Positions 1 through 64,000 of a DNA stretch of 64,000 bases are shown here, one piece after another. The notes under the pieces were generated by a model. The model ran no database searches, was not told where the DNA came from, and saw only the letters and a program-made list of their open reading frames with translations. The DNA is from an uncultured virus (IMG/VR IMGVR_UViG_3300042564_001198) (lineage: Duplodnaviria > Heunggongvirae > Uroviricota > Caudoviricetes), in the IMG/VR virus record IMGVR_UViG_3300042564_001198, one strand, 5' to 3'. Made by a program: the position numbers and the translations under genes. Positions within the stretch are counted from its first letter, which is position 1, and each line of letters begins with the position of its first letter.

Positions 1-248
1 GGTCTCAGTGGATTATCTAAACCAATGACTACTAGATTATCAAACCTTTGACCAATGTGACATGAAAAATTCTTAAATTCCTTTTTATCAGGATTTACTT
101 TTCCAGAGAGAACTCTCTTTTTAGATATATTCTCTCTGACAGAACCATCCTCGAACTCAACTATATAACTTCCTGTGGGGAATTTACCAACAACTTTATA
201 CAGTAAACCTTTTTCGTTTCTATTCGTAAAACCAATCTCTAGTGCCAC
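1..248 (-). CDS. Partial ORF (runs off the window), probable homing-endonuclease-type protein N-terminus
   Basis: Not in ORF track. GTG at 248 with GGAG RBS; reads MALEIGFTNRNEKGLLYKVVG...YIVEFEDG...HIGQRFDNLVVIG, resembling DNA-binding repeats of phage HNH proteins. Confidence 0.5.
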   Translation of the reverse strand, partial: MALEIGFTNRNEKGLLYKVVGKFPTGSYIVEFEDGSVRENISKKRVLSGKVNPDKKEFKNFSCHIGQRFDNLVVIGLDNPLR

Positions 249-251
249 ATA

Positions 252-467
252 TTACTCCAAATAAATTTCTAGTTTTAAAGATTTCTCAAACGACGAATAA
301 TGGCATTTTGTACCACCATTACTTTTACATTCTAAATATAGAGTCTTTCTTAATTTGTTGTCAACCACTTTCTTATATTTAAAATCAGTTGTTGCTGTGT
401 TTGCAGTGAAACATGATAATGTAGCCACCAGTATTAGAAAACATCTAACCACGATCCCTCTCCTCAT
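252..467 (-). CDS. Hypothetical protein
   Basis: ORF track, 71 aa, co-oriented with neighbours. Confidence 0.5.
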   Translation of the reverse strand: MRRGIVVRCFLILVATLSCFTANTATTDFKYKKVVDNKLRKTLYLECKSNGGTKCHYSSFEKSLKLEIYLE

Positions 468-576
468 CCAAACATGCTCTATAACGCTCTACAATTAATT
501 CTAAGCCACTTTCTCCTTAATCCTATCCGAATGTATTGGGATAAATTATCGTGGCCTAGAACGCTTCCTATTGCGT

Positions 577-723
577 TTAAATTAATTTGTAATGGCTTAG
601 TAACATCACCATGCAATTTAACCCACATATTAAGTTAACAACTTTTAAGGTCATGGAAGTGTTCTCAGGTATTAAAGAGATCCAAAAATTTGCAATCATT
701 AGAATCCATGTAAAGGTAATCAT
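577..723 (-). CDS. Small hydrophobic protein (48 aa)
   Basis: Translated by eye (MITFTWILMIANFWISLIP...); AGGAG RBS in the end of the upstream gene. Confidence 0.5.
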   Translation of the reverse strand: MITFTWILMIANFWISLIPENTSMTLKVVNLICGLNCMVMLLSHYKLI

Positions 724-725
724 AT

Positions 726-1145
726 TTATTCTCCTTTGCTGTACAATTTAACAAAATCTTCTGTATCACAATCGTTATGATCATAATACACATCACCAAA
801 CTGTGCAAGCTCTTTTGCTAAAGTTTTCATAATTTCATCGCTACTACCCCAACAACCTAAGCTGAGGATTACTTTATCACCTTCATATGTGTCTGAATAA
901 TCAGAGTCACAACCGAAGTGGATAGATAATTGACGCTTCTGAAAGCTGGTGTCTAACCCTACTGGACGATATTTAAAACCAATGTAGAAACTAGCAATAC
1001 TGCCCATAAAATGTGGTTCATACTCATTACTACGACCACCGTAAAACCCTAAAGACTCATTTTTAATGACAGTCAATACATTACTTAACAAATCCAAAGC
1101 CACTTCTTTACCAGCACATACAAACAGTTTAGCATCTACACTCAT
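726..1145 (-). CDS. Hypothetical protein
   Basis: 139 aa ORF, GGAGG RBS. Confidence 0.8.
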   Translation of the reverse strand: MSVDAKLFVCAGKEVALDLLSNVLTVIKNESLGFYGGRSNEYEPHFMGSIASFYIGFKYRPVGLDTSFQKRQLSIHFGCDSDYSDTYEGDKVILSLGCWGSSDEIMKTLAKELAQFGDVYYDHNDCDTEDFVKLYSKGE

Positions 1146-1285
1146 TTATTCCTCCTACAACGCTCTATGAGCGATTATTTATGTTATCCTAAGCCAACGT
1201 ATAGCTTAGCTGTTAAAACGTCTTAGAATGAATACAGCAAAGCATGGCTTTGTCTGCCTGTTCTGGAAGAACAGTCCTAGAGCGT

Positions 1286-1549
1286 TTAAATTGAATGTCC
1301 AATCTCAATTAGTAACGATGTTTCTTTATCTACCCAATCTTCACACAAACGATGACAGATATTATCAATTTCAAAAGCGTTAGTGTCAGGCCAATAAAAG
1401 AAGTCGTAACTGGTTGAATAAATCTTATCAGAAACTTCTTTAGGAAGCAAGTTCCATACTGATTGACCATAACGGTAATGATAAGATCTCCCTTCTTCAA
1501 CAGCTTTCCAAGCTTGATGCTTCAGTTTAATGTATTCTTGCATTAACAT
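1286..1549 (-). CDS. Hypothetical protein
   Basis: 87 aa ORF coupled to upstream stop. Confidence 0.75.
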   Translation of the reverse strand: MLMQEYIKLKHQAWKAVEEGRSYHYRYGQSVWNLLPKEVSDKIYSTSYDFFYWPDTNAFEIDNICHRLCEDWVDKETSLLIEIGHSI

Positions 1550-1923
1550 TACTTGTTCTCCTTAATCCGCTTCGCTGTACGTTGTAATCCTCTTAATGTT
1601 TTAGCTAAATCTAAGTCATTTACAGGATTCTCAATCATGCTCTTTAAACTATTGAACGTTGTATGACAAGCTGCAACATTCCCTGCTTCATAAGGCTTGT
1701 TGCTATCAATACGGTCGATTGTAAACGTATCTGCTGTCAATGTCAACCCTGTGAAATAACATTTCTTAGCTTTGCACATATTCTTAAAGCTAACAAAAGA
1801 GATATTGAAATCAATACCACGATCTTTACTGGAACGTGCTTTACTTACATAAGCCATAGCAATCTTGATGTCATCGCCAGAATGCCGGTTAGTGGTTTTA
1901 TTTGCAGGTTTCTTTGTAGTCAT
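1549..1923 (-). CDS. HNH-like endonuclease-fold protein
   Basis: CYFTG...TIDRIDSNKPYEAGNVAACH motif; start moved to ATG 1923 because of the GAGGA RBS and a promoter at 1955-1983. Confidence 0.65.
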   Translation of the reverse strand: MTTKKPANKTTNRHSGDDIKIAMAYVSKARSSKDRGIDFNISFVSFKNMCKAKKCYFTGLTLTADTFTIDRIDSNKPYEAGNVAACHTTFNSLKSMIENPVNDLDLAKTLRGLQRTAKRIKENK

Positions 1924-1954
1924 CGGTAAATCCTCATTCGTTTCGATGTGAACA

Positions 1955-1983
1955 ACTCTACGCTCATCTGTTCCCTGTATCAA
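1955..1983 (-). promoter_or_regulatory. sigma70-type early promoter (leftward)
   Basis: TTGATA-N17-TAGAGT. Confidence 0.6.
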
Positions 1984-2017
1984 CAAGAATTTTAAATAAA
2001 TTCGTAAACGATTCTGG

Positions 2018-2046
2018 TTGACATGAGAGGTGCATGTGTGTAAAGT
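2018..2046 (+). promoter_or_regulatory. sigma70-type early promoter (rightward, divergent pair)
   Basis: TTGACA-N17-TAAAGT at the strand switch. Confidence 0.7.
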
Positions 2047-2078
2047 GGCTGCATGTTCAAACGTATGGAGAAATTTAG

Positions 2079-2369
2079 ATGAATAACAAAATCGAGAAAG
2101 GTTGTTTAGCTATTGTTGTTGCTGGACGTTGCTCTGAGAACATTGGTAAAGTGGTGAGAGTTGGTGACTTCGTTGGACAGTTACCCGATAGCCGATTAAA
2201 AGATTATTGGCGAGTGGATAAGCCAATGAAGTTTGATAATGCTTTTGGTGTTCTTGATGGAGAGCGGTACTTTAATAGAGAATGTAATCTTTTACGTATT
2301 GACTCTTACGACGAAGATATGTATAATTATGAACAGATTGATCAATTAGAGAAGGAGAAAGTGGAATGA
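2079..2369 (+). CDS. Hypothetical protein
   Basis: 96 aa, GGAG RBS. Confidence 0.8.
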   Translation: MNNKIEKGCLAIVVAGRCSENIGKVVRVGDFVGQLPDSRLKDYWRVDKPMKFDNAFGVLDGERYFNRECNLLRIDSYDEDMYNYEQIDQLEKEKVE

Positions 2370-2779
2370 GTGATTTCTTGGTTGGTAAGACAATTGTCAA
2401 AATTATGATTGCTGACGATAAGGAAGCGTTGTTGTTTAAGTGTGTCGATGGAGACCATATTGTTAAAGTTGATGCTGGTTGTTGTTCACATACTTGGATA
2501 GAACACGTTGAGTTACCTGCGCTGGGCTTTCCTGCATTAGTGTTAGGTTTTGCTGATTTAGAGTTATCTGGCTCAGACGACAATCACCCAGAATATGATT
2601 GTTTACAAGTATATGGTTGCTCCATCACGACAACCAAAGGTGAAATAGTGATTGACTATCGAAACTCGTCAAACGGTTATTACGGAGGTAATTTATCTTG
2701 GCCGGATGATAACTACTTCTACGGTGGTGTCTATGGTCAAAATGTATCAACTATGAATTGGGTAGATATTGTTGAATAA
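2366..2779 (+). CDS. Conserved phage hypothetical protein
   Basis: 137 aa, CCS and RNSSNGYYGG motifs, ATGA overlap. Confidence 0.8.
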   Translation: MSDFLVGKTIVKIMIADDKEALLFKCVDGDHIVKVDAGCCSHTWIEHVELPALGFPALVLGFADLELSGSDDNHPEYDCLQVYGCSITTTKGEIVIDYRNSSNGYYGGNLSWPDDNYFYGGVYGQNVSTMNWVDIVE

Positions 2780-2987
2780 TAACAAAGCTCCTGCTGAAGC
2801 ATTAGAAGAACTAATCATCCTGTCTGGGATGTATCGTGTACAGCTTGGATTGGTGTCTAAGCTTTCAGGAGCTATTTTAGCTAATGATAAACATAAAGCT
2901 AAGAAGTTGTGGAGTGAGATGACAGAGATTAAGAGTTATCTTTGTGACATATTAACTTGTGATATTGAGGAATATTTGTTTAGTTAA
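2769..2987 (+). CDS. Hypothetical protein
   Basis: 72 aa ORF. Confidence 0.6.
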   Translation: MLNNNKAPAEALEELIILSGMYRVQLGLVSKLSGAILANDKHKAKKLWSEMTEIKSYLCDILTCDIEEYLFS

Positions 2988-3074
2988 CACGTTTTCTTAT
3001 TCCAAAACGTTATTAGACAAACAAGGTATCTATGTTACACTTAAGGGTGTATTAGCAAGTAATGGAGGAATACT

Positions 3075-3215
3075 ATGAAGATTCGTATTGATGATGTGGT
3101 GAAAACTTTGATGTTTATTGATGGAAGTATCTATCTGGAAATTGATAGTCAGGAACATCTGGAAGAAGTAATCGAACATCTTGAAACGATGTGGGAAGTG
3201 TTTGAGGAAAATTAG
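3075..3215 (+). CDS. Small acidic protein (46 aa)
   Basis: GGAGG RBS; MKIRIDDVVKTLMFIDG...; promoter-like TAGACA-N16-TACACT at 3014-3041. Confidence 0.65.
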   Translation: MKIRIDDVVKTLMFIDGSIYLEIDSQEHLEEVIEHLETMWEVFEEN

Positions 3216-3352
3216 AAGCTAAACTATGTATAAAACCCTTACAGGACAAGGCTTGTAGGGGTATTTTTATTAAGTTTTCACTTATACAGAGAAGCTGTAG
3301 CTTGAAAGGCGAAGCCTTTGTCTTTTTATTGGAGTATTAGAAGGGTTATTTA

Positions 3353-4651
3353 ATGATATTAGACTACAAGATTAACAAGAAATTACTACCATTTAGTGAT
3401 AAGATAAAGAATGGTTTAGTTAAATACTTAACCCAGTTCAGTGGTATAAAGATTACTAAACACAAGCTTGATTTAATAGACAAGGTGTGTAAGTGCTTTG
3501 TGTTGAACATAGCCAACGCAGTTAAGAGGAAACAGACTAAGTTCTCTGTTGCACTAGATCAGACAGTATACTCATTACCGGCTATCTACAATGGTAACAA
3601 CACAGGTAGAAAGGTTAGCTACACGTATATGAAGGTGCTGATTAACTTCATTACATCTCAGGATGATTTTAACCTCTACAAAGGTGGTGTTACCTCTTGG
3701 GAATGGGATGGTGTTATAAAGAAAGTGGTAGCTAAGACATGGGAGACAAGCTACATTGAGATCCCTGATCACTGGATTAGTGAGATAGACTCTATTGTGA
3801 ATAAGATTGATATTGTAAATGAATCAGTTCTTGAGGTAAGAGATTCTAAAGGTAATGTGTTAGCTAAACGTTTACCGGAAAGACAGAAAGAGTTAGTAAG
3901 ACTCTTAACTAAATTTAACTATAAACTTGTTGACTCTGAGTTTAGAATCGAGGATAATAAGTATTCTGTGCAAGTTAAGAAGATTTACAACAATGGTTCT
4001 TTTAACGAAGGTGGGAGGGTGTATATGTCTGGTGCAGGATTAAGTGATATGATTAATCGTGAGCAACGTATTAAACTGGAAATAAACGGAGAACCTACAG
4101 TTGAGTGCGATTATGGACAATTGTTTCCTCGGATTGCCGCTGATTTAGTTGGTGTTACACTGGATAAGTCCTTTGACCCGTATGGAATCACTATATCAGG
4201 TTATAAACCTTCTGTGGTACGTTCATTGGCTAAGGTTGGTCTGATGTGTTTATTCAACTGTAAAGACGAAGAAGGTGCTACGTTTGCTCTAATCAAAGAA
4301 ATGAACCAGAAGTGGTTGAAAGAACAGATTGACCAAGCGAAGGACGAAGGTCAATGGCCTGACTTCCCTGTAGCAAGACGTGTTGTGGAAGCATTACTTG
4401 AAAGAAATGATTATGTGAACACGTATTTCTTTAGTGATAGTGCATTAGACCTCATGGCTATAGAATCTACGATGATGGATTATATTATTGAACGTGTGTT
4501 GTCTGACGACCAGATCATGATCCCAATACATGATAGTATCATTGTTCAGGAGAAATACAAGGATAAGGCAGTGAAGATTATGGAACGTGCTTACGAAGTG
4601 GTTGTTGGTGGGAATAATTGTGTTGTTAGAACGAAAGGTGCTGAGCTATGA
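3353..4651 (+). CDS. Compact, divergent family-A-polymerase / single-subunit-RNAP-fold protein
   Basis: GGRVY, motif A-like VECDYGQLFPRI, motif B-like RSLAKVGL, motif C-like PIHDSIIV in the correct order; no exonuclease motifs. Confidence 0.6.
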   Translation: MILDYKINKKLLPFSDKIKNGLVKYLTQFSGIKITKHKLDLIDKVCKCFVLNIANAVKRKQTKFSVALDQTVYSLPAIYNGNNTGRKVSYTYMKVLINFITSQDDFNLYKGGVTSWEWDGVIKKVVAKTWETSYIEIPDHWISEIDSIVNKIDIVNESVLEVRDSKGNVLAKRLPERQKELVRLLTKFNYKLVDSEFRIEDNKYSVQVKKIYNNGSFNEGGRVYMSGAGLSDMINREQRIKLEINGEPTVECDYGQLFPRIAADLVGVTLDKSFDPYGITISGYKPSVVRSLAKVGLMCLFNCKDEEGATFALIKEMNQKWLKEQIDQAKDEGQWPDFPVARRVVEALLERNDYVNTYFFSDSALDLMAIESTMMDYIIERVLSDDQIMIPIHDSIIVQEKYKDKAVKIMERAYEVVVGGNNCVVRTKGAEL

Positions 4652-4872
4652 ACACCCCACAAAACACATACTGGAACACTCGTGATGGGAGAAAGCTACT
4701 GATTGCTGACATGGATTTAGACCATGTACAACACTGTGTATCCCTCATGTCTAGACAGACGGGGTTCACTGTAGCTTATTACAGTTATTGCCCTAGAATT
4801 AAACTGTGTGAGTTGATTACAGCTTATGAGCTAGATCGAACACTAGCTGCTTTAACTGATCCAAATTTATAA
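4648..4872 (+). CDS. Hypothetical protein
   Basis: 74 aa, ATGA overlap. Confidence 0.7.
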   Translation: MNTPQNTYWNTRDGRKLLIADMDLDHVQHCVSLMSRQTGFTVAYYSYCPRIKLCELITAYELDRTLAALTDPNL

Positions 4873-4878
4873 ACACCT

Positions 4879-4903
4879 AAGCCCAGCATTCGCTGGGCTT
4901 TTT
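4879..4903 (+). terminator. Intrinsic terminator (23-nt identical copy at 5761)
   Basis: GCCCAGC-ATTC-GCTGGGC + T-tract. Confidence 0.85.
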
Positions 4904-4930
4904 ATTGCCTAAAATAAAGTGAAATAATGC

Positions 4931-4959
4931 TTGACGCACAAGATAATGTGCATTAGAAT
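4931..4959 (+). promoter_or_regulatory. sigma70-type promoter
   Basis: TTGACG-N17-TAGAAT. Confidence 0.75.
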
Positions 4960-4989
4960 GTATCTATTGAAACAAATGAGGAGATTGAG

Positions 4990-5220
4990 ATGAAATTACT
5001 AGGAAAAACAGTAAACTACTTCGGTGTTCTGATTAACGTCACCGACGATACTAAATATTTAGTTACATCAAAAGAAGGTAATGTTTATGCTTCCAACCAG
5101 AAACCTATGTTCTATGATGATCTTGGGTGGTGTTACGATTGGGAGCAGTGGAGTCATTTAGTGGTTAAAGTAGACCTTGAAGGGATGGATTGGAAAGACA
5201 CTTTGATGGAGGTGGAATGA
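4990..5220 (+). CDS. Hypothetical protein
   Basis: 76 aa, GAGGAG RBS. Confidence 0.8.
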   Translation: MKLLGKTVNYFGVLINVTDDTKYLVTSKEGNVYASNQKPMFYDDLGWCYDWEQWSHLVVKVDLEGMDWKDTLMEVE

Positions 5221-5387
5221 TAAACATTCCGACAAGCACCCTATTCCTCTCTAAAACGCTCTAGGGTTCATTCTAAGCGATTATTTAGGTGAAAGGGTGT
5301 GTTGATGTGGGTGAACACAGATAATTGATTGTAGACGATTGTAGCAATGTTTGCTGCCAGCCGATAGGCTGTTGTAGGAGGTTTTAA

Positions 5388-5753
5388 ATGAGTAAAGTAT
5401 ATCAAGATTATTTGGAAGCAAAACGGAATTACGAGACAGCGGATCGTTGGGCTACTATGCAGAAACGTGGTGGTGGTCGTATGGGCGGAGACAGTTTCGC
5501 TATCTCTGTTGACCATTCAGCAATCAAGCTTGTTCGTTGTGGTCAATATCAAACGGGTGGTCAAAATTACTGGGAGACTGACGCAGCTTTTAATAAGTGT
5601 TTGCTGGAATGGATTGTAGCAAACATTGACACTGTTCAGGAAGGTGCTTTAGCTTTGATGAAACAGAAGGAACATCAAGCATTGATTAAGTGTAAAGAGT
5701 TTGTTGCTGAGATTCAGAGTGCTATCAACCAAGCTGATACTAAAGTAGAGTAA
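5388..5753 (+). CDS. Hypothetical protein
   Basis: 121 aa, GGAGG RBS. Confidence 0.8.
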   Translation: MSKVYQDYLEAKRNYETADRWATMQKRGGGRMGGDSFAISVDHSAIKLVRCGQYQTGGQNYWETDAAFNKCLLEWIVANIDTVQEGALALMKQKEHQALIKCKEFVAEIQSAINQADTKVE

Positions 5754-5760
5754 CACACAC

Positions 5761-5788
5761 AAGCCCAGCATTCGCTGGGCTTTCTTTT
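5761..5788 (+). terminator. Intrinsic terminator
   Basis: Same GCCCAGC-ATTC-GCTGGGC hairpin + T-rich tail. Confidence 0.85.
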
Positions 5789-5803
5789 ATCTGCAATTTG
5801 CTA

Positions 5804-5831
5804 TTGACATCACCACTCATTCGTGTAAAAT
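5804..5831 (+). promoter_or_regulatory. sigma70-type promoter
   Basis: TTGACA-N16-TAAAAT. Confidence 0.7.
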
Positions 5832-5863
5832 AGCTCTTATTGAAGCAGATTGTGGAGAATCTT

Positions 5864-5977
5864 ATGAACGTGTTTTACACCAACAAATGTCCAATTGAAG
5901 CTGCCTATGATCATAACAAAGTGCATCAAGTCAAAATGATTGTTGAATACCTTTTTAAAATTAAGGGGTTTAAATGA
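5864..5977 (+). pseudogene. Truncated N-terminus of a pyrimidine-dimer-glycosylase-like gene (37 aa)
   Basis: MNVFYTNKCPIEAAYDHNKVHQVKMIVEY resembles the MNIF...P...A..H...H..KMI.E type of phage Pyr_excise-like proteins; it then stops, overlapping the next gene by ATGA. Confidence 0.6.
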
Positions 5978-6792
5978 AAAAGTATTTCTGTGAATGGTGT
6001 GGCACTGAGCATTTTAAACCACGCTCTAGGTTTTGTTCGGATGAGTGCAGATCACTATATAGAAAATCAAAACCTAACCCCTGTCTTGGTAGAAAACAAT
6101 CAAAAGAGACAATAGAGAAAAGGATAAGGAATACAGACCAGAAAGCAAAACAAGCAAAGTTGAGATCCACTATGCTTGAGAGGTATGGTGTAGAAAATGT
6201 AGCACAATTGCTTGAAGTAAAAGAAGCTATTTCTTTAGCTGCTAAAAATAGACCAAAAGACCCAAGAAGTGCAGAACATAGTAAGAAGATTGCCGAAAAC
6301 AGGAAAATAAATGGCACTAATAAACATACTCAAAAGACCAAAGATTGGTTAAGAGAGACTATGCTAAGACGTTACTCTGACCCAGATTTAGATAGGAGTA
6401 TTCACGTTGCAGTTGATATAAAATCTTGGCACAAGAGCGGCAGGGTTGACGCTATCTACTTCAGGTCATCTTATGAGGAAAAATTCTTGTTGTTTTGTAA
6501 AAAGTTTAATATTGAGGTAATATCAGCAGCGAATAAAGAATTTGCAGTGCCTTACATGGCCGCTGATGGGAGAATTCACCATTACTTTCCGGATTTTTAT
6601 TTACCTAATTACCATACAATAGTGGAAATAAAACCTATCTCACTTTTAAATGTATATCCGAATGATGTAAAGATTGATGCTGGATTGAAACATCACGAAA
6701 ACTTTGTTATACTCACTGAAATAGATGATTTCTTCGATGAGGTAACTTGGCAACCTTTCTACGAAGAAATAGTAAATAATTGGATTAAATAA
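5974..6792 (+). CDS. Free-standing homing-type endonuclease: Zn finger + basic repeats + TnsA-N-like PD-(D/E)xK domain
   Basis: CEWC...FCSDEC; RSSYE...HYFPDF...IVEIKP. Confidence 0.75.
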   Translation: MKKYFCEWCGTEHFKPRSRFCSDECRSLYRKSKPNPCLGRKQSKETIEKRIRNTDQKAKQAKLRSTMLERYGVENVAQLLEVKEAISLAAKNRPKDPRSAEHSKKIAENRKINGTNKHTQKTKDWLRETMLRRYSDPDLDRSIHVAVDIKSWHKSGRVDAIYFRSSYEEKFLLFCKKFNIEVISAANKEFAVPYMAADGRIHHYFPDFYLPNYHTIVEIKPISLLNVYPNDVKIDAGLKHHENFVILTEIDDFFDEVTWQPFYEEIVNNWIK

Positions 6793-6802
6793 GGAGAGAT
6801 TT

Positions 6803-7197
6803 ATTACACGTATAAACACCGTAGAACCAGTAGAGTTGGCCAGACAACATTTACTTGCCGAATACGTGAATTACCCCGTGTATTCACTCTTGTAAAGAAT
6901 TGGAAAGGTACTGGTGTAAATTACTACAACTTCAAACGTCTGAAGAAACAACCACAAGAGTATACGCTTGGTACAGGACACATGACTCATTTCGCTGATA
7001 AGTTACAATGGCTCGCTGATAGATACGAATTACTGTGTGGTGAGTGGCGTAATCGTGGATATAAAATTCAGCAAGTAGAACGTAAAGATTTAATTGAAGG
7101 TATTGACAATAAATTCTTAGGTGGGTATACTGTTACACAAGAAGCATTGCGATTAAACCGTGAACGTATAGCAGAAAGATTTGGAGACAAACAATGA
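6803..7197 (+). pseudogene. denV: T4 endonuclease V-like pyrimidine dimer DNA glycosylase, frameshifted and with ATT in place of ATG
   Basis: AAGGAG RBS, then (ATT)TRINTVEPVELARQHLLAE, a one-base deletion near 6863-6866, then RELPRVF...YTLGTGHMTHFADKLQWL..RY..L..EW.NRGY, colinear with T4 DenV. Confidence 0.85.
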
Positions 7198-7409
7198 AAT
7201 TTAAATGTATTGAAGATTTCTGGATGCTCAATGAATCTGAGGAAAGTGGGAATATTCCAGCGTTTAAGGCTGGAGATGTGTATGATTTCTACGTAGGAAA
7301 AGAATCTGCCTACGTCCCTGAGCTGTATACACCTAAAAACAATCAACAATCTTGTCATTACATGTATAAGAGTGTTGTTGATGAACATTTTATTCAAGTG
7401 GAGGAGTAA
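7194..7409 (+). CDS. Hypothetical protein
   Basis: 71 aa, GGAG RBS, ATGA overlap. Confidence 0.75.
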   Translation: MKFKCIEDFWMLNESEESGNIPAFKAGDVYDFYVGKESAYVPELYTPKNNQQSCHYMYKSVVDEHFIQVEE

Positions 7410-7413
7410 CAAA

Positions 7414-8466
7414 TTGATAAAAACATTAAAGTTCAGGGTGAAAGATAAACACATTAAACATTTGAATAAGGTTGCAGCTAATGTGAATTTTGTCTGGAAC
7501 TATATCAATGAACTTAGCTCACGCTCAATCAAAGAGCGTGGGGTGTTTTTATCCGAATTTGATATAAACAAATACACAGCAGGTTCAAGTAAAGAGCTTG
7601 GGATTCCTGCTCAAACAATACAAGAAGTAAGTAAAGAGTATGTCACCCGACGTAGGCAATTTAAGAAACGTCGACTACGTTGGAGGAAAACCAAAGGAAG
7701 TGGTAGATCGTTAGGTTGGATTCCTTTTCAACCACAAACAATTAAGTTGGTTGATAGTAAAATTAGATTTAATAGTGTTTTGTTTAGCTTTTGGGATTGT
7801 CATAATATATCGCAATACAAACTTAAATCAGGTTCATTTAACGAAGATTCTAAAGGTCGGTGGTATCTTAACATTGCTGTTGAATGCGAGGCTGTAAAAT
7901 CTAAGGGAACTCAGTTAATCGGTATAGATTTAGGTTGTAAAGATGCTGCTGTGACATCAACAGGAATAAAGCTTGACAATGGTTGGTATCGTGAGTTAGA
8001 ATCTAAGCTCAAATTAGCGCAAAGAGCTAATAAGAAAGACAGAGTGAGGTCGATTCACTTAAAGATAAAGAATAGACGTAAGGACGCTATTCATAAGTTT
8101 ACACGCAGTTTGGTAGATTCCAGTGCTGCAATCTTTGTTGGTAACATTAGTTCTCGGAAGCTTATTAAAACTAAAATGGCAAAATCTGTTTTAGACGCTT
8201 CTTGGGGACAGATTAAATCTACATTGGAATATAAATGCGCTAACGCAGGTGTGATTTTTGAAGTTATTAATGAAGCATACTCCACCCAGACTTGTTCGTG
8301 CTGCGGGATTATCCCAGACAGTAGTCCGAAAGGTAGAGCAGGTCTTGGAATACGGCAATGGGTTTGTTCTGAGTGCGGAGCAGAACACGATAGGGATGTG
8401 AATGCGTCTAAGAACATTGCTGCGGCGGGGCACCGCCGTCTTGAAGAAGGAATTCTCCTTGATTAG
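7414..8466 (+). CDS. tnpB: TnpB-family RNA-guided endonuclease, no transposase nearby
   Basis: VWNY, IGIDLG (RuvC-I), CSCC/CSEC Zn ribbon, HDRDVNASKNI (RuvC-III); likely TTG start at 7414 behind GGAGGAG. Confidence 0.92.
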   Translation: MIKTLKFRVKDKHIKHLNKVAANVNFVWNYINELSSRSIKERGVFLSEFDINKYTAGSSKELGIPAQTIQEVSKEYVTRRRQFKKRRLRWRKTKGSGRSLGWIPFQPQTIKLVDSKIRFNSVLFSFWDCHNISQYKLKSGSFNEDSKGRWYLNIAVECEAVKSKGTQLIGIDLGCKDAAVTSTGIKLDNGWYRELESKLKLAQRANKKDRVRSIHLKIKNRRKDAIHKFTRSLVDSSAAIFVGNISSRKLIKTKMAKSVLDASWGQIKSTLEYKCANAGVIFEVINEAYSTQTCSCCGIIPDSSPKGRAGLGIRQWVCSECGAEHDRDVNASKNIAAAGHRRLEEGILLD

Positions 8467-8500
8467 AGGAGAAGGGTGTCATAACAGAAAGAACAGTTAG
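8400..8500 (+). ncRNA. Predicted TnpB omega/reRNA 3' scaffold, right end and guide (5' limit uncertain)
   Basis: GCGGCGGGGCACCGCCG hairpin, then GGAATTCTCCTT-GATTAG-AGGAGAA-GGGTG-TCAT, resembling IS200/IS605 right ends; guide predicted from 8483. Confidence 0.6.
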
Positions 8501-8531
8501 CTAATGTTGAGAAAGAATTGGAGGAATTGAA

Positions 8532-8741
8532 ATGAAGAATTTAGCTTATAGTACAGTGTTTTTTCTAATTATGAACGTGATGGTTGCTATCATCATGGCT
8601 GTATCAGGATTTAACTTTACGTTCCCTAATCCAGATATTCCTGAAGTGCATGGATATTATCTGTGGTATGGATGTTTTGAGTTTATTGTCGTGTTAGGTA
8701 CATTGTTGTTTGCTGAACACATTTGGAACAAGAATGATTGA
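8532..8741 (+). CDS. Small membrane protein
   Basis: Two hydrophobic segments, GGAGG RBS. Confidence 0.75.
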   Translation: MKNLAYSTVFFLIMNVMVAIIMAVSGFNFTFPNPDIPEVHGYYLWYGCFEFIVVLGTLLFAEHIWNKND

Positions 8742-8970
8742 TTTCAACAGCTTGCCAGAAATATTACAGAAGTTCTTGACAGAACTGAACAAGCAGTATA
8801 AGATTGCTGCCATATCTGCTGTGGATGGTGATGGTGCTTACAAAGAGTATCAGGTGGCCTGTAAAGGTAAAGTGTTTTATATTTACCACCATCTAATCAA
8901 AGATGAGTGGACATGGAAAGAACGTGGTAGTATGAGCTTTCCTAAACAATTGATGATTGAGGAGAAATGA
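8734..8970 (+). CDS. Hypothetical protein
   Basis: ORF track 8710-8970; internal ATG preferred. Confidence 0.7.
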   Translation: MIDFNSLPEILQKFLTELNKQYKIAAISAVDGDGAYKEYQVACKGKVFYIYHHLIKDEWTWKERGSMSFPKQLMIEEK

Positions 8971-8971
8971 T

Positions 8972-9415
8972 ATGGGGATGTATACCGAAATTTTTGTGAA
9001 TGTTGATTTGAAACAAGACATCCCTGAAGATGTGTTGTATGTCTTGAAAGGGATGGTTCGAAGTGTTAAGGAAAAGAGTAACTATCACCACCTACCCTTC
9101 AATCATTCTGATGTTGACACAGATGATGCTAAGTTCGTAGAATTAACATCAAAGTTTAGTAACAGATTTCCTTGGTTGTTTTGTAATGGTTCTTACTACA
9201 CACCAAACACAACAGTTGCTGAACTTTCGTATGACTTCATTTCAGAGAGCTGGTCGTTGTTAGGTAAAGGTGACATTAAAAACTACGATGGTGAGATTCA
9301 ACAGTTCTTTGAATGGATTGCTCCTTACTCAGATACAGAATTCTTAGGGTATTCTCGATACGAAGAATGTGATGAACCAACATTGTATTACCGTAAAGAT
9401 TTCTCAGGAGAATAA
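8972..9415 (+). CDS. Conserved phage hypothetical protein
   Basis: MGMYTE...IKNYDGEIQQF...GYSRYEE; GAGGAG RBS. Confidence 0.8.
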   Translation: MGMYTEIFVNVDLKQDIPEDVLYVLKGMVRSVKEKSNYHHLPFNHSDVDTDDAKFVELTSKFSNRFPWLFCNGSYYTPNTTVAELSYDFISESWSLLGKGDIKNYDGEIQQFFEWIAPYSDTEFLGYSRYEECDEPTLYYRKDFSGE

Positions 9416-9586
9416 CCATGTGGGAAGTGAACAGCATTAAAGAGTTGTCTACTCAAACCCTGTCAGCCCTTCGAGCCTTGAGGTGCGATACAGCTCGTGA
9501 TTTGTCTAAAGAACTTAATGATGTGATGGCAGAGATTGATTTGATTGACCATGAGTTGAAGCTGAGAAAAGACAAGGATACGTCAA

Positions 9587-9874
9587 ATGACCATTGAACA
9601 AAAACGTCAACAGATTCTTGACATCTTAGAATATTTCGGATTTGAAACGGTATTCAGTAATGAGATATTCTCCGTAACAGTAGGAGACAGTGTATATGGT
9701 ACTTGTCAGATAAATTATCAGTACGGTAAACATGGTGGCTATTTCTCTATACTTGAGTCAAAGAATGGCAATGCTTACGATTTCAATCTATCAGGTATTC
9801 GTAGTAATGACTTTGAGAAAGTGAAGGGTGCATTCTGGTTGTATTGTAAATTGGTTAAGGAGTATTGCAGTTGA
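9587..9874 (+). CDS. Hypothetical protein
   Basis: 95 aa ORF. Confidence 0.7.
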   Translation: MTIEQKRQQILDILEYFGFETVFSNEIFSVTVGDSVYGTCQINYQYGKHGGYFSILESKNGNAYDFNLSGIRSNDFEKVKGAFWLYCKLVKEYCS

Positions 9875-11745
9875 GTAAAGATAGTGGGGATTTTGTAGGA
9901 CATTTCCACTGCATAGGTAGTGAGTGTTCTAATAAACATGACTGTCATAGCAGTGACGGGTTAGCGATTTATCAACACACAGATGAAAACGATGTAGTCA
10001 CGTATGACGGGTTTTGTTGGTCATGTAGCCAATATTATTCATCTACGGATATTGGTAACTCATCTATTGCTGGAGATTTGGGGATCGAAGGTGGAGTTGT
10101 AGTAAACGCAAACAAAGTTACCGCTAAGCCTAAAAAAGAACCTATGACTAAAGATGAAGTCATCAACTTCATTAAAGAAATTGGTTACATTGGTAATGGT
10201 ATTCGTGGTATAAAAGATGAGTATAACCAATTCTACGGGCATTTAACTAAACTTGATAATGAAGGTAATCCCGTAGTCCGGTTCTATCCTGAAACTTCCG
10301 AAGGCAAAGTTACTGGGTATAAATCCAGAATCTTCCCAAAGAAATTCGGTATGTTGAACAAAGGTCGTACAGGAATTAAGTCTGAGTTATCTGGTCAGGT
10401 AAAGTTTAAAGCTGGTGGTAAGTATTTACTTATTTGCGGCGGAGAGGAAGATAAGGTAGCCGCATTCCAGATGCTACGTGACAATCAAATTAAACGGGGG
10501 CAGAAAGACTTTGAACCTATCGCGGTAGTTAGCCCTACTACGGGGGAAGGTAGTGCAGTAAAGCAGATTGCAGCTCAGTATGACTTCTGTAATTTATTCG
10601 AGAATATTATCTTAGGTTTAGATAACGATGATGTAGGTAAAGAAGCTATGGCAGAGATTGCCAAAGTATTGCCAGCAGATAAAGTAAAAATTGCATTGTG
10701 GACTATGAAAGACCCTAACAAGATGTTAGAATCTGGAAAGCAAGAGCAGTTTGTGCGAGACTTCTTCAGTGCAAAACCTTATCTCGATGACGGTATTATT
10801 TCCTCTATTGATGCAGATGATGGGTTGGAATCGGAGTTATCCAGACCTAAGATTAAGTTACCAGAGTTTATGTCTGATTTACAAAAAGCATTCTCAGGTG
10901 GAATCCCATTAGGTTATTGGGTAAACTGGATCGCTGGGACAGGCGCTGGTAAAACTACTACGGTTAACGAAGCCATTCGTGAATGGATTTATACTTCACC
11001 CTATAAGGTTGGGATCGTTAGTCTAGAGTTAACTGCTGCACAGTATATGATTGCAATGCTGAGCCGTGAGGTTGGGTATAAAATTAACTTGATTGATTCC
11101 CCAGAAAAAGCTGTAGAGTTTATCAGACAACCTCATGTAGTAGAAGCACGTAATCATTTAAAGATGAACGAGTTCGGAGAAGAACGTTTTGCGTTGTTAG
11201 ATGATCGGGAAGGCAGTCTTGACAATGTTAAGAAACAAATTGAACGGCTGATTAAGAAACATGGCTGTCAGTTGATCGTTATAGACCCGCTTAACGATTT
11301 GTTTGATGCTTCTACATGGGATGAACAGACAGCATTTATCAAATGGATGAAGACCATGCTGAAATCCGGTATTACATTCTCTTGTGTTTGTCACGTAAGA
11401 AAAGGTAATGTATCTACAGATAAACACGGTAAGCGTATTGAACGAGAGCTTACGGAAGATGACGTGTCGGGCTTGTCGCTCGTAACAAAAAGTGCGGGGG
11501 CTAATATTTTCTTAAATCGTTCAAAATACGCAGAAGATCCTATAGTTCAAAACACAACTAAAGTAACATTAGGTAAGTGTCGTTGGACAGGGGTAACGGG
11601 TGTAGTTGGAAGTTGGTATTATGACTTGCAAACACACACAATGCACAATTATAATACATTCTTTAATCAACAGCCACCAGACTTTACGGATAATTATTAT
11701 CCCGCTGGTGAAGATGATGAAATAGACGTAACCAATCTTTTCTAA
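9865..11745 (+). CDS. DNA primase-helicase (T7 gp4-like)
   Basis: Cys-rich Zn domain, TOPRIM (GGEED, LDNDDVG, KDPN), Walker A GTGAGKTT, SLE, IVIDP, KCRWTG. Confidence 0.93.
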   Translation: MQLSKDSGDFVGHFHCIGSECSNKHDCHSSDGLAIYQHTDENDVVTYDGFCWSCSQYYSSTDIGNSSIAGDLGIEGGVVVNANKVTAKPKKEPMTKDEVINFIKEIGYIGNGIRGIKDEYNQFYGHLTKLDNEGNPVVRFYPETSEGKVTGYKSRIFPKKFGMLNKGRTGIKSELSGQVKFKAGGKYLLICGGEEDKVAAFQMLRDNQIKRGQKDFEPIAVVSPTTGEGSAVKQIAAQYDFCNLFENIILGLDNDDVGKEAMAEIAKVLPADKVKIALWTMKDPNKMLESGKQEQFVRDFFSAKPYLDDGIISSIDADDGLESELSRPKIKLPEFMSDLQKAFSGGIPLGYWVNWIAGTGAGKTTTVNEAIREWIYTSPYKVGIVSLELTAAQYMIAMLSREVGYKINLIDSPEKAVEFIRQPHVVEARNHLKMNEFGEERFALLDDREGSLDNVKKQIERLIKKHGCQLIVIDPLNDLFDASTWDEQTAFIKWMKTMLKSGITFSCVCHVRKGNVSTDKHGKRIERELTEDDVSGLSLVTKSAGANIFLNRSKYAEDPIVQNTTKVTLGKCRWTGVTGVVGSWYYDLQTHTMHNYNTFFNQQPPDFTDNYYPAGEDDEIDVTNLF

Positions 11746-11753
11746 GGAGATTT

Positions 11754-14225
11754 ATGTTAGAGTATCGCAATTTAAAATTAGCCAGTGATATAGAAGCAAA
11801 GGGTTTCTATGATGTAGTAAATTCTAAAGAGGATATTCACTGTCTGTGTTCTGTTGATATTGACACAGGTAAAGTGATACTCTTTCATAATAACCCTGAG
11901 TTTGATAATGTAGTTGTTGTAGATCCTTACGACAATAAAGAGTACACAATACCTAAACGTTCAGGTACATTGGATGAAGGTATTGCATTTTGGAGTAATG
12001 CAGCAAATAACGGTAGCTTGCTAATTATCCATAACTGTCATACATATGACAGACCAGTTATTGATAAGATTTGGCCGGAGAATACAATACCTTTTGATAG
12101 TTACCATGATACGTTTATCCAGAGTAAACTACAGTGGTTTGAACGTCCTTGCCCTAAAGGTGCAAAATCTCCACATGGGTTAAAAGCTTGGGGTATTAAG
12201 TGCGGGATTAATAAACCAGAGATCACTGATTGGTCTACAATGGATGCTTTCAAATTACACAGGGTTATTGAAGACTGTAAGATCCAAGCGCAAACATATT
12301 TGATGTTAGAGAAGGAACGTAACTACTTACGAGACACCTACGGTATTGATTTTACCTACGCTCTTAAAGTAGAAGCGTTGTACGCACATGAATGTTTTCT
12401 ACAAGAAACCACAGGTGTTATGGTAGATATTGACCATATCAAACGCTGCATTGATGACTTGGATATTAAGATTGAAGTATTACGTGCGGAGATTGAACCA
12501 CAACTACCACCTACGATTAAAGGTGCTACAACAAAAGTATCTCGTAAAGAGATGGCAGAGTTGTTTGGTTTTGATTCAAGTAAGATTGTAGAATCTACAT
12601 CTCAAAGGAAGAAAGATGGTGAAGTGGTTACAGTAGTAGATAAACCTTATTATAAACCTACTATTAACTTTACTTCTAAGGAGAAGGTAAACCAATACTA
12701 CGGGTTTAATTTATCTTACGGCGCTACACCAGTATTCAATAAGAAGAAAGATTTAACTGATTGGATTAAAGCAAGTTACCCAGAGACTAAGAACAAAGAC
12801 TGGGATATTGAAAAGAAAGAAGTGGTAACTGAAGTTATTAACTCACATACATGCAATTGGTTTGGAGTAGAACCTACAGATACGCATATTATTTCTGGGC
12901 CATTTACACGTATCGAGATTGAACCGTCTACCATGACACAATCCGATATAGTGAAAGCGTTTTTAATTAAACTTGGTTGGAAGGATGCGGATTCTTGGAA
13001 CATACGGAAAGATGCTTATGACAATTGGATTAAAGCAGAACAAGATGTAGAGGTACGGTGGCCTGAAAAGGCGTTACCGGAACATCAGTTAGTTAAGTTT
13101 GTTAAGAAAGGCGAATACTTGGTTAGTAGTCCTAAATTAACTGACGATGATTACGACCAGCTCCCAGAAGGTTTAGGTAAAAAGATCGCGGAGTATAACA
13201 CGTATCAACACAGACGTAGATTCTTAGAAAATCCGGAAGACCCTGAGAATAAAGGATTGTTAAGCTATGTCCGTGAGGATGGGCGTATTCCAGCAGGAGT
13301 TAATAATTTCGCTACTCGTAGTGGCCGTGGTGCCCAGAGGATTTGGGTTAATGCCCCTTCAGATAGCGCTTTGTATGGTAAAGAAATTAGACAGAGTGTT
13401 ATTTGTCCTAAAGGTAAAGTATTGGTAGGTATTGATATGAAGTCTGCACAGTTATCCATTGCAGCGTATTATGCTAATAACTATGAATACTATAATAACG
13501 TAGCTTCTGGAATGGAGTATTCAGAAGATGGTAAATATTTAGGACAGACAGCACACTGTGTAAACGCTCGTATGTTCGGCATGGTGTCAGAAGTGGATTG
13601 GCAATCTGCTGTGGAGACTCAAGATAAAGAGTTAATCCACAAAATAACCTTGAAACGTAAGGCAAGCAAGGGTGGTAGTTTCGCTGTAATCTTCGGTGCA
13701 TCAGGTAAGAAGGTGGCTAAAACTATTGGAATCCCTGAGAAAGAAGGTGCTAAACGTAAAGACCAGTTCTTAAAACAGATGGGTCTTGACAACACGATTA
13801 AAGCATTGTCTTTGTATGAAGATAAATTCAAGTACAAGGGTGGTTTCTATTTACCATTAGCCTTTGGGTATTGGTTATGGAATAACAGTAGCCATAAGAG
13901 TGTTAACACCATCGTTCAGGGTTTTGAAGCTTTAGCTCAGAAAATGGCAGCAATCCGTTTAGGTAAAGAGTTAGACAGGTTAGGTTTACGTAATCATATT
14001 AAACGTGTATTAGACGTGCATGACGAAACTTTATTAGAAGTTTCAATAGGTTACGAGGAACAGGCAGGTAAACTTGGAGGTTCTTGTTACACTTGGGCTG
14101 CTGAGCAGATATTCAAGTATCACAGAAAAACTCCTGAACACTTTGCTAACCACACACCACCACAGTTCGCTATTGACCTCAATGGAGGTTATAAAGTGGG
14201 TGAAAATTATTATGATGTCCACTAA
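11754..14225 (+). CDS. Family A DNA polymerase with 3'-5' exonuclease
   Basis: SDIEA exo I, TRSGR, motif A GIDMKSAQL, motif B RKASKGGSFAVIFG, motif C VHDE. Confidence 0.95.
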   Translation: MLEYRNLKLASDIEAKGFYDVVNSKEDIHCLCSVDIDTGKVILFHNNPEFDNVVVVDPYDNKEYTIPKRSGTLDEGIAFWSNAANNGSLLIIHNCHTYDRPVIDKIWPENTIPFDSYHDTFIQSKLQWFERPCPKGAKSPHGLKAWGIKCGINKPEITDWSTMDAFKLHRVIEDCKIQAQTYLMLEKERNYLRDTYGIDFTYALKVEALYAHECFLQETTGVMVDIDHIKRCIDDLDIKIEVLRAEIEPQLPPTIKGATTKVSRKEMAELFGFDSSKIVESTSQRKKDGEVVTVVDKPYYKPTINFTSKEKVNQYYGFNLSYGATPVFNKKKDLTDWIKASYPETKNKDWDIEKKEVVTEVINSHTCNWFGVEPTDTHIISGPFTRIEIEPSTMTQSDIVKAFLIKLGWKDADSWNIRKDAYDNWIKAEQDVEVRWPEKALPEHQLVKFVKKGEYLVSSPKLTDDDYDQLPEGLGKKIAEYNTYQHRRRFLENPEDPENKGLLSYVREDGRIPAGVNNFATRSGRGAQRIWVNAPSDSALYGKEIRQSVICPKGKVLVGIDMKSAQLSIAAYYANNYEYYNNVASGMEYSEDGKYLGQTAHCVNARMFGMVSEVDWQSAVETQDKELIHKITLKRKASKGGSFAVIFGASGKKVAKTIGIPEKEGAKRKDQFLKQMGLDNTIKALSLYEDKFKYKGGFYLPLAFGYWLWNNSSHKSVNTIVQGFEALAQKMAAIRLGKELDRLGLRNHIKRVLDVHDETLLEVSIGYEEQAGKLGGSCYTWAAEQIFKYHRKTPEHFANHTPPQFAIDLNGGYKVGENYYDVH

Positions 14226-14233
14226 GAGGTACT

Positions 14234-15274
14234 ATGGAGTTCTTTAAAAAGGAGATACCGGTGGAGTTTAATAACGCTTCAGGTATTTATAAAATAGTTA
14301 ATGGCGTCAATGGCAAAGTCTATATTGGGAAAACTATAAACTTCCGCAAAAGATACGCCAACTATAAAGCAGGGTATAAGAAACAAGATGTTAGAAAGAT
14401 AAATGAGTATTTTCTTAACGCTATAAACAAACATAGTCCAGAAAATTTTACATTTAGCATTGTAGAGGTATGCGATCCATCTTTGGCTGCCGAAAGAGAA
14501 ATGTATTGGATACAAGAGTTTTGTGCTTTAGACCCTAAGCGCGGGTATAACCTACGTTTAGACTCAAGCACCGGACTTATCGTAGATGCCAGAACACGAG
14601 ATAAAATTTCAAAAAGAATTTTAAAGGAGTTTGAAGATGGAACACGAAGTCCCGAAAAAGTATCTGAATTCTTTTCAGATTTCTGGAAGAATAACCCTTG
14701 CGTGAAAGAGGGGATGAAGGTTGCAGTAAGTGCAGCTAATTGTTCTTTCTTTCTACAGAAAACTATGGAGAATATACCTATAACTTTATGGCAAGGTATT
14801 AATCAAGTTATTGAGAACAATCAAGGTTTTAAGTTTCAAAATATTTATGCGGCTTGCAACGGATCTAAAAAGTCCTATAGGGGTTATAAGTGGGAGAGGT
14901 TTGAATCATTACCCGCTGAGTATGAACACCTTTTATCGGATTTACCGTTTTCTTATGGTAACGCAAGGTTTAAACAAGAAAAGAGTTTGTTCGAGCAAGA
15001 AAGCTCTCCTACAAAAGCGATGGTTGTTTATAAAGTCTATTGCAATGGTAATAAATTTGTGGTACTTTATAGAGGTCTGGGCGTTATAGCTGCTGCGGTA
15101 TCTTCCGCTATGTGTAGGCACCAAACTTCTGAAGTTAACGCTAAAGGGTTTAAGGTTATAAAAGAACGGTTCGACGAGTCAATCGCAGATTTTGATTTCT
15201 TAAACAGTGAAGCGGAGAGACTTAAAACTTTTATAGAAAATTCTTCACAAGAAGATGTTGACACAACGGAATAA
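14234..15274 (+). CDS. Free-standing GIY-YIG (Seg-like) homing endonuclease
   Basis: SGIYKI...VYIGKT...R...ERE...GYNL, NUMOD1-like C-terminal part; directly after pol. Confidence 0.9.
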   Translation: MEFFKKEIPVEFNNASGIYKIVNGVNGKVYIGKTINFRKRYANYKAGYKKQDVRKINEYFLNAINKHSPENFTFSIVEVCDPSLAAEREMYWIQEFCALDPKRGYNLRLDSSTGLIVDARTRDKISKRILKEFEDGTRSPEKVSEFFSDFWKNNPCVKEGMKVAVSAANCSFFLQKTMENIPITLWQGINQVIENNQGFKFQNIYAACNGSKKSYRGYKWERFESLPAEYEHLLSDLPFSYGNARFKQEKSLFEQESSPTKAMVVYKVYCNGNKFVVLYRGLGVIAAAVSSAMCRHQTSEVNAKGFKVIKERFDESIADFDFLNSEAERLKTFIENSSQEDVDTTE

Positions 15275-15285
15275 CGTGCTATAAT
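15258..15285 (+). promoter_or_regulatory. sigma70-type promoter
   Basis: TTGACA-N16-TATAAT with TG extension; overlaps the end of the endonuclease ORF. Confidence 0.8.
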
Positions 15286-15314
15286 TTCTGCACGTTTTAA
15301 CAAAGGAGAAGTTT

Positions 15315-15443
15315 ATGAATAAATATATGGTCGGAATTATTTTTATGTCAAACGGAAAGTTATGTTCATACGGTGGTTCTTGTGAATACAATCCTCCGTG
15401 GGGAGGCTGCACTTTTGCAGGTTATTGTAAGTTTCAGGTTTAA
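15315..15443 (+). CDS. Small Cys-rich protein (42 aa)
   Basis: AAGGAG RBS; ...LCSYGGSCEYNPPWGGCTFAGYCKFQV. Confidence 0.55.
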   Translation: MNKYMVGIIFMSNGKLCSYGGSCEYNPPWGGCTFAGYCKFQV

Positions 15444-15460
15444 CAAAGGAGAGAAATAAA

Positions 15461-15658
15461 ATGCGTAATACACAGAATTGGCCTGTTGGTCTAGCGTTAA
15501 CTTACTTCGCTGCGGTAATCGGCTTAGTGATTGGTTGGATTATGAATATCGTAGCTCTTGTAGGCGGTCCAGAATTAGCTCAATGGACAACGCTAGAAGT
15601 GTTGCGAGTGGTTGGTATTTTCGTAGCACCTCTTGGTGGTGTGCTGGGTTGGTTATAA
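15461..15658 (+). CDS. Small membrane protein
   Basis: GWIMNI...RVVGIFVAPLGGVLGW, two TM segments. Confidence 0.8.
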   Translation: MRNTQNWPVGLALTYFAAVIGLVIGWIMNIVALVGGPELAQWTTLEVLRVVGIFVAPLGGVLGWL

Positions 15659-15670
15659 TTAAGGAGAGAA

Positions 15671-15925
15671 ATGATGCTGTTAGATATTAAAGATTTACAA
15701 GTTGGTAAAACATATCGACACGTTGCTGGCGAACTCCACCCTTACTTCAAGTTCACTGGTGATACTTTCACGGTGAATGATATTGACGAAGATGGCGATG
15801 TCGCCACATTAGATTCTACTTGGAGAGGAGCTACGCTGGGGATTGGCTGGTTTATCACAGATGACAAGTCAGATGACTCTTTAACAGAAGAAAACGGTAT
15901 TTTAAAATTTGAGGAGGTAGTATAA
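15671..15925 (+). CDS. Hypothetical protein
   Basis: 84 aa, AAGGAG RBS. Confidence 0.75.
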   Translation: MMLLDIKDLQVGKTYRHVAGELHPYFKFTGDTFTVNDIDEDGDVATLDSTWRGATLGIGWFITDDKSDDSLTEENGILKFEEVV

Positions 15926-15926
15926 C

Positions 15927-16115
15927 ATGCAAGATTTACAACAATTTGAATTGACACAGCAGCTTATCTATATCGAGAATTTCTATGATGATTTGAGTAG
16001 CAATCGTTTTGCGAATGCCCCAGATTATCAGAAGAAACGTAACCTAATTGAAACAACAATCAGTGGTCGTAGTAAGATTTACGCTTTGCTGAGTCGTTTC
16101 AATAATCAGAATTAA
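15927..16115 (+). CDS. Hypothetical protein
   Basis: 62 aa, GGAGG RBS. Confidence 0.7.
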   Translation: MQDLQQFELTQQLIYIENFYDDLSSNRFANAPDYQKKRNLIETTISGRSKIYALLSRFNNQN

Positions 16116-16199
16116 CGTAGAACATTATCAAATACGAGAGTATTTTAATTTGTAAAGCAGCCTAATGGCTAATATTAATCAATATGAGGTAATTTAAGA

Positions 16200-17129
16200 A
16201 TGGCTTATAAACCACAACAAAACAATCAATCTGAACGTAAACAAAACACTGGTATCGCGCCTAATGGTGTAGCTTACAAATACCCAGTGCCTGAAGGTGG
16301 AAACCAAGCAGCCCGTATCAGCTTGATTGTAAATATCGGTACACAGAAACGTTTTTATGAAGATAAAGACACTGGGGAAATCACAGAGAAGAAGCCAGCA
16401 CAGCAGGTTGTAGTGTTTGCTGATTTAGTAGACCAAGTGGTTGATTACGGCGGGGACATCGGAGAGAAACAATATCGTCTGATGCTGAACAACAGCTTCA
16501 AGGGTGATGTTAAGGGTGTGGATTTCATCGGTATGCCCCCTCGTGATGCTGATGGTAATATTATCAGTGGTCGTGAATGGACATTTCATCCAACCAGTTT
16601 GCTGACTAAGATTGCTAAAGCAACTGGTTGTGACAACATTCTTGGTGTAGATCGTGATAACAATATGGACATTTACCAATTGTTAGGTAAAGCTTTCTAC
16701 GCAGATGTTCAGGTCAATCGTACTGACTCTGGTAAAAAGAATGACAAAGGTGAACCAATCATCTATAATAACGTTAACTTCAAAGGTGCAAGTAAATTGC
16801 CAATGGTTAAAGGTAAGCCGTTAGAAGTAGAAGATTTGCAAGTAGAACCATTGATTCTTGACCACAATAATGTCACAGAACAAACTGTTGTGTATTTACG
16901 TGGTAAAGTGTTGCAAATGATGAAGCTTGCCCCTGAGTATCAAGGTAGTAAGTTACAGAAGTTGGTGGAGGTAGAGAACACTGCACCAAACGCAGCAGGA
17001 AGCTCTACAGGCGACGACGCACCTTCGGTGACATCTACACAAGGCTCGGGCAAGAAAGCTGCTACAAAGGCTTCTCAAAGCGTTGTAGATGATATTCCGG
17101 CTGATGATTTGGACTCAGACCCATTCTGA
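16200..17129 (+). CDS. Probable single-stranded DNA-binding protein
   Basis: Replication-module position, flexible tail ending in acidic DDLDSDPF. Confidence 0.6.
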   Translation: MAYKPQQNNQSERKQNTGIAPNGVAYKYPVPEGGNQAARISLIVNIGTQKRFYEDKDTGEITEKKPAQQVVVFADLVDQVVDYGGDIGEKQYRLMLNNSFKGDVKGVDFIGMPPRDADGNIISGREWTFHPTSLLTKIAKATGCDNILGVDRDNNMDIYQLLGKAFYADVQVNRTDSGKKNDKGEPIIYNNVNFKGASKLPMVKGKPLEVEDLQVEPLILDHNNVTEQTVVYLRGKVLQMMKLAPEYQGSKLQKLVEVENTAPNAAGSSTGDDAPSVTSTQGSGKKAATKASQSVVDDIPADDLDSDPF

Positions 17130-17180
17130 TGTAAATGTTGTACGGGCTGTGTAACAGCAGCCCTTGTTTAAGAGGAGATT

Positions 17181-17621
17181 GTGATGGAACAAGAGATTAG
17201 AGAAATGGATTGTCGTGTAGTGGAAGAATATTACTACCCAGATGATAAAGATTATAATTACATTATCCGTCAATATGGATTGGATGGTGAATGGTTTGAA
17301 TATGAAGCCGAAGTTAATTCAGGTAGTGGAATCGGTGCTGATTACCAAGTGTTCATGTCTGACGACTTGGATGAAGTAAGAAACGAAGCTAAGAAATGGC
17401 TTGATACTCTTATTGAAATTGATTTCACTGAAGAATCGTATGAAAGCGAAGAATACGAAGGTTATACTTTATTGGTTAGTGATAAGTTACCTGTAGTAAA
17501 TATCCTGAACAGTGATGGTGTTTTGATTGAAGCAATGTTCAAAGAGAATCATTCTACTGAAGACTTGTTTTTAGTTGGTCAGAATTACGTTGATAGTTTA
17601 ATTAATAAGGAGAGTAAATAA
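17181..17621 (+). CDS. Highly acidic hypothetical protein
   Basis: 146 aa, rich in D/E/Y. Confidence 0.75.
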   Translation: MMEQEIREMDCRVVEEYYYPDDKDYNYIIRQYGLDGEWFEYEAEVNSGSGIGADYQVFMSDDLDEVRNEAKKWLDTLIEIDFTEESYESEEYEGYTLLVSDKLPVVNILNSDGVLIEAMFKENHSTEDLFLVGQNYVDSLINKESK

Positions 17622-17875
17622 TGGCGTTACCTACAGATCCAAAAGTTCGTGAAGTAGTTCGTAAGCGGGTGGTTGAAGCTGCTCAATATCTGCGAGAAGT
17701 AGATACCTTGAAAGAGGACATTAAGCAACTCAGTGCTGCCACCAAAGAAGAATATGATATTGCACCCAAAGAATTCACAGGTTGGGTTAAGGCTGAGTAT
17801 AATGCTCAGAAACTTCAAGACCAGATTGAAACTTTGCAAACCGCCCTTGCTGAGCATGAGATCCTAACGAAGTAA
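17621..17875 (+). CDS. Small helical DNA-binding protein (T4 DsbA/GapR-like, tentative)
   Basis: 84 aa, LKEDIKQL...KEEYDIAPKEF pattern. Confidence 0.5.
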   Translation: MALPTDPKVREVVRKRVVEAAQYLREVDTLKEDIKQLSAATKEEYDIAPKEFTGWVKAEYNAQKLQDQIETLQTALAEHEILTK

Positions 17876-17944
17876 CAATCAGATTAATACACGGGCTGGG
17901 AGCAGAAATGCTTTCGGCCTTTTTCGTTTATATAGGAGAGAATT

Positions 17945-18277
17945 ATGGGTATTGATATTGAAAGTAAATTAATGTTGGTTCCACGAAATCAAGACGCTTT
18001 ACACGAAGCTGTCAAAGCTAAAGCCGATGAAGACTTCGACGGCGACTTCCATACTACTTTAGAAGAACTTGGATTAGATTACGCCAGTCCTTGGTTTGAT
18101 GCAGACATTGAAGATTTAGACATAGGTGTTGAGTTACCTGTTGCACTTTATGAAGACTTAATTGACCAAGAATCTGCTTGGTGGGAGTCGCTGTTCGCAG
18201 CACAAACAATAATTGGAAACATTCTCGGAGAAGAAATTCCTGACACTAAATTAGATAGCTTTCAACACGTTTGGTAA
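17945..18277 (+). CDS. Acidic hypothetical protein
   Basis: 110 aa, ASPWFDAD motif, AGGAG RBS. Confidence 0.75.
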   Translation: MGIDIESKLMLVPRNQDALHEAVKAKADEDFDGDFHTTLEELGLDYASPWFDADIEDLDIGVELPVALYEDLIDQESAWWESLFAAQTIIGNILGEEIPDTKLDSFQHVW

Positions 18278-18451
18278 GGAGGAGAGAAGATGAGTAAAGA
18301 ACAATTAGACCTACTGCACTACATGAACAAAGTACATCAATTAGAGCAGTTGTTAGATGCTTCAGAGAAAGAAAATAAACGACTCAAACGCATTCTTGCA
18401 GAATTGAGTTTTACAGCTAAAGGGTTTCTTAGTAAATTGGAGAGGATTTAG

Positions 18452-19564
18452 ATGGTATTTAAACCAAACGAATCTTCTGAAGATATTGCTTATGAATATG
18501 AAGTCTGCTATGTTGATTTTGACACAGTGTTATTTCGTTCAGCCAAGATGCTTCAAGAAGATTATATTGTTGTAACGAACAAACGTGGTAAAAAGAAAGA
18601 GTTTAAAAACGTAACCGCTTTTTATGGCAGAGGTAAAGCTAGAGATGGTGGATGGATTGGAGAACAAAATAAAGAGCGCTTGGAGAAAGGCTTACCACCA
18701 ATTTCGGCAGATGATTACGTAATTGAAACAGCAGCAAGAGTCAAAGAATCCCCAGACCCAGAGATGACAATAATTGAATATGGTCTGAGTCAGATTGATT
18801 ACAAAGTTGGGGACATTAAGAAGGCAAGTAAGGCTAAGACCTATGTTCTCGGAATAGGAAGTCTCGAACCTAATTTTCGGTATGAGGTAGCACATATCCT
18901 ACCCTATAAAGGTGCTAGGAAACCTAAACCAATCTTGTTCCTTGAGTTGCGAGAGGCTTTTATTCAGAAGTACAGAAACAAGGTATTAGTAGCTAAAGAT
19001 GGCTTAGAAATGGATGACGAAATTAGCATCAAAGGTTGGGAGTCATATAAACATTTCTTAAAAACAGGTAAACATAAATACGTTATCTCCTTTGTTGATA
19101 AAGACTTGCGTATGACACCTTGTCCATCATTTAATTATGATAAGGTTGAGGAAGGGATTACTACACCGAGTATAGAGGATTGTGCAAGAGCATTTGCTGC
19201 ACAAATGCTCAGTGGAGATTTATCAACTGATAATATACAAGGTCTACCTAATCTGAACCCCGATTTTTGCGCTAAGTATGGACTAGCTAAACCACGCGGT
19301 GTAGGTAAGGCCACAGCACTTCAAATCTTGGAAGATTGTGAAACACCTAAACAAATGTATGAACGTGTTGTAGAGGCGTATAAGACGTATTACGGAGAAA
19401 GTGAGTTTGAGTTTACATCTCACAGAGGTCAAGTTAGTAAACGAAATTGGTTGGATATGTTAAAGGAGAATGCTATGCTTTTGTATATGCTTCGAAACTA
19501 CAATGAAGCTGGTGTGTATAACATAGTCAACACATTTAATAAATTAGGGGTGAATTATGGGTAG
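18452..19564 (+). CDS. 5'-3' exonuclease (T7 gp6/FEN-like)
   Basis: VDFD, NFRY...YKGAR, EMDD, DKDL, GDLSTDNIQG, GVGKATA. Confidence 0.9.
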   Translation: MVFKPNESSEDIAYEYEVCYVDFDTVLFRSAKMLQEDYIVVTNKRGKKKEFKNVTAFYGRGKARDGGWIGEQNKERLEKGLPPISADDYVIETAARVKESPDPEMTIIEYGLSQIDYKVGDIKKASKAKTYVLGIGSLEPNFRYEVAHILPYKGARKPKPILFLELREAFIQKYRNKVLVAKDGLEMDDEISIKGWESYKHFLKTGKHKYVISFVDKDLRMTPCPSFNYDKVEEGITTPSIEDCARAFAAQMLSGDLSTDNIQGLPNLNPDFCAKYGLAKPRGVGKATALQILEDCETPKQMYERVVEAYKTYYGESEFEFTSHRGQVSKRNWLDMLKENAMLLYMLRNYNEAGVYNIVNTFNKLGVNYG

Positions 19565-20516
19565 ACAACAGTTACCTCCTAAAATAAATATCGGTGAAAC
19601 ATACGGTAGGTGGACAATTACCGATGTTCAACGTTTAGGTAGGTATTATAAGGCAAAATGCTTATGTGTTTGCGGTGAGACTAAGATAGTTAGACAAGAC
19701 AGCTTACTTAATGGCGACTCCACTTCCTGTGGATGTTTTGCGGCTGAACAAGCGTCGAAGCTCAACAGAACTCACGGATTGTCTTCACACAAACTTTATG
19801 ATGTTTGGCACTCTATGAACAGAAGATGTTTAAATGAAAATAGAAAAGATTACAAGCATTATGGTGGAAGGGGAATTAAGGTATGCGATGAGTGGGGTTT
19901 TACTAACCCAAAAGGGTTTTATAATTTTCTGGAAGACATGGAAGATTCTTTTATCGAAGGGTTAGAAATTGATAGAATAGACAACAATGGTGATTACAAC
20001 AAAAGTAATTGCAAATGGTCTACCCGATCTGAGCAGGTGGTGAATCGTCGTTTTGCTGAGGGGCAAGTAGGTAAACCACATATTATAAATGACGGTGAGG
20101 AAGAATTACATCTGGCCGCTATGGCAGAGAAGTACAATCTTAACCCTTCAATATTGCATGATAGGATAACAAAACTTGGTATGTCTTTGACCGATGCGTT
20201 AGTGCTTCCAGTGAAAACTAAGAAATATTTTTTAATTTTCGATGGCGTGGAGTATAACATCAAAGATGTATTTGTGTCACCACCTAACTTTCTTGCTTTG
20301 GTAAAGAAGTGTGGAATATCAACCGAAGATTTTATTTACTACTTGTTTGGTAACAATATTTTGGTAGAAGGTATAGTGAACAAAACTAGAATTTCATTTA
20401 CTAATGTTGATATTGACTTATCAAATTTTACTTTTAAACTACCTCGCGTATATGAGGGTTTTACTAAATATTTTACTAACATTTATCATCACAAGGAGTA
20501 TCGTAATGTTGAATGA
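19557..20516 (+). CDS. Free-standing HNH homing endonuclease
   Basis: CLCVCG...SCGC, YGGRGIKVC, EIDRIDNNGDYNKSNCKW. Confidence 0.9.
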   Translation: MGRQQLPPKINIGETYGRWTITDVQRLGRYYKAKCLCVCGETKIVRQDSLLNGDSTSCGCFAAEQASKLNRTHGLSSHKLYDVWHSMNRRCLNENRKDYKHYGGRGIKVCDEWGFTNPKGFYNFLEDMEDSFIEGLEIDRIDNNGDYNKSNCKWSTRSEQVVNRRFAEGQVGKPHIINDGEEELHLAAMAEKYNLNPSILHDRITKLGMSLTDALVLPVKTKKYFLIFDGVEYNIKDVFVSPPNFLALVKKCGISTEDFIYYLFGNNILVEGIVNKTRISFTNVDIDLSNFTFKLPRVYEGFTKYFTNIYHHKEYRNVE

Positions 20517-21042
20517 TGAGTTTGAGCCGTGGCTTTGGTATCCTGAATTATGGCCCACAAAGAGTAGTTTCTACACCTACTTACGTGGCTCATTACGTAA
20601 AGCTGTTTGGAATACATCTCCGATTAAGATAACGTTCAAGAATCTGAATTGCTCACCACCACCTGAAGATTACACAGGCAGAGCTAAGTCTGGTGCTTAC
20701 TGTGCGTTGTCTGGGGAATGGGAAGGAAAAAGTAAGCTTCAAGTGGATCACATAATTGGTAATGTACCGCTGAATGACGAAGCAGACATTCTTGATTTTA
20801 TCAAGCACTTAATTCCGCCACCAAACAGTTTGCAGTTAGTCAGCCCAGAAGCGCATAAGGCCAAGAGTTATGCAGAACGACAAGGAATAACATACGACGA
20901 GGCAATTCTTGAAAAGACGATCATTGAAATCTGTAAGGCAAAAAAGGATCGTGAATTTCTTCTTGAAAAGGAAATTACCCCCGCTTCAAATGCAGCAAAA
21001 CGTAAAGAACAAATCAGAGAATATCTGAAGGAGAATAAATGA
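20506..21042 (+). CDS. HNH-fold endonuclease of the replication module
   Basis: YCALSG...QVDHI...LQLVS..AH..KS; ATG 20506 with AAGGAG RBS. Confidence 0.75.
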   Translation: MLNDEFEPWLWYPELWPTKSSFYTYLRGSLRKAVWNTSPIKITFKNLNCSPPPEDYTGRAKSGAYCALSGEWEGKSKLQVDHIIGNVPLNDEADILDFIKHLIPPPNSLQLVSPEAHKAKSYAERQGITYDEAILEKTIIEICKAKKDREFLLEKEITPASNAAKRKEQIREYLKENK

Positions 21043-21347
21043 GTATTTACCAACTAACAACACATGAGTTTACAGAACTCTTAGAGAATGGAACATTATA
21101 CAAACTGTTCCCTGAGCTACAGGGACGATTATTCAACGTACAGCAATTTGTGGTATTGAAAGCAGAATATGAATTGAATGATGCTTTGTATAATTTCTTA
21201 TTTGACATTGTAGAATACACAGGCTGTGACCCTGCTGAGTTCTACGATTTGTTTATTGAACACAGAGAAGAACTTCTGAGTATTCTACAACACTCAGACG
21301 AACTAAACGTTGAAGGTGTATTAGCTAAATTACGGGAGGATGTGTAA
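21039..21347 (+). CDS. Hypothetical protein
   Basis: 102 aa, ATGA overlap. Confidence 0.75.
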   Translation: MSIYQLTTHEFTELLENGTLYKLFPELQGRLFNVQQFVVLKAEYELNDALYNFLFDIVEYTGCDPAEFYDLFIEHREELLSILQHSDELNVEGVLAKLREDV

Positions 21348-21560
21348 GTGCATATCCCAATTCGACACGTAGAAGATATTGAACTTGCTGTAAAGATTCT
21401 TATTGAAGAAGCTGTTGAGAAAGCTACAGATGAATTAGAAGATGAGTATGAAGAAAAGCTCTTAGAGAAAGATGAAGAAATCTTAGAGCTTCGTGGAACT
21501 ATTCGTAGTTTAGAAAATGAAATTGTTTTATTGCAACGGGAGTTAATGCGCAATGACTAA
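21348..21560 (+). CDS. Coiled-coil hypothetical protein
   Basis: 70 aa, GGAGG RBS. Confidence 0.7.
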   Translation: MHIPIRHVEDIELAVKILIEEAVEKATDELEDEYEEKLLEKDEEILELRGTIRSLENEIVLLQRELMRND

Positions 21561-22518
21561 TATTAAACGTAAAGAGTGGCACAGTAAGGTTGACGAGTTA
21601 TTAGCTACTGGTGTACAATCAGGCAGAACGATTGCTAAGATGTTGGGTCGTGGAAAGTCGCAGGTGAATGAATACATTAGTAGCTTAAAACGCTCTGAGA
21701 ACGATTCTGAGGCGCTATCTCAGCCGAAAGGTGCTAAGGTGTTGCTTCTTGATATTGAGACTGCACCGCTTCGCTCATACACTTGGGGGCTGTGGCAACA
21801 GAACGTAGGTCTTAATCAAATCGAAGGTGAATGGTTTATTCTGTCAGCAGCCGCAAAGTGGTTAGGTTCAGATGAGTCTGAAATTTTCTATAGAGATTTA
21901 CGTGGTGTGGTCAGTCAAGAAGATGACAGTGTTATTTTGGATATGATGTGGAATCTCATTAATGAAGCTGATGTAGTGATTGGACAGAACTCTAAAAAGT
22001 TCGATGCTAAGAAACTAAACGCCCGTTTCATTCTGAAGGGTTATCAGCCACCACGACCATTCAAGCATATTGATACATTACAGATTGCTAAAGCTGTGTT
22101 TGGTTTCACTTCTAACAAATTGGAGTGGATGACGGATAAATTGTGCGTCAAATACAAGAAGCAGAAACACAACAAGTTCTCAGGGTTTGAGTTGTGGAAA
22201 CAGATGCTTAATGATAATATTGAGGCTTGGGAAGAATGCGAGACATATAACAAATATGATGTGTTGTCACTGGAAGAACTTTACATCAAGTTAGCTCCTT
22301 GGGATAAGACGCATCCAAACCTGAACCTGTTTGGCGATATTGGTGAGCATGTTTGTCGTTGTGGTAGTAAGTCTGTTGTCGAAGATGGTTTTGCTTTTAC
22401 GTCTAAGAGTAAGTTTCAGCAGTACCGTTGTTTAGATTGTGGCGCAACTACACGAAGCAGTAAGAACTTGTTCACTAAAGAAGAACGGGATGCTTTGCAT
22501 CTCAATGTAGTAAGCTAA
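21553..22518 (+). CDS. DnaQ/RNase H-like 3'-5' exonuclease with N-terminal HTH and C-terminal Zn ribbon
   Basis: LLDIET, GQNSKKFD, HIDT, YNKYDV; CRCG...CLDCG. Confidence 0.85.
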   Translation: MTNIKRKEWHSKVDELLATGVQSGRTIAKMLGRGKSQVNEYISSLKRSENDSEALSQPKGAKVLLLDIETAPLRSYTWGLWQQNVGLNQIEGEWFILSAAAKWLGSDESEIFYRDLRGVVSQEDDSVILDMMWNLINEADVVIGQNSKKFDAKKLNARFILKGYQPPRPFKHIDTLQIAKAVFGFTSNKLEWMTDKLCVKYKKQKHNKFSGFELWKQMLNDNIEAWEECETYNKYDVLSLEELYIKLAPWDKTHPNLNLFGDIGEHVCRCGSKSVVEDGFAFTSKSKFQQYRCLDCGATTRSSKNLFTKEERDALHLNVVS

Positions 22519-22536
22519 ATAAACCTAAACAAACGC

Positions 22537-22565
22537 TTGACACGGGAATTGAAGTTGTGTAGAAT
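22537..22565 (+). promoter_or_regulatory. sigma70-type promoter
   Basis: TTGACA-N17-TAGAAT. Confidence 0.8.
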
Positions 22566-22610
22566 AATAGCCTGACAACACGTTCCTGTGTCAATAATGA
22601 GGAGAGAAAT

Positions 22611-23315
22611 ATGAGTGAATTAAAGTTTCCGTTTAAGTTTGCTGTGTCAGGAAACACATACAACGTTGTTATGTTGGGTGATGGGTATCCAGAAGTAACT
22701 AACCTACGGACAGGGTGGTCTACTACCGTGTATAGCGAAGATGACATTATTTCCAGAATTAAAGAGGGTATTTGGAAAGTTGTTGATGAAACCGCCGAAG
22801 AACAAGACCCAGAAGTAATCATCAAGCAATCAGATGCGTTTGTGCGTATCACTCAAGAGGAATACGATTCACTGATTGACGAAATAAATATGCTTCGTGA
22901 GCTTGTTGCTGAGATTACATTAGAAACAGATTACACAGCTTTAGGTCAACAAGCATCTACCTATCGTGCATTGAATGAGAAGATGCTGAAACATCATTCT
23001 TATAAAAAAGGTGATGGTGGTTCTACACGAGAAGGTGAACTGTTGGATCAGTTAGACACCTTATTTGCTGCCTATGATAGCTTGGCGGGTAAACAGAAAG
23101 AACAACAATTCAGACCAATTTCAGAAATGACTCTTGAAGATTGGCAACAGGCTATGGAAGAAGGTTGGGAATTCTTAGACAATTATGGATATGTTAATAC
23201 TGTCACTAAGGTTACGGATGAAGTATTTTTCAGTGGTTATTGCTTTGGCTTCAGTGTCGATGGAAAACATAGCGCAGCTCCGAAAAGTTACTTCATCAAA
23301 GCTCGTATTAAATAA
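22611..23315 (+). CDS. Hypothetical protein
   Basis: 234 aa, GAGGAG RBS. Confidence 0.8.
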   Translation: MSELKFPFKFAVSGNTYNVVMLGDGYPEVTNLRTGWSTTVYSEDDIISRIKEGIWKVVDETAEEQDPEVIIKQSDAFVRITQEEYDSLIDEINMLRELVAEITLETDYTALGQQASTYRALNEKMLKHHSYKKGDGGSTREGELLDQLDTLFAAYDSLAGKQKEQQFRPISEMTLEDWQQAMEEGWEFLDNYGYVNTVTKVTDEVFFSGYCFGFSVDGKHSAAPKSYFIKARIK

Positions 23316-23509
23316 GGAGAGAATTAGTGAAATTGTCACTAGATACCAAAGACGAATTTGACAACTACGTAAGAGAGTTGTTACTAGAACAATTGAGTGT
23401 GCGAATATATAAAGATTCTCGAAACTGCGATGATGTCATAGTTATTCAAGTGATGTTGAATGGTGAAATAATCTCTGAAGATTACACTTATTTATAAAGG
23501 AGTGAATTA

Positions 23510-23869
23510 GTGAACAGTAAACAATTTATCAAAGATGCAATTCGTACAGAGTCGCCGAACTACTTTCCACAGAATCACCGTATTGAACATGCTATTGACG
23601 GGTGTGTAACTGAAGCTGGTGAGTTACAAGATGCTTTGAAGAAAGCAAAGTATTATGGCAAAGAATTAGATGTTGTAAACATTAAAGAAGAAGCTGGTGA
23701 TATTCTTTGGTATCTGGCTATTCTGTTTGATGAGCTAGACACAGACTTTGAAACAGAGATGAATCGGGTGATTAGTAAACTGAAGACACGCTTCCCTGAC
23801 AAGTTCACGGAAGAAGATGCTTTCACTCGTGACTTAACCGCTGAACGTGAAGTGTTGGAGAGCTTATGA
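23510..23869 (+). CDS. MazG-like NTP pyrophosphohydrolase
   Basis: GCVTEAGELQD...KEEAGDILWY...KLKTRFP. Confidence 0.88.
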   Translation: MNSKQFIKDAIRTESPNYFPQNHRIEHAIDGCVTEAGELQDALKKAKYYGKELDVVNIKEEAGDILWYLAILFDELDTDFETEMNRVISKLKTRFPDKFTEEDAFTRDLTAEREVLESL

Positions 23870-24054
23870 TTGAACCAATTATCACTGAATGGTCATTTGA
23901 ATATGTATCAACAAATCATAGTGTATTTCGTGGAGTGATTAAAGCTGTTAGTATTGCGAATAGAGATACACAAATGTTAAGCTTGCTTTTCAATCGGTAT
24001 CGGCGTAAGATTGGTTTAGAGAATGTGAAGTTTGTTGAACTAAACAAGGAGTAG
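23866..24054 (+). CDS. Hypothetical protein
   Basis: 62 aa, ATGA overlap. Confidence 0.65.
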   Translation: MIEPIITEWSFEYVSTNHSVFRGVIKAVSIANRDTQMLSLLFNRYRRKIGLENVKFVELNKE

Positions 24055-24058
24055 TAGT

Positions 24059-24751
24059 TTGAAGGTAGAACATTTTAAAGATAAGTATGAAGTAAACGCA
24101 ATCGGTATTACAGTCCCTTTGGTTGATTATATCCCCGATAGTGAAGGCTTAATCAGTTATCAAGCTCGTGTAAGTAATCCAAACAATCAACTAGATTTTG
24201 ACACAGCAGACAAGCTGTTAGCCTATTGCGCTCGTAATGGTCATTGGTCTGTGTTTGATATGGCTAACTTAGTGTTGGAGATTAAAGCTCCTCGTGATAT
24301 TAGCCGCCAAGTACTGCGGCATAGCTCAGCTAAGTTTCAAGAGTTTAGCCAGCGGTATGCTGATGTAACAGATGATATGTTCTGTCTGCGAGAGCTGCGT
24401 AAACAAGATACAAAGAATCGTCAGAATTCAATCGCTGGTGCATTCAGTCAAGAAGATGAAACCGAGTGGTATGCTGACCAAGAAGAAGTCATCCAACTAA
24501 TTCAGGCTAAAGTTAAGAAGTGGCGCAGTCGTGATGCTGCAAAAGAATGCACTCGTGTATTTATGCCGGAAGGTCTTACTATGTCAGCTATGTATATGAA
24601 TGGTACAGTTCGCACATGGATTCATTACACAGGATTACGTTCTGAACGTGGGGTAACGCAAGATGAACATTGTGACATTGCTGACGCAGCTAAAGGATTC
24701 TTACTGAAGTATTTCCCTTCACTGAGTAAAGTATTAACGGAGCAACAATAA
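24059..24751 (+). CDS. thyX: Flavin-dependent thymidylate synthase
   Basis: GHWSVF, QVLRHSSAKFQEFSQRY (RH-x8-S-x-R), NGTVRTWIHY..LR. Confidence 0.93.
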   Translation: MKVEHFKDKYEVNAIGITVPLVDYIPDSEGLISYQARVSNPNNQLDFDTADKLLAYCARNGHWSVFDMANLVLEIKAPRDISRQVLRHSSAKFQEFSQRYADVTDDMFCLRELRKQDTKNRQNSIAGAFSQEDETEWYADQEEVIQLIQAKVKKWRSRDAAKECTRVFMPEGLTMSAMYMNGTVRTWIHYTGLRSERGVTQDEHCDIADAAKGFLLKYFPSLSKVLTEQQ

Positions 24752-25119
24752 TGGATCTGAAAGATTTACCAAAAATTGATGACAAGTACTTCGATTTTAA
24801 TTACAATGTAGCATTAGTTGATTTAGCTAACACAGAAGTATGTAAGCAAGGGTATTGCGCTACACAAGACGATAAGCTTATTAAGGCAATGCTTCATTTG
24901 TTTGGTGTTGATACTAACCGACCTTATGAGCGTTTAGAGTTAGCTGATGGACAAACCTTTCGTTCTCCTATCACTAACCTTGAACAGACGGGTGGTTATA
25001 TCTATAGTGGGTATGAGCGCAGTGACGAAGCATGGAAGAAACGTGGTAAAGACAATATGGTGAAGTATCTGTTCGAGTACAATGAAGAATTTTTCAAAGC
25101 ATTAGGATTGAAGGAGTAA
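24751..25119 (+). CDS. Hypothetical protein
   Basis: 122 aa. Confidence 0.75.
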   Translation: MDLKDLPKIDDKYFDFNYNVALVDLANTEVCKQGYCATQDDKLIKAMLHLFGVDTNRPYERLELADGQTFRSPITNLEQTGGYIYSGYERSDEAWKKRGKDNMVKYLFEYNEEFFKALGLKE

Positions 25120-25121
25120 TA

Positions 25122-25322
25122 ATGTATTCTGAAGGGTTAGTAGTATTTAGTAAAAACGTATGTCCTAATTGTGTTACTGTGAAGAATAAGCTTAAAGCTC
25201 AGGGGAAAGAGTTCACAGAGATTAAGTTAGAAGAAAACCCAGAAGCGTTAGCATTCTTGAAAGAACAAGGGTTTCGTTCTGTTCCTGTAGTGATGCAGGA
25301 TGGTGTTGTGGTGGTTGTATGA
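25122..25322 (+). CDS. NrdH-like glutaredoxin
   Basis: CPNC, FRSVPVV, next to RNR genes. Confidence 0.9.
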   Translation: MYSEGLVVFSKNVCPNCVTVKNKLKAQGKEFTEIKLEENPEALAFLKEQGFRSVPVVMQDGVVVVV

Positions 25323-26572
25323 TTAGTTCAGTAACTAAGCGTAATGGTGAAGTGGTTCCGTTTGACACAGACAAGTTTAATCGCTGGGCTGAATATGCAA
25401 CAGAGGTTGGTGGTAATTGGTCAGACATTGCATTTGAGACATATAAAAAGCTGACAGATAAAATCTCTACAGTTGACATTCACCAGACAATGATTGATGT
25501 TTGTATTGATAAAGAGAATCTTGAATATAGTCGTGTAGCGAGCCGTTTAGAGTTTGCTACAATTCGTAAGAACATGAAGTATGTCTTTGGTGTCGATGAT
25601 CGAGATAGCTTGAAAGATATTCTACAAGCGTATGAAGATTTCTCTGTATGGGATAGTGATTACATTCCTCCATACAATCCAGTCTGGGAAGATTGGTATA
25701 ACGAGATTAAGCAGACACGTTTAGAGTACTGGCAGGTAAAGCAGTTCACGGACAAGTACGCTTGTAAGATTAATGATGTAATAATTGAGACACCTCACTT
25801 AGCATACTTCGGTATCTCTGTTGCTTTGTTCGGTGATACACAAAAAGCTTTTAACTTTATGAAAGCGTTGGTGAAGGGTAAGATTAATCTACCTACTCCA
25901 GCTTTGAATGGTCTGCGTAATGGCGATTGGGATACAATCAGTTGCTGTGTAATTAGTGCTGGTGACTCTACCGAGTCTATTGGTGTAGCTAATCACATCG
26001 CTTATCGGATGACAGCTAAGAAAGCAGGTATTGGTATTGAGTACACATTACGTACTAAACATTCTCCGGTGAAAGGTGGTCGTGTAGCTCACTTAGGGTT
26101 GAGTCCTATTTACAAAGCATTGAACGGGGAAGTGAAAGCACTAACACAAATCACTCGTGGTGGTAACGCTACAGTGACTGTGCAGTGTATCAATCCAGAA
26201 GTGATGGATGTGTTTAACTGGAAATCTCAGCTAACAGATTTTGAAACACGTATTGACAAGCTGGATTATTCGTTTGCTTTCAATGACGCATTCTTCAATG
26301 CTGTAGTGACTGATACAGACTGGTATATGTTTAGTCTGTCTGATGCACCGAAGCTGTATGATTTGTTCTATACGGCAGATATGGATACCTACAACAAAGC
26401 TGTAGAGAAGTTGCTGAAGGTTGATACGAAGCACAAGAAAGTTAAAGCTCGTGAGATGTTAAAAGCTTTCCTTACAATCAGACAAGAGACAGGACGTTTC
26501 TATGCAATCAATGTGAGCAGGGCAAATAAACATACTCCGTTCTTGGATACAATTAGACAAAGTAATCTGTGT
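25319..26572 (+). CDS. nrdA: Class I ribonucleotide reductase alpha subunit, exon 1 (spliced product 723 aa)
   Basis: ATP cone VTKRNG, PTP..NG, SCCV; ends QSNLC. Confidence 0.95.
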
Positions 26573-26870
26573 TAATCTTGGCACAGAATAAACCCTTTGA
26601 AAACGGTGAACATCTCTTTGAGACAATACCGTGGGAAGATCGGTTGAATGTTCCCTCCGCTTGACGGAGTTCTACTGGATACCGATAACCCGTAACGACT
26701 ATCGAAACACTGTGAACGTGACAGAATGGAGTAGAGTAGCTACAAGCGTAGCGAAGCGGAGGGGTAGGTTACGTGAAAGAACCTACATGATATAGTCTGA
26801 GCTATATGGCAACATATAGATGCGGGTAAAGCCGCTGGTAGAGATTAGCGAACTCTGCTGAACACAACTG
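26573..26870 (+). ncRNA. Group I intron (298 nt, ORF-less) in nrdA
   Basis: P1 CUGUGU/GCACAG with U.G; P AAACGGUGAA, Q CAAUACCGUG, R AACGACUA, S GAUAUAGUCU; ends in G; splicing restores SNLC|MEI. Confidence 0.95.
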
Positions 26871-27788
26871 ATGGAAATACAATTACCGACAAAAGGCTAC
26901 AAAGGTATGAAAGAGCTTTATTCGTCCAAAGCTACAGGTGAAACAGCTTTCTGTTCTTTATCTGGAATCAACGTAGCTGCTGTGACGGATGATGAATACG
27001 AGCACATAGCCGATTTGACATTGGAAGCTATCGACATTATGATTGAGAGCGCACCAATGATGACAGATTCAATGAAAGCTGATATTATGTCTCGCCGTTC
27101 CGTTGGTGTGGGTATGTTGGGATTGGCTGTTGACTTATACAACAATAAACTTGACTATGATGGGTCTGTAGAGTCTTTAGAGCGCGTTAGATATTTAGCT
27201 GAACGTCACTACTACTATCTGCTAAAAGCCTCTCAAAAGCTCTCTGAGGCTTCTGGATTCGCTGTGGAAGGTATTGATGCGAAATGGCTACCTATTGACA
27301 CAGCAATAAAGAAAGACTGTAAGTTCGACTGGGAAGTATTGCGAGGTAAGCCACGGAAACATTCTGTTCTTGTTGCTCACATGCCTACCGAGAGCAGCAG
27401 TCTTTTGAGCGGTGTACCTAACTCCGTGTACAGTCCTAGAGAGAAGATTGTGTATAAGAAGTGCCGTAAGGGTGTGGTTCAGTTTATTTGTAAAGAGTTC
27501 ATTGAAGGTAAACATTTAACTGCATGGGATATTGACAATAATGTGATGTCGAAGTATTATTCTGAAATACAAGATTTCACTGACCAAGCCACTAGCTGTG
27601 ATATGTTCCGTGCTCCTGAGAACTATCCCGATGGTAAGGTGCCTATGTCTGTTCTGATGAAGGAGTTCGTCACTCACTTCAAGCTAGGCAACAAGACTTG
27701 GTATTACGTCAACACCAAACCTAAACGAGCTACTACGTTACACAACACAGTAGAAGCTGAAGATGGTTGCGAATCTTGTAAGTTATAA
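26871..27788 (+). CDS. nrdA: Ribonucleotide reductase alpha subunit, exon 2
   Basis: MEIQLP, FCSL, AHMPTESSS, KTWYY, terminal CESCKL. Confidence 0.95.
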   Translation: MEIQLPTKGYKGMKELYSSKATGETAFCSLSGINVAAVTDDEYEHIADLTLEAIDIMIESAPMMTDSMKADIMSRRSVGVGMLGLAVDLYNNKLDYDGSVESLERVRYLAERHYYYLLKASQKLSEASGFAVEGIDAKWLPIDTAIKKDCKFDWEVLRGKPRKHSVLVAHMPTESSSLLSGVPNSVYSPREKIVYKKCRKGVVQFICKEFIEGKHLTAWDIDNNVMSKYYSEIQDFTDQATSCDMFRAPENYPDGKVPMSVLMKEFVTHFKLGNKTWYYVNTKPKRATTLHNTVEAEDGCESCKL

Positions 27789-27792
27789 TTTT

Positions 27793-27816
27793 AAGGGAGC
27801 GTAATGCTCCCTTTTT
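27793..27816 (+). terminator. Intrinsic terminator/attenuator between nrdA and nrdB
   Basis: GGGAGC-GTAAT-GCTCCC + T5. Confidence 0.75.
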
Positions 27817-27832
27817 CATTTCTGGAGGAAAT

Positions 27833-28909
27833 ATGTTAGAAGTATTCAACGTAAATAATAAAGGTTATGTCACAGGTAAGTACCCATTGTTCTTAGGCGA
27901 GAAGTTAGGCTTGTATGATTCAGTGAATGTAGCTTATCCCGACATTGAAGAACTTTACCAACAGCAGTTTGGTCAGCGCTGGAGTGAGTTTGAATATGAC
28001 CTCACACAAGACAAAATGGATATGCTCACTCTACCTAAAGAAACAACAGATTTGATGGTTGAGACAATCATGTGGCAATACACAGCAGATAGCATTGCGG
28101 CTAAGTCGTTGGCTGAACTACTACTACCCTATGTCACAAACAGTGAGCTTGAAGCTATGGTGACTATTCAGAGTTTTTTTGAGATTATTCACAGTAGAAC
28201 GTATGCTCATATCGTTAAGCAGACAATCCCTAACGCTAAGGATTTGTTGGAGAAGACATATAGTAATGTAGAAGTGATTAAGCGCTCTAAAGTGATCGGA
28301 GAAGCTTTTGGTGCGTTGTACAGATTGAAAGAAGACAGTCCACGTAAAGACAAGATTCGTGCATTACTTCGAGTGATGTTTGCTTTAATGGCTTTTGAGG
28401 GAGTTAGTTTCATGTCATCGTTTGCTGTGACATTCGCCATTGCGGAGACAGGAGTGTTTCAAGGTATTGCCGGTTTGGTGGGATTGATCTGTTTTGATGA
28501 GTTGCTTCACGCCAAGATGGACTATACTGTGCTGAAGAATTTGTTGAAAGACCCTGAATGGTATGCTGAGTTCTTAATCATTAAGCCTGAAATCAACGCT
28601 ATTATTAACGCCGTAGTTGAGCAGGAACATAAATGGACAGAGCATTTATTTAGCGATGGTCGTAGAGTGGTAGGGTTGAGTCCTGTATTACTTCGGGAGT
28701 TTGTAATGTACATGGCAACTCCGTTGTATAAGAGCTTCGACCTTGTTGCAGAACAACCATTTATCGAAAAGAACCCCCTACCGTACATGAATAAGTATCT
28801 AAAGTCTGGTGTGATTCAAGTGGCTGCTCAAGAAGTACAGTTAAGTGATTACAACGTGGGTAACATTGTTGATGATACAGATAATTTAGATTTGAACTTT
28901 GATGTCTGA
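27833..28909 (+). CDS. nrdB: Class I ribonucleotide reductase beta subunit
   Basis: EIIHSRTY, FEGVSFMSSF, DELLH, AAQE. Confidence 0.95.
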   Translation: MLEVFNVNNKGYVTGKYPLFLGEKLGLYDSVNVAYPDIEELYQQQFGQRWSEFEYDLTQDKMDMLTLPKETTDLMVETIMWQYTADSIAAKSLAELLLPYVTNSELEAMVTIQSFFEIIHSRTYAHIVKQTIPNAKDLLEKTYSNVEVIKRSKVIGEAFGALYRLKEDSPRKDKIRALLRVMFALMAFEGVSFMSSFAVTFAIAETGVFQGIAGLVGLICFDELLHAKMDYTVLKNLLKDPEWYAEFLIIKPEINAIINAVVEQEHKWTEHLFSDGRRVVGLSPVLLREFVMYMATPLYKSFDLVAEQPFIEKNPLPYMNKYLKSGVIQVAAQEVQLSDYNVGNIVDDTDNLDLNFDV

Positions 28910-28926
28910 TAGAATTATCAGAACCT

Positions 28927-28950
28927 AGCCCCGCTCATGCGGGGCTTTTT
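28927..28950 (+). terminator. Intrinsic terminator
   Basis: GCCCCGC-TCAT-GCGGGGC + T5. Confidence 0.85.
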
Positions 28951-28967
28951 ATTGCCTAAAATAAATG

Positions 28968-28996
28968 TTGACATTAAATGTGCTTGTGTGTATTCT
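28968..28996 (+). promoter_or_regulatory. sigma70-type promoter
   Basis: TTGACA-N17-TATTCT. Confidence 0.75.
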
Positions 28997-29023
28997 TATC
29001 TCAACAAATATAGGAGATACCTG

Positions 29024-29203
29024 ATGAAACTTTATGAAATACATTTCACTAAACACACCATTGTAGATGATAACATCATTACTACAACTGGAGAATACCA
29101 AATTACTGCATTCGATGAGATCGATGCTGCGTTCTTCTTTGGTCAGATGTTACATGAAGACGAGAAGTACGAGATTCATATTAAACATATTAGACAAGTT
29201 TAA
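29024..29203 (+). CDS. Hypothetical protein
   Basis: ATG 29024 behind AGGAG. Confidence 0.7.
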   Translation: MKLYEIHFTKHTIVDDNIITTTGEYQITAFDEIDAAFFFGQMLHEDEKYEIHIKHIRQV

Positions 29204-29213
29204 GGAGAGAATT

Positions 29214-29588
29214 ATGACTGATTTTACTGTGCTAGATATTGTTAAATATTTAGTTCTTTGCGGTTGTGATGTCGAAATCAAAGCTGTTAATGGAACCGTA
29301 GTGTTCGATTTAGCTACACGAACAGAATACCCTATGTACATAGCTACTGAGTTGGTGGATGGTAGGGTAAACTACAGCCCTTATGGTGATGCAGACATGT
29401 GGGCAAGCATCAACATGTCTGAATGTACTTCTCTAGAAGAATGTGTTAAAGAATTCACAAAGGAGATTAGATACCAATGTATGACAAGCACTAAACATGA
29501 AGTATCTAGTTTCTGGTTAAAGTTAATGCTTCAGCACGGTTATGCCGTAGAAGAACAACGAGTAATAACTAACGTTCGTTTTGTTTAA
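29214..29588 (+). CDS. Hypothetical protein
   Basis: ATG 29214 behind AAGGAG. Confidence 0.75.
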   Translation: MTDFTVLDIVKYLVLCGCDVEIKAVNGTVVFDLATRTEYPMYIATELVDGRVNYSPYGDADMWASINMSECTSLEECVKEFTKEIRYQCMTSTKHEVSSFWLKLMLQHGYAVEEQRVITNVRFV

Positions 29589-29602
29589 TTGAGGAGAACA
29601 TC

Positions 29603-29818
29603 ATGACTAAGCAACAGATCCTAGCACAAGCTTGGGACTTATACCACGAACATAGTCAGCTTATTACATTAGGTGCTTGTATTCGTACTGTGTGCAGTCA
29701 GATGGCTACGAAAGAACATAAACGTTTAAGCACTCTTGACGGTAATCCAGCTTTGTGTTATTTTGATGAACATTACAATGACAAATATGAACAACAATAT
29801 TTACTGGAGGGGATTTAA
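29603..29818 (+). CDS. Hypothetical protein
   Basis: 71 aa, GAGGAG RBS. Confidence 0.75.
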   Translation: MTKQQILAQAWDLYHEHSQLITLGACIRTVCSQMATKEHKRLSTLDGNPALCYFDEHYNDKYEQQYLLEGI

Positions 29819-30532
29819 ATGAGCGAGAAAGATTGGTGTGTAGTTGGGGCTGTGGTTAGGCATATATCAGGGTGTTTTGTGTTTATAGAAAAAATAACAA
29901 CAGATAATGGTGTTTACACCGCAGGGGGAAGATACTATTGTCGTACAGACTTAACACCATTGAACAATGGTTTGAATGGCTATCGTTATGGCATCGAATA
30001 TCTGACTAATGGCAAGAAGCCTGATTTACCCGACAATGTAAAAATTAGATGGACGGATTCGCAAGATTCCGCTGAAACAAGAGTATATATGTTAAACTGG
30101 AACGGTATTCTCTCATTCAAAATCATTGACACTGAATACAAACCTCATGATGAGTCAGTTACCAAGGAATCCTTGACTGATGATTGGTATGACTATGACA
30201 ACCATAAGATGTTGAGAAACCCGAAAGAAGGTTGTGTATGTGAGGTATTGTACCAAGAAGATTGGTTAGTAGCAGAAGTAGTAAAAAGTAAACATCCGTT
30301 ATCTGGATCGTTTGCTGTGTTTTATGAAAAACAATTAGCTGATGGTCGTAACTTATTCTGGAGTGGTGAAGCTAGACCTTTAGACTGGAATCGCAAAGCC
30401 GAAGCAGAGCGGAAATTAAGAAACAGAACAATCAATGGAGCTATTGATGTATTTGCATCAGCACTTGGTGATGCGGAAGGTATAGCAAAACTATATGACT
30501 TAGGATTCCTACGCATGCCGGAGGATAAATAA
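29819..30532 (+). CDS. Hypothetical protein
   Basis: 237 aa, GGAGG RBS. Confidence 0.8.
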   Translation: MSEKDWCVVGAVVRHISGCFVFIEKITTDNGVYTAGGRYYCRTDLTPLNNGLNGYRYGIEYLTNGKKPDLPDNVKIRWTDSQDSAETRVYMLNWNGILSFKIIDTEYKPHDESVTKESLTDDWYDYDNHKMLRNPKEGCVCEVLYQEDWLVAEVVKSKHPLSGSFAVFYEKQLADGRNLFWSGEARPLDWNRKAEAERKLRNRTINGAIDVFASALGDAEGIAKLYDLGFLRMPEDK

Positions 30533-30533
30533 C

Positions 30534-30722
30534 ATGTTTATCCCTATTGTAATCTTAGCCCTGATGTTATACACTGTTCCATCTGAAGCAGCACAGAAAG
30601 ATGTTGTTGTAAAAGGTAAACCAGTTAAGACAGTTGTGATGAAGGATAGAGCTGGAAGGAAGAAGGTTTGTCAGATTGTTGTTGACAAGAAGTCTAAACA
30701 GAAGGTTACTGTCTGTAAATAA
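30534..30722 (+). CDS. Small exported basic protein
   Basis: Signal-peptide-like N-terminus, Lys-rich, two Cys. Confidence 0.7.
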   Translation: MFIPIVILALMLYTVPSEAAQKDVVVKGKPVKTVVMKDRAGRKKVCQIVVDKKSKQKVTVCK

Positions 30723-30730
30723 CACAAATG

Positions 30731-30760
30731 AAAAAGCCCGCATTTAGCGGGCTTTGTTTT
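30731..30760. terminator. Bidirectional terminator at early/late convergence
   Basis: A5-GCCCGC-ATTTA-GCGGGC-TTTGTTTT. Confidence 0.85.
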
Positions 30761-30989
30761 AACGATAAATTGTACGTAAGAACCCATGTCTGTAATACTG
30801 AACTTGGTCAATATCTTTAGTCATCAAGTATTCAGTAAGTTCTCTCCAGCACTTGATTGTGAATGTACCAGAGAGTCCTTGAATGAATGCGGTTCTTCCG
30901 AAATATGAGATTGTTACTGCTGAGACAAAGAAATGCTCGTCACGGCGTTCCTGTGTTCTATAAATCTCTACGATAGATTCTGCTGACAT
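30759..30989 (-). CDS. Hypothetical protein
   Basis: 76 aa, AGGAG RBS. Confidence 0.7.
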   Translation of the reverse strand: MSAESIVEIYRTQERRDEHFFVSAVTISYFGRTAFIQGLSGTFTIKCWRELTEYLMTKDIDQVQYYRHGFLRTIYR

Positions 30990-31006
30990 AACAATCTCCT
31001 GTTAGA

Positions 31007-31318
31007 TTAGCAGCCGTCTTCTGACAATCTGAAGGCTAATTCTTCGTCCAGAATACGACCACCAGCAGTGGTGTACTGTATTCTCAGTTGACTTACTGTA
31101 CCAGCCGTACCACCACTCACCCACAAAAGAATTGTACGTTTTGCAGGATATTCATTACCTTGTGTGTCAGTGGTTGGTTGATTCGGTACAACACAACTCT
31201 CCACAACAATGGTTGCTGATGGGTCAAGGAAATACTGCACACCGGTGATGTCTTCGTCTACATCCCGAACGAATAGGTAATCCAGTTTTTCGTGAACATC
31301 TTTGTTGATGTACAGCAT
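31007..31318 (-). CDS. Probable virion fibre-associated protein
   Basis: KD..EKLDY...WVSGGTAG...TTAGGR motif seen in small phage virion proteins. Confidence 0.6.
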   Translation of the reverse strand: MLYINKDVHEKLDYLFVRDVDEDITGVQYFLDPSATIVVESCVVPNQPTTDTQGNEYPAKRTILLWVSGGTAGTVSQLRIQYTTAGGRILDEELAFRLSEDGC

Positions 31319-31330
31319 AAAAACTCCTTG

Positions 31331-31774
31331 TTAGATTTCGAATAAACCATCTGGAGTGTTTACTCGGAACAGCGAGTTAGTAGATGAGCCAGATAAACCT
31401 GCGCCTACGTTTAAATCTACGTAACCAATTAGTTGGTCAGTGCCAGTCAAAGCACCACCAGCGCGTTTCACCCAGTAGAGATATTTAGCGGTAATAGTGA
31501 CAGGATCACCAAAGCTAACGTTATCACAATCCCACAAGATTTTATCTGCTGTACGTACACAAGTCTTGCCTGTAACAACAGCAGGGGCGTAGTTGGCATC
31601 AGCAGTGATGTTAGCAGAGATGTCAGCGTATGTGCTATGAGTCAATGCTGGAGTATGTGCTTGAGTGACCAATACACCAACGATGGTGTCAGATACCCAG
31701 TTAATTTGATTGGCATTATCAGTCGTTAAAGCTTCTTTGCCGGTGTTCAGTAAAGTAAATGCGCCTACGGCCAT
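31331..31774 (-). CDS. Probable virion structural protein
   Basis: 147 aa, INWVSDTI...LIGYVD; late cluster. Confidence 0.6.
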   Translation of the reverse strand: MAVGAFTLLNTGKEALTTDNANQINWVSDTIVGVLVTQAHTPALTHSTYADISANITADANYAPAVVTGKTCVRTADKILWDCDNVSFGDPVTITAKYLYWVKRAGGALTGTDQLIGYVDLNVGAGLSGSSTNSLFRVNTPDGLFEI

Positions 31775-31785
31775 GTTGTCTTCCT

Positions 31786-34224
31786 TTATTTTATGTAAAA
31801 TGTTTTGTTTTTAGATCCACCAACGAAATATATCCGTGCAGTGTCTATTGGGTAAAAAACTGATTGAGACATTTCTAATGTCTTATAACCAAACGTGTAT
31901 GTGTTTTTAACTACGTCTAAATCCAAACCAGTAGATAATGTCGGTTGTTTACTCAGTAATGTGATATTACGTTTGACAACGCTACCTTCAAATGGTAAAT
32001 TAGTGCCGGTCTCAAGCGCTAAAGTCTTCAGCTCAACATTCAAAGGCAGTTTAACTACATCACCTTCGAAGCTCACAGAGACACCTGATGATAAAGTTAA
32101 CGATTTGAATGTAATCGGCACAGATGTCTTTAATAAAGACCCTTCAAAACTTATAGCGCTTCCAGACGACAGGGTTAACTGCTTACCTACCAAGGACAGT
32201 GATGTAAGCCCGCAATCACTTGAATAACCTCCAGAGAACGTTTGGTTCTTACTCTGTAATGTAACGGTTGTCTTGGTTACACTACCACTAAAACCTACAG
32301 AAGTGCCAGAGTCTAAGGTTAATTGCTTACCGACATATGTGTATGAAGTCTTAGCTGCATTACCTGAATAGCCAGCATTGAGTGTCAAGTTCTCATACGT
32401 TGTGGTGATGTCGGTTTTAGTTAAAGTTTCATCGAAACCGTGGTCATAAAAACTTGAAATCAAACCATTGAATACGGCTGTAGCAGCTAACTGTGTTTCA
32501 GTGTCTGTTTCATAATGTATCTTTTGATACAGAGGCCAAATCTGCACTTCATTTGGTGCGGTATTAGCACTTGTCTCAGCTATATCCGAAATCCACTGAC
32601 GTACATTGGCATAGCTTGTAAGATTCTCCCCTGAAGGGGCTACCAACAAACTGTTCGCACCGGTTAATGTTTTCAGTTGGTCGATTACAGTGTTATATCT
32701 AGATTTAAAATCAGCTTCCGCTGTTTCTAATACTGAATCACCTTCACCTATCCAACTGGATACTACTTCAACGTGTCCCGTAGCTGCTTCTGCATTATAG
32801 AATGTCAGCATTCGGTTATTTAGCGCTTGACTAGGTTGCCATTGAGCTAACGATGTACCGCCCGCAGCAACGCCGATAAACAATACTGGACAATTAAGTG
32901 CTGCTGTGAGGTTAGTTGCCAGTAGTGGGAATATAGAACCGTTAACTGTATATGTATCAAATGGGTCAGCAGTGGCTGTTACTTGAGTATTAGTTTCTAT
33001 GGTGCGTTTACGCCACCAACCTACTGGTCCAGTGTATGTCTGAGGATTGTTAGCTCTACCTGAGTAGTTTGATTGGCCCCAGAATAAGAATTTAGCACCA
33101 ACTGCAACATTAGCATGACTATCTGTAGCAGTCACGAAGTTTGATACACGTACTTCTACAGCACCGACACCACAGGCTTGGTTGGTTAGCGTACCACTGA
33201 ACGTTGTTGTAGGGGCTGCATCAACTACTTGCCAAGCACCACCATTAAATCTTGCTTCGATTGTTGCACCAACACCTAAGCTAGTGCAAGTACCCGATAC
33301 GGCAATGTTACCTTTATTGGTTGCTTTATCACGAGCTAAAAATACGTCTGTTGCTGGAGTAACTAAAAGAATGGTAGGGTTTGATGATGTTACAATACCA
33401 CGGTCATTACCAGAAGGACCAGTACCATCCAGCACGCCACCAGTTGCAGCCGTGAAGACATCACCAGCGTAGTTAGTGAACGCCGCTGAGGTAACACCAG
33501 TTAATGCACCAGTACCAGATGCACTAGTATCTCCTGATGCCATGAAACTAACTGTAGCTGCTGTGGTTGCGCCAAAGAAGTCCACCACACTGTTGCCGTA
33601 GGCGACCACGTTTTCGATCACGGTGCCCGCGACGTCTTTGCGCATCCCGCAATATGACGCAGTGGTGCCGGCTTCAATGTTACACCCAGCGATCACCACG
33701 TTGCGTGCTGTCACACCTGCAAAAGCCGCTTGAATGCCCGCCCGATACGCACCCTCAACAACCGTATTTTCAACCAGTAGTGTGCCACCAGATACAGAAT
33801 TTTGGCAACCATGCCTGCCGCCGCGCAACCAACAACCACGAATTGTTACATTCGCTACAGCACTGCCGGTATTAATCAGCGATGTTGTTGGGTTAGTGCT
33901 TGTACCACGTACTTCAATGTTTTCGATAGTTAATTTTGCTGAACCAGTACTCGGTATGTTGATACCGCCACCGGCAGAGATGATAGCGTGGGCTTTTGTG
34001 GGGTCTGTAGGATCAAACTCTAATCCTGCTGCTGCACGGATCACAACCTCCATCGCATAGTTGCCTGTGGTAGCTAACCCTGTACTCAGACCTCCGGTTG
34101 TGGTAATAATCTCACCGATGTACCTATCTCCCGCACCACCAGTTCTAGCAGCAAACCAAGTTTGATAGTTTGCGAAATCAGCACCAGATCCAGCAGCACC
34201 AATCGTCTTAATTACATCAGCCAT
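31786..34224 (-). CDS. Multidomain fibre: beta-helix-like N-terminus, SGNH/SASA-type esterase, C-terminal repeats
   Basis: WGQSN, GGTSL..W, WIGEGD, KIHY; about 8 repeats of ~25 aa at the C-terminus. Confidence 0.75.
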   Translation of the reverse strand: MADVIKTIGAAGSGADFANYQTWFAARTGGAGDRYIGEIITTTGGLSTGLATTGNYAMEVVIRAAAGLEFDPTDPTKAHAIISAGGGINIPSTGSAKLTIENIEVRGTSTNPTTSLINTGSAVANVTIRGCWLRGGRHGCQNSVSGGTLLVENTVVEGAYRAGIQAAFAGVTARNVVIAGCNIEAGTTASYCGMRKDVAGTVIENVVAYGNSVVDFFGATTAATVSFMASGDTSASGTGALTGVTSAAFTNYAGDVFTAATGGVLDGTGPSGNDRGIVTSSNPTILLVTPATDVFLARDKATNKGNIAVSGTCTSLGVGATIEARFNGGAWQVVDAAPTTTFSGTLTNQACGVGAVEVRVSNFVTATDSHANVAVGAKFLFWGQSNYSGRANNPQTYTGPVGWWRKRTIETNTQVTATADPFDTYTVNGSIFPLLATNLTAALNCPVLFIGVAAGGTSLAQWQPSQALNNRMLTFYNAEAATGHVEVVSSWIGEGDSVLETAEADFKSRYNTVIDQLKTLTGANSLLVAPSGENLTSYANVRQWISDIAETSANTAPNEVQIWPLYQKIHYETDTETQLAATAVFNGLISSFYDHGFDETLTKTDITTTYENLTLNAGYSGNAAKTSYTYVGKQLTLDSGTSVGFSGSVTKTTVTLQSKNQTFSGGYSSDCGLTSLSLVGKQLTLSSGSAISFEGSLLKTSVPITFKSLTLSSGVSVSFEGDVVKLPLNVELKTLALETGTNLPFEGSVVKRNITLLSKQPTLSTGLDLDVVKNTYTFGYKTLEMSQSVFYPIDTARIYFVGGSKNKTFYIK

Positions 34225-34439
34225 TATTTGTCCTCAATACTCTCCGTTGTGACCATCCTTAAATATGCGCCTACCGTAGCGATGATAACAAATACGATAC
34301 CGTAATGCTCTCCAAGAACATCATAAAACAGATGTAAGTTATATTCTAGGATGCCGATGAATGCTAAGAGCATATTAAACAGCATCGTCTTACTCTTTTT
34401 GAGCTTAGTAAGAAAGCTTTTAGTGAATACTTTACCCAT
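34224..34439 (-). CDS. Holin-like membrane protein
   Basis: 71 aa, two TM segments, KSKT..FN and LR..TT motif, next to lysozyme. Confidence 0.65.
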   Translation of the reverse strand: MGKVFTKSFLTKLKKSKTMLFNMLLAFIGILEYNLHLFYDVLGEHYGIVFVIIATVGAYLRMVTTESIEDK

Positions 34440-34467
34440 GAGAGGATTCCTATTTGAATAGCGATAT

Positions 34468-34561
34468 AACGCTCTAGGAAGCGCTACAGTAGATTATCTC
34501 GTGAAGGGAATACGAATGTGTAGGGAATTAATATAATTGATTGTAGAGCGTTACAGAGCGT
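34468..34561. repeat. Dispersed ~90-bp AACGCTCT element (related copies at ~474, 1159, 5255, 21689)
   Basis: AACGCTCT...ATAATTGATTGTAGAGCGTT; aligns with 5255-5343, and its reverse complement aligns with 474-500. Confidence 0.7.
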
Positions 34562-34562
34562 A

Positions 34563-35036
34563 TTACGGAATCTCTCCGTTAGTGAGATAATAGCGAATGA
34601 TTTCCCCACGTTCCATTTGCTCTACATGACGCTTAGCTCTGTTAGGAGTTTGCTTAGCCCATTTACTATTTAACATCTCTTTAGCCGCCAAGCCAAAGTC
34701 TCCATTGCTTAGAGCCATCCACATCTTTTGAAATTGAGATACGCCAGTAAGACCAAGCTGATATGCCATAGAAATAAGGATCGCTTGTCTAGCTTGATTG
34801 CATTTATTCCAAGCAACACTATAACGTGACATTAATGCGTAGGATAACTCACGAATCTTTTCTTTGACGAAGATAATCTCTTTTTCTTTTGTTGTTACTT
34901 CGTTTGTTAAAGGTGCATTCTTCTTGTCTGAAACCTTACGTCCGTACCCTGTAGTCACGTAGTGTTCCGAGCAGTAATATTGACGGCTTGACCAGCCTTC
35001 TTCAATAGTGATTACGTTCTCTGCTGTCTTCGACAT
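34563..35036 (-). CDS. Endolysin, T4-lysozyme-like (GH24)
   Basis: EEG...Y.C.....T.GYG, MAYQLG, F.KM..AL, EMLNSKWAKQTPNRAKR. Confidence 0.92.
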   Translation of the reverse strand: MSKTAENVITIEEGWSSRQYYCSEHYVTTGYGRKVSDKKNAPLTNEVTTKEKEIIFVKEKIRELSYALMSRYSVAWNKCNQARQAILISMAYQLGLTGVSQFQKMWMALSNGDFGLAAKEMLNSKWAKQTPNRAKRHVEQMERGEIIRYYLTNGEIP

Positions 35037-35404
35037 GGTAATTTCCACTCACTCTTATATGTGAGAGCCAGCAGGTATAGCTGCATCATCACGATTTGTA
35101 TTGTATGTAGGTAGTGGTATATAGGAGATTTGTATTCATGTAGAAATTCAAAAAGAAACACAGAAGAATACATCAAACAAATAATACCAGCCCACCTGAA
35201 ATCTGTACGATTAAACTTGAAACAAATAACAGCCAGAATTACATTCAAGACAATGTGCCTAAAATAATAAAACTGGCTGTCTGATAACCAGAACAAATAC
35301 TCAGAGAAAAACATACAACCACTAATTAATATCATTAACTTAATGTCTTCATCCTTACTTAAAAGTAAGATAATGCACATAAATAATAAAGTAATTAGTG
35401 TCAT
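35012..35404 (-). CDS. Multi-pass membrane protein
   Basis: 130 aa, several hydrophobic segments. Confidence 0.7.
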   Translation of the reverse strand: MTLITLLFMCIILLLSKDEDIKLMILISGCMFFSEYLFWLSDSQFYYFRHIVLNVILAVICFKFNRTDFRWAGIICLMYSSVFLFEFLHEYKSPIYHYLHTIQIVMMQLYLLALTYKSEWKLPCRRQQRT

Positions 35405-35516
35405 TGTTTCTCCTTAGTCTTGTTTTGGCGGATCTTCTTTCTCTGGTGGTGGCTCTTCACCCGGCTGAAAACTATATTTATATTCAATCATAATCCGTTC
35501 CTTTTCGTGTGTCAAA

Positions 35517-35816
35517 TTATTTAGATTGGTTTCTTTCTTTCTGTAGAGCTGTCTGAACCGCCATCTCTTTCTGAATCTCTAAGACGGCGGTGAGGACGTG
35601 TTTTAAGTCTACTTTCAATTCCTTCTGTTCAGCTCGGATTGGTTCGATAATTTCTTGTACCATTTTCTTAGCTTCTTCAGAGGTAATGAATTCTTTATGT
35701 GCTGTTTCCAGTTTGCTGATTTTAGCATCCTGTTTGTTCCATAACCATCCACCCACGGCTATGAGACCGGCCCATCCCCATTGTCCAAACTTTACCATAA
35801 ACACTTCAAAACTCAC
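35517..35816 (-). CDS. Membrane-anchored coiled-coil protein (holin/antiholin-like)
   Basis: N-terminal TM followed by coiled coil; lysis cluster. Confidence 0.55.
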   Translation of the reverse strand: MSFEVFMVKFGQWGWAGLIAVGGWLWNKQDAKISKLETAHKEFITSEEAKKMVQEIIEPIRAEQKELKVDLKHVLTAVLEIQKEMAVQTALQKERNQSK

Positions 35817-36255
35817 CTTTAACTCCTTTAAATAATGTTTTGCCCCTATATAACCAAATCCCTTCAGGAGTGGCTTTGTAGCATTTATCTAATCGAATAC
35901 CCAAACATTCAGCAATGTATTCAGCACACTGATACCGCTTATCAACAGAGAGGTTGAGTCGGAAAGCTAAACCGAATACACCAAAGTAATCATAGCCACA
36001 ACCTAGCAGTGATTTAGCTGTTGTGTACACTTCGTTAGCGTCAGTAACATCTACTTCAATGATTTCCCAATCACCTCTGTAGCGTTGCTTGAATTCAATC
36101 AGAGGAGTCTTAACAACCCCTTTGAATGCTGCTGACTCATATACATAATCACCAGCTACTAAACCAATATGGCTCCAGCGACTATCTGTTACAGCTTTGA
36201 TTGCATAACTGAATGGGTTCTTACCTTTACCAACAATCAACCTAACCGTTTGCAT
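35806..36255 (-). CDS. Permuted papain-like (YiiX/YaeF, NlpC/P60) amidase
   Basis: WSHIG...GYDY...YQCAEY (His before Cys). Confidence 0.85.
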   Translation of the reverse strand: MQTVRLIVGKGKNPFSYAIKAVTDSRWSHIGLVAGDYVYESAAFKGVVKTPLIEFKQRYRGDWEIIEVDVTDANEVYTTAKSLLGCGYDYFGVFGLAFRLNLSVDKRYQCAEYIAECLGIRLDKCYKATPEGIWLYRGKTLFKGVKGEF

Positions 36256-36258
36256 ATT

Positions 36259-36645
36259 TTATCCCTGATGAAAGACTTCAAACGTGTCAGGACGAAAAGA
36301 CAGTTTGTAACGGACGTGCCAGAACAGTTTACCGATAACGTCTGTTGGGATCTCTGGTAATGTACCACCAGTCATTTTCTTTAATGTAGGTGCTGCTTCT
36401 TTACCAAAAGCATCAAACATCCCTTTAAAATCACCTTTGTATTTTTCAACAATCAGGCGTTGTGCATCTGACCACACATACACCAATTCCCAATCTTGAT
36501 AAGTTTCTGTAGCCCCACCTGCTGACTTCTGTTTGGTCATATAGATATGCCATTCATCATCCGTATCTGCGTTGATACCGACTGCACATTTATATCCACC
36601 GCTTACAAAATTAAAATCTGCGCCGTCGGGTTTGTAGCCTTTCAT
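36259..36645 (-). CDS. Hypothetical protein
   Basis: 128 aa. Confidence 0.75.
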   Translation of the reverse strand: MKGYKPDGADFNFVSGGYKCAVGINADTDDEWHIYMTKQKSAGGATETYQDWELVYVWSDAQRLIVEKYKGDFKGMFDAFGKEAAPTLKKMTGGTLPEIPTDVIGKLFWHVRYKLSFRPDTFEVFHQG

Positions 36646-36974
36646 AAAGCACCTCTATAAATTTCTGTTTCTAATATTGGAGAGTTTAGTATTTGGTTTA
36701 CACGTTCTTCTGTAAGGACTTCGATGCTTTTTAAATAGAGAAGTCCCTGCTTAAACTCATTACGTTTCAAGTCTACATAGAAGCCGGAATCCAATATGTC
36801 GTAGAAGTCAAACACCGCAGGGTTGGTGGAGGTCAACAGGCGAATAGTGGTCCTTTCTTCTGGAGTAAATCGAAGTTTCGCTGCCTGAATAGTAATCCTA
36901 TGATGTTTCTCTGGTTCAGCAGGCTCTCCGTCAGTGAATATAGCGTGAGTGCCATTATCAAATATTTTCTTCAT
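36642..36974 (-). CDS. Tail fibre assembly-type protein
   Basis: LRFTPEER...VDL...L.EERVNQIL; follows fibre genes. Confidence 0.6.
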   Translation of the reverse strand: MKKIFDNGTHAIFTDGEPAEPEKHHRITIQAAKLRFTPEERTTIRLLTSTNPAVFDFYDILDSGFYVDLKRNEFKQGLLYLKSIEVLTEERVNQILNSPILETEIYRGAL

Positions 36975-37399
36975 TTTATTGGCCTGACATGGTACTGGAG
37001 CGTTACTGTATTTACTGTAGTAGTTTGTATTTGTAAACTAAAAGAAGAATTGCACATAATTTCTTCAGAAATTGACATTCCTTGTCCTGCTGATATTGTA
37101 GCGGGCGACAATAAATACAAAGGGTCAATTCCTCCAGACGAGAATGTAGTATTCCAAATTTCTTCAGAATCAATGACACAACGTATTATAATATTCTCGG
37201 CAGCGGTTAATCCAGAAATAGATAATTGTTTTATAGAGAACTTACCGCTCAAAGACAACAGTGTACGAAGTCCTGTACTAGCGTTGTTGATAACCACTTG
37301 CTTAGTACCCAAGCTCCCTATCTGAGATGGAAAATTCAGATCTGGGGCAAGGCGAGGAAGACCTCCGCCACCTGACGCTGCTTTTAAACTAATAGGCAT
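36971..37399 (-). CDS. Tail fibre-associated protein
   Basis: 142 aa, MPISLK..SGGGG start. Confidence 0.6.
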   Translation of the reverse strand: MPISLKAASGGGGLPRLAPDLNFPSQIGSLGTKQVVINNASTGLRTLLSLSGKFSIKQLSISGLTAAENIIIRCVIDSEEIWNTTFSSGGIDPLYLLSPATISAGQGMSISEEIMCNSSFSLQIQTTTVNTVTLQYHVRPIK

Positions 37400-37705
37400 T
37401 TATACCTCCCACTCCGTACCATTCCATACAAAAATAATCTCAGCTTCAATATCAAACAAAACACTAGAATCTGTCCCCAGACTTGTCTTGATTAATACTG
37501 TACTGCCGAAACGCTGAATTGTAGGAACAACACCTATTTTCTTTGTAAATGTTACCTTGTCACCAACAGATAATGTTGATGTATTTGGTAACGTAATTGT
37601 TGAAGCTGTTGTAACATGATATGTCCAACTAGCCACAGTATTTGAGTTAGCGGATAATACTTTATATTTATCTCTAACTAATGAAGCCTTACCTTGACCA
37701 GCCAT
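37400..37705 (-). CDS. Tail fibre-associated protein
   Basis: Shares the LP...G.KV...K...FVWNG..WE domain with the C-terminus of the upstream fibre. Confidence 0.65.
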   Translation of the reverse strand: MAGQGKASLVRDKYKVLSANSNTVASWTYHVTTASTITLPNTSTLSVGDKVTFTKKIGVVPTIQRFGSTVLIKTSLGTDSSVLFDIEAEIIFVWNGTEWEV

Positions 37706-38517
37706 TAGAAATTACACTCCCATACAGTTCCTGTCCATGTGAATACAAAACGGGAATTTGTGTCTAATACAAAAGAGTCATAATCCGCTGCGTCAGCAGC
37801 ACTATTACCAACTCTAATTTGTTCAGTAGCAATATTATTACATTGGACTGTTACTACATTACCTGAAGCTTTATATACTTCTACTTTACTGCCAGCAGCT
37901 AAGCCGGAGATAGAAGGTAATGTTTGTGTAGTGTTGCCAGTAACAATATTATTCTCACCGACAATCAATGCACCTGAAGTAGACAATACTTTAGCAAGAC
38001 TAAACATCTGCTGAACTGTTCTACCGCCAGTTGTGTCAATAGATGACGCTGGGTGAGCGTTAGGATCTGACCTAAAGGTCAGTCCTCTGTGGTCAAAAGC
38101 AGGGGCATCAGAATTGATTACAGTTGTCATTGCGGTGTTATCAAGTTTTACCCTGATAGTACCAACATAAGTGAAACCATATTCTGTTGTCGGTGTTTGA
38201 ATTACTTGGTTGTTAATTGTACCGTAAGCAATCAAAACACCAGTACTATCATAGATGCCAACTTCACGTAATGTTACACCACCGAACGTTCTCGGAATGT
38301 ACCCACTTACTGCAATCACTGTGGGGTCTGCAGTATCTTTAATTGGATTAGAGCAATTAACCCTAATTACTTCATTTACCAGAGATGTTCTGGTAGGGTC
38401 AACGGCAGGGAGAGACCCACTGCCGTCACCAAATGCCATACTTAAAAGAGTAACAGGCGCCATTGGAGTGGCTACTAATAATTTAGCCCTACCTACATCT
38501 GTTAAAATTGTAGCCAT
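37705..38517 (-). CDS. Tail fibre protein (P2 gpH/DUF3751-like N-terminus)
   Basis: ILTDVGRAKL...AFGDG...LVNEV...GGVTLREVG. Confidence 0.85.
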   Translation of the reverse strand: MATILTDVGRAKLLVATPMAPVTLLSMAFGDGSGSLPAVDPTRTSLVNEVIRVNCSNPIKDTADPTVIAVSGYIPRTFGGVTLREVGIYDSTGVLIAYGTINNQVIQTPTTEYGFTYVGTIRVKLDNTAMTTVINSDAPAFDHRGLTFRSDPNAHPASSIDTTGGRTVQQMFSLAKVLSTSGALIVGENNIVTGNTTQTLPSISGLAAGSKVEVYKASGNVVTVQCNNIATEQIRVGNSAADAADYDSFVLDTNSRFVFTWTGTVWECNF

Positions 38518-38535
38518 TTTATTTCCTGTATTATA

Positions 38536-40482
38536 TTAGTTTCCACCATAACCTGCCGATACCAATGAAAGTCTAAAAGCCCCACCTAAGATATTCAAAG
38601 CAGCACCACTGTCTTGGCAAACTTGAACTTTTACTGGCAATCCCCCAGTGTTTACTGGGATCGTTATGGATGTATTCATATTAAATTCATTAGCAGTCAC
38701 CGCTGGAATTCTTACTATAGAGCCTCTCACTACCACACCATTGAGCATTAACCTAATGAAACGAGTTCCTACATTACTACCTGCCCATGTAATACCTGCA
38801 TCTATTGTGTAAATTCCAGATCGAGTTGCACTTAGTTCAGTAGATGCGACCCCAGAAGATGCCCCCATGAAGTCTGTTGTGGAAGTATATTCAAGGTCTG
38901 TCCAAACATTGTTTGGGATAGATTGTGCAGTGCTACGCTGTCTGTCTGCATATCCATTGTTTAGTCCATAGTAGTTTTTAACTATAGCTCCTTGAACATC
39001 ACAGTGAATCGCTTCAATCCATTGTTCACCGTCAGTTGTACCTAATGTGGCGTCACTGAAGAAACCATACTCCATTGCTCCGTCAGCCCCATCTGCTGAA
39101 CAACCCACATACTTAATAGAACGAGGATAATCAGGATAAGTACCTGTGTTAGCCACTCTAAAACCAGCTACGTTAGCAAGTGAGGTCCACACCCCGCCAA
39201 AACCAGTTTGGATAGATTTACATCCTGTATAAGTGATGTTCTGAGTTCTATCAGGCATCACTACGCTAGGTGAGCTAGACACAAAACCTGATTGACCGCA
39301 ACGGTAAGCCACTACCCCAGTGAAGACTCCGTTTTGTACACTGTTAGCGCATTTAGTTCCCCAAGTATAACAGTTGGAAATTATACCTCCAGTCACTTCA
39401 AAGAACTCTGGATTTTGGTCTCCAGTAAGATCAATACCTTGGTCAACATTATCCACCATAGGGTTGCTGATGGAGAATCTCTTTGACCCACCTATAGCAA
39501 TACCCCTAGAAAAACGGTTGAATGATGCTTGACCCGACCAACGGTTCAGCAAGTTCCTGATGCGTGGGTTGATAATAGTAACTCCAGTACCACCCTGTAC
39601 CCATAAACCGTGAATAGAGTCATCTGTAATTGCAGCAGACACATTAGTACCTCCGGCAATATCGTGAACAAAGATACTTTTGATTACTGCATTATCACAA
39701 CGAATAACAGCAATACCAGAACCAAAGTCATTACCAAATACTTCTACATCTTCAAGATTGACGTCAGGACAGTCATTCACCCAAACTCCAGCAGCATCAG
39801 TTAATGAGCCGCTAGAGCCGTCCCCGTTTCTATCTACAGTAACATCTTTAAGGTGAAATTTAGTACCAGATGCTTGGAATAATGTTCTACGGCTTACACT
39901 AGCGGGGGTTAATTGTTTTAGTTTAATACTTTCTAACCAAACCCAAGTCGGAGTTGTGATGTTTCCGCTAACTCCATACCAGATACCTTTAGTACCTGAT
40001 ACCATACATTGTAAACTAGCTGCCACATTTAATGTCTTTGTGATAGCTGCTGCGTTATTAATTGCATTGCTCTGCACAGCACCAGCCATCTCTACATTCA
40101 AACTCTCACCACGAATACGTACAAATACCCCTGTACCAGAACCAGTCCAGTCTAGTAGTGTAGGTAAATCAGCTTGAGTACCATCCCAAGCTAATATTGA
40201 TTCTGGAGAATAGTGTGTAATCCCGTTATGTAGTGCTTTATTTGCGGTAGGATTCCATACAAATAAACCACCGCCACTTGGGGTAGAGGTAAGTGCGGCC
40301 CAACCATCGTAGAAAGATATAACTTTATACACAGTGTTAGTCTGTGCATTTGCCGCCGTAGGCAGTGCTTTCAAATGCGATACGTGTGTATCAATTAACT
40401 GGTTAACTGAGGCCGCGAGTTGTGGGCCTGATGTATTTAATGGATCACCAACCACACCAGCATATAATTTTGTAATACTCAT
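38536..40482 (-). CDS. Tailspike / beta-helix depolymerase-like receptor-binding protein
   Basis: GGGLFVW head module, VEMAGA, parallel beta-helix-type repeats, C1q-like C-terminus. Confidence 0.8.
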   Translation of the reverse strand: MSITKLYAGVVGDPLNTSGPQLAASVNQLIDTHVSHLKALPTAANAQTNTVYKVISFYDGWAALTSTPSGGGLFVWNPTANKALHNGITHYSPESILAWDGTQADLPTLLDWTGSGTGVFVRIRGESLNVEMAGAVQSNAINNAAAITKTLNVAASLQCMVSGTKGIWYGVSGNITTPTWVWLESIKLKQLTPASVSRRTLFQASGTKFHLKDVTVDRNGDGSSGSLTDAAGVWVNDCPDVNLEDVEVFGNDFGSGIAVIRCDNAVIKSIFVHDIAGGTNVSAAITDDSIHGLWVQGGTGVTIINPRIRNLLNRWSGQASFNRFSRGIAIGGSKRFSISNPMVDNVDQGIDLTGDQNPEFFEVTGGIISNCYTWGTKCANSVQNGVFTGVVAYRCGQSGFVSSSPSVVMPDRTQNITYTGCKSIQTGFGGVWTSLANVAGFRVANTGTYPDYPRSIKYVGCSADGADGAMEYGFFSDATLGTTDGEQWIEAIHCDVQGAIVKNYYGLNNGYADRQRSTAQSIPNNVWTDLEYTSTTDFMGASSGVASTELSATRSGIYTIDAGITWAGSNVGTRFIRLMLNGVVVRGSIVRIPAVTANEFNMNTSITIPVNTGGLPVKVQVCQDSGAALNILGGAFRLSLVSAGYGGN

Positions 40483-40494
40483 TTCTTTCCTCTG

Positions 40495-41112
40495 TTATGG
40501 TTGGTACAATATGGTATCTTCTGATAATTGTCCTGTAGAGACTAAATACCCACCAACTATTAGATCTGTATAAACCGGATTGCTTTCAAACAACACTTGC
40601 TGTGTGTAGGCAGCACCGGAATAAGATTGTGCTGTATCAATTTCCATTGTATTACCGAACACTAAATCTACAGCAGCGGGTATTGTTTTACGGATAGTTG
40701 TTGCCTTGGAAACATACTCTGCTCCAAGAATCTCTAACACAACAGCAGCAGGATATTGCTCAGAATACTTAATTGTTGTTGCTCCAGTAATTTGTTTGGC
40801 GGCAGCAATAACTTCTTCTGGCGTACCCGATGAATTGTTTATGAATACTTTAGTGAGAATAGCACTTCTATACTCTTCATCAGTTCTACTCTGTCGAGCT
40901 TCTTGTACTTCTTTCCCGATAACATCTAAAGCGTAGCCATACGCTGTATCAATACCGAGGGATTCAAGTAAAGTGAAGTATTCATTCTCTACGTTCTGTA
41001 TTTGTGTATGGAATACTTCAACTACTTTCTGAATGTTAGGACTATTTCTAAATTGATAGAGGAGCAAAGCTTTCGCTTGCTCCACATGATTTGTTATCTT
41101 AACTGGGTACAT
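40495..41112 (-). CDS. Baseplate protein (DUF2612-like)
   Basis: LL.QF, IDTAYG..LDVIG, DEEYR, NNSSGT. Confidence 0.8.
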   Translation of the reverse strand: MYPVKITNHVEQAKALLLYQFRNSPNIQKVVEVFHTQIQNVENEYFTLLESLGIDTAYGYALDVIGKEVQEARQSRTDEEYRSAILTKVFINNSSGTPEEVIAAAKQITGATTIKYSEQYPAAVVLEILGAEYVSKATTIRKTIPAAVDLVFGNTMEIDTAQSYSGAAYTQQVLFESNPVYTDLIVGGYLVSTGQLSEDTILYQP

Positions 41113-41116
41113 GATA

Positions 41117-42532
41117 TTACCCCGCAATTACTGTGATACGACTAATATCAAATACAGCTTCATCCTTTCTACCAATAGTAGTAATGCCGCTAGACAATAC
41201 AGGGGTATCAGTGGGAGTTAATGTCTTACCAGCAGTGACAGCGAGGTTACTGATACCACTTACTTTAGAATAGATAGCACCCATAATACGTTGAGGGATT
41301 ACATCTTCATTCAATCCTAATGAGTCACCATAAGATTTCACTGCGTTAGCAATCTGCACAGCACCATCTGACGGGAATAATTCTTCGCTGTATAGTTGAT
41401 ATTCCACACGAACATGAATATACTGGTCAACAGGACGGGAGTAGAAGATTGTTTGTGTTTGGTTTTGGCTATCAACAATGTTTGTGGATGTATTACCGAA
41501 AGGTTGAATACCCGCCGGTTTAGTGTTCCATACCGTATTAGCTACAGCTAAGTCACTACCACCTTTAACGGTACATTCAATACTCTTAGCTGGTAAACCG
41601 TTTGAGTTTGTTGTGTTCGTCCAGTTTTCTTCTACTACCGCACTCACTACACCTTCAGTAGACGATAGTGCTGCGAAGATAGCATTCACTGTAGCTTTAC
41701 CTTGCCCGCCAACACTACCATAGAAACGGCTACGTAGTTCAGCGTCAGTTTCTTCAGCTCTACCTGTCACCCACTTCTGATTGTTGGTTACAACAATAGA
41801 TGGTAACGTGGTGACTAAGTAGTTTAATGTGTTTGCTTCATAGTCTTCTGTATTAGCAATCAGCGCTTCAGAAGCAACAGAATTTGTTACATTGAAGATA
41901 GCTAAGTTTGTTGATACAGACACAGAGAAATCTGTTTGACTTGTTAACTGAAGTCTGTTAGCATTATTACTTACTGAGATTGTAGTCAGAGATGACAATA
42001 CTGTTTGAAACAGAGAAATTATTTCAGCTTCTGTTGCTGTAGCATCTGAGATAACAGAATAAACTACGCCATTGACGGACAAAGAATATGTGAAGTTATT
42101 AGCTACGGTGATGTTGATGTTCACAGCTTTCAGTGTAGCACTATTCAATGTCAGTTGAGCTAATGTCTGGACAACATTACCGGCTAAATCTTTTACTTGT
42201 GTACCTGAGTTGATGTTAGCACCTAACGTACCAGTGAACTCTAATGTACCATAAGCTTTCACAGCTTGTAAGCGAGTCATTCTTGCTCTACGAACAATAC
42301 GTTCTAATGCAACACCTGTAGCTGTATCAGGATCGCCAGCACTCCATTGTGCTGCTGCTAATTCATAAAGTTCTGATACTTTCAAGCACCAGATTCTATT
42401 TAAAATACCAATGAGTGAGTCATCACTCATATCAAAATTAGGATTACCCGTTGCTGTAATGAAATCACTTTGCACTTCTGCAATAATGTCTTGATAACGC
42501 TTCAGGTCATACCCAGTTGTTGTAATTGACAA
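41117..42532 (-). CDS. Baseplate J-like wedge protein
   Basis: ATGVALE, G.AEETDAELRSR, KPAGI..FG. Confidence 0.9.
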   Translation of the reverse strand: MSITTTGYDLKRYQDIIAEVQSDFITATGNPNFDMSDDSLIGILNRIWCLKVSELYELAAAQWSAGDPDTATGVALERIVRRARMTRLQAVKAYGTLEFTGTLGANINSGTQVKDLAGNVVQTLAQLTLNSATLKAVNINITVANNFTYSLSVNGVVYSVISDATATEAEIISLFQTVLSSLTTISVSNNANRLQLTSQTDFSVSVSTNLAIFNVTNSVASEALIANTEDYEANTLNYLVTTLPSIVVTNNQKWVTGRAEETDAELRSRFYGSVGGQGKATVNAIFAALSSTEGVVSAVVEENWTNTTNSNGLPAKSIECTVKGGSDLAVANTVWNTKPAGIQPFGNTSTNIVDSQNQTQTIFYSRPVDQYIHVRVEYQLYSEELFPSDGAVQIANAVKSYGDSLGLNEDVIPQRIMGAIYSKVSGISNLAVTAGKTLTPTDTPVLSSGITTIGRKDEAVFDISRITVIAG

Positions 42533-42542
42533 TCTCTTATCC

Positions 42543-42902
42543 TCACAGTAATTCTATTGGCTGGATATTGAATTGGAATGTAACACCCTCGTCTGTGGTT
42601 GCTACAAAAGAAGCTGTATATACACCAGTGCTATCCAGAATAGATTCATAAGCATCAAGTGTCAGGACACCAACAGTGTCTGTGATTTCATCAATGAATA
42701 TTGTATCAACTACTTCTTTCTGCGTCTTACCCAGAACAGTCCCAAAGTAATCAATACCGAGCGTTGTATCTTTGAAGTATTCACCACGATAACGTAATAA
42801 GCGAATCTTAATCTTCTGAGCTACAGACATGGAGTTGTCAGTCGTCAATACAAAATCATTCCAGTCTATATCGTGTGCTGATGTTAATTTAATGTCTGCC
42901 AT
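42543..42902 (-). CDS. Baseplate wedge / sheath initiator protein
   Basis: Q..KIRL....GEYF.DT..GIDY. Confidence 0.75.
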   Translation of the reverse strand: MADIKLTSAHDIDWNDFVLTTDNSMSVAQKIKIRLLRYRGEYFKDTTLGIDYFGTVLGKTQKEVVDTIFIDEITDTVGVLTLDAYESILDSTGVYTASFVATTDEGVTFQFNIQPIELL

Positions 42903-42911
42903 TATAGACCC

Positions 42912-43103
42912 TTAGATGATGGGCCACTGCCCTGCTGAGCTACCGCCAGTAACATTTGCTTTGGCGTTATCTTTGATGTGATTAACAATAGCGGAGGCTA
43001 AAGCGTCAATAACGGAATCATTTGTGATTTCTCCATTATCAACATCAATAGCATTTACTGCGGATTTGATTGCAGCAGCAAGAGATGAAGCACTCATTGC
43101 CAT
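42912..43103 (-). CDS. Small spike-associated protein
   Basis: 63 aa after the spike gene. Confidence 0.6.
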   Translation of the reverse strand: MAMSASSLAAAIKSAVNAIDVDNGEITNDSVIDALASAIVNHIKDNAKANVTGGSSAGQWPII

Positions 43104-43150
43104 TCTAAGTCTCCTAATATATTAAAGCCATTGGCTTATTTTGTCAACAG

Positions 43151-43795
43151 CTATTTTTTAAATGTGTCAAGCTTGGCCTTCAGTTGCATTATCTGTGCTT
43201 TACTGTTTAAAGGTGTAGGGCCGAATATAGTGTTGACTGTGGTGTTAGCTATTGTGTCAACAATGTCACTGAGTAAAGCAACCAGTTCTTCTTGGTCATT
43301 GTACACAGAATATTTAGACTTACTATGTATCTCTACATTACCATCTTCTTTCAGTACCAGCTTATTGTCTTTAAACTTAAGAACAACATCTTTCTTGTCT
43401 GGTTGTAAATGACTATTCTTTGTGTACAATCCAACAATAGCAACAGCATCACTCATGTCGTGCATACGTTGCGTTGGTTCAGTAACAGAGCCACCATCAC
43501 CTTCCAACCATTCTTCAATGTTACGCATTGAGAACTCAATCCAAACTGTATCACCAATCTGAATTGGAAATGATAATAACCCTCCACCAGCAGAAGGGTT
43601 AATCACGGGAACATTGAATATCTCAGGACATTCACTCACTTGTCCATCAGAATGCTGCATGTCAATTGTAGGACGAACAGAAATAATATTTTTACTTTCG
43701 TATTCAGAATTGTCAGTTACAATAGCTGGAAGTCCAGTGAAGATTTGTGACTGCAATGATTCCAAATGACTTTTCATAAAAGCTTTTAAGCTCAT
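43151..43795 (-). CDS. Baseplate central spike (Gp138-like)
   Basis: NVPV..P..GG...FPI..GD....FS.R.I..W...RMHDMSDA. Confidence 0.85.
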   Translation of the reverse strand: MSLKAFMKSHLESLQSQIFTGLPAIVTDNSEYESKNIISVRPTIDMQHSDGQVSECPEIFNVPVINPSAGGGLLSFPIQIGDTVWIEFSMRNIEEWLEGDGGSVTEPTQRMHDMSDAVAIVGLYTKNSHLQPDKKDVVLKFKDNKLVLKEDGNVEIHSKSKYSVYNDQEELVALLSDIVDTIANTTVNTIFGPTPLNSKAQIMQLKAKLDTFKK

Positions 43796-44874
43796 GCTAT
43801 CTCCAATACTACTTCACTATCCCAACCACCGCCATCTAAATAAGATAGTCGTGTATCAACTGAAATTACTTTATATAAACCTTTGTATTGACCTTGTGTG
43901 ATTCTGATAAGCTGACCTATCTTAATACGATGGTCTAAGAATGTTACCAACTTGAATCGTGCAGGAGTTTCAACTGAAGGAACCTCTTGCTTTGATTCTT
44001 GTTCTGGTTCCATTGACTTCATCAGGTCAGCATTAATATCATACTGCACAGTGAACTTATTGAATGTACGAGGATGAATGTATAGCTCGTTTAGTGTGAT
44101 GTACCAATTGTACGCAAATTGCTCACATACTTTGTCCAACAACTGAGAAGATAATCCTTGGAAACTATAACCACCTTTAGCTACAGTTTCTTCAGGGGAC
44201 GGTAACGAATCTAAGTTCTTAGCTTTTGTTTCCAGAAAGCCAGTGGCAATCCCTTGCTCTTTCATTGCGCCAGCAATATCCGTAAGTATTTGAGAATACT
44301 TTGTATTTGGAGGCCAAGCAAAAGATACTCTCGAAGTCTTTAATTGCACGTTACTATCTACACACTGTATCTCAGTGACAATATCCGTACCTTGTTTTCT
44401 ACTGAAAGCTCTTTGAGATGTTCCAGTGAATACGATACCAACATCTTCACCGTACCCAGCTTCAAGGATTACGTAAGCATTCTTTCTTTCAAGTTTAGCT
44501 CTTGTTTCTTTTGAAGCGTTGTATACTCTGATAACTGATGTAGATACGTCACCTTCTTTAGCTGCACTATTAATCTCAGCAGTCATGTGTAAGTTGGTGA
44601 TCATTACGCTATCACCACCGGATGTTGTCTTCGTCTGATTGGCAGTGTCTGTAGAAACGCCTACAAGGTTCCCTGTTGCATTATCTTGTTGTAAGAATAC
44701 GGTAGGGTGGTATGTCTGCTGTAAAGCGCTCAGAGGGCTTCCTGAAGCGTTTGGTGAGGCTTTCCATGCTGTAGAATAGCCTTGTTTAATATTCGCTGGT
44801 GCAGACCCACCCGTATACGTAACTTTTTGTTCAATTACACTCAATCGGTAACTGCGGTCAAACACCAGTGACAT
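43792..44874 (-). CDS. Baseplate hub protein
   Basis: IRVYN...ILEAGY...FTG...GTDI.T.I. Confidence 0.8.
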   Translation of the reverse strand: MSLVFDRSYRLSVIEQKVTYTGGSAPANIKQGYSTAWKASPNASGSPLSALQQTYHPTVFLQQDNATGNLVGVSTDTANQTKTTSGGDSVMITNLHMTAEINSAAKEGDVSTSVIRVYNASKETRAKLERKNAYVILEAGYGEDVGIVFTGTSQRAFSRKQGTDIVTEIQCVDSNVQLKTSRVSFAWPPNTKYSQILTDIAGAMKEQGIATGFLETKAKNLDSLPSPEETVAKGGYSFQGLSSQLLDKVCEQFAYNWYITLNELYIHPRTFNKFTVQYDINADLMKSMEPEQESKQEVPSVETPARFKLVTFLDHRIKIGQLIRITQGQYKGLYKVISVDTRLSYLDGGGWDSEVVLEIA

Positions 44875-45209
44875 TAGAACACTCCTGCTTCTTCTGCGTT
44901 AGTGAGATAAACAAACTCATACTTCAAACCCTGTCCAAAGTTATTACGTCCAAGGTCTTCAATACTATCTGTATTATTCACAATATAGATATTACCACCC
45001 AGAGGGTTATTAGATAGCTTACTTGTAGCACATACACCAAAACAAAGTTTAACACCATCCATTAACGTATTCTTGTTCACATCAAGTAAACTAAAATACC
45101 AAGAGGATTCTCTTGTGTTCCATTTCATTACGGAGTAGAGGATTTGATTGTTCAAGCTGATACGTGTTTCAGAATAAGCGTCTGTTGGAACAAATATAGA
45201 TAAAGCCAT
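44874..45209 (-). CDS. Baseplate protein
   Basis: KWNTRESSWY, LGRNNFG; position. Confidence 0.7.
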   Translation of the reverse strand: MALSIFVPTDAYSETRISLNNQILYSVMKWNTRESSWYFSLLDVNKNTLMDGVKLCFGVCATSKLSNNPLGGNIYIVNNTDSIEDLGRNNFGQGLKYEFVYLTNAEEAGVF

Positions 45210-45844
45210 TAACCTGCTCCTGTGATACCATCAGGTAATCTCGCACCACCCAACCACTTATTAATTTGTTCTTCAGGTAATACCGCATCCGCACCGGCCC
45301 GAAATAAACTTTCAGGTTTAGTATTAGACTTACTACCGCTGTCTTTCTTTCCAGCAAGTGCATCAGCTTTAGCTTTTTCTGCGTTTACTGTATCATCAGA
45401 AGATTCCCCAGCTACTTCAACTAAAGAAGCTTTAGCTTTGTCTACGATACGTACTTGTTCAATTGACATATTAATACGCCAACTCCCAAGCCCTTCAACA
45501 ACACCTTTCTGTCCACTGAAGTCTGTAAACAAACAGTTCTTGTATGGAGATAAACGGTTGTCTAAGAACACCGTAAATAGTTCACGAGATTTACGTAAAG
45601 TATCTAAACCTTGAATGTAATCTTTGATACCTTTCTGTGGAGAGTTCTTAGTGAGATTGACAACTTCAGTGATCACACCAGATAATGTAAACGTAGAATT
45701 TTCAACAACAGAATGATCTGTAATAGAAGCCCCCGATTCAACGGGGAACTTCGTATTAGTATTTCTATGTTGAAACCCTACATCAGTGGTGGCTGTCAAT
45801 TCAAAGACATCACCAGCTTTTGTTTTGATGTAGAATACAGCCAT
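45209..45844 (-). CDS. Tail tube initiator / Dit-like protein
   Basis: TKFPVESGASITDH...LSGVI. Confidence 0.75.
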   Translation of the reverse strand: MAVFYIKTKAGDVFELTATTDVGFQHRNTNTKFPVESGASITDHSVVENSTFTLSGVITEVVNLTKNSPQKGIKDYIQGLDTLRKSRELFTVFLDNRLSPYKNCLFTDFSGQKGVVEGLGSWRINMSIEQVRIVDKAKASLVEVAGESSDDTVNAEKAKADALAGKKDSGSKSNTKPESLFRAGADAVLPEEQINKWLGGARLPDGITGAG

Positions 45845-46873
45845 TACCTTACTCCAACAGATTGCATGCCAGTCATACGCTCTAATTCCTTCTTCACACT
45901 TTCACCAGCTTTTTCTGGGTCAGGTGAATTGATTGTGATACTGATATTACCACCAACAGTATTTTGTGAATACCAAGATGTAAAGTCTTTCAATCCAGCC
46001 ATAGTATAATCGAAGGATGTTTTAGCAAAACCTTCCAGTGCCGAAAGTATTACTGAACCGTGTTCTGTCTGAGAAGCAACGGGCATATTCTTAGCGATGT
46101 CTTGCCCAAATTGAGCTAATGGCCCTACTGTGAAATCACCGCCAACAAGTTTAGCGTCTTCAGCACTACCCATACCCATCATCATTCGTCGTTGGGCGTG
46201 TACTTTCTTACTCTTTTCTTCAGACCAACCCTTATCATCAAACAAACCAACTACATCATCATCAAAGTATGCTCTGATTTCATCAAGTACACCTACGATT
46301 GTAGTCAGAATAACGAGAGGTGTTTTGAAAGCAGCAGCCATCACTAAACCTAAATTCTTCATATTAGTAATCAGAATAGGCATAGCCACTATTAAAGCCG
46401 CCAGAGGGTTATCAACAAACCATCCTATTGCCTGACCTACCGTTTCTACAGAACGTAAGAAAGAAGCAAACCATTGTGTAGCACCTCTCACTACAACTGA
46501 CAGTACATCAAACACTTTCTTGTATATTCTGCCAAGACGCTGTAGTGTATCTTCATTATTGTTAACCAGATCAGTTATTGTTTTGAAGAAGTTTTTCAGA
46601 CCTTCAGTAAAACCACCTTTATCTAAGTTCTCAGCAGCAGTTACAGAGAAAGCTGCTTTCATTCTGTTCTCTACAATACCAAGCTTATCAAGAGATTTAG
46701 TATAAGCGTCATTGACGTTTACCAACTTCTCCATTTGTAATACGAACGGAAGAATATATTCGGCACCAAGTTGTCCTTGCTCCATCATTTTAAACAACTC
46801 TTTAGCTGTTTTACCTGTGGATTTTTCTAAGGCTCTCATTGCTATTGGTAATCTGTCGCCTAGCTGTTCTTTA
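45844..46873 (-). CDS. Tape measure protein, exon 2
   Basis: Begins (T)-KEQLGDRLPIAMRAL...LFKMMEQGQL. Confidence 0.9.
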
Positions 46874-47030
46874 CATTATGTTCAGGAAGGGTCGTTAACC
46901 CTTCCCCGCTTTATTCAAGCTGCTTACAGTCTCCTGTAAGATCAGACCATATCTTCACCTTCAACTTAATGTTAAGGGTTCCCCATTTCGACTCACTTGA
47001 GTCTACGTCTTTCGACTGGCCGTTGAACGT

Positions 47031-47735
47031 TCAGAAAAATTCATCAGAAATGTTTTTATAACGAATCTTATATCTAATTCGTTTTATCTCTATCGTACTG
47101 AGCTTGTCATTGCTACTGAGTTTCGCAATTTCTTTATCACCCAATCCGTCTAAAATTCTATAACAAACCCACTTGACAGTATTCACAGAGAAGTCATTGG
47201 GATAGTTATGTTCTATTTTGTAAAGCTGCCTTATGTGGAAGTAACAGTCGCCGGCACGTATCAATCTTATAACACCTTTGGATGTGTTAACTTCCTTAGC
47301 TATATCACAGATTCTGTGTCCGTTGACAAGCATTTGACAAACTTTATGTACAGCGTCTTCAGTTAGACTCGCATTGTATAAGTCTGAGCCTTTACCTTTA
47401 AGTCCTGTAGAAACTGCGTGTCGTTGATTTTGACTGGCTGTTACCCACTCAAGGTTTTCAACGTTATTGTTTAAAGAGTTACCGTCTTTGTGGTTGACTT
47501 GCAGCTTTTTGTCTGGACAACCTTGCCATGCTTCAAGAACTAATCTGTGTACTTTTCTATTGTACACGACACCTTCTACGGACAATCTCACATAACAACT
47601 AGGATAATTATTTATCACCTTAATTGATTGTGCGATCTCTTTGTTTCTTTTTATATTAAAAACTTTACCACAAGCACTTACTGCATAATTTGGGTAATCT
47701 TTCAATACTATAACTTTTATCTTATTTACAAACAT
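47031..47735 (-). CDS. Intron-encoded NUMOD4-HNH homing endonuclease
   Basis: YPNYAVS..GKV, KVHRLV, VNHKDGNSLNNNVENLEWVT..QN..HA; AGGAG RBS. Confidence 0.92.
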   Translation of the reverse strand: MFVNKIKVIVLKDYPNYAVSACGKVFNIKRNKEIAQSIKVINNYPSCYVRLSVEGVVYNRKVHRLVLEAWQGCPDKKLQVNHKDGNSLNNNVENLEWVTASQNQRHAVSTGLKGKGSDLYNASLTEDAVHKVCQMLVNGHRICDIAKEVNTSKGVIRLIRAGDCYFHIRQLYKIEHNYPNDFSVNTVKWVCYRILDGLGDKEIAKLSSNDKLSTIEIKRIRYKIRYKNISDEFF

Positions 47736-47836
47736 TTCTGCTCCTACTGATTTTCAGAGAATTTTCTGCTTCGCTGCGGATTGTCTCTATTGTTGACGTT
47801 TTTACCATCACAAACACATTACTGTTTGCTTTGTAT

Positions 47837-47864
47837 ATTATACACGGTAGTCAACACCTGTCAA
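47837..47864 (-). promoter_or_regulatory. Consensus sigma70 promoter inside the intron, upstream of the HNH ORF
   Basis: TTGACA-N16-TATAAT. Confidence 0.6.
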
Positions 47865-47927
47865 GATTTCCCCGCAATTAAAGGAATATATTTTTCTGCA
47901 CATTTCTATGCAGCGAACCTAATTTTA

Positions 47928-49429
47928 AGTTCCTGAGCCATTACTTGTTGTTTAGAGAACATTTGTGCTACAGCTTTTACTGTACCAGCCATATCATCTT
48001 GTGACAACTGAAGAATAATACCAGACTTAGTTAATGATTCAAATGCTTGCTTAGTTTGGTCAAGAGAATATTTATCTTGCATTGCAGCACGAAGTTTAAC
48101 AAAGTCTTTAGTCGTATCTTTTAACGACAAACCATTTTGTACAATAACATCTTTCAGATAACCTACTGTAGCGGCAGCTTGCTCAGAATTATCTGACACA
48201 GCTAATACAGAAGCATTCATTGAATCTAATGCTTTAATCTGTTCTTTGAAATACGTAGTACCTGCAAACAAAGCATACAAACTAGCATACTCTCGCACCA
48301 TATTGCGTGTAGAGTCCTGTAAGCTACTCATTGCAGCAGCAGCACCCATACTATGCCTACGCTGTTTCTCAAGCTCGTGGTTCATCCTAGACAGTTCTTT
48401 CGTCACTGTTCTAAGCTGATCTATATTACCTGATGCAATAGCTGCATCAATCTTAGCACCACCAAGAGGACGATAGCGTTCTACATCTCTTGCTGCGCGA
48501 ACAAATGCGTCAGCACCTTTCTGTGTGGTTTGTTTCTGAGCGCCTTGTACTAACATCGACTGTTGTTGAGAAGTGTAGTTCTGAAAACCACCACCCTTCT
48601 TGATAGCGTTGAATGTGTTGTTAGTAGCAGAACCTGTTGGTGCTGTCAGCAATGTAGCTACACGAGCATTAGATTCTTTCAAATCTCTATTCAGTTTAAT
48701 TACAGTAGCACGAATGGATTTAATCTTTTCTAATGAACCACCACGAGCAGCTTGTCTTGCTGACAATAGAGCTTGTAATGCGTGTTGTCTTCCTTCGGGT
48801 CCACTAGACTTCAGATCACGGAAAGCTTGTAGGTTAGTGAGAGTACCTAGTGACCTGCGTTTACGTAATCGTTCGTTTGCAATACCTAAAGCCGACTGGT
48901 CAGATTGCATCTTACGATAGTAATTGCCCATAGCTTTAAGCTGAGGGTTCTGTTCATTATTCAATAATCCACGAACAGCTTGTTGTCTCTTTGCTGATTC
49001 TATAAAAGATTGTGATGGATTCTGTGCTGGTTTGGCTTTATTGTTTAAACGATACAACGCTTCTTGTCGTTCAATCGCTTTCTTCTGTGTCTTCTGTAAA
49101 GCTTTTTCAACAAGATTGAAGTCTCTAGCTTTTTGTTTAGCTAGTTTTTCTTGCAGTTTAATTTGAGCTTTGACATGACTATCCTGTAACGCAATAGATT
49201 GTTTTACAGTTTTCTTTTCAATGTCTTCTTTTTTCTTAGCTGTTGTTTCAGCAACTTTTACAGCGTTATCGGATATTTGCTTCTCAGCTTTTAATCCGTT
49301 TTTAACACGTTTAGCATCTACTCCAACAGCCAACTTTTCTAACGATTTGTGTAAATCTTGAATTTGAGATTTGACTTTTGATGTATCAAATCCCAAGCTG
49401 ACAATAAAATCTTCAATTGGGCTGGACAT
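47928..49429 (-). CDS. Tape measure protein, exon 1
   Basis: IEDFIVSLGFD start, helical; ends AVAQMFSKQQVMAQE(CT). Confidence 0.9.
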
Positions 49430-49704
49430 TATTTCTCCCGCAGTTTAGCATCCTTTCGATATGCTTCTTCTTTTGTATATTTGATTGTCAGATATTCTCG
49501 TAGTTTCAAGCATTCAATATATGTGTACACGTTCATTAATTCCCATGCACTCACTTTGAATTCAGTCATTTCAGATATTTGATAAAAGAACCAATCTTCA
49601 TCATCAAGAAGGGTGCCTTTCTTTATCGCAGCCAATACTTGATTTAAGTAGGGCTGGTCATGCTCTGAAACTTCTCTTGAAAACGAGAAATTAAACCCTT
49701 TCCC
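49429..49704 (-). CDS. Tail assembly chaperone frameshift extension (gpGT-like)
   Basis: -1 frame open from the GGGAAAG slippery site to the stop abutting the TMP start. Confidence 0.8.
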   Translation of the reverse strand, partial: GKGFNFSFSREVSEHDQPYLNQVLAAIKKGTLLDDEDWFFYQISEMTEFKVSAWELMNVYTYIECLKLREYLTIKYTKEEAYRKDAKLREK

Positions 49705-50087
49705 TTGAAAAGACTCCCGAAGTTCTGTTCAATAGCAAAGGCTACTAATTCAATCAACACTTCATATTGGCCCATGATAATATCAGCCAACTTAACTTGA
49801 ACACCATCTTTAACTAAATAAGCTAACAGACGATTGAAGATCATATCTTCTAAATTGATTTGGTCTAATTGTTGTAACAGTAAAAGTGCCATCTCACGGA
49901 ATGTTTTAGGTGCTCCATGAAACACATCATCATGTCGTGAAGCATCGAATGATTCACCCACTAACGGTAACAACACTTTAGATAATTCTACTGAGGTTTT
50001 GAAACCACTCATACCATCTAAGAGTTTAATTTGATATTGACTTCCGTCAATCTCTGTCATACGAAAATTATTTGCTGGCATTTGCAT
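49644..50087 (-). CDS. Tail assembly chaperone (gpG-like)
   Basis: Between tube and TMP genes; FAIEQNFG motif. Confidence 0.8.
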   Translation of the reverse strand: MQMPANNFRMTEIDGSQYQIKLLDGMSGFKTSVELSKVLLPLVGESFDASRHDDVFHGAPKTFREMALLLLQQLDQINLEDMIFNRLLAYLVKDGVQVKLADIIMGQYEVLIELVAFAIEQNFGSLFKGKGLISRFQEKFQSMTSPT

Positions 50088-50108
50088 TTGAAAGTTCTCC
50101 TTTGTTCA

Positions 50109-50681
50109 TTACGAGAATACTGATGTAATCTGTTTCCCAACAGACTTCACCGCTTCACCTACTTTACGGAATAGGATTTGCTCATTCGTCAATAATGAAT
50201 CATCTAGTTTAATGTTCTGGTTAGGCTGCATGTCAATACAGTACACCGACCATGTTGTAGCACCAGCCATATTCGTATAGGATTGGTCTGGATGCTTCTG
50301 AATGAATGATGATGTTGACTTCCAACTCACCATTAAGTTATAATCTGTAAACACTAATTGAGGAAGCTCAATAGGTTTTCTAGGGTCTTGCATATTACGC
50401 TGAATATCTAACAACCACTTATTGTTCTGACTCATCTGAAGTAGAGTGAATGTTACAATAGCGTCTTTGTTTGTTTGTCTCTGTAATGCCGTGTTACCAT
50501 CGATACCCTTTACTACGCCGATATTCTCAGCAGCGTAGGAAATGTTAACCATCTGGTCAGGAGCAAATTCAGTGATAGGTTGACTTCCTAATACTAAAGA
50601 AACTAACCTTGGGTTGTATACGGCAACCGACCTATCTTTGAATAGTGACCAACCACTACCGTTAAAGTTCAACACAATCAC
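50109..50681 (-). CDS. Tail tube-like paralogue
   Basis: YNPR.V.L...ITEFA...G.DG...TFTLLQ.S..N, parallel to the adjacent tube gene. Confidence 0.7.
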   Translation of the reverse strand: MIVLNFNGSGWSLFKDRSVAVYNPRLVSLVLGSQPITEFAPDQMVNISYAAENIGVVKGIDGNTALQRQTNKDAIVTFTLLQMSQNNKWLLDIQRNMQDPRKPIELPQLVFTDYNLMVSWKSTSSFIQKHPDQSYTNMAGATTWSVYCIDMQPNQNIKLDDSLLTNEQILFRKVGEAVKSVGKQITSVFS

Positions 50682-50691
50682 CTCTTAAAGT

Positions 50692-50714
50692 AAAAAGCCC
50701 CGACAAAGCGGGGC
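50692..50714 (-). terminator. Intrinsic terminator after tube gene
   Basis: GCCCCGC-TTT-GTCGGGGC + T5 on minus. Confidence 0.75.
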
Positions 50715-50723
50715 TAATCATTA

Positions 50724-51218
50724 CTAGCCTACACCAAGAAGTTCGGCTGCGGCTGCGACTTGGGACGCAATGCCGAGGGCTTGAGTGATTTCACTGTTAG
50801 AAGAAACAGGAATCATGTTAGAGACAAAGAATTGCCAGCTTTTCGCGTTCTGACCATCCGATAATGTTACCGGAGCAGCAGTTTTTAGGTGTGCGTCACG
50901 GCATTCATACAGGGTTGAACCAGATGGGTCTACAATGGTCATGTTCTCACGAACAATATCGTCAGCACGTTGCTGTGCAGCATAGATGTTTGATAAGTAT
51001 AAGTTACACTCAGCATTCTGTAACAGAGTGATTGTTACCATTGCTGTGTAGTTGGCAATCTTTGTAAGTGCCACATCGCCGGCAGCGCCCACAACCTCGT
51101 CAGTTAAGTCGGAGTTAGGGGTGATAGTAACGAATTCACCATCTGCGTAACCCGTGATCATAACCCCACCCCAAGAGATGCGCACACTTTGAGGTGAGTA
51201 AGTTTTAATATAAGCCAT
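50724..51218 (-). CDS. Tail tube protein (DUF3277-like)
   Basis: TYSP..V...ITGYADG...VGAAG...TITLLQ. Confidence 0.85.
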   Translation of the reverse strand: MAYIKTYSPQSVRISWGGVMITGYADGEFVTITPNSDLTDEVVGAAGDVALTKIANYTAMVTITLLQNAECNLYLSNIYAAQQRADDIVRENMTIVDPSGSTLYECRDAHLKTAAPVTLSDGQNAKSWQFFVSNMIPVSSNSEITQALGIASQVAAAAELLGVG

Positions 51219-51230
51219 TGTTTACTCCAA

Positions 51231-52577
51231 TTAAGCGTTAAAAGAAATTGCCAGTGTACCGGTGATGTCAATCAATTCGATTGAACCAGACAACTCAGCT
51301 TTGAAGTAACCTTCGTCCAACAGACCTAAACCTTTCTTCGCAGCGGATACGTCACGCTCATCAGGTAAAGTGATTAAGTAGTTGTCATTGATGAAGCTAC
51401 GGCGAACAAACAGATCCAGAGTTTTAGCAATGGTAGAACGAACAGCGTTGATACCGTTGTTGTTGTATGGCAGCTTACCGCCTTTCTGAGACAGTAACAG
51501 AGCAGTCAGGTTAGCTTTCATTTCATTCTCTAAAGCATCACGACCACGGATGTTGTCAATGCGCTCACCACCAGCAACCAGACCACCACGAGTAGCATTC
51601 TGACCACCTTCTAAACGAATGAATGTAGCATTACGAGCAGACAAATTATTCTGTTGTGTTTGTGTCAGGACATTACCGTCTACATTCTGAGAAGCAGCCA
51701 GAGCAACTACGTTGTTAGTCCAAATTACTGAACCAGCATCAAACGGAGCATTGTGACCTACGTAGTTTAATTCCACGAAGTCTTCATCAGCACGTTGATG
51801 ATACAAACCGAATGTACGGAAGTAACCAGCATCTGACAGCTTACCTAAGATGTCACCTGATACAGCAGCACCTTTAACGTAAGTACCGTAGTTAGTAGCA
51901 CCTTCAACAGCAACAGCATACAGTTTACTACGGGCTTCTACATCAGCAGCCATAGCTAATACCCATGCTTCTGAATGGTCTTCTGATGCAATGAAGTAGC
52001 AATCTGAGTCAGCGTCTAATACACGTTGCAGAGCTTGTGGAGCAGTAGCTGTAGAGGTATAAGAATCTGTTACGTTCAGTAGAGCAGTTACAGCAAACTT
52101 GTTAGTACCTGTAGGAGCGATTGTAACAACGCCAGTAGCTGCTGTAGCGGCAACTAATGCACCTACAGTAGATGCTTCAACAGCAGCAGCAATAGCTGTA
52201 GCGATTGTAGTAGTTGTATCTGAACCAGTAGCTGTAACAGAGATATTAGCCGATACAGCACCTGAAGCGATTGTGAAGCTATAAATCTTACCAGTAGCAA
52301 CAGCGGAAGGAGTCAGCTTTAAATCAGCTTCAATCTGACCAACTTTAAACGCTTTACCAACTGGGGTGTTAGCGAAGAATTGAGTAGCAGCTTTGTATAC
52401 ACTGTGAGTAGTAGGGAATACTTGACCAACAGATAAAAGATTAGAATAAGCGGTAACTACTTCCTGAGTGAAGCGGTGTTTCGCTAAGAATACCGGAGTA
52501 CCATAACCCTGACGGCTAACAGTAACACCTTGTAAAGAGATGGTGACATTTGCAATGTCGGTAATAGCACCAGCCAT
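51231..52577 (-). CDS. Tail sheath protein (DUF3383-like)
   Basis: I.DIANVTI...G..IDNIRG.D.L...KLPY...GI. Confidence 0.9.
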   Translation of the reverse strand: MAGAITDIANVTISLQGVTVSRQGYGTPVFLAKHRFTQEVVTAYSNLLSVGQVFPTTHSVYKAATQFFANTPVGKAFKVGQIEADLKLTPSAVATGKIYSFTIASGAVSANISVTATGSDTTTTIATAIAAAVEASTVGALVAATAATGVVTIAPTGTNKFAVTALLNVTDSYTSTATAPQALQRVLDADSDCYFIASEDHSEAWVLAMAADVEARSKLYAVAVEGATNYGTYVKGAAVSGDILGKLSDAGYFRTFGLYHQRADEDFVELNYVGHNAPFDAGSVIWTNNVVALAASQNVDGNVLTQTQQNNLSARNATFIRLEGGQNATRGGLVAGGERIDNIRGRDALENEMKANLTALLLSQKGGKLPYNNNGINAVRSTIAKTLDLFVRRSFINDNYLITLPDERDVSAAKKGLGLLDEGYFKAELSGSIELIDITGTLAISFNA

Positions 52578-52579
52578 TA

Positions 52580-53221
52580 TTAAACCTCGTTAGTGTTTAT
52601 GTTTATTAAAATAGGATCAGGGTCAATGAAATGATCATGTAGTTCCCCGTTGAGAATGATTTGTACGATATTACCTTCAGAATCAATTTCAAGAACATCT
52701 CTGAATGTAATGTCAATAACTATTGTGGATAAATCAACCCACTCTGTTTGACGCTGTATCATCCCTCGCTTAACATCATTAGAAATCTTAAACAATCTTC
52801 CTCCTGTGAGGTCAGATACTTTGTTTCTGAAGAATGATGTTGTAAGGGCTTTATGAAGACTTAACGCTATACTGTGAACATCGTCTGTCTGTCTTCCGAC
52901 AAAATCTATTACGAACTTGACAATGTAATCAGTCTCGTATAATCTGTTACCATTATCTGCATACTTCTCATTGACTAGCTCAGCACCACCCCAGAAGGAA
53001 GCATTGAGGAAATCAACTAAGCAGTAAGGGTAAGGTAAATCAACGGCTGGTTGATTTGTAGATGCTCTGTCTGTAGAACGTTTCTTTATTACTGCTGGAA
53101 CTAATTGTCCAACATTAGAAGATGATTTGATTTGAGCTAATCGTGTACCAACAACTTGTTTTACTAAGTTGATAATACCATTTTGTTGTGTGTTGATATT
53201 AAGACTGTTTGTATAACTCAT
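52580..53221 (-). CDS. Tail completion / terminator protein
   Basis: Position before sheath; PYPY motif. Confidence 0.65.
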   Translation of the reverse strand: MSYTNSLNINTQQNGIINLVKQVVGTRLAQIKSSSNVGQLVPAVIKKRSTDRASTNQPAVDLPYPYCLVDFLNASFWGGAELVNEKYADNGNRLYETDYIVKFVIDFVGRQTDDVHSIALSLHKALTTSFFRNKVSDLTGGRLFKISNDVKRGMIQRQTEWVDLSTIVIDITFRDVLEIDSEGNIVQIILNGELHDHFIDPDPILININTNEV

Positions 53222-53583
53222 AGCTTAGTCTTCCTTACCAACAAGAATTCTCTGTGTCGAATACGTGGAAGTTGCACTGACCAATTACGCTCTTGAATTA
53301 CTTTGTATCGCCAACCGTCTAGCTCTACTTCATCACCAGTAACACCAGTCTTTTCGTTATCCGGTTTTAGCTCTGATTTAGTGAAGAATACTAATACATC
53401 TTCAATCTTAACACCTTCAGGTAATACTTTAGCTACTTCACCTTTCTGTACGTTAGGTACTGGTTGCCAATTACCGGTAACGGTGAATGTTTGTTTCTGT
53501 GTCACTACAACGTTACCATTGTCATCAAGAGCTTGTTCACCATAACGTGTAACTTTAACAGAGCTTGTATTAAGTAGTCTCAT
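53218..53583 (-). CDS. Head closure / head-tail joining protein
   Basis: G.WQP...LPEG...D...GWRYKV. Confidence 0.7.
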   Translation of the reverse strand: MRLLNTSSVKVTRYGEQALDDNGNVVVTQKQTFTVTGNWQPVPNVQKGEVAKVLPEGVKIEDVLVFFTKSELKPDNEKTGVTGDEVELDGWRYKVIQERNWSVQLPRIRHREFLLVRKTKL

Positions 53584-54068
53584 AGTGTATGCACCGTCCC
53601 TCTCCAACTAACTTTCCAAGCGAAGTTATCAGCTAACTCAGATGTATCAATCAATGGTGTTTCATTAGTAGTTACCCAGAGGACATCTGGATTACCGAAG
53701 ATTTCATTAGCGGAATGAACAGCCCACATACCGAACTTGTCAGCTAGGTGGTCATTAGTGAAATTAGGATTCTTCACATAATCACACAACCAACCTTTTA
53801 ATAATTTCTTGAAGCTTCCTGCTTCCATTTGACCTACAATTGTATCTGAGTAGTTATATGATTTCTCAGAGCCGAGTACAGGTCTGACATACACACCAAC
53901 ACCATGTTCGTGTATACGCATCAATTCTGTGTAATGTAATTTAGATGAAGTGTGTATTCCCTGTGACTGGAAATAACCTACTTCAATCTTCTGTCTGTTC
54001 AGTTTCTGGAGTTTTGCTACCAGCTTTGCGAGGTTTCCGTTTCTCTTGAACGTTACTTTGCTCGTCAT
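53580..54068 (-). CDS. Neck / tail component protein
   Basis: IEVGYF...IHEHG...RP...PLIDT..L. Confidence 0.7.
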   Translation of the reverse strand: MTSKVTFKRNGNLAKLVAKLQKLNRQKIEVGYFQSQGIHTSSKLHYTELMRIHEHGVGVYVRPVLGSEKSYNYSDTIVGQMEAGSFKKLLKGWLCDYVKNPNFTNDHLADKFGMWAVHSANEIFGNPDVLWVTTNETPLIDTSELADNFAWKVSWRGTVHTL

Positions 54069-54125
54069 CGGTACTCCATTCTTTAACTTCACCAGTAGTG
54101 TTATCCACCACTTTAATAATAGCCA

Positions 54126-54551
54126 TTACTTAATCTCCACCAGACCTCTGCGAGATTGCATAATGTCTGTCCAATCTTGTTGGTCATAGCCTGTGAATAC
54201 ATCTTGGTCTTCAATGACACGATTACGCTCACTGAGAGACACGCCACCGATATAAATACCAGCACTGTATCGTGATGTATTAGCTTTAACGAAGTCGTCT
54301 AGTAATTGCTTGTAGCGCTCATACAGACGTTTGTATTCGATTTCCACTTCACCAACTTTCTCTCTGTCAGCAAGTGTACTAAAATGTGCCTTGATTGCTT
54401 CCATACAAAGAATGGATGCTTTAACCACATCATTATTGTATTTAACCAAAGCAGAAGAAATTGCATTGTCGGTGATATGTTCACCTGAAGGGTCGCCTAT
54501 GTTAACCCTGACTTGAGCTAACTCACAGTTAAAGTCTAAATCAATTGCCAT
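54126..54551 (-). CDS. Head-tail adaptor
   Basis: VRVNIGD...ITD..I...REKVGEVE. Confidence 0.75.
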   Translation of the reverse strand: MAIDLDFNCELAQVRVNIGDPSGEHITDNAISSALVKYNNDVVKASILCMEAIKAHFSTLADREKVGEVEIEYKRLYERYKQLLDDFVKANTSRYSAGIYIGGVSLSERNRVIEDQDVFTGYDQQDWTDIMQSRRGLVEIK

Positions 54552-54568
54552 CTAATATTGTTCCTGTG

Positions 54569-54595
54569 AGAAAGAAGGGAGGGACAAGCCCTCCC
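54569..54595 (-). terminator. Intrinsic terminator after major capsid gene
   Basis: GGGAGGG-CTTGT-CCCTCCC-TTCTTTCT on minus. Confidence 0.75.
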
Positions 54596-54602
54596 GCCCC
54601 AA

Positions 54603-55679
54603 TTAAGACTTGGTAGCCTTGATGATTGTCAATGGAGACAACAGGTAATCACCAAAGTTACTTTCGTACATGATGTGAGTACCAGTGTGTTCATTGTCTG
54701 AACGCCATGCGTATTCTGGCAGAGCTACAGTGTTAACGTAAGACATAGTTTCCGCTGGAGCATAGCGACGAGCAAACATACCTTCAACACCGGCTGGCAT
54801 GATGTATGCTTCGTTAGTGTTAATCAGGTCAACACCACCAATCTTAGCATCGTACTGGATGTAAACGATGTCATCAGCGCCAACGTACATGCGATACTGT
54901 TTAGAGAAGTTAGCCAGACGTTTCAGCAGTGGGTCTTGACCCCACATGTCGGTACGGTCCACACGAGCTTGTTCTTCTTTCGGGTGATGGATACGATCTT
55001 TGAAGAAGTTACGACCACACAGGGCAACATAACCGGAAACGGTTTGACCATCTAACAGGTTTTCGTTGATTAATGCACGAGCATCTTCACCAACTTCTGC
55101 TGGATATTTAGTAGCGTCAGACAGTTGGAAGTTAACTGTTGGGCGAGCAGCAGCAGAAGTACCTGCGTATTCAGTATAGAAGTCAGTTACTGGAGCTGAA
55201 CCGTTAGGGACGTATGAAGTACCAGTGGTGATCAGGTGAGCTAAACACTTCTCTTGTAACAGGGCGAATGAACGGCGAATGTCACGAATGTCATTTGCTA
55301 CCAGACGATCCATTGAGTCCAGAGTGTCTTTAGTACCCGGCACTCGGCTACGCAGAGCGTCTTGTGGACGAATGTGTGTTTGAATACCGAATGAAGGGAT
55401 TTTGAATAAGTGAGTTTTTGAACTCTCACGAGCATCAAAGTTATCACCACGGTCAGAGTAAGACTTGTCACTTGGTAAAGCAACACGCATTACTTTGTCG
55501 TCATGTTCCCAAGTAGAGGTATTCATATACTCTACATCCAGAGGGATTAACTCAGTCAGCAGAGAAGGGATGTTAGGGCTGTTCTCTAACAGAGTGCTTG
55601 AGAAGTCATGCAGACTGTTCAAGTTACCCAGATCACGAGTTACAGATTTTTGAATTTGGAAACGACCGAATTGAGCCAT
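54603..55679 (-). CDS. Major capsid protein (lambda gpE-like)
   Basis: 358 aa, FKIPSF, ALCG..FF...HP, YAPAET...VNT, ESN. Confidence 0.9.
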   Translation of the reverse strand: MAQFGRFQIQKSVTRDLGNLNSLHDFSSTLLENSPNIPSLLTELIPLDVEYMNTSTWEHDDKVMRVALPSDKSYSDRGDNFDARESSKTHLFKIPSFGIQTHIRPQDALRSRVPGTKDTLDSMDRLVANDIRDIRRSFALLQEKCLAHLITTGTSYVPNGSAPVTDFYTEYAGTSAAARPTVNFQLSDATKYPAEVGEDARALINENLLDGQTVSGYVALCGRNFFKDRIHHPKEEQARVDRTDMWGQDPLLKRLANFSKQYRMYVGADDIVYIQYDAKIGGVDLINTNEAYIMPAGVEGMFARRYAPAETMSYVNTVALPEYAWRSDNEHTGTHIMYESNFGDYLLSPLTIIKATKS

Positions 55680-55714
55680 TATTTAGAATCCTTATTGAGA
55701 AATAATAACGGCTA

Positions 55715-56209
55715 TTAGACGCCGTAGAAAGTAGAAGTAACAGCGCCCAGTACAGACTTGACAGCGATGTTTTGTTTTTCGAGTTGTGCAATCAGAGAGT
55801 TCTGTTTAGCTGCGTTTAAGCCAGCATCAAAACGTAAGCCTGATTTCTTAACAGAAGCAGCACCACGGAACAGCAGAACCACTTTGTCACCAGCAGTAGT
55901 AACAGATACGTCACCACGAACATCACCCAGAGCATCGAAGCCAACTACGACACCAAATTTAGCGCCGTTAGCTACAGCACCATCGTTCGCTGGAACGTTG
56001 ACTGCATCACCAGTGAAATCACCAGCAACAGGTTGACGGTAAGCTACCAGAGTGTTGTCCCAAATAACAACTTGACCTACACGGTAGGTTTTGGTAGAAG
56101 CTTCATCAACGTTTACGTTATGTTGGTAGTTGAAGTTTTCAACCAATGGGAAGATGTCCTGCATCAGAACATCTGACAGAACTGGACTAGAAGTTGCAAT
56201 AACAGCCAT
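55715..56209 (-). CDS. Head decoration protein
   Basis: Position upstream of MCP, LFRGAA.V. Confidence 0.75.
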   Translation of the reverse strand: MAVIATSSPVLSDVLMQDIFPLVENFNYQHNVNVDEASTKTYRVGQVVIWDNTLVAYRQPVAGDFTGDAVNVPANDGAVANGAKFGVVVGFDALGDVRGDVSVTTAGDKVVLLFRGAASVKKSGLRFDAGLNAAKQNSLIAQLEKQNIAVKSVLGAVTSTFYGV

Positions 56210-56228
56210 TATTGTTTATCCTTTATAA

Positions 56229-57167
56229 TTAGTAAGGTTTGTTTAATTCTGCTGCGAATGCAGCTTTCTTAACTTGTTCTGGAGACACTTCATCACCAGA
56301 TGTGGTTTCTTCGAACAGGTCAGATTTTTCTACCAGTTCTTTTTTAGCTTGCAGAGATTTAATCACTACTTCAGCCGCTTCTGGGCTGGTGGCTTTCATT
56401 ACGAATAATGATTTAGCAACAGTAGTTAATTCTTCAGCAGATACTAAGTCTTTCAGAGTTTCTTGGAATGCTTCAAATTCAGCAGCTTCTTTTTCTTCTT
56501 TAGCTTTCTGTACTTGATTACGCAGTTCAACTACTTCCACTTCCAGAGCAGATTTCTCAACTTTGAGTTGAGTAGCTTCTGCTACGGCAGCTTCGTGAGC
56601 TTGCTCGACTTGTTCTAATTGCTCGTAGCGAGCTTTTTCTACTTGGATTTTCAAGGGGTCTTCCTCGTTTTGTTGTTGTAAAGATTTCTCGATTTGAGAC
56701 TGGATAGTAGTGATAGCAATAAAGTCTTCATCACTAATTGTTTGGTTTGGGTTTTCGCTGAGAGACTTCATAATAGTGAACTGAGCTACACGCTCTGTAA
56801 TCCACTTCTCATGTTCTTTCTCCCAATCGTATTCACCATCAGAAGATTCACGTTCAGCTTTGTTTGCTTCAAACTCTGTTTCAAAACCTAACAGCTTTGT
56901 AAGGGTTTCCGCGTCAGAACTCCACATATCAAAGAACTTACGTAAGAATTCTTCCATTGACATTGTTACAGTAATCTGTTCTAATGCTTTCTGTACTTTC
57001 ACTACGTCAGTTGGTTGGATACCAACATTGGTCCCTTTTGTACAAATTAGTTTGTACCCATTCGCGGCATTTCCTTGGTCTTTAGACACAAGGGCTACAT
57101 GAGCACCATGTGTATCGAAGTCAAAGTTGAAAAGCTTACGCTTTGCTTTCTGTTTGCTAATTGTCAT
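56229..57167 (-). CDS. Capsid scaffold-like protein
   Basis: HVALV...AANG, EEFLRKFF.MW..DA..L, acidic coiled coil. Confidence 0.7.
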   Translation of the reverse strand: MTISKQKAKRKLFNFDFDTHGAHVALVSKDQGNAANGYKLICTKGTNVGIQPTDVVKVQKALEQITVTMSMEEFLRKFFDMWSSDAETLTKLLGFETEFEANKAERESSDGEYDWEKEHEKWITERVAQFTIMKSLSENPNQTISDEDFIAITTIQSQIEKSLQQQNEEDPLKIQVEKARYEQLEQVEQAHEAAVAEATQLKVEKSALEVEVVELRNQVQKAKEEKEAAEFEAFQETLKDLVSAEELTTVAKSLFVMKATSPEAAEVVIKSLQAKKELVEKSDLFEETTSGDEVSPEQVKKAAFAAELNKPY

Positions 57168-57691
57168 TTAATTTCCTGCCCGTAAGCTTCACAATAAACG
57201 CTCAAGCCTGTGAACGTACCATCCTTCACTTTAGGCCAAATTACATCTTCAGCTAATTCATCTGGTTCAGGGAAGTACCATTCTTGCAACCAAGTGTTCT
57301 TGCGAATAGTCACTTGCTCACCTTCTGGATTCTCGATAATAAATTCAACTGGAGAAGTATAAGACTGCTCGATAATGGCTAAGTCAGAATCAAGCATTAC
57401 GCTGTGCATCAGATTAGCTTTCATGCAGTGAACGTTGAATGAGCGACAAGCTTCGATAACGTCTTGGTCAAAGTAAACATCACCATGTAAGTCTTCTGTT
57501 TCTGCCTCAGACTCTTGTGGAGCTAATACAACGAACAATGCTCGACGTTCTTCAACGTCCACAGACTTACGTACCTGAACACCTTCTGGTGTAGTGACAT
57601 CGCTCTCAATAACTTGCTTATGGTTTTCACTATCACCGATAGCCATGTCCAACAAGTCAGTAAACATTTTGATTAGTTTTTCTTTGTTCAT
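57164..57691 (-). CDS. Prohead serine protease (XkdF-like)
   Basis: DLHGD, NLMH, TW, VKDGTFTGLSV. Confidence 0.85.
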   Translation of the reverse strand: MNKEKLIKMFTDLLDMAIGDSENHKQVIESDVTTPEGVQVRKSVDVEERRALFVVLAPQESEAETEDLHGDVYFDQDVIEACRSFNVHCMKANLMHSVMLDSDLAIIEQSYTSPVEFIIENPEGEQVTIRKNTWLQEWYFPEPDELAEDVIWPKVKDGTFTGLSVYCEAYGQEIK

Positions 57692-58440
57692 GCAGAATTT
57701 GCCATATTTCTTGTAGAGTTAGGATTCTTCAACTGACTTGTACCTGTACCACTAGAACCACCACTCTCACCAACACGGGCTGTGTCAGGGGTGAGCTTAG
57801 CTAACAGTTCTTCTTCAGTGAGCTTCTCGATCTCTGTTGTATCGAACCCAGTCATCTTGTGTGCTTGAATAATGATTGACTTATCTTTAACCATCATACC
57901 AACACCAGCCATCAACTGAACCACTTTAGCATTGTTCTCTGGGTCAGCTTCATCCAGCTCACCAAACGTCATCACTGGCATATCATCTTCTTCAAGTTTC
58001 AGTTCATTAATGTCTGCAAGAGACTTAACAAACTCACGCTCAAATACTGTTTTAATATACATCAGCATACGTTCCATGTAGAAAGCATGGACACTGCGAG
58101 AACTATCTGATAGACTGTGTGAACCTGTATCACCTTGACCAACCAGAAGGAAGGAAGCACCTAATACGTTAAGAATATCTTTCTTACGAGCTTCGATTAG
58201 TTCAGAGGTTTTATAGGCTTTACTGCCACCATCGACACCCTTCAGTTCAACATCGTAAACGTATTTACCGTTACCTGTTTCACCATGTGTATCTGATCCT
58301 AAGAGGATATATGTTTGATCGCCAGCATGAATAGCAGCAGCATTCTTTTGTAATGCTCTGAGTGTTTTTGCTTCTAAGCTCTGATCATCTTCAGCAGCTT
58401 TATTGATGTGGTCATTCGGGACACGTAATACAAGGACACC
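57688..58440 (-). CDS. Portal protein, exon 2
   Basis: GVLVLRVP...ILNVLGASFLLVG...GSHSLS. Confidence 0.9.
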   Translation of the reverse strand, partial: GVLVLRVPNDHINKAAEDDQSLEAKTLRALQKNAAAIHAGDQTYILLGSDTHGETGNGKYVYDVELKGVDGGSKAYKTSELIEARKKDILNVLGASFLLVGQGDTGSHSLSDSSRSVHAFYMERMLMYIKTVFEREFVKSLADINELKLEEDDMPVMTFGELDEADPENNAKVVQLMAGVGMMVKDKSIIIQAHKMTGFDTTEIEKLTEEELLAKLTPDTARVGESGGSSGTGTSQLKNPNSTRNMANSA

Positions 58441-58696
58441 CATTTGTTCAAAGTGAGTCGTTAATTCACTCCAGCGACATTATTCGCTTCTCTATGTTTC
58501 CATAAAGTTCAGACTATATCTTCATCCTATAAGGATGCTTCCCATTTCGAGCTACTTAGCCCTACGGCTTACGCCTAGTCGTTACACGTTCTCATTACTG
58601 AGCTTCGCTCGGTATTGTCTCCAACATTACTTGGTAAGAGTTTCACCGAATTAGAAAAGTTATTCAATGTGCATTACTACACAAGGGGGCAGTTCT
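58441..58696 (-). ncRNA. Group I intron (256 nt, ORF-less) in portal gene
   Basis: P1 GGGU/GCCC; P AAUUCGGUGAA, Q CAAUACCGAGC, R AACGACUA, S AAGAUAUAGUCU; terminal G; splicing restores SKDLG|GVLVLR, 505 aa. Confidence 0.93.
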
Positions 58697-59461
58697 ACCC
58701 AAGTCCTTGCTCACCCCAACAACCTCATAGCTTGTAATCATTTCAAGCTCTTTCCAAGATTTAAAGCAGTCGTATAGATCTGATTTACCTTGAGGGTTGT
58801 TACCTGTACTGTTCCAACTAAACAACATAAACTTTTCTCTACGAACAAATTTATCTGTTAAGTTTTGTACAGTGAAAGGGTTGATATTACTTTGTCCAAT
58901 AACTGTAGCTGGCATCCATTGATGTAAACCAACTAAGTCTCGCTTCAATACAGCATCATCAAACACCCACTCACGAACACTCTTTTGAGCGCGAGGAGCA
59001 AGCTTTGCGTATTTGTATTTATATTTACCAGACCACTTAATACTATCATTCTTTGCAAAGACTTTCTCAAGCCAAGCGAATCCATATTTACGGAATGTGA
59101 TAATATTTGTGATGGCATCGTACCAACTGTTACCGACGAAGTTCTTGATGTTCCAGTTGAGGAAGGCAGCAAAATCTTTTGACTCTTGACTTCCTGATAC
59201 ACCTGCGATAAACTTTGTAGCAAGTAGGGACTTCGTAAGGAATACTTCACCAGCGGTTAAGCCTTGGCTAACAGCAGAGGTAGAAGCCATCTTATCGTAT
59301 GTGGTGAGGCTATGAGGAAACTGCAATTCTTTCTTAGCAGATTCTTCAATGTAGCCCCCGATGGCTTTTAGATATGGATTGCCGATCTCCCCTAAGCGAA
59401 GACGACTGTCTGAGCTAGAGGGATTAGATTCAGCTTTCTCAATTTGAATTGTTTCTGACAT
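58697..59461 (-). CDS. Portal protein, exon 1
   Basis: LGEIG, YGFAWLEKV, KLAPR.Q, NPQG.S.L. Confidence 0.9.
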
Positions 59462-59473
59462 TATCCCCTCAGA

Positions 59474-60940
59474 TTATGAATTAAGGTCATATTGCGCTTT
59501 GATTGTGGGATCGTTGAGAGCGGTTAGTTTTGGGACTGTGTAAGTTTTGACACGGCACAGGAAATTAAAACAATCTGCTGTTGTATCAACCCAATCATCT
59601 TTGATTTTTCTGCTGCTGCGCCACTTACCGTCTTCGTTTGGTTGAAATTGTTCAAGCTCTCTGTAGAAAGCATTCAGCGTCCTAGTATCAGGAAAACTAT
59701 CTTCTACTATAAACACCAGACCAGATTGTGCCGCAGATAAGAAAGGTTCAAAGCGAGAAGATTTACTTCTTGTACCAGATGCGGCAGAAGGGTATATTTT
59801 AAATCCTTCGGCAACAAACTTCTTGGCAATCTCTTGAAACACTTGCTTTCCGTCTGCTCCGGCATCCTGAGCTAATACTACTTTAGTCTCTCTACCATCA
59901 TGTTTGGCTTGCAGTAGCATTAATTGGTCTCGCTCACCGGCAGCTTTTCTAAACTTCCCATAAACTTGTTCGTGTTCATCGAAAGTAGTTTTAGCAAAGT
60001 CACCATATATGTAGTAAAATCCATTACTGTCTTTAGCCATGTGAATACAAGCGGTAAAGTCTGCGTCTGTATTTTTAATCTTAGGACTATACTCTGTGTT
60101 AGCTTTATCCCAAGCTACTACTCTTTGACAACCTTCCGGTAAGGATTTTTTGACCCTTTCCCCATGTTGTCCCCTGAGCCATTTTCTGTCGAAGAATTTT
60201 ATCTTGTCACTCTCGCTGTGCCAATTTCCGAAAAGCTGGCTGGCTCTTTCATGCTCAGGTAAATTTTGAAGTTCAGACAGATAGCGCGGGTTGAGTCGGA
60301 TGAGTATTGGGTTATCAAAAATTGTTAGTTGCACAAAGCAAAACTTTTTAGGTGGTACATACATTTGCTCATTAGTGGACGGGTTGGTTATATACACCGT
60401 CTCCGGCATGTTTTCACTAAACCATTCTTCACTATCGGCAAATATAAAGTCATTATCTTTTACTACGTACCAACGAATTTGTCCATTCTTAGCCTTATCA
60501 ACAAAACCCTCATCATCGAGATACCACTTAACTAGGTCATATACCCAGTTCTCCCTGTGGGGGTTACACGTTCCGATGCAAACAGAGTTCATGTTCGCTT
60601 CCGAGCGCAAAGTTGTAAGTAAAAATAAAAGAGCCTCTTTCGGGACTTGGGTGATTTCATCCACACCCAAATAGCTAAGTTGCAAGCCGCGCATTTTTTC
60701 AGCGTCAGAAAGATTTGAAATAGCTTTGTATCGAATCTTACAACCAGAAGGAAATTGATAATATGGTGGTGGAGATTTGATAGGTCTTGCACCAAGGAGA
60801 GGGTAGTATTTGTATGCAGTCTCCCACAAACCACCAGCACCTGTCAATTGGTCATACTGAACACGGACAAACATTCCGTTGAATCGTGGATCATCTCGCC
60901 ACATTAGAGGTATCTGAGTTATTACTTCAGACTTGCCGCC
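59474..60940 (-). CDS. terL: Terminase large subunit, exon 2
   Basis: GGKS, Walker B GVDE, GTCNP, AWD.A, DD.VD nuclease motifs. Confidence 0.93.
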   Translation of the reverse strand, partial: GGKSEVITQIPLMWRDDPRFNGMFVRVQYDQLTGAGGLWETAYKYYPLLGARPIKSPPPYYQFPSGCKIRYKAISNLSDAEKMRGLQLSYLGVDEITQVPKEALLFLLTTLRSEANMNSVCIGTCNPHRENWVYDLVKWYLDDEGFVDKAKNGQIRWYVVKDNDFIFADSEEWFSENMPETVYITNPSTNEQMYVPPKKFCFVQLTIFDNPILIRLNPRYLSELQNLPEHERASQLFGNWHSESDKIKFFDRKWLRGQHGERVKKSLPEGCQRVVAWDKANTEYSPKIKNTDADFTACIHMAKDSNGFYYIYGDFAKTTFDEHEQVYGKFRKAAGERDQLMLLQAKHDGRETKVVLAQDAGADGKQVFQEIAKKFVAEGFKIYPSAASGTRSKSSRFEPFLSAAQSGLVFIVEDSFPDTRTLNAFYRELEQFQPNEDGKWRSSRKIKDDWVDTTADCFNFLCRVKTYTVPKLTALNDPTIKAQYDLNS

Positions 60941-61150
60941 CAAGTCTCAGTTATGTGTTCGCTAGGCACTTCCACCGTTTCCGGTGTTGTCGGACTATAT
61001 CTTATGCAATAAAGCATCCCTACGTTTTCATGTCGCTTGACATTACTTTAGTCTCTACACCCACGAATCTAATCGTTCGGCTCGGTATTGCCCTCGTCTA
61101 TACGTTAGGGTTTCACCGACTTAGCAGGGTTACGTGGCAGCGGTCTATTT
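60941..61150 (-). ncRNA. Group I intron (210 nt, ORF-less) in terL
   Basis: P1 CGUGGU/GCCACG; P AAGUCGGUGAA, Q CAAUACCGAGC, R GAGACUA, S AAGAUAUAGUCC; terminal G; splicing restores Walker A GGSRG|GGKS, 535 aa. Confidence 0.93.
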
Positions 61151-61291
61151 ACCACGCGAACCACCGATGATCATGAAATCTACTTCGGTAGCTCTTTTGA
61201 ATACAAGTTCTTGCATTGGAGAACAAGGTCCAATCTCTACAATCTCTTTTGGAGGAGCCTTGTTCGTTACTTTAGGTCTTTTGTTACTCAT
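61151..61291 (-). CDS. terL: Terminase large subunit, exon 1 (47 codons; absent from ORF track)
   Basis: AGGAG RBS; MSNKRPK...IGPCSPMQE...DFMIIGGSRG. Confidence 0.9.
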
Positions 61292-61343
61292 ATTTCTCCT
61301 TTTTTATAATGCACTAATTAAATGCACTATAGAAAAGAGCCAG

Positions 61344-62306
61344 CTATAAAAGCTGGTCTTCATATTCATACACTATAGATAATATCTTAGATAAATTAGA
61401 GAGGTACGTTGTCTCTACATAACCGTGCTTCATATCTACTTTCGAAACTACCTTTCTTATAATATCTTTACTTCTGTAGACTTTATTCTCAATGTCCAGT
61501 GCTGTATAACCACTAGCAAAATTGAACAAATACATAGGCTCTATATCAAAGGTAGAGTAGCGTCTGATTTCCTTCAAACGCCTTTCCATATTATTTGTAA
61601 CACCAAACTTTATAACATCGTCAGTTACTTTAAGTATGTAGAATGTTCCTGATTTCTGTGGTTGAAAACCACTTCCACCACATAGAGGACAACCTTTACC
61701 TTGAACATGATTGTCTGGTGTTATACTAAATTCACCATGTGTAGGGCAGGTGACAATCACTTTTTGTTTACAGTTCTTGAATTCTGAAACAGTAGAATAG
61801 TCGTATAAATCGCCGTGAACTGCTTTGAATTTAAGAATATAACTTTCACGACCTTTGTTGTGAAGATGACCTTTTCTTATATTGAAGCAACTTGGACAAC
61901 CATGCCCAGACATTAAATTATTTGGCTTTGCTCTGAAAGTATGACCTTCCTTACAAGTCACCTCTATGTGTACAGAAGCTCTCTCGTATTTTGCATTACT
62001 AAAATCAAAACCATGTGCAGGGAATTTAGCGTCCAACTTTTTAATAAACTCGTGCAGATTACTTGAAGCCACTTTAGATTTATATTCTCTTAGGCAGTCA
62101 CAGCATCCAATCCCACCTAACATCATTGATTGAGCATCTTGCCAATATGTGTTGCCGTGCTTGATACAAGTCACTTCGCACTTCTCGTGCTGAGTCAGGT
62201 AAACAAGGTTAGAATAGTCTAACTCTATTTTCTGGTTCTCTTTACATTTTTCAATAAATTGTTCTTGTGTAAGACGACGATATTTACCTTTCCGCTTCTC
62301 TTTCAA
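61344..62306 (-). CDS. Free-standing endonuclease: three Zn-ribbon repeats + C-terminal GIY-YIG-superfamily domain
   Basis: 3x F..K...DYS......VTC..HG.......G.GC..C; FYILK....IKFGVTN...RRL. Confidence 0.8.
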   Translation of the reverse strand: MKEKRKGKYRRLTQEQFIEKCKENQKIELDYSNLVYLTQHEKCEVTCIKHGNTYWQDAQSMMLGGIGCCDCLREYKSKVASSNLHEFIKKLDAKFPAHGFDFSNAKYERASVHIEVTCKEGHTFRAKPNNLMSGHGCPSCFNIRKGHLHNKGRESYILKFKAVHGDLYDYSTVSEFKNCKQKVIVTCPTHGEFSITPDNHVQGKGCPLCGGSGFQPQKSGTFYILKVTDDVIKFGVTNNMERRLKEIRRYSTFDIEPMYLFNFASGYTALDIENKVYRSKDIIRKVVSKVDMKHGYVETTYLSNLSKILSIVYEYEDQLL

Positions 62307-62329
62307 TTTAAAATCCTATTAATCAAATA

Positions 62330-62960
62330 CTCCCCGCGCATTGGCGCGGGTCTGTTCACAAACCCAGCACAGAGAATATTTGTTAATAGAATCTCTGTGA
62401 ACAATTTTTCGTGCCGAAGCACCAAGCCACGCCAATAGCCTGTACAACAAAATGAAATAACCAACGTACTTACGCAGAGGTTGGTTACATATTATAAGGC
62501 TTCAATGAGCCAAACAACTTAAGTGCTTTTAAGCAATAACAGATTAACGGACTGCTCTAAGTGCCCCAACGACACATTCCGTCGATTGTTTCACTTTATT
62601 TATACACGTTAACCGTAGCCATCGATAGCATCAATCGTGTTATATCTATCCCACAATTAAACTTTTACTCCCCACGAGGGAAACCTTATTACAGGGAAGT
62701 AGGCAACCTAAACAGTCCAGCTCTAATTGCTCTATGTGTAGGGTTGGGTCAGCCTTTTTGTTAACACCGGTATTCATTCCTAGTGGAATCTACAGAATGC
62801 TAAATTAGGGAGTCTGCCGCTACCAGACCAACACATTATTCACTCTTATAGTTGTCCATGTGTTATGGCGCTTGCACGGATTCCATCTGTATTTAAAGCC
62901 CTAGGGAACGTATTCGAGGGCTATCAGCAAACCACATCCCATGTGAGGATGCTGAATTCT
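62330..62960 (-). ncRNA. Candidate large structured non-coding RNA (~630 nt), family unassigned
   Basis: No credible ORF in a gene-dense late operon; about ten local hairpins incl. a cUUCGg loop, plus nested long-range helices. Confidence 0.7.
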
Positions 62961-62968
62961 TTTAAATA

Positions 62969-63085
62969 TTAAGGACCAACAATATCCACATCTAACCAAC
63001 CATCATTAATTACTGGAGGCCACTCATCAGAGATACCTTCACCATAACCAACGTCAAGGTCTAAACCCCAATCTTGTTCTTTCAT
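62969..63085 (-). CDS. Small acidic protein (38 aa)
   Basis: AAGGAGG RBS; MKEQDWGLDLDVGYGEGISDEWPPVINDGWLDVDIVGP. Confidence 0.6.
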   Translation of the reverse strand: MKEQDWGLDLDVGYGEGISDEWPPVINDGWLDVDIVGP

Positions 63086-63094
63086 AATTCCTCC

Positions 63095-63541
63095 TTATGA
63101 TTTCTTAGCTTTAGCAGCAGCCTTCTTCACAACAGGCTTAGCTTCTTGAACAGGGGCTTCTACTGTTGTGTCAACCACTACTTCCGTAGCCTGTTCTGCT
63201 TCAATTGTAGCTGCTTCTACTACGTCTGTCAAATCTTTTTCGATTACAGACATCATAAATACATACTTTCTATCGAAGATAAATGTTACACGAAGTAATG
63301 TGCTAACAATACTACGAATATCATCTTCTGTCAAATCTTTTGCATTGGCTACAACGTAATCTACTACTTCATGTAACTGAGCAAATCGAATAGTATTACC
63401 ACCAACACTATAATCGGTGCTAACATTGGTAAACATTTTTCCATTAATTTCTTTCCAGAAATCAGCATATGTTCCATTCTTCACTGCTTCATAAATTGCT
63501 GGCAAGAAGCTACTCACGCCATGATAAGTTAAATTCTTCAT
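63095..63541 (-). CDS. Hypothetical protein with Lys/Ala-rich tail
   Basis: 148 aa. Confidence 0.8.
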   Translation of the reverse strand: MKNLTYHGVSSFLPAIYEAVKNGTYADFWKEINGKMFTNVSTDYSVGGNTIRFAQLHEVVDYVVANAKDLTEDDIRSIVSTLLRVTFIFDRKYVFMMSVIEKDLTDVVEAATIEAEQATEVVVDTTVEAPVQEAKPVVKKAAAKAKKS

Positions 63542-63570
63542 TGTGTTTCCTGTGTAAATTACATTCTCTT

Positions 63571-63634
63571 AAAAATAAAAGCCCCGTTACGACGAGGAGA
63601 GGTGTGCAGAGGAGGATGCACCATCGTAACGGGG
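63571..63634 (-). terminator. Long-stem terminator-like hairpin with anti-SD loops
   Basis: CCCCGTTACGA...TCGTAACGGGG followed by CTTTTATTTTT on minus. Confidence 0.6.
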
Positions 63635-63737
63635 AAGGAGGGAACACATCACTGTGTTTTATTTTAATCGCTACCTTATGGTGATAGCTGGAGGAGAGAA
63701 GTAATGAAAATTGGTTACTTGCGGGAATGTAATTGAA

Positions 63738-64000
63738 TTAGCTTACAGCGCCAAATTTAACAACTACACCTTCGTATGTTTCTTCTTGTGTATCAGCCAT
63801 GTCATCGACATCTGATTGCTTAGCTCGTTGAAGCTCCACTTTCTCATTGTGGATAAGAAGCTCAAACCATTTACCGCTGAGGTAAACGTGAATCTTGATA
63901 GCTGCTCCAACATCACCGCGTTCTTCTAACGTAGCTGCAAGCTCTTGTAATTTCTTTAAGGATTGGGGACCGGCTAGTGACAACATAGATTCTAATTTAG
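63738..64000 (-). CDS. Probable terminase small subunit, 3' part (frame open to window edge)
   Basis: Helical, acidic tail ending in a beta-like VVVKF; upstream of terL; positional inference. Confidence 0.5.
   Translation of the reverse strand, partial: KLESMLSLAGPQSLKKLQELAATLEERGDVGAAIKIHVYLSGKWFELLIHNEKVELQRAKQSDVDDMADTQEETYEGVVVKFGAVS

Follow-up and report, generated by a model that had tools for sequence, protein, structure and literature searches.

How did a tnpB gene with no transposase beside it come to sit between small genes of a tailed phage, and could it serve there as an RNA-guided homing endonuclease? The locus that raises this question lies in the window, the 64,000-nt stretch of DNA from an uncultured lake virus, and comprises the following features.

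7194 to 7409, plus strand: up1, a 71-aa gene kept in relatives (90% amino acid identity in L012), the putative left homology arm
7414 to 8466, plus strand: tnpB, with a TTG start at 7414-7416, 350 aa and a TAG stop at 8464-8466, RuvC-II of the 'rearranged' type
8354 to 8482, plus strand: omega-RNA scaffold, covering no less than this stretch and sharing sequence with the 3' end of tnpB, from an alignment of 48 sequences
8483 to 8535, plus strand: stump (the final 17 codons) of a displaced 155-aa gene, which supplies dn1 with the ribosome-binding site GGAGGAA (8520-8526)
8483 to 8503, plus strand: predicted guide template, in which the first 16-21 nt of the flank equal the intact 155-aa gene of L009
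8532 to 8741, plus strand: dn1, a 69-aa membrane-like gene (75-85% amino acid identity in relatives), with the following genes the putative right homology arm

Read in the context of the 64-kb window, positions 7414-8482 correspond to the right-hand portion of an IS200/IS605-type element, comprising a complete tnpB, the omega-RNA scaffold that goes with it and a right end typical of the family. The initial annotation had placed the tnpB start 5 nt after the upstream stop and its ribosome-binding site inside the upstream gene, and both placements hold: the up1 stop (TAA, 7407-7409) is separated from the TTG at 7414 by a 4-nt spacer, CAAA, and the Shine-Dalgarno sequence GGAGGAG at 7400-7406, in the last codons of up1, serves tnpB. 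The start residues (MIKTLK...) are the same in close homologues. Nucleotide alignment with four tnpB-less relatives carries homology as far as the tnpB start codon, at about 7414, leaving no room for a left end or a tnpA, as had been claimed. A promoter scan (18 sites versus 16.0 expected) was uninformative, and ORF-free gaps upstream of tnpB, a crude measure taken over 102 loci, were too noisy to rate the rarity of a 4-nt spacer. On the other side, we place the element boundary at 8482 because homology to the relatives starts at 8483 and because the right-end motif aligns with that of Psychromonas: the 7-pair terminal hairpin (8453-8459/8467-8473) is followed by GGGTGTCAT, ending at 8482, which aligns with the Psychromonas right end GGATGTCAA, and it is at GGATGTCAA that the similarity among four 96%-identical tnpB copies of one Psychromonas MAG breaks off. 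The right-end hairpin and GTGTCAT reported earlier are thus retained up to 8482. Allowing up to two substitutions, 130 of the 169 full-length loci have the right-end 9-mer, 79 of these 130 in exact form.

Left ends in this family measure 50-170 nt and comprise a hairpin and a GATGGATAG-type box. No such box lies near 7414, the matches in the window being at 23184, 26380 and 54986 only, and a MAFFT alignment of upstream sequence from 42 loci was of no use for the left end. Transposases were sought in G001, a 93,434-bp DTR record that represents a complete genome, shares 98% of the window's words and carries a single tnpB copy. Profile searches detected neither Y1_Tnp (PF01797) nor Resolvase (PF00239) in this genome, and found them in 6 and 12, respectively, of 14 genomes searched as positive controls; a complete tnpB-less relative (G003) holds neither tnpB nor tnpA. 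With no left end present and neither a Y1 nor a serine transposase found in the genome, mobilisation by the normal peel-and-paste route can be excluded, in agreement with the initial annotation. Every 100%-identical copy lies in the same context, none was found in a differing one, and the proteins flanking the closest TnpB homologue (L176) have no relatives in viral_contigs.

The protein is a member of the TnpB family. Pfam profiles identify OrfB_IS605 (PF01385; E 4.5e-08, 33.8 bits versus a cut-off of 30.5) and the zinc-ribbon domain Cas12f1-like_TNB (PF07282; E 4e-24, 85 bits versus 26.3), PHROG 506 matches residues 1-345 (E 8.5e-74), and a PDB sequence search matches ISDra2 TnpB (E 2e-20). 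Homologues of 60-65% identity are common in Gammaproteobacteria, Betaproteobacteria and phages, and five proteins (P0001-P0004 and P0028) are 79-96% identical, with those at 94-96% (P0001, P0002 and P0028) coming from other samples. The AF2 model (mean pLDDT 80.8, pTM 0.58) retrieves 8H1J (E 3e-18, TM 0.72/0.70) and 8IAZ (TM 0.70) with Foldseek, so that the modelled fold agrees with solved TnpBs over its whole length. In the protein alignment all 32 family sequences share D172, E287 and D328, and all 32 have another residue in place of the canonical RuvC-II glutamate; ISDra2 GTEHL stands opposite VGNIS of the phage protein in the PDB alignment. The alternative glutamate, E287, sits 43-44 residues beyond the canonical position, directly after strand 281-286 of the AF2 model, and the zinc-ribbon cysteines lie within residues 294-321. 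The available portions of two papers describe a 'rearranged' RuvC-II class with an alternative glutamate about 45 residues further on (PMC10530073; PMC10691335), one member of which cut DNA in a TAM-specific manner (PMC10530073), and by its aligned residues the active site of the phage TnpB matches this class. The nuclease looks alive because of these catalytic residues, the predicted fold, a dN/dS of 0.14 against L176 and a phage-like GC3 (31.9%, versus 32.4% in the DNA polymerase gene). We caution that the signals of selection and base composition may predate the stranding of the unit.

The guide-RNA scaffold likewise looks alive, as judged by covariation. RNAalifold on 48 sequences gave 28 pairs, with compensatory changes in 18; paired cells amounted to 96.6% versus 84.3% in shuffles, the observed value being reached by 0 of 500 shuffles, and slid controls reached a maximum of 54%. 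All three distal helices (8422-8428/8433-8439, 8440-8442/8447-8449 and 8453-8459/8467-8473) are retained in the phage copy, and the last of them, the terminal hairpin, shows lineage-specific compensatory changes. The single-sequence fold of 8323-8502 (z = -1.56) is uninformative alone. Rfam returned no family match, the only hit being a sub-threshold COG2908 RNA on the minus strand (17.6 bits versus a gathering score of 58.7).

What follows the right end is the remainder of a phage gene. The flank at 8485-8535 translates as QKEQLANVEKELEELK-stop and overlaps dn1 by ATGA (8532-8535), and four relatives (L008, L009, L011 and L012) encode a 155/156-aa protein ending ...LLEQKEQLAKQL(A/V)DIEKELE(S/N)LK with the same overlap. 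The earlier description of a headless ORF tail that supplies the next ribosome-binding site is therefore correct, the tail being the last 17 codons of the 155-aa gene, and the search for an uninterrupted gene in related phages that was suggested with it recovers intact alleles in five relatives. These five (L008-L012) are tnpB-less and carry other DNA at the locus, in the arrangement 87-aa gene, sometimes another small gene, then the 155-aa gene; L010 gave blastn figures identical to those of L009 and was left out of the alignment. The flanks are modestly similar to those of the sampled relatives, which counts against the homing reading: nucleotide identity amounts to 93% across 229 nt to the left of the unit and to 79-83% across some 500 nt to its right. 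The stump differs from the relatives by a 12-nt deletion after 8503. Over the four aligned relatives the predicted guide matches the intact allele at 21 of 21 positions in L009, 20 of 21 in L012 and L008, and 18 of 21 in L011. The guide 16-mer has no second exact site within the 64-kb window; a near site at 23092, which agrees in 13 of 16 positions counted from the 5' end and has GGGTA before it, was put down to chance. Isolated phages yielded no tblastn match to the 155-aa gene and no megablast match to 6900-9000.

These features suggest a history in two steps. An IS605-type element would have inserted close to the 155-aa phage gene's 3' end, and a leftward deletion, or recombination at the gene boundary, would then have taken away the left end together with any tnpA. 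Phage DNA amounting to 0.7-1.06 kb would have gone as well, comprising the 87-aa gene, the small gene where present and roughly 90% of the 155-aa gene, and the tnpB start codon would have come under the upstream gene's ribosome-binding site. The unit would be transcribed with the replication-module operon, and TnpB should excise its own guide RNA from the operon transcript, with the stump from 8483 as the guide. In a co-infected cell TnpB would cut phage genomes whose 155-aa gene is intact and bears a TAM. Copying from the tnpB-positive genome during repair, through the homology arms up1 and dn1, would replace the gene block by tnpB, and the outcome would be homing or local marker exclusion. 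That this two-step history holds, that the nuclease is active and that the unit persists as a selfish RNA-guided free-standing endonuclease gene is the reading we tentatively adopt, at somewhat less than even confidence.

Both kinds of allele occur in the lake runs. The tnpB unit is present at full word share in at least ten lake runs, which may include the source; contigs of X11, X12 and X13 cover the stretch in pieces, and loose ends at 7229 and 8529 were rejected as coming from an unrelated contig with 19-21-nt matches. One lake run, X16, contains tnpB contigs at 100% identity together with a contig on which the end of up1 is followed by the start of the 87-aa gene, and the two allele types therefore co-occur in it. 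Repeated conversion has left no trace, one tnpB-positive lineage having been found, with all copies identical. The RNA-guided homing put forward in the initial annotation is thus partly supported: the ingredients stand (intact alleles, an 18-21 of 21 guide match, an intact-looking nuclease and scaffold, and co-occurrence of the two types), whereas the bases at the TAM position do not support it.

The TAM had been expected directly 5' of the guide match. The five bases there are TCTGG in three relatives and TCTTG in L009, not the family-type TT[T/A]A[T/A], and in these four aligned alleles they are unlike the motifs beside family left ends, which are mostly TTTAT-like: among the 14 loci where a left-end box could be recognised, 13 show TT[T/A]A[T/A]C at the left boundary. 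The five sampled intact alleles are, by this comparison, probably not cleavable. A TTTAT at the site would create an in-frame TAA, and the open frame accommodates only a TTTAA-type motif (reading L L K Q). A TAM of the phage TnpB may nonetheless exist at these alleles, because the family TAM is not uniform: L206 has TGACC, and the Alix site (see below) has TTGACC.

The same observation lends weight to a passive reading, in which the unit is an IS leftover stranded by deletion that may still fold and bind RNA, has no cleavable target and will decay; we consider this possible and, all in all, somewhat improbable. Consistent with it are the lack of a family-type TAM beside the match in all five sampled intact alleles, the single clonal tnpB-positive lineage and the loss of the terminal hairpin in L176, and the Ralstonia phage Gamede retains, unannotated, only residues 184-347 of a gene of the parallel Ralstonia unit considered below (Heva type), so such units can decay. 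However, the 350-codon frame is open with all predicted catalytic residues retained, none of the three distal RNA helices has been lost and they show compensatory changes, dN/dS is 0.14, GC3 has fully converged on the phage value, and 94-96% identical protein variants (P0001, P0002 and P0028) occur in other samples. Moreover, the unit replaces genes that five relatives keep, and yet it is found in those ten or more lake runs, the source possibly among them.

Exaptation is, in our estimate, quite unlikely. TnpB would in that case process the operon transcript, control the downstream gene through its own flank or exclude unrelated competitors, which would suit a unit fused exactly into an operon without its own promoter or left end, and whose right end, GTCAT, is one base off TTCAT, a boundary motif of the family. 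TldR proteins have lost the nuclease residues and target host promoters. They offer a precedent, as phage-encoded regulatory TnpB derivatives: the available part of PMC13418256 describes transposase-less tnpB homologues fixed in phage genomes together with a guide RNA. In contrast to TldR, the phage TnpB retains D172, E287 and D328, which sets it apart from the nuclease-dead proteins, and takes its guide from its own flank. That guide is merely the default flank of the element, the stump is the only conserved target found, with no other exact 16-mer site in the window, and a partner gene is not evident. That the unit is still a mobile IS, moved by a host TnpA acting in trans on a cryptic left end within the upstream gene, is very improbable: a Y1 TnpA is the partner in this family, as in Hyacinthe (E 7.8e-41), and tnpB-only copies do move in bacteria, such as the four in the Psychromonas MAG, but the relatives' homology extends to the tnpB start codon and the GATGGATAG-type box of family left ends is not near 7414.

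The preferred reading, a free-standing RNA-guided endonuclease gene, shares parts with several known systems. As far as the available text of the sources goes, tnpB-only IS200/IS605 elements (IS1341/IS608-like) of the RIIr branches (Altae-Tran et al. 2023, PMC10691335) and the RuvC-II-rearranged TvTnpB (PMC10530073) have the same protein family, fold and putative alternative-glutamate site, and the rearranged site is common to the whole, mostly mobile, family. The tnpB-only elements also have the same omega-RNA scaffold and right end (...GGATGTCAA versus GGGTGTCAT); they differ in retaining a 50-170-nt left end located after a TTTAT-like motif, whereas the lake-phage copy begins at its start codon within an operon, where 0.7-1 kb of the host phage's DNA has given way to it. 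In ISDra2/IS605 TnpB homing, as set out in the available parts of PMC8612924, 10.1101/2023.03.14.532601 and PMC10690162, the guide likewise derives from the right-end flank, the element-free allele is the target (here a predicted one) and repair would copy the element, and TnpB promotes IS retention by cutting vacant sites (PMC10690162). There, however, excision by TnpA is the trigger and the target is the sister chromosome with a restored TAM, whereas the lake-phage unit has no TnpA and would act on the intact gene of another phage, and the sampled alleles show no TAM. The T-even endonucleases SegF, SegB and Mob, in the part of PMC13565253 available, are encoded between conserved genes, have targets near the insertion point and bring about intronless homing and localized marker exclusion; spread would in both cases proceed by co-infection and gene conversion, with the flanks co-converted. 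Recognition is by protein in the T-even systems and would be by RNA in the lake phage, and self-protection, which rests on point differences in the former, would come from a target split from its TAM in the latter. The same portion of that source cites TnpA-independent spread in plasmids and calls phage-to-phage 'non-restorative homing' theoretical, and our search of the literature on the topic found no experimental report of phage-to-phage TnpB homing.

RNA-guided TnpB homing has already been shown for transposons in bacterial chromosomes. If the TnpB described here cuts natural alleles, phages own programmable homing endonucleases whose specificity is reset with each insertion; if it does not, the case documents the fixation of IS remnants in lytic-phage operons. 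The locus supplies a nuclease, a guide template, an exact boundary, intact alleles with 0-3 mismatches and candidate TAM variants.

A parallel exists in phages of Ralstonia. Heva (NC_054960.1) and Hyacinthe (MT740743.1), which are unrelated, have 1,091 bp in common (99.45% identity), a stretch that opens 2 nt ahead of the tnpB ATG and closes with the right end. Upstream of this stretch the Heva DNA is phage backbone, common to the tnpB-less phage Alix (MT740727.1) up to the ATG, and Alix has 814 bp of different DNA in place of the Heva unit. Like the lake-phage unit, that of Heva encodes a TnpB of the same family (55% amino acid identity), spans from the start codon to the right end, and replaces about 0.8 kb of the tnpB-less relative with backbone kept up to the ATG; its guide comes from where the next gene begins. 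Such units, running from start codon to right end, could be a phage-adapted mobile form that spreads under RNA guidance between co-infecting lytic phages by gene conversion, overwriting small-gene cassettes; the lake phage and Heva would then be two independent examples and the TAM-less alleles resistant survivors, a generalisation we regard as doubtful. Unlike for the lake phage, a full IS605 copy is known in the Heva lineage, in Hyacinthe, where the Y1 TnpA lies beside the tnpB copy. These Ralstonia phages are also isolates with a known host, and in Cimandef a different tnpB occupies the same site.

The tnpB copy belongs to a phage of about 93 kb with direct terminal repeats, and a genome rated complete, G001, has 98% of the window's sampled words in common with it. 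The phage's DNA polymerase is 67.5% identical to its counterpart in Alteromonas phage vB_AmeM_PT11-V22, and the sequencing runs containing the stretch are labelled lake-water metagenome. The window's features, and the genes displaced relative to its kin, are as follows.

7407-7409, plus strand, stop of the upstream 71-aa gene, kept in tnpB-less relatives
7414-8466, plus strand, tnpB, 350 aa, with a TTG start four bases after the 71-aa gene's stop
8532-8741, plus strand, downstream 69-aa gene, kept in tnpB-less relatives
9865-11745, plus strand, primase-helicase, in the same long gene run as tnpB
11754-14225, plus strand, DNA polymerase, also in that run
Displaced, between the 71-aa and 69-aa genes of tnpB-less relatives: cysteine-rich 87-aa gene
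Displaced, optional, same interval: 70-aa gene (L012) or 107-aa gene (L008)
Displaced, tnpB-less relatives: 155/156-aa gene, its stop overlapping the 69-aa gene's start by ATGA

The anatomy of the locus at 7414-8535 is secure. Five IMG/VR relatives (L008, L009, L010, L011 and L012, the last being the same contig as L015) keep the 71-aa and 69-aa genes without tnpB between them. Nucleotide alignment with four of them (L010 was left out; its blastn figures equal those of L009) places the right junction at 8482|8483 and the left junction at the tnpB start codon, where GGAGGAGTAACAAAT|TGATAAAA in the window stands against GGAGGAATAACAnATG|CCAGC in the relatives. The initial annotation had argued that there is no room for a left end, and homology to the relatives indeed reaches the start codon; the flank that it took for the remnant of a displaced phage gene (8483-8535) proved to be the last 17 codons of the relatives' 155-aa gene, minus 12 nt after 8503. 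Its third anatomical claim, that this copy has no tnpA, agrees with G001, in which one tnpB but neither a Y1 transposase nor a serine recombinase was found; the complete 94.3-kb relative G003 yielded neither tnpB nor Y1 transposase, and positive controls were recovered in all of these searches. The 12-nt deletion (8503/8504) starts right after guide position 21, about the reported TnpB cut position (positions 21-22 for TvTnpB, according to passages of PMC10530073), and the missing piece sits between two TTAGCT repeats in the relatives' consensus; a deletion of this kind is what either slippage or the end-joining of cut DNA would leave.

The functional claim for this unit, unlike its anatomy, is not secure. 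Our preferred but tentative reading is that it encodes a selfish, active nuclease that spreads, or excludes competitors, by cutting intact alleles that bear a TAM, under RNA guidance. The first 21 flank bases match the intact gene at 21/21 positions in L009, 20/21 in L012 and L008 and 18/21 in L011, and the first 16 are identical in three of these four aligned relatives. The predicted guide therefore matches existing intact alleles, the absence of which had been named as the main point against homing. Identity of the flanks to the sampled relatives is 93% over 229 nt on the left, with L012 as the partner; the right flank is 79-83% identical over some 500 nt. Lake-water run X16 contains contigs with tnpB at 100% identity and another contig in which the 71-aa gene's end is followed by the start of the 87-aa gene, so both allele types are present in one sample, the contigs recording presence only. 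A full-text literature search, covering main texts, yielded no experimental report of phage-to-phage TnpB homing; passages of a 2026 review (PMC13565253) regard it as theoretical, and a cyanophage preprint raises phage TnpB homing as speculation only.

The TAM is a problem for the initial proposal. The five bases 5' of the guide match are TCTGG in three of the aligned relatives and TCTTG in L009, whereas family left boundaries, read from related-copy pairs with unlike flanks and from a GATGGATAG-type left-end box, have TT[T/A]A[T/A]C 30-45 nt upstream of the box in 13 of 14 boxed loci (the exception, L206, has TGACC). At the window's site TTTAT would make an in-frame TAA; TTTAA would read Leu-Leu-Lys-Gln instead of Leu-Leu-Glu-Gln and so fits an open frame, which makes a cleavable intact allele conceivable, and none of the five sampled intact alleles carries it. 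Family contexts include at least TTTAT, TTTAA, TTCAT and TGACC, which leaves more than one candidate TAM for this enzyme. Salmonella phage LPSTLL has a canonical insertion after GAATTAAT. Its tnpB element is flanked on both sides by a 9-nt direct repeat, AGAATTAAT (L002 ~2907-2915 and ~4096-4104), which is single in tnpB-less SeSz-2 (L259 1992-2007); target duplication is not expected of IS200/IS605 elements.

That the unit is instead an inert remnant is only slightly less probable, and both the TAM and the protein bear on it. The 350-aa frame matches OrfB_IS605 and Cas12f1-like_TNB (Pfam), and its AF2 model (mean pLDDT 80.8) resembles solved TnpB structures over the whole length (8H1J, TM 0.72/0.70; ISFba1 TnpB, TM 0.70). 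The canonical RuvC-II Glu of ISDra2 TnpB (GTEHL) aligns with VGNIS in the window, and D172, G243, E287 and D328 are invariant in all 32 family sequences, the residue after G243 being N or D. The window TnpB thus appears, by alignment, to be of the published 'rearranged' RuvC-II class, for which passages of Altae-Tran et al. (PMC10691335) place an alternative Glu on the following strand and mention some virus-borne branches, and passages of Jiang et al. (PMC10530073) report an alternative Glu ~45 residues away and one such TnpB that cut TAM-specifically; the window's clade may already figure among the virus-borne branches in the supplementary tables of PMC10691335. E287 immediately follows strand 281-286 in the model, a secondary-structure position only. 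Because the family is large and its members mostly bacterial and mobile, a rearranged site does not mark a TnpB as dead. Compared with the closest homologue, L176, dN/dS is 0.14, and GC3 is 31.9%, equal to that of the phage polymerase gene (32.4%); homologues elsewhere have 41-57% GC. In run X11, a 151-nt contig aligns to 8284-8366, differing at 12 of 83 nt and having unlike ends, and reveals a second, diverged tnpB of the same family in the same lake samples.

The right end bears on the same choice. Four copies, 96% identical, of a 1.26-kb tnpB-only element in one Psychromonas MAG lose their likeness just past ...GGATGTCAA. Allowing up to two substitutions, the right-end 9-mer occurs in 130 of 169 full-length loci (79 exact), with unrelated DNA beyond it; the aligned position reads GGGTGTCAT in the window and AGATGTCAT in L176 (81% aa identity; another contig, of ~95 kb, with a different gene neighbourhood). 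RNAalifold on 48 of 79 distinct right-end stretches (at least 51% protein identity) predicted 28 pairs, 18 with compensatory changes; 96.6% of cells on the predicted structure were paired, against 84.3% in shuffles and 32-54% in slid controls, and 0/500 shuffles attained any of five pairing measures. The window retains the three distal helices, and its terminal hairpin (TTCTCCT/AGGAGAA versus CCCCGYC/GRCGGGG in most relatives) is a lineage-specific set of paired changes. L176 has lost this hairpin but retains ...ATGTCAT (region 4030-4060), and has a consensus sigma-70-like promoter, TTGACA-16 nt-TATAAT, right behind the upstream gene's stop (region 2850-2877). Some other exapted role for the unit is improbable, and continued transposition, for a copy with neither left end nor tnpA, is extremely so.

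Ralstonia phages provide a parallel. The tnpB of Heva, 55% identical to the window's, is part of a 1,091-bp stretch that also occurs, at 99.45% identity, in the unrelated phage Hyacinthe; this stretch begins 2 nt ahead of the ATG and finishes at the right end. In Hyacinthe a full Y1 tnpA (E 7.8e-41) accompanies tnpB, the copy lying inside a full IS605; no Y1 tnpA was found in Heva. Upstream of the unit, Heva's DNA is phage backbone that tnpB-less Alix also has as far as CACA|TGG; in place of the unit Alix has 814 bp of other DNA. The flank of the Heva unit consists of the small terminase gene's ribosome-binding site and start. Both this unit and the window's run from start codon to right end and replace ~0.8 kb, and therefore two independent phage lineages carry such a unit; one of them also shows decay. 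A different tnpB occupies the position ahead of the small terminase gene in Cimandef and Dimitile, and only residues 184-347 remain in Gamede; across this site (L003 2987-4077; L256 2501-3591; L257; L258) tnpB variants or unrelated DNA are found.

Upstream of tnpB in the window, a 272-aa gene (5974-6792) has a Pfam match to DUF7487 and PHROG matches to endonucleases and homing endonucleases. The frame that immediately follows (6793-7197) resembles T4 endonuclease V (Pyr_excise) and has no N-terminal ~26 residues, its first start codon being an internal ATG at 6982; in relative L011 the gene is whole and encodes 140 aa. The segment 5974-7197, which lies 200 nt upstream of tnpB, may represent another selfish nuclease next to another gene stump. 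The 22-nt terminator-like hairpin AAGCCCAGC-ATTC-GCTGGGCTT occurs twice with identical sequence, at 4879-4900 and, 882 nt further on, at 5761-5782, and a T-run follows each copy.

What the first reader, a model, noticed from the sequence alone, without database searches (positions are those of the whole stretch)
45844..61291. Three essential virion-assembly genes (terL, portal, tape measure) each need self-splicing
Seen: with nrdA, four group I introns lie in this window, three of them in the late operon. Each has P1 with the U.G pair, P/Q/R/S elements and a terminal G, and removal yields in-frame 535, 505 and 843 aa proteins. Unspliced messages stop within 0-11 codons. The nrdA, TMP and portal introns share a 3' hairpin with a TTARCGA loop followed by TGAACA, and two hairpins between P7 and P3', suggesting one subgroup (IA2-like). 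Known: most characterised phage group I introns sit in DNA-metabolism genes. Inference: morphogenesis depends on three splicing events, which could act as a GTP/Mg-sensitive or timing gate, or may simply reflect heavy intron invasion.
Basis: partly seen in the sequence, partly recalled or inferred. Interest (0 to 1): 0.75.

Follow-up and report, generated by a model that had tools for sequence, protein, structure and literature searches.

The report
Self-splicing introns in phage virion genes
A lake-water phage really does carry mobile self-splicing (group I) introns inside its DNA-packaging, portal and tail tape-measure genes, but close relatives lack them one by one and the same layout is already documented in the cholera phage ICP1, so this is ordinary selfish DNA and not a new control system.

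Summary
On the minus strand, terL (intron 60941-61150, 210 nt), the portal gene (58441-58696, 256 nt) and the tape-measure gene (46874-47927, 1054 nt, with an HNH endonuclease ORF) are each split by a group I intron. A fourth lies in nrdA (26573-26870, plus strand). All four have a P1 helix with U.G at the 5' splice site and a terminal G. Removing them gives open frames of 535, 505, 843 and 723 aa, colinear with uninterrupted homologues.

The kind is known. The terL intron sits in the Walker A codons, as does its homologue in Vibrio phage ICP1. There, splicing of terL and of a TMP gene with an HNH-bearing intron was shown by RNA-seq and RT-PCR (PMC10448857). As in ICP1, a free-standing endonuclease gene lies beside terL exon 1.

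In IMG/VR relatives the portal site is empty in 10 of 16 loci and the TMP site in 5 of 9, in independent combinations. This fits homing-driven invasion and not a conserved splicing "gate".

The portal site may be undescribed in print. This scan has reported similar multi-intron phages on other DNA (e1-6026410).

Verdict: a new member of a known kind, of low to moderate interest.

The parts
61151..61291 (-). terL exon 1 (47 aa, ends ...MIIGGSRG, the first half of the Walker A P-loop)
   Evidence: It aligns with the N-termini of the uninterrupted TerL of phages H101 and F88.
60941..61150 (-). terL group I intron, 210 nt, no ORF
   Evidence: RF00028 47.7 bits, E 1.4e-9. P1 has U.G at the splice site. 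P10 (CCGCU with the first exon-2 bases GGCGG) was read by eye. The intron ends in G. Covariation on 5 homologues including ICP1: 91.8% of cells paired, 26 of 42 pairs compensatory.
59474..60940 (-). terL exon 2 (488 aa, starts GGKSEV...)
   Evidence: Terminase_6N and Terminase_6C. phrog_979, E 3.8e-131..
61344..62306 (-). Free-standing endonuclease gene immediately upstream of terL exon 1; candidate homing endonuclease for the ORF-less terL intron
   Evidence: phrog_681 'endonuclease' E 9.5e-64 and phrog_559 'HNH endonuclease' E 2e-30. DUF4379 zinc finger E 9.6e-7. Weak CapR (0.0029) and T5orf172 (0.012) matches, both below the Pfam cut-offs.
58697..59461 (-). Portal exon 1 (255 aa, ends ...GVSKDLG)
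   Evidence: Portal_Mu profile 38-150. phrog_113 27-240..
58441..58696 (-). Portal group I intron, 256 nt, no ORF
   Evidence: RF00028 80.6 bits, above the gathering score. P1 U.G. P7.1, P7.2, P8, P9, P9.1 and P9.2 in the fold. Exactly these 256 nt are absent from relatives L024 and L025 and from contigs of three RNA libraries.
57688..58440 (-). Portal exon 2 (250 aa, starts GVLVLRVPND)
   Evidence: Portal_Mu profile 170-329. phrog_113 241-422. The spliced product aligns without a break across the junction with the H101, PH357 and ICP1 portals.
47928..49429 (-). Tape-measure exon 1 (ends in phase 2 at ...QVMAQEL)
   Evidence: TMP_3 profile 8-112. phrog_23370..
46874..47927 (-). Tape-measure group I intron, 1054 nt
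   Evidence: RF00028 28.2 + 20 bits in the window and 34.2 + 20.1 bits in the identical G001. P1 U.G. The 3' half folds with z = -4.0. Exactly absent from L037, L038 and L043.
47031..47735 (-). Intron-encoded HNH homing endonuclease (234 aa). By eye it lies in the P6 loop, with an AGGAG ribosome-binding site upstream.
   Evidence: HNH_3 E 3.4e-13 and NUMOD4. phrog_59 E 3.3e-47. 70.6% nucleotide identity over 168 nt to ICP1 ORF80, the HNH gene between the TMP pieces of ICP1.
45844..46873 (-). Tape-measure exon 2 (starts (L)KEQLGDRLPIAMRAL...)
   Evidence: TMP_3 profile 122-182. phrog_7817 429-612, following 254-421 in exon 1..
26573..26870 (+). nrdA group I intron, 298 nt, splitting the active-site motif SNLC|MEI
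   Evidence: 43.5 bits in the identical G001. Missed by cmscan on the window. RNR barrel profile 2-212 and 218-427 in the two flanking ORFs. P1 z = -4.6 with U.G. The product is 723 aa.

Best explanation
Four mobile group I (IA-type) self-splicing introns have invaded conserved codons of terL (the Walker A P-loop), the portal gene, the tape-measure gene and nrdA. The host genome is a complete, roughly 93-kb freshwater phage distantly related to Vibrio, Pseudoalteromonas and Aeromonas myophages.

Inferred by homology: after late transcription each intron folds into the P1-P9 ribozyme core. An external guanosine attacks after the U of the P1 U.G pair. The freed exon 1 then attacks after the terminal G, joining the exons in frame.

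Inferred mode of spread: homing during co-infection. The TMP intron carries its own HNH endonuclease. The ORF-less terL intron is probably mobilised by the free-standing endonuclease gene next to exon 1 ('collaborative homing', as proposed for ICP1). The ORF-less portal and nrdA introns are either derivatives that lost their endonuclease gene or are moved in trans.

The introns are tolerated parasites sitting in sites the phage cannot afford to lose. They are not an evolved checkpoint.

Shown here: the sequence and structure features, the exact boundaries, and the presence/absence pattern. Inferred: catalysis, homing, and which nuclease moves which intron.
For: - Rfam hits for all four introns.
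- U.G at every 5' splice site and a terminal G.
- In-frame products colinear with uninterrupted homologues.
- Covariation in the terL-site family, which includes the experimentally spliced ICP1 intron: 91.8% of cells paired against 32-42% when partners are slid; 26 of 42 pairs have compensatory changes, including the P7 pseudoknot; 0 of 500 shuffles reach the observed score.
- Portal site in IMG/VR relatives: occupied in 6 of 16 loci. Two are the window's own genotype, three carry the same 256-nt intron at 96% identity, and one carries a 1013-nt intron with a 240-aa HNH ORF. The other 10 are empty.
- TMP site: occupied in 4 of 9 loci. Two are the window's genotype and two carry different 240-243-aa HNH ORFs. 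The other 5 are empty.
- Combinations differ between genomes. The G002 and G006 fragments have the portal intron but not the TMP intron. G003 has TMP, nrdA-like and two terL introns but no portal intron. G004 has terL plus hits about 9-10 kb downstream of the portal, where a TMP gene would lie by analogy (position only, not checked).
- The empty sites of L024 and L025 are identical to the window's exon flanks.
- An 81-nt stretch of the terL intron is 96% identical to Vibrio phage 424E50-1. No TerL in the phage collection exceeds 60% identity to the window's, and tblastn found no terL match in the 424E50-1 fragment fetched. This suggests horizontal transfer.
- HNH ORF in the TMP intron and an endonuclease gene beside terL exon 1.
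- Homologous ICP1 terL and TMP introns splice in vivo (PMC10448857, passages read).
- The intron-bearing genotype is a complete genome with terminal repeats. It stands at 0.97-1.00 word share in 10 lake metagenome runs, though those are flagged as possible sources. It therefore looks like a viable phage.
Against: - No direct splicing evidence for this phage.
- The exon-exon joints seen in three RNA libraries come from relatives about 95% identical, and intron-less DNA alleles exist. Those joints may be DNA-level empty sites and not spliced RNA.
- Three of the four introns score below Rfam's gathering threshold.
- The portal P1 hairpin alone is not better than shuffles (z = -0.89).
- The T5orf172 and CapR matches of the neighbouring nuclease are below the Pfam cut-offs. 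No nuclease can be assigned to the portal or nrdA introns.
- Presence/absence shows the introns are dispensable in the lineage. It does not exclude a modulatory effect where they are present.
Confidence: 0.88

Rival explanations
1. Splicing as a regulatory gate. The three late-operon introns have been co-opted so that virion assembly proceeds only when GTP, Mg or translation status allows efficient splicing. This would tie burst timing to host physiology.
For: All three interrupted genes are essential, and unspliced frames stop within 1-10 codons, so the yield of virions must scale with splicing efficiency. The idea of introns as 'molecular on-switches' is discussed for the Bastillevirinae (PMC11878797, passage). 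A T4 study whose title links splicing to translation and growth state appears in a reference list I saw; I did not read it.
Against: Relatives with 87-99% identical portals and an 81% identical TMP lack the introns precisely, and intron sets vary independently between genomes. No conserved feature was found beyond the ribozyme cores and endonuclease genes. Nothing in the sequence distinguishes these introns from ordinary homing introns.
Confidence: 0.07
2. Genes in pieces. The inserts are degenerate and do not splice, and the exon ORFs are translated separately and assemble as split proteins, as with the HEG-split nrdA of phage Aeh1 (cited in PMC10448857).
For: Exon 2 of terL and of the portal each begin at a possible in-frame start codon (TTG 60943, ATG 58443). 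GenBank records of relatives annotate the pieces as separate CDS.
Against: terL exon 1 is 47 aa and ends in the middle of the P-loop. The ribozyme cores are intact and covary. The homologous ICP1 terL and TMP transcripts are spliced. ICP1's terL exon-2 CDS is annotated as having a poor ribosome-binding site.
Confidence: 0.03
3. A defective or dead genome. The interruptions are disabling insertions in a non-viable phage or an assembly artefact.
For: None specific. The window comes from a metagenome and no isolate is known.
Against: The same sequence is found in an independent complete IMG/VR record with terminal repeats and in two further contigs at 100% identity. It is also held in many lake metagenome runs. 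All frames are restored exactly by removing the predicted introns.
Confidence: 0.02

Closest known systems
Vibrio phage ICP1 terL intron with adjacent T5orf172 homing endonuclease, and ICP1 TMP introns with an HNH-3 endonuclease (Barth et al. 2023, PMC10448857; passages read)
   Same: - The terL intron is homologous: 69% identity over 78% of the query in about 100 ICP1-type records. It sits in the same Walker A codons and shares covarying helices.
- An endonuclease gene lies next to terL exon 1 and not inside the intron.
- The TMP gene is split in the same TMP_3 region, with a related HNH gene in the intron.
- Splicing of both ICP1 genes was shown by RNA-seq and RT-PCR.
   Different: - ICP1 has three TMP introns; this phage has one.
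- ICP1's portal is uninterrupted.
- By that paper ICP1's nrdA carries an intein, whereas this phage has a group I intron.
- The TerL proteins are only about 27% identical.
- The host and habitat differ (lake water).
Staphylococcus phage Twort orf142 (tail tube) introns and related Twort-like phage introns (Landthaler and Shub 1999; seen only as a reference and in passages of PMC11878797)
   Same: The portal intron matches Twort and other staphylococcal phage introns at 67-74% identity over 75-97% of its length. They too are ORF-less IA-type introns in a late virion gene.
   Different: The gene, host phylum and insertion site all differ. Twort has three introns in one gene with exon skipping.
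terL introns of rV5 (PMC3606486), Bastillevirinae such as SIOphi (PMC11878797), Moonbeam and LL-H (PMC4299906), Shewanella phage KASIA (PMC8541194) and Jug phages (PMC12880540); passages read
   Same: The large terminase gene is split by one to three group I introns. Several of these cases have RT-PCR, in vitro or metatranscriptome evidence of splicing.
   Different: I did not compare their insertion sites with the Walker A site. Most carry the endonuclease gene inside the intron.
Cluster J mycobacteriophage capsid and minor-tail introns (PMC3706429, passages read)
   Same: Group I introns in virion structural genes, present in only some members of the cluster and spliced during late expression. 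One carries an endonuclease gene and one does not.
   Different: The phages are unrelated, the genes differ, and there is one intron per gene.
Unannotated portal intron of Pseudoalteromonas phage H101 (KR534323.1; found here)
   Same: A group I intron (77.1 bits, above the gathering score) lies directly after the N-terminal portal CDS, in the phage whose TerL is the closest in GenBank (43%).
   Different: The site differs, at about residue 315-330 of the portal against residue 255 here. The H101 sequence is uninterrupted at the window's site.

Membership tests
Group I catalytic intron (Rfam RF00028) | Covariance-model score at or above the gathering score (50 bits) | tested here: met
   Portal intron: 80.6 bits, E 6.9e-19.
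Group I catalytic intron (Rfam RF00028) | Covariance-model score at or above the gathering score, for the terL, TMP and nrdA introns | tested here: inconclusive
   terL 47.7 bits (E 1.4e-9). TMP 28.2 + 20 bits in the window and 34.2 + 20.1 bits in G001, with the model broken by the 705-nt ORF. nrdA 43.5 bits in G001 and no hit in two cmscan runs on the window. All are below 50 bits but far below chance E-values.
Group I catalytic intron | P1 helix pairing the exon 1 end with an internal guide, with a U.G wobble at the 5' splice site | tested here: met
   MFE hairpins put the last exon U opposite a G in all four. z-scores: terL -2.4, TMP -2.8, nrdA -4.6, portal -0.9 (the portal hairpin is not significant on its own).
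Group I catalytic intron | Terminal G, and excision that restores a frame colinear with uninterrupted homologues | tested here: met
   (last bases, 535/505/843/723 aa). Colinearity: TerL; portal; TMP. Nucleotide-exact empty sites.
Group I catalytic intron | Conserved core helices P3-P9, including the P3/P7 pseudoknot, kept through compensatory changes | tested here: met
   terL-site family, 5 sequences: 42 pairs, 91.8% paired, 26 pairs with changes on both sides, P7 with 3 of 5 pairs compensatory; slid controls 32-42%. Caveats: only 5 sequences, and most of the structure came from RNAalifold on the same alignment. Not repeated for the other three introns.
Group I catalytic intron | Guanosine-dependent self-splicing activity | not testable with these tools
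   Only indirect support. The homologous ICP1 introns splice in vivo. RNA-library contigs show the exact portal exon join but may derive from intron-less relatives.
Subgroup IA2 (as in T4 td/nrdB/sunY and Twort; definition recalled, not from a call) | Extra hairpins P7.1 and P7.2 between P7 and P3' | tested here: inconclusive
   Two hairpins appear there in the MFE folds of the portal and TMP 3' halves, and there is a 29-nt insert in the Rfam alignment. terL shows one hairpin. No subgroup-specific models were available.
Mobile (homing) intron | An associated homing endonuclease gene, and presence/absence polymorphism at a fixed site | tested here: met
   HNH ORF in the TMP intron. Endonuclease gene beside terL exon 1. 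HNH-bearing variants at the portal and TMP sites in relatives. Occupied versus empty: portal 6 versus 10 of 16, TMP 4 versus 5 of 9. No nuclease was identified for the portal or nrdA introns of this genome. Cleavage and homing themselves were not tested.

The most novel reading that the evidence does not exclude
In this phage the yield of three indispensable virion proteins is set by ribozyme efficiency. The introns therefore act, secondarily, as a physiological throttle on late gene expression, for example slowing assembly in GTP-poor or poorly translating lake hosts.

A more modest variant concerns one intron lineage, marked by the P9.2 AUUARCGA-loop hairpin plus UGAACA. It has jumped between at least four unrelated gene sites (nrdA, TMP, portal, and terL before Walker B) within one phage clade. 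That would make the clade a natural system for studying ectopic intron transposition, and it includes a portal-gene homing site that I did not find described.
Probability: 0.08. Interest if true: 0.6.

Novelty: new member of a known kind. Interest (0 to 1): 0.27.

Why it matters
The main value is for annotation and for the natural history of selfish elements.

Gene callers split these genes into fragments. ICP1, PH357, phiA009, 424E50-1 and H101 are all deposited with terL or portal pieces annotated as separate or hypothetical CDS. Exact splice coordinates here give correct 535-, 505- and 843-aa proteins.

The clade offers a tidy population-level picture of homing:
- the same sites filled, empty, or filled with different HNH genes;
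- sequence patches diverging right next to the insertion sites;
- exon identity dropping well downstream of the portal intron, in the last third of exon 2.
This agrees with the published idea that nucleases mark boundaries of genetic exchange (PMC10448857).

The portal-gene site adds one more essential gene to the list of phage intron targets. None of this changes how phage late gene control is understood.

Tried and rejected
- cmscan of the window at E <= 1 did not report the nrdA intron. It was recovered only through the search of the identical record G001 and by eye. A blank Rfam scan is therefore not evidence of absence here. Likewise, the proven ICP1 terL intron and the PH357 intron did not reach E <= 0.01.

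- The genome search 'own' failed because the window's assembly is not held. I used the 100%-identical G001 instead.

- The search for related loci with TerL exon 2 returned only two identical contigs. terL relatives were reached through the portal loci and the fetch from genomes.

- Read laying. Contigs of RNA libraries X18 and X20 (one study) and X24 (another study) join 58440 to 58697, exactly the predicted portal junction. I do not count this as splicing evidence. The contigs are from relatives about 95% identical, intron-less DNA alleles exist, and RNA libraries can hold DNA. No contig of these runs bridged the terL or TMP junctions. The relatives diverge there (loose ends at 59540/59550, TMP replaced in part). 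Uncovered parts of these runs say nothing.

- I considered a further intron or split in the DNA polymerase, because a GIY-YIG gene follows it. The 823-aa polA ORF looks complete and the nuclease is free-standing.

- I considered the shared 3' module as something special to this phage. It also occurs in introns at other sites in relatives and in Aeromonas phage phiA009, and staphylococcal phage introns align almost to the 3' end. It is a lineage trait of the ribozyme.

- Literature. Searches for group I intron with portal protein or portal listed no paper whose title or abstract start describes a portal-gene intron. I read only the listings and passages of a few papers, so this is a weak negative. 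I could not read Riipinen and Alatossava 2004 (JCL1032, two late genes); it appeared only in a reference list.

Full report
WHAT IS THERE

The late genes of this window run on the minus strand. Pfam and PHROGs identify three interrupted genes:
- A large terminase: ORFs 61145-61291 and 59474-60943, with Terminase_6N/6C and phrog_979 at E 3.8e-131.
- A Mu-type portal: ORFs 58664-59461 and 57688-58443. Portal_Mu profile positions 38-150 are followed by 170-329, and phrog_113 positions 27-240 by 241-422.
- A tape-measure protein: ORFs 47906-49429 and 45844-46839. TMP_3 positions 8-112 are followed by 122-182, and phrog_7817 positions 254-421 by 429-612.

Between the TMP pieces lies a 234-aa HNH endonuclease ORF at 47031-47735 (HNH_3 E 3.4e-13, NUMOD4, phrog_59 E 3.3e-47).

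ARE THE INSERTS GROUP I INTRONS?

Rfam's RF00028 model, with a gathering score of 50 bits, gave these results:
- Portal insert: 80.6 bits, E 6.9e-19 on the whole window.
- terL insert: 47.7 bits, E 1.4e-9.
- TMP insert: 28.2 bits plus a partial 20-bit hit in the window. In G001 it gave 34.2 and 20.1 bits. G001 is a complete 93,434-bp IMG/VR record with terminal repeats whose fetched stretches are 100% identical to the window.
- nrdA insert: 43.5 bits in G001. Two cmscan runs on the window itself missed it. It lies between two ORFs that carry ribonucleotide-reductase barrel positions 2-212 and 218-427.

Exact boundaries were worked out from the sequence and checked in a script:

| Gene | Intron (window coordinates) | Length | Spliced product | Junction |
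|---|---|---|---|---|
| terL | 61150..60941 | 210 nt | 535 aa | GGSRG\|GGKSE |
| portal | 58696..58441 | 256 nt | 505 aa | KDLG\|GVLVLR |
| TMP | 47927..46874 | 1054 nt | 843 aa | QEL\|KEQLGDR (phase 2) |
| nrdA | 26573..26870 | 298 nt | 723 aa | SNLC\|MEI |

None of the products has an internal stop. Unspliced frames stop 1, 10 and 7 codons after the 5' splice site in terL, portal and TMP.

Each intron ends in G. Each 5' splice site follows a U that pairs with a G in a P1 hairpin. The z-scores are -2.4, -2.8 and -4.6 for terL, TMP and nrdA. The short portal P1 (-0.9) is not significant alone. In terL, the bases just 5' of the guide sequence (CCGCU) can pair with the first exon-2 bases (GGCGG) as a P10. 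This I read by eye.

Folds of the 3' halves (z -3.0 to -4.0) show P7 enclosing two small hairpins before P3' in the portal and TMP introns, followed by P8, P9, P9.1 and P9.2. It occurs exactly three times in 64 kb, at the 3' ends of the nrdA, portal and TMP introns, against 0.09 expected from shuffles.

INDEPENDENT SUPPORT FOR THE BOUNDARIES

- The uninterrupted TerL proteins of Pseudoalteromonas phage H101 (43% identical, the best of 1272 phage records) and Vibrio phage F88 read straight through the Walker A motif at the junction.
- The spliced portal aligns without a break across residue 255/256 with the portals of H101, PH357 and ICP1.
- In IMG/VR relatives L024 and L025, exactly the 256 predicted portal-intron nucleotides are missing, and the flanks are identical to the window's exon ends.
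- In L037, L038 and L043 the TMP alignment accounts for every exon base and none of the 1054 intron bases.
- Contigs from three RNA libraries in two studies also join 58440 to 58697. These contigs come from relatives about 95% identical, and intron-less DNA alleles exist, so I do not treat the joints as proof of splicing.

HOW IT MOST LIKELY WORKS

These are ordinary mobile group I introns. The comparative pattern points to homing.

- Portal site: of 16 IMG/VR loci with a portal relative, the site is occupied in 6. Two are the window's own genotype. Three carry the same intron at 96% identity while nearby exon segments range from 84 to 99%. One carries a 1013-nt intron with a 240-aa HNH ORF. 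The other 10 loci are empty; one of these covers only residues 173-504.
- TMP site: of 9 loci, 4 are occupied. Two are the window's genotype and two carry different 240-243-aa HNH genes. The other 5 are empty; one of these is partial.
- Independent combinations: the G002 and G006 fragments have the portal intron but an uninterrupted TMP. The complete genome G003 has no portal intron. It has TMP and nrdA-like introns, and two terL introns, one at Walker A and one just before Walker B. G004 has a 210-nt intron at the same Walker A site, plus hits about 9-10 kb downstream of the portal, where a TMP gene would lie by analogy; I did not check the gene there.
- Local divergence: the first 100 nt of portal exon 2 are 77-92% identical between genotypes, while neighbouring segments are 93-99%. 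In L023 and L026 the exon identity drops further downstream. Most of the last 400 nt of exon 2 no longer align, and the protein is 92-96% identical over exon 1 but 77-78% over exon 2. Both features are expected around sites of nuclease-driven gene conversion. This is my inference.

THE CLOSEST KNOWN SYSTEM IS ICP1

The terL intron has homologues in 118 phage records, 109 of them Vibrio phages. All ICP1-type isolates listed carry it, between a 33-aa ORF129 that ends ...FYGGA and the annotated terminase ORF128, which starts ...AGGGKS. This is the same P-loop site.

A five-sequence alignment (window, G004, G003, ICP1, PH357) supports P3, P4-P6, P7, P7.1, P8 and P9:
- 91.8% of cells are paired, against 32-42% when the partners are slid.
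- 26 of 42 pairs have changes on both sides.
- 0 of 500 shuffles reach the observed covariation score.
The caveats are that there are only five sequences and that most of the structure was derived from the same alignment.

Barth et al. 2023 (PMC10448857; passages read) showed by RNA-seq and RT-PCR that ICP1's terL is spliced. [quoted passage not shown] A T5orf172 endonuclease gene sits next to terL exon 1, an arrangement they discuss as collaborative homing.

The window repeats this layout:
- The 320-aa ORF at 61344-62306, directly upstream of terL exon 1, matches phrog_681 'endonuclease' (E 9.5e-64) and phrog_559 'HNH endonuclease'. It has weak, sub-threshold CapR and T5orf172 matches.
- The TMP-intron HNH gene shares 70.6% nucleotide identity over 168 nt with ICP1 ORF80, the HNH gene between ICP1's TMP pieces.
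- The 3' exon of the ICP1 TMP and both junctions in Aeromonas phage PhAER-4 align with the window's junction (QVMAeEL | ...eQ.P.AM).

OTHER PRECEDENTS READ AS PASSAGES

- rV5 terL in three segments (PMC3606486).
- Bastillevirinae terL introns spliced in vitro and in vivo (PMC11878797).
- Moonbeam and LL-H terL (PMC4299906).
- Shewanella phage KASIA terL, by RT-PCR (PMC8541194).
- Cluster J mycobacteriophage capsid and tail introns (PMC3706429).
- Jug phages, with 18.5 introns per genome on average (PMC12880540).
- The portal intron itself resembles the Twort orf142 (tail tube) introns at about 73% identity.

Earlier notes of this scan describe similar multi-intron phages on other DNA (e1-6026410, e1-243393, e1-273345; e1-1998611). 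They agree with my reading but are not independent evidence.

WHAT MAY BE NEW

I found no paper describing a group I intron in a portal gene (searches; listings and a few passages only). Portal introns do exist unannotated in GenBank. H101 has a 77.1-bit group I intron directly after its N-terminal portal CDS, at a different site.

The 3'-module lineage occupies at least four unrelated sites in this clade and its neighbours: nrdA, TMP, portal, and terL before Walker B. This suggests repeated ectopic moves.

THE 'GATE' IDEA

Because the exons cannot encode working proteins separately, virion yield must depend on splicing in this genotype. That dependence is an inference, though a strong one. 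Nothing suggests it has been selected as a control. Close relatives do without each intron, and all conserved features are those of the ribozyme and its nucleases. I give the gate reading about 7%.

VERDICT

The finding is real and accurately described. It is a new member of a known kind, of low to moderate interest. It is useful for annotation and as a clean natural example of intron turnover in virion genes.

Noticed in passing
window 7372-8466 (+): A 364-aa ORF with OrfB_IS605 and Cas12f1-like TNB domains (E 4.3e-24). This is a TnpB-type gene inside the phage genome.
   Followed up: no
window 14234-15274 (+): A free-standing GIY-YIG homing endonuclease gene (Pfam E 1.5e-10; phrog_314 'homing endonuclease') starts 9 nt after the stop of an apparently complete 823-aa family A DNA polymerase gene.
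   Followed up: partly
L018 (Pseudoalteromonas phage H101, KR534323.1) 1121-1419: An unannotated group I intron (77.1 bits, above the gathering score) lies between two 'hypothetical protein' CDS. The first of these is the N-terminal two-thirds of the portal. It is a portal intron at a different site from the window's.
   Followed up: partly
L044 / L045 (records G003, G002): These relatives have a divergent terL (32-39% identity) with two introns. One is a 242-nt intron in the Walker A codons (...LIMGG|AAGSGKS). The second scores 83-97 bits and lies just before Walker B, the site also used in Aeromonas phage phiA009.
   Followed up: partly
window 26573-26870 (+): Method note. cmscan in 'evalue' mode on the window twice failed to list the nrdA intron, although the same sequence scored 43.5 bits through the genome search. 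In one search the experimentally spliced ICP1 terL intron also stayed below E 0.01.
   Followed up: yes
window 58341-58440 (-), first 100 nt of portal exon 2: This patch is 77-92% identical between genotypes, while neighbouring segments are 93-99%. Some of the differences are synonymous. The intron-less L020 also differs in the last exon-1 bases. It looks like a co-conversion or nuclease-avoidance tract.
   Followed up: partly
window 46924 joined to 58502 in run X24: One low-depth RNA-library contig joins the 3' core of the TMP intron to the 3' core of the portal intron, with 10 unmatched letters between them. This is most likely another intron with the same conserved core, or an assembly chimera.
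   Followed up: no
window 30674-30832 (both strands): Weak Trp_leader and rsmX hits on both strands centre on one GC-rich hairpin (AAGCCCGC...GCGGGCUUU) with U/A runs on both sides. This looks like a bidirectional terminator where the plus-strand early/middle genes meet the minus-strand late genes.
   Followed up: no
L003 (Vibrio phage 424E50-1, OX241437.1), record end: The record is cut inside terL. A 38-aa 'terminase large subunit' CDS and the first part of a homologous intron (96% identical over 81 nt to the window's) lie at the record's end, beside a GIY-YIG nuclease gene.
   Followed up: partly

Follow-up and report, generated by a model that had tools for sequence, protein, structure and literature searches.

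What does a tailed phage keep in a long stretch of its genome that codes for no protein? In the 64,000-nt stretch of DNA from an uncultured virus that we analysed as a whole (the window), a 662-nt gap (62307-62968, with the minus strand as sense) runs from the stop codon of a 38-aa ORF (at 62969) to the TTG start codon of a nuclease gene (at 62306). A sequence-only reading had singled out most of this gap as the largest region of the window without a credible ORF. It had proposed a new ROOL- or GOLLD-like RNA of ~630 nt or a partner RNA of the nuclease. The coding status was borne out. With ORFs of at least 70 aa counted, no ORF-free interval in the window is longer than 62307-63094 (788 nt); lowering the cut-off to 60 aa admits a 67-aa antisense ORF that divides it. 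Hidden protein remnants were sought in 17 stop-free frames (7 from the window and 10 from its relatives), none of which matched Pfam at E ≤ 0.1. The gap interrupts no gene, as the upstream ORFs close with stop codons and terL has its own Shine-Dalgarno sequence (SD).

Next, we searched the gap for known RNAs. When 60800-63700 was compared with Rfam by cmscan at E ≤ 10, the only matches in the gap were terminator look-alikes (Leu_leader, 18.6 bits, E 1.5; OmrA-B, 16.8 bits, E 8.2), and ROOL, GOLLD and HEARO, the families for which this search had been suggested, were unmatched. At gathering scores, only a group I intron was found in the whole window, outside the gap, and the gaps of the relatives contained no Rfam family at E ≤ 0.1. 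A tRNA/tmRNA search of the region found none. Within 62307-62968, neither RF00028 (group I intron) nor any group II model matched at E ≤ 10, in agreement with the earlier statement that tRNA, tmRNA, group I and group II signatures are missing. Comparison of the 662 nt with 50,697 phage records by blastn gave no match. In type III toxin-antitoxin systems, ToxI repeats are followed by a terminator and ToxN, and our locus likewise has a structured RNA, a terminator-like hairpin and a nuclease gene in the same order. However, TRF found no tandem-repeat array at a score of at least 30 in 62250-63100, and the nuclease is of the DNA homing-endonuclease type.

The whole region folded better than shuffled sequence on the minus strand (-207.7 versus -175.0 ± 8.0 kcal/mol, z -4.1, 20 shuffles) and likewise on the plus strand (z -3.9). 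We then compared sub-regions with 100 shuffles each, in leader coordinates 1-662. The 5' hairpin (1-46) had a z of -2.5, an 87-nt module ending in a hairpin and U-tract (431-517) a z of -3.65, and the last 148 nt (515-662) a z of -6.9. The values for 47-207, 208-324 and 325-430 were -0.5, +0.2 and -1.1, and the middle 384 nt (47-430) folds like shuffled sequence. About 58% of the stretch therefore folds no better than shuffles, the outcome that the sequence-only reading had itself named as speaking against its claim, and the remaining parts do not behave in this way. The local hairpins that it described were all found where it had placed them. It had also described four nested long-range helices:

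62710-62718 with 62549-62557, minus strand: claimed long-range helix
62751-62756 with 62496-62501, minus strand: claimed long-range helix
62757-62762 with 62446-62451, minus strand: claimed long-range helix
62866-62871 with 62429-62434, minus strand: claimed long-range helix

All four are complementary as described, but such helices occur at chance frequency and the segments that they join are missing or replaced in relatives. Helices of at least 6 bp numbered 558 in the whole region versus 480 ± 22 in 15 shuffles, and 137 versus 127 ± 10.5 (20 shuffles) in the middle, where helices of at least 9 bp numbered 10 versus 6.5 ± 3.1. The overall z-score, the length of the ORF-free stretch and the many hairpins with UUCG or GNRA loops would fit a single ornate trans-acting RNA of ~630-660 nt, either ROOL/GOLLD-like or a packaging RNA. 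The shuffle-like middle, the chance-level long-range helices and the lack of an Rfam match argue against it.

To this the relatives add evidence of a different kind. A search with the 148-aa protein encoded upstream (p148) gave eight loci: two identical to the window, L006 and L009 (identical to each other), L007, L008, L010 and L011. L007 ends at a contig end and so is not full-length. The full-length relatives have a common order of p148, a conserved block (block A), a non-coding stretch, a nuclease homolog and terL, with a non-coding stretch of 280, 309, 375 or 738 nt (658 nt in the window). Five leader variants share the same plan, in which p148 is followed by block A, a spacer, a terminator-like hairpin, a hairpin called C, a tetraloop hairpin, a helix that contains the SD, and the nuclease gene. 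These sequences come from lake-water phages or metagenomes. All five variants on which covariation is based belong to one phage group, and only three sequence types among them are independent. The loci found included no relative free of the intron or the cassette. p148 itself had no Pfam match above cut-off (best ArsA_ATPase, 17.8 versus 24.3 bits), no PHROG match and no ESM-Atlas lead, and its AlphaFold model had a pLDDT of 46. The earlier call of this gene as a probable terS gained no support from these searches.

Searches beyond these loci gave little more. The pattern ATTGGCGTG...GAAAAAT occurs in at least 116 stretches in IMG/VR, and among the matches listed and fetched, extended similarity was seen only in L065, L067 and L101, all known contigs. 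A 17-mer of block A occurs at 13 loci in IMG/VR, eight of them in known contigs and five without further similarity. Two matches to a block A pattern in metagenome contigs were set aside, L141 because it has no related genes and L142 as unrelated, judged only by eye. In two aquatic RNA libraries we found only contigs of relatives (90-95% alike), which cover 62449-62668, 62739-62963 and p148 and run from p148 into the gap; these perhaps reflect DNA carry-over and are no proof of transcription.

Between block A and the terminator-like module lies the following feature:

62539..62921, minus strand: variable spacer, consisting of M1 (62762-62922), M2 (62645-62761) and M3 (62539-62644)

The modules with z of -0.5 (M1), +0.2 (M2) and -1.1 (M3) against shuffles were not conserved as a unit. 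M1 is common only to the window and L007 (99.5%) and is missing from L010. M2 is 72% alike in L010, where its inner hairpins are swapped and three sequence blocks are kept. L011 has ~14 nt in place of the 424-nt stretch 62498-62921, and L006 and L008 have unrelated sequence where the window has its central spacer. No copy of the spacer was found elsewhere in the 93-kb genome, and we rejected M1 and M2 as dispersed elements, as their IMG/VR matches lie at this locus only and no second copy exists in the genome. M1 is more conserved than neighbouring coding DNA, both in L007 (99.5% versus 94.9% in the flank) and in an RNA-library contig (6 differences in 225 nt, versus 18 plus gaps in 259 nt of flank). 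Because M1 exceeds its flanking coding DNA in conservation and M2 blocks persist in L010, parts of the spacer may be constrained. Some helices in the spacer can be formed, as read by eye, only on the plus strand (GGUAUUC/GAAUGCU in M1, and a hairpin with a U-tail at 62740-62756). The spacer most likely represents a 3'-UTR, or debris left by recombination at a genetic-exchange hot spot. The conservation of M1 and the RNA-library contigs that hold parts of the gap are in favour of one ornate RNA, but the loss of 62498-62921 in L011, its replacement in L006 and L008, and the division of the stretch into cis-acting parts by terminator-like elements and the SD helix make such an RNA quite improbable. 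The ~630-nt ROOL/GOLLD-like RNA, whose middle 384 nt match shuffles, whose spacer is missing or replaced in relatives and whose long-range helices occur at chance level, is not supported.

At the 5' end of the gap lies its most conserved element:

62922..62964, minus strand: block A, conserved, 43 nt, forming a stem-loop (62925-62954)

The stem-loop consists of CAGCA, a 3x2 internal loop, CUCACAU-GGG-AUGUGG and UGCUG, and always lies 0-10 nt past the stop codon of the upstream ORF. Block A is 100% identical over 38-43 nt in L006/L009, L007, L008 and L011, and 90% identical in L010, where the apical stem is shorter but retained; the coding DNA beside it is only 87-95% identical. Its z was -2.5 on the minus strand and -3.6 on the plus strand, where the hairpin is followed by AAUUCUUUU. 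A plus-strand small RNA ending at block A was considered and rejected, as there is no plus-strand promoter-like site within 62300-62960. As DNA, block A is a 30-bp near-palindrome containing an EcoRI site. The complete conservation of block A is left unexplained by a model in which the leader silences a homing endonuclease gene (HEG).

Block A also lies near a sharp mosaic boundary, as the left flank has 87-95% nucleotide identity among relatives and the proteins on the other side only 32-39% (terL) and 30-31% (nuclease) amino-acid identity. This boundary would fit a reading at the DNA level, in which the conserved pieces (block A and the stretch past the nuclease gene) act as landing-pad or recombination sites, as pac-like sites, or as nuclease or terminase sites flanking a swappable cassette, with the spacer as a record of repeated cassette exchange. 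The identity of block A across otherwise diverged phages and the clean, module-sized indels point the same way. Nuclease genes mark the boundaries of genetic exchange in other phages (PMC10448857), and record G001 overlaps the window at each of its ends, with a 127-nt overlap, as expected of a circular or permuted assembly. However, 62304-62442 shows signals at the RNA level, namely compensatory changes, G.U asymmetry and SD occlusion, for which this reading has no explanation, and a blastn search with the leader found no second copy of block A in the 93-kb genome. We consider it improbable.

Downstream of the spacer, two features were recognized:

62452..62538, minus strand: module M4, three hairpins of which the last is hairpin B (z -3.65)
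62458-62487, minus strand: hairpin B, UAACCAAC...GNRA...GUUGGUUA, followed by a U-rich tract (62443-62457)

M4 is 94% identical in L010 and, over its last 75 nt, 97% identical in L011. By our reading of the alignment by eye, the five positions at which it departs from L010 lie in loops or at the N of GNRA (GUAA/GCAA/GAAA), or else turn A-U into G.U. A stable hairpin with a U-rich tail stands directly 5' of hairpin C in five of five variants, with differing sequences: hairpin B, a canonical terminator CAGCCCC-GUUA-GGGGCUG (L006/L010), or another hairpin (L008). A simple terminator scan did not call hairpin B. Compared by eye with group II introns, hairpin B carries its internal loop 5' and has no AGC triad. 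The position and U-tract of hairpin B suggest that it may limit read-through.

The last part of the gap, directly ahead of the nuclease gene, has these elements:

62423..62442, minus strand: hairpin C, a 5-bp stem with a conserved 10-nt loop UAUUGGCGUG
62411..62422, minus strand: hairpin V (variable), GUGC-UUCG-GCAC
62367..62399, minus strand: local hairpin D, CACAGAGA (62392-62399) with UCUCUGUG (62368-62375), overlapping strand S5 (62367-62395)
62333..62350, minus strand: hairpin E, CCCGCGC-CAAU-GCGCGGG, which carries a conserved CGCCAA
62310..62339, minus strand: strand S3, half of a 29-bp helix (7 G.U pairs, one bulge), with the SD AGGA at 62314-62317
62304-62306, minus strand: UUG start codon of the nuclease gene, directly past the leader

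We found that the helices of this leader are maintained while their sequences change. Hairpin C has five of five pairs in all five variants, with a compensatory change from CAGGC/GCCUG to ACGGG/UCCGU, and an outer helix changes from GAGAUGU/ACAUCUC to GAGGUGU/ACACCUC in L008. At the position of hairpin V, L006 and L008 have a GAAA-tetraloop hairpin and L010 and L011 a longer one, followed by a conserved GAAAAAU(AA)UUG (62402-62410). In hairpin E, which resembles a terminator stem (the weak Rfam Leu_leader/OmrA-B look-alikes), CGCCAA is invariant (CGCCGA in L010) and the 3' arm varies. The loop of hairpin C can pair with CGCCAA in five of five variants (8-11 bp, -11.4 to -17.6 kcal/mol). In all, ~45 invariant nucleotides lie in loops and junctions, and the stems covary or are swapped.

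The helix that contains the SD (23-29 bp) is present in all five variants, and both minimum-free-energy and partition-function folding pair the SD in each of them. The mean probability that positions -14 to -5 are unpaired was 0.005 in the window and 0.15-0.23 in relatives, with duplex energies of -33.6 kcal/mol in the window and -24.3 kcal/mol for the 24-bp helix of the relatives. Among 64 genes of the window, the nuclease gene has the least accessible SD; the median is 0.49 and the next lowest value 0.12. As read by eye, four pairs of this helix change on both sides between the L006 type and L011, two on one side, and none is broken; RNAalifold found double changes in 12 of 37 pairs. The window's SD helix is unrelated in sequence to those of the relatives, yet 29 bp form. 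We checked helices in each sequence separately, as the model-fitted alignment has the window's S helix out of register. Without S3, the same segment folds as hairpin D in four of five variants. D and S are mutually exclusive because they use the same bases, and one base, read from the alignment, changes from A to G in step with its partner in D as well as its partner in S.

In 62304-62538, minus is the sense strand, as shown by its UUCG and GNRA loops and by G.U pairing within helices that covary, and to this extent the earlier choice of strand is upheld. The covariation that had been proposed as a check is present in the leader helices. Two characters of a HEG leader were found, namely a position directly upstream of a homing-endonuclease ORF and a stable helix that includes the SD. 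A structured minus-strand RNA tied to the nuclease does exist, as a covarying, Rfam-unmatched cis leader of ~150 nt and not as an ornate RNA of ~630 nt. A weak sigma-70-like site (TTCACA-17-TATTCT, 9/12, 62401..62373) lies within S5; a -10-like TATNNT is present at the same place in relatives, as read from the alignment, but conservation does not extend to the -35. The region has 9 promoter-like sites, about as many as shuffles give (8.0 ± 3.6), and none was convincing for the nuclease.

The gene layout downstream of the leader is as follows:

61344..62306, minus strand: nuclease gene, 320 aa, TTG start, with Zn-finger repeats and a C-terminal T5orf172/MUG113 (GIY-YIG-like) domain
61340..61356, minus strand: terminator past the nuclease gene, 6-bp stem with tail CTCTTTTCTA
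61292-61339, minus strand: conserved promoter-like stretch and terL SD, downstream of the terminator
59474..61291, minus strand: terL, with exon 1 from 61291, an intron at about 60971-61191 and exon 2 to 59474

The nuclease matched Pfam DUF4379 (9.6e-07) and DUF723 (3.2e-04) above cut-offs, CapR (0.0029, 18.2 versus 24.2 bits) and MUG113 (0.0092, 17.0 versus 22.3 bits) below them, and PHROG 681 'endonuclease' (9.5e-64). Its homologs at the same locus (30-31% amino-acid identity) retain Cys pairs and a G..Y.LK...K.G.TNN..R motif. The Pfam families DUF4379 and DUF723, PHROG 681 and this motif support the earlier call of a Zn-ribbon/GIY-YIG nuclease. Because the MUG113 and CapR matches are under cut-off, the sequence-based assignment of a T5orf172/MUG113 catalytic domain is moderately rather than strongly supported. 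The terminator stem differs in sequence in L011, where the downstream CUCUUUUCUAUAGUGCAUU...UAUAAAAAGGAG is kept, and L006, L008 and L010 have an analogous stretch. terL is split at its Walker A motif: exon 1 ends in MIIGGSRGK*, and the exon 2 ORF, which matches Terminase_6N/6C (Pfam), begins with MGGKSEV. The group I intron between them scored 47.7 bits with RF00028 (E 2.3e-10), under the gathering score of 50, and its predicted boundaries are approximate. Two introns were seen in the terL of relatives. The nuclease gene ends 52 nt ahead of terL exon 1, a HEG beside an intron-containing gene, and the layout is the same in relatives. This arrangement suggests that the nuclease and the terL intron may home jointly.

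Only the conserved loops and the position of a structured RNA beside a nuclease gene favour a guide or partner RNA that programs the nuclease in trans, as an analogue of omega-RNA or bridge RNA. The nuclease has its own repeated Zn-finger modules, typical of protein-only T5orf172 HEGs (PMC10448857), and when 71 further loci with homologous nuclease genes were searched with a leader model, the leader was found at none. Moreover, the best-supported helix targets the SD of the gene itself, and HEARO and other Rfam families were unmatched. We regard such a guide as extremely improbable. The idea of a partner RNA holds in the cis-regulatory sense; nothing suggests a guide function, and the 71 other nuclease loci do without the leader.

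A further reading is that the core of the leader is a new RNA switch, responsive to a ligand or protein, that times nuclease synthesis and whose effector could be the nuclease itself (autoregulation). Its parts would be the loop of hairpin C, the GAAAAAUAAUUG segment, the CGCCAA pseudoknot partner, the bistable D/S helices and possibly block A. The ~45 invariant loop and junction nucleotides amid covarying or swapped stems would suit such a switch, as would the 8-11 bp loop-to-arm pairing kept in five of five variants, the maintenance of two mutually exclusive helices by coordinated changes, the exchange of tetraloop hairpins at one position and the lack of an Rfam match. I-TevI, moreover, autoregulates its own expression (PMC2988022). 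Against this, there are only five sequences (three types) from one phage group, the leader model matches none of the 71 other homologous-nuclease loci, the context suggests no effector and the alternative hairpin could be a folding intermediate. The leader had no similarity to the terL exon-junction flanks beyond shuffles, and thus no I-TevI-style operator mimic was seen. An RNA switch is possible but unlikely. In the same tentative vein, we propose that the ~190 nt common to all variants (block A, the terminator-like hairpin, the hairpin C loop, its CGCCAA partner and the bistable D/S helices) could be an undescribed multi-state switch dedicated to a homing endonuclease, which senses an infection-stage signal and opens a short window of nuclease synthesis. 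The signal might be a metabolite, RNase III or a protein, such as a packaging protein or the nuclease. The well-conserved M1 could also give rise to a small RNA of its own that ends at block A. This, too, is doubtful.

The gap is probably a composite of spacer or 3'-UTR, terminator and multi-state translational operator of a free-standing homing endonuclease, and it is best read as an elaborate case of known HEG control, not as a new giant RNA. Block A is an invariant stem-loop just past the stop of the upstream late gene or genes, followed by spacer M1-M3 (~384 nt), which appears to be lineage-specific, indel-prone and without demonstrable structure or conservation. The terminator-like hairpin and U-tract would curb read-through toward the conserved ~150-nt leader, which would serve a free-standing T5orf172-type homing endonuclease gene. 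That gene has a weak TTG start, and past its terminator come a separate promoter-like stretch and exon 1 of terL. Within the leader, hairpin D would fold first, and S3 would then capture its loop and arms to form the 23-29 bp helix that buries the SD. The C loop would pair with CGCCAA of hairpin E, and in the window the freed 3' arm of E would lengthen the repressing helix. Together, these layers are predicted to keep a selfish and potentially toxic nuclease within the packaging operon tightly silenced and insulated. Relief might come from transcripts that start at the weak -10-like TATNNT inside S5, from RNase III cutting the long helix, or from simple leakiness.

Previous work on phage HEGs supports this composite reading. 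Stable structures sequester the ribosome-binding sites of I-TevI, I-TevII, I-TevIII, segB and Aeh1 mobE, and terminators and promoter choice restrict HEG expression (PMC2988022). As in these T4 and Aeh1 leaders, a very stable helix buries the SD of a HEG among essential phage genes, terminator-like elements flank the cassette, and the essential gene that follows is provided with a promoter-like region of its own. Unlike the compact hairpins of those leaders, the helix in the window is long-range (23-29 bp, with strands ~27-44 nt apart), and it is accompanied by a competing conserved local hairpin and a conserved loop/arm pseudoknot. The leader also differs in following a non-coding stretch of 280-738 nt and in having a candidate escape promoter that is only predicted, and the nuclease is of the T5orf172 type, in contrast to the seg and mob genes covered there. 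In ICP1, a T5orf172 HEG beside the N-terminal exon of terL takes part in collaborative homing (Barth, Dunham and Seed 2023, PMC10448857). Our locus resembles it in having a nuclease with Zn-finger (CapR/DUF723-like) and T5orf172-type parts directly upstream of terL exon 1, a terL split by a group I intron, and a position at a mosaic boundary between related phages. It differs in belonging to another lineage, that of an uncultivated lake-water phage.

The locus also has features of two other groups of RNAs. With ROOL, GOLLD and HEARO it shares a long, hairpin-rich non-coding stretch in a phage, but no covariance model matched at E ≤ 10, and most of the window's stretch is unconserved and folds like shuffles. 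With riboswitch platforms and SD pseudoknots it shares helices that exclude each other, with the SD concealed in one of them, and a conserved loop in a pseudoknot-type pairing. It differs from them in having no known aptamer (no Rfam match), a very narrow distribution and a bistability that is predicted.

Together, these results turn a giant-RNA candidate into a concrete, compact leader with an SD-burying helix, a competing hairpin and a pseudoknot-type pairing. They also indicate that a long, ORF-free and hairpin-rich gap can consist mostly of unconstrained spacer. If the switch behaviour is real, the leader would be a natural toehold-like translational off-switch, and T4-style silencing of homing endonuclease genes would also hold for a further nuclease family and for freshwater phages not yet cultivated.

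The late genes of the window lie on the minus strand, and the gap separates a short open reading frame (ORF) from a nuclease gene. From upstream to downstream, the order is:

upstream of p148, minus: 82-aa ORF, then a long terminator hairpin
63095-63541, minus: p148, a 148-aa ORF
62969-63085, minus: 38-aa ORF with an acidic product and a strong GGAGG Shine-Dalgarno (SD)
62307-62968, minus sense: non-coding gap, 662 nt
61344-62306, minus: Zn-finger/T5orf172-type nuclease, 320 aa, TTG start
61340-61356, minus: terminator 3' of the nuclease gene
from 61291 (ORF 61145-61291), minus: terL exon 1, about 33 aa, easily overlooked
60971-61191, minus: terL group I intron match (RF00028, 47.7 bits, just below the gathering score of 50)
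59474-60943, minus: terL exon 2

The intron interrupts the Walker A motif of terL. Pfam and PHROG searches assigned no family to p148. In the 196-nt interval upstream of p148 (63542-63737, minus), a long GC-rich hairpin has a canonical terminator at its end (63582-63597 plus CUUUUAUUUU), and the p148 SD comes next. A 93,434-bp virus record, G001, has 98% of sampled words in common with the window and contains the region at 100% identity, and a sequencing-run search found DNA of the region in lake-water metagenomes. The window spans both ends of G001 (358-38210 and 38084-64000, with a 127-nt overlap at 38084-38210), so the 'direct terminal repeat' of that record looks to be an overlap from assembling circular or permuted DNA.

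The sequence-only reading had proposed a single ornate RNA of about 630 nt in the gap. We confirmed that the gap is non-coding. No interval of the window without ORFs of at least 70 aa is larger (788 nt counting the 38-aa ORF), and 17 stop-free frames, taken from both the window and its relatives, gave no Pfam match. The gap contains no tRNA or tandem repeat, has no match in known phage records, and hit no Rfam family at E<=10 apart from terminator look-alikes. The predicted local hairpins were all present. However, the gap did not behave as one folded molecule. Three parts account for its overall z-score against shuffled sequences (-4.1): the 3'-terminal 148 nt (z -6.9), an 87-nt module whose last hairpin is B (z -3.65) and the 5'-terminal 46 nt (z -2.5). 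Three middle pieces folded like shuffles (z -0.5, +0.2 and -1.1). The four proposed long-range helices are indeed complementary, but about 480 helices of at least 6 bp and about 30 of at least 9 bp are expected by chance, and the middle region had no surplus of helices over shuffles.

Next, we collected relatives by a p148 search, which gave eight IMG/VR loci: two from the same phage, L006 and its equal L009, L007 (which runs off its contig end), L008, L010 and L011. All relatives' loci that cover the region have the order p148, block A, non-coding stretch, nuclease homolog, terminator and terL. Their nuclease homologs are 30-31% identical to that of the window at the amino acid level, and their terL genes, likewise intron-split, only 32-39%. 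Two tRNA genes lie about 2 kb upstream of p148 in relatives (L006 2185-2344; L010 1566-1726); a tRNA search found none anywhere in the window. The 38-aa ORF occurs in the window and L008, partially in L010, and not in L006, L007 or L011, where the p148 stop codon directly abuts block A.

The non-coding stretch proved to be a mosaic, measuring 280 nt in L011, 309 in L008, 375 in L006, 658 in the window and 738 in L010. The sequence of block A (62922-62964, 43 nt) is the same in five contigs and 90% identical in L010, compared with 87-95% for adjoining coding DNA, a stronger constraint than in that coding DNA. Spacer segment M1 (62762-62922, 161 nt) is restricted to the window type and L007. M2 (62645-62761) is 72% alike in L010, with three sequence blocks kept and the inner hairpins swapped. 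M3 (62539-62644) has no counterpart in IMG/VR relatives and is partly covered by relatives' contigs in sequencing runs. M4 (62452-62538) with hairpin B is found in the window, L010 and L011. The stretch in L006 and L008 consists of other sequence. L011 has about 14 nt in place of the 424-nt stretch 62498-62921, and the same joint appears in a lake metagenome run. We found no second copies of these modules elsewhere in the 93-kb record or at other IMG/VR loci. Wider scans with block A and the hairpin C loop motif returned the same contigs and chance matches, for the loop motif among the matches listed.

Block A may mark an mRNA 3' end or a processing point, or bind a protein; alternatively, it may terminate plus-strand transcription (hairpin plus AAUUCUUUU) or serve as a DNA site at the edge of the cassette. 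In both L007 and an RNA-library contig, M1 has diverged less than the sequence flanking it, and in our reading of the folds two M1/M2 helices work on the plus strand only. Some of the spacer may therefore be functional in ways that five sequences are too few to show.

The leader in front of the nuclease gene follows a conserved plan. Directly 5' of hairpin C (62423-62442), all five variants have a stable hairpin and U-rich tract of inconstant sequence. The window and L011 have terminator-like hairpin B at this position, L006 and L010 a canonical GC-rich terminator, and L008 a different hairpin. All five pairs of hairpin C are kept in every variant, with compensatory changes. Its invariant loop, UAUUGGCGUG, can form 8-11 bp with hairpin E (62333-62350) through a CGCCAA segment that is itself invariant and lies in the 5' arm or loop of E; the 3' arm of E varies. 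A sequence-variable hairpin (UUCG loop, GAAA loop or longer stem) and GAAAAAU(AA)UUG follow hairpin C. Helix S, of 23-29 bp, joins S5 (62367-62395 in the window) to S3 (62310-62339), about 30-60 nt downstream, which holds the SD and stops 3-6 nt short of the TTG. When the L006 type and L011 are compared, this helix has four pairs with both bases changed, two with a single base changed and no broken pair; in the window the sequence is unrelated and still forms 29 bp (seven G.U pairs, one bulge, -33.6 kcal/mol). The SD is predicted to be unpaired with a probability of 0.005 in the window and 0.15-0.23 in relatives, and the nuclease SD ranked as the most occluded among 64 window genes folded alike (median 0.49, next lowest 0.12). 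Without S3, S5 forms local hairpin D (62367-62399) in four of five variants. D and S have bases in common and are thus mutually exclusive, and at an A-to-G change in L011 both alternative partners changed to match. The alignment also shows a compensatory change in L008 in a third, outer helix.

Across 76 sources, a covariance model of the leader matched nothing beyond the five sequences used to train it, and neither the model nor a motif search found it at any of 71 other loci encoding homologous nucleases. Therefore, the leader is a property of this locus in this phage group and not of the nuclease family at large. It does not follow the terL lineage.

The analysis shows these helices, their covariation and the computed occlusion; the following mechanism we infer from the sequence. 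Transcripts of the p148 unit would cross block A and the spacer, and the majority would end at the terminator-like hairpin. RNA-library contigs of relatives extend from p148 into the gap, which is compatible with co-transcription and proves nothing. Strong sigma-70-like sites facing the gap lie inside p148 (63232..63204, TTGACA-17-TACAAT, 11/12; 63306-63334, TTGACA-17-TATTGT, 10/12), and similar TTGACA/TATAAT pairs occur in other late intergenic regions, such as 47736-47905 and 42903-43150. In read-through transcripts hairpin D would fold first. The centre of S3 is complementary to the D loop (13-16 nt), and S3 would nucleate there, unzip the D stem and trap the SD in the long duplex. Hairpin E would open once the C loop paired with CGCCAA, and in the window the freed 3' arm of E would lengthen the duplex. 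Together, the helix and TTG start would leave the nuclease nearly silent. Escape might come from transcripts starting at a weak -10-like TATNNT within S5 (9/12 in the window; the -35 is poorly conserved), as at the T4 I-TevI late promoter, from RNase III cleavage of the duplex, or from leakiness.

The stretch between the nuclease terminator and terL (61292-61339, minus) carries a duplicated motif (UAGUGCAUU twice), then UAUAAAAA and an SD; its counterparts lie at 5960-6008 in the L006 type (AGUAUU twice) and 1850-1874 in L011. It is kept even where terL is only 32% identical, and may control terL as a phage-specific promoter or operator. The terL genes of L006, L008 and L010, of another lineage (32-39% amino acid identity), have two group I introns each (in L006, at 6110-6335 and 6638-6886). 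One sits at Walker A (37.5-39.5 bits), the other further in (83-97 bits). In the window, a group I intron at 58490-58710 (minus; 80.6 bits, E 6.9e-19) splits the portal gene (Portal_Mu-like at 58664-59461 and 57688-58443). A third match, at 46923-47087 (minus; 34.2 bits, E 5.3e-07), is below the gathering score, and the ORFs on either side of it, 45844-46839 and 47031-47735, may be exons of a single late gene.

A review of T4 mobile elements describes stable structures that sequester the ribosome-binding sites (RBS) of I-TevI, I-TevII, I-TevIII, segB and Aeh1 mobE, late promoters that bypass them, and terminators and RNase E sites that lower transcripts of homing endonuclease genes (HEGs) (PMC2988022). 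In ICP1, a T5orf172 HEG adjoins the N-terminal exon of an intron-split terL, read as collaborative homing; HEGs of that type have repeated CapR/DUF723-type Zn fingers, and nuclease genes mark genetic-exchange boundaries (Barth, Dunham and Seed, PMC10448857). In the literature consulted we found no description of such a leader for T5orf172 HEGs, which is not proof of absence. The HEG beside an intron-split terL, the repeated Zn fingers and the exchange boundary were all seen here. Compared with the T4-type leaders as described in that review, this one has a long, long-range helix with a conserved competing hairpin, loop/arm pairing and a terminator in front. Since its features match the T4-type and ICP1 descriptions, we regard the leader as a variant of known RBS sequestration in HEGs. 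Overall, the sequence-only observation was confirmed in part, and its interpretation found partial support. Collectively, our best reading, which we hold with moderate confidence, is that the gap is a composite of spacer, terminator and multi-state translational operator of a free-standing homing endonuclease.
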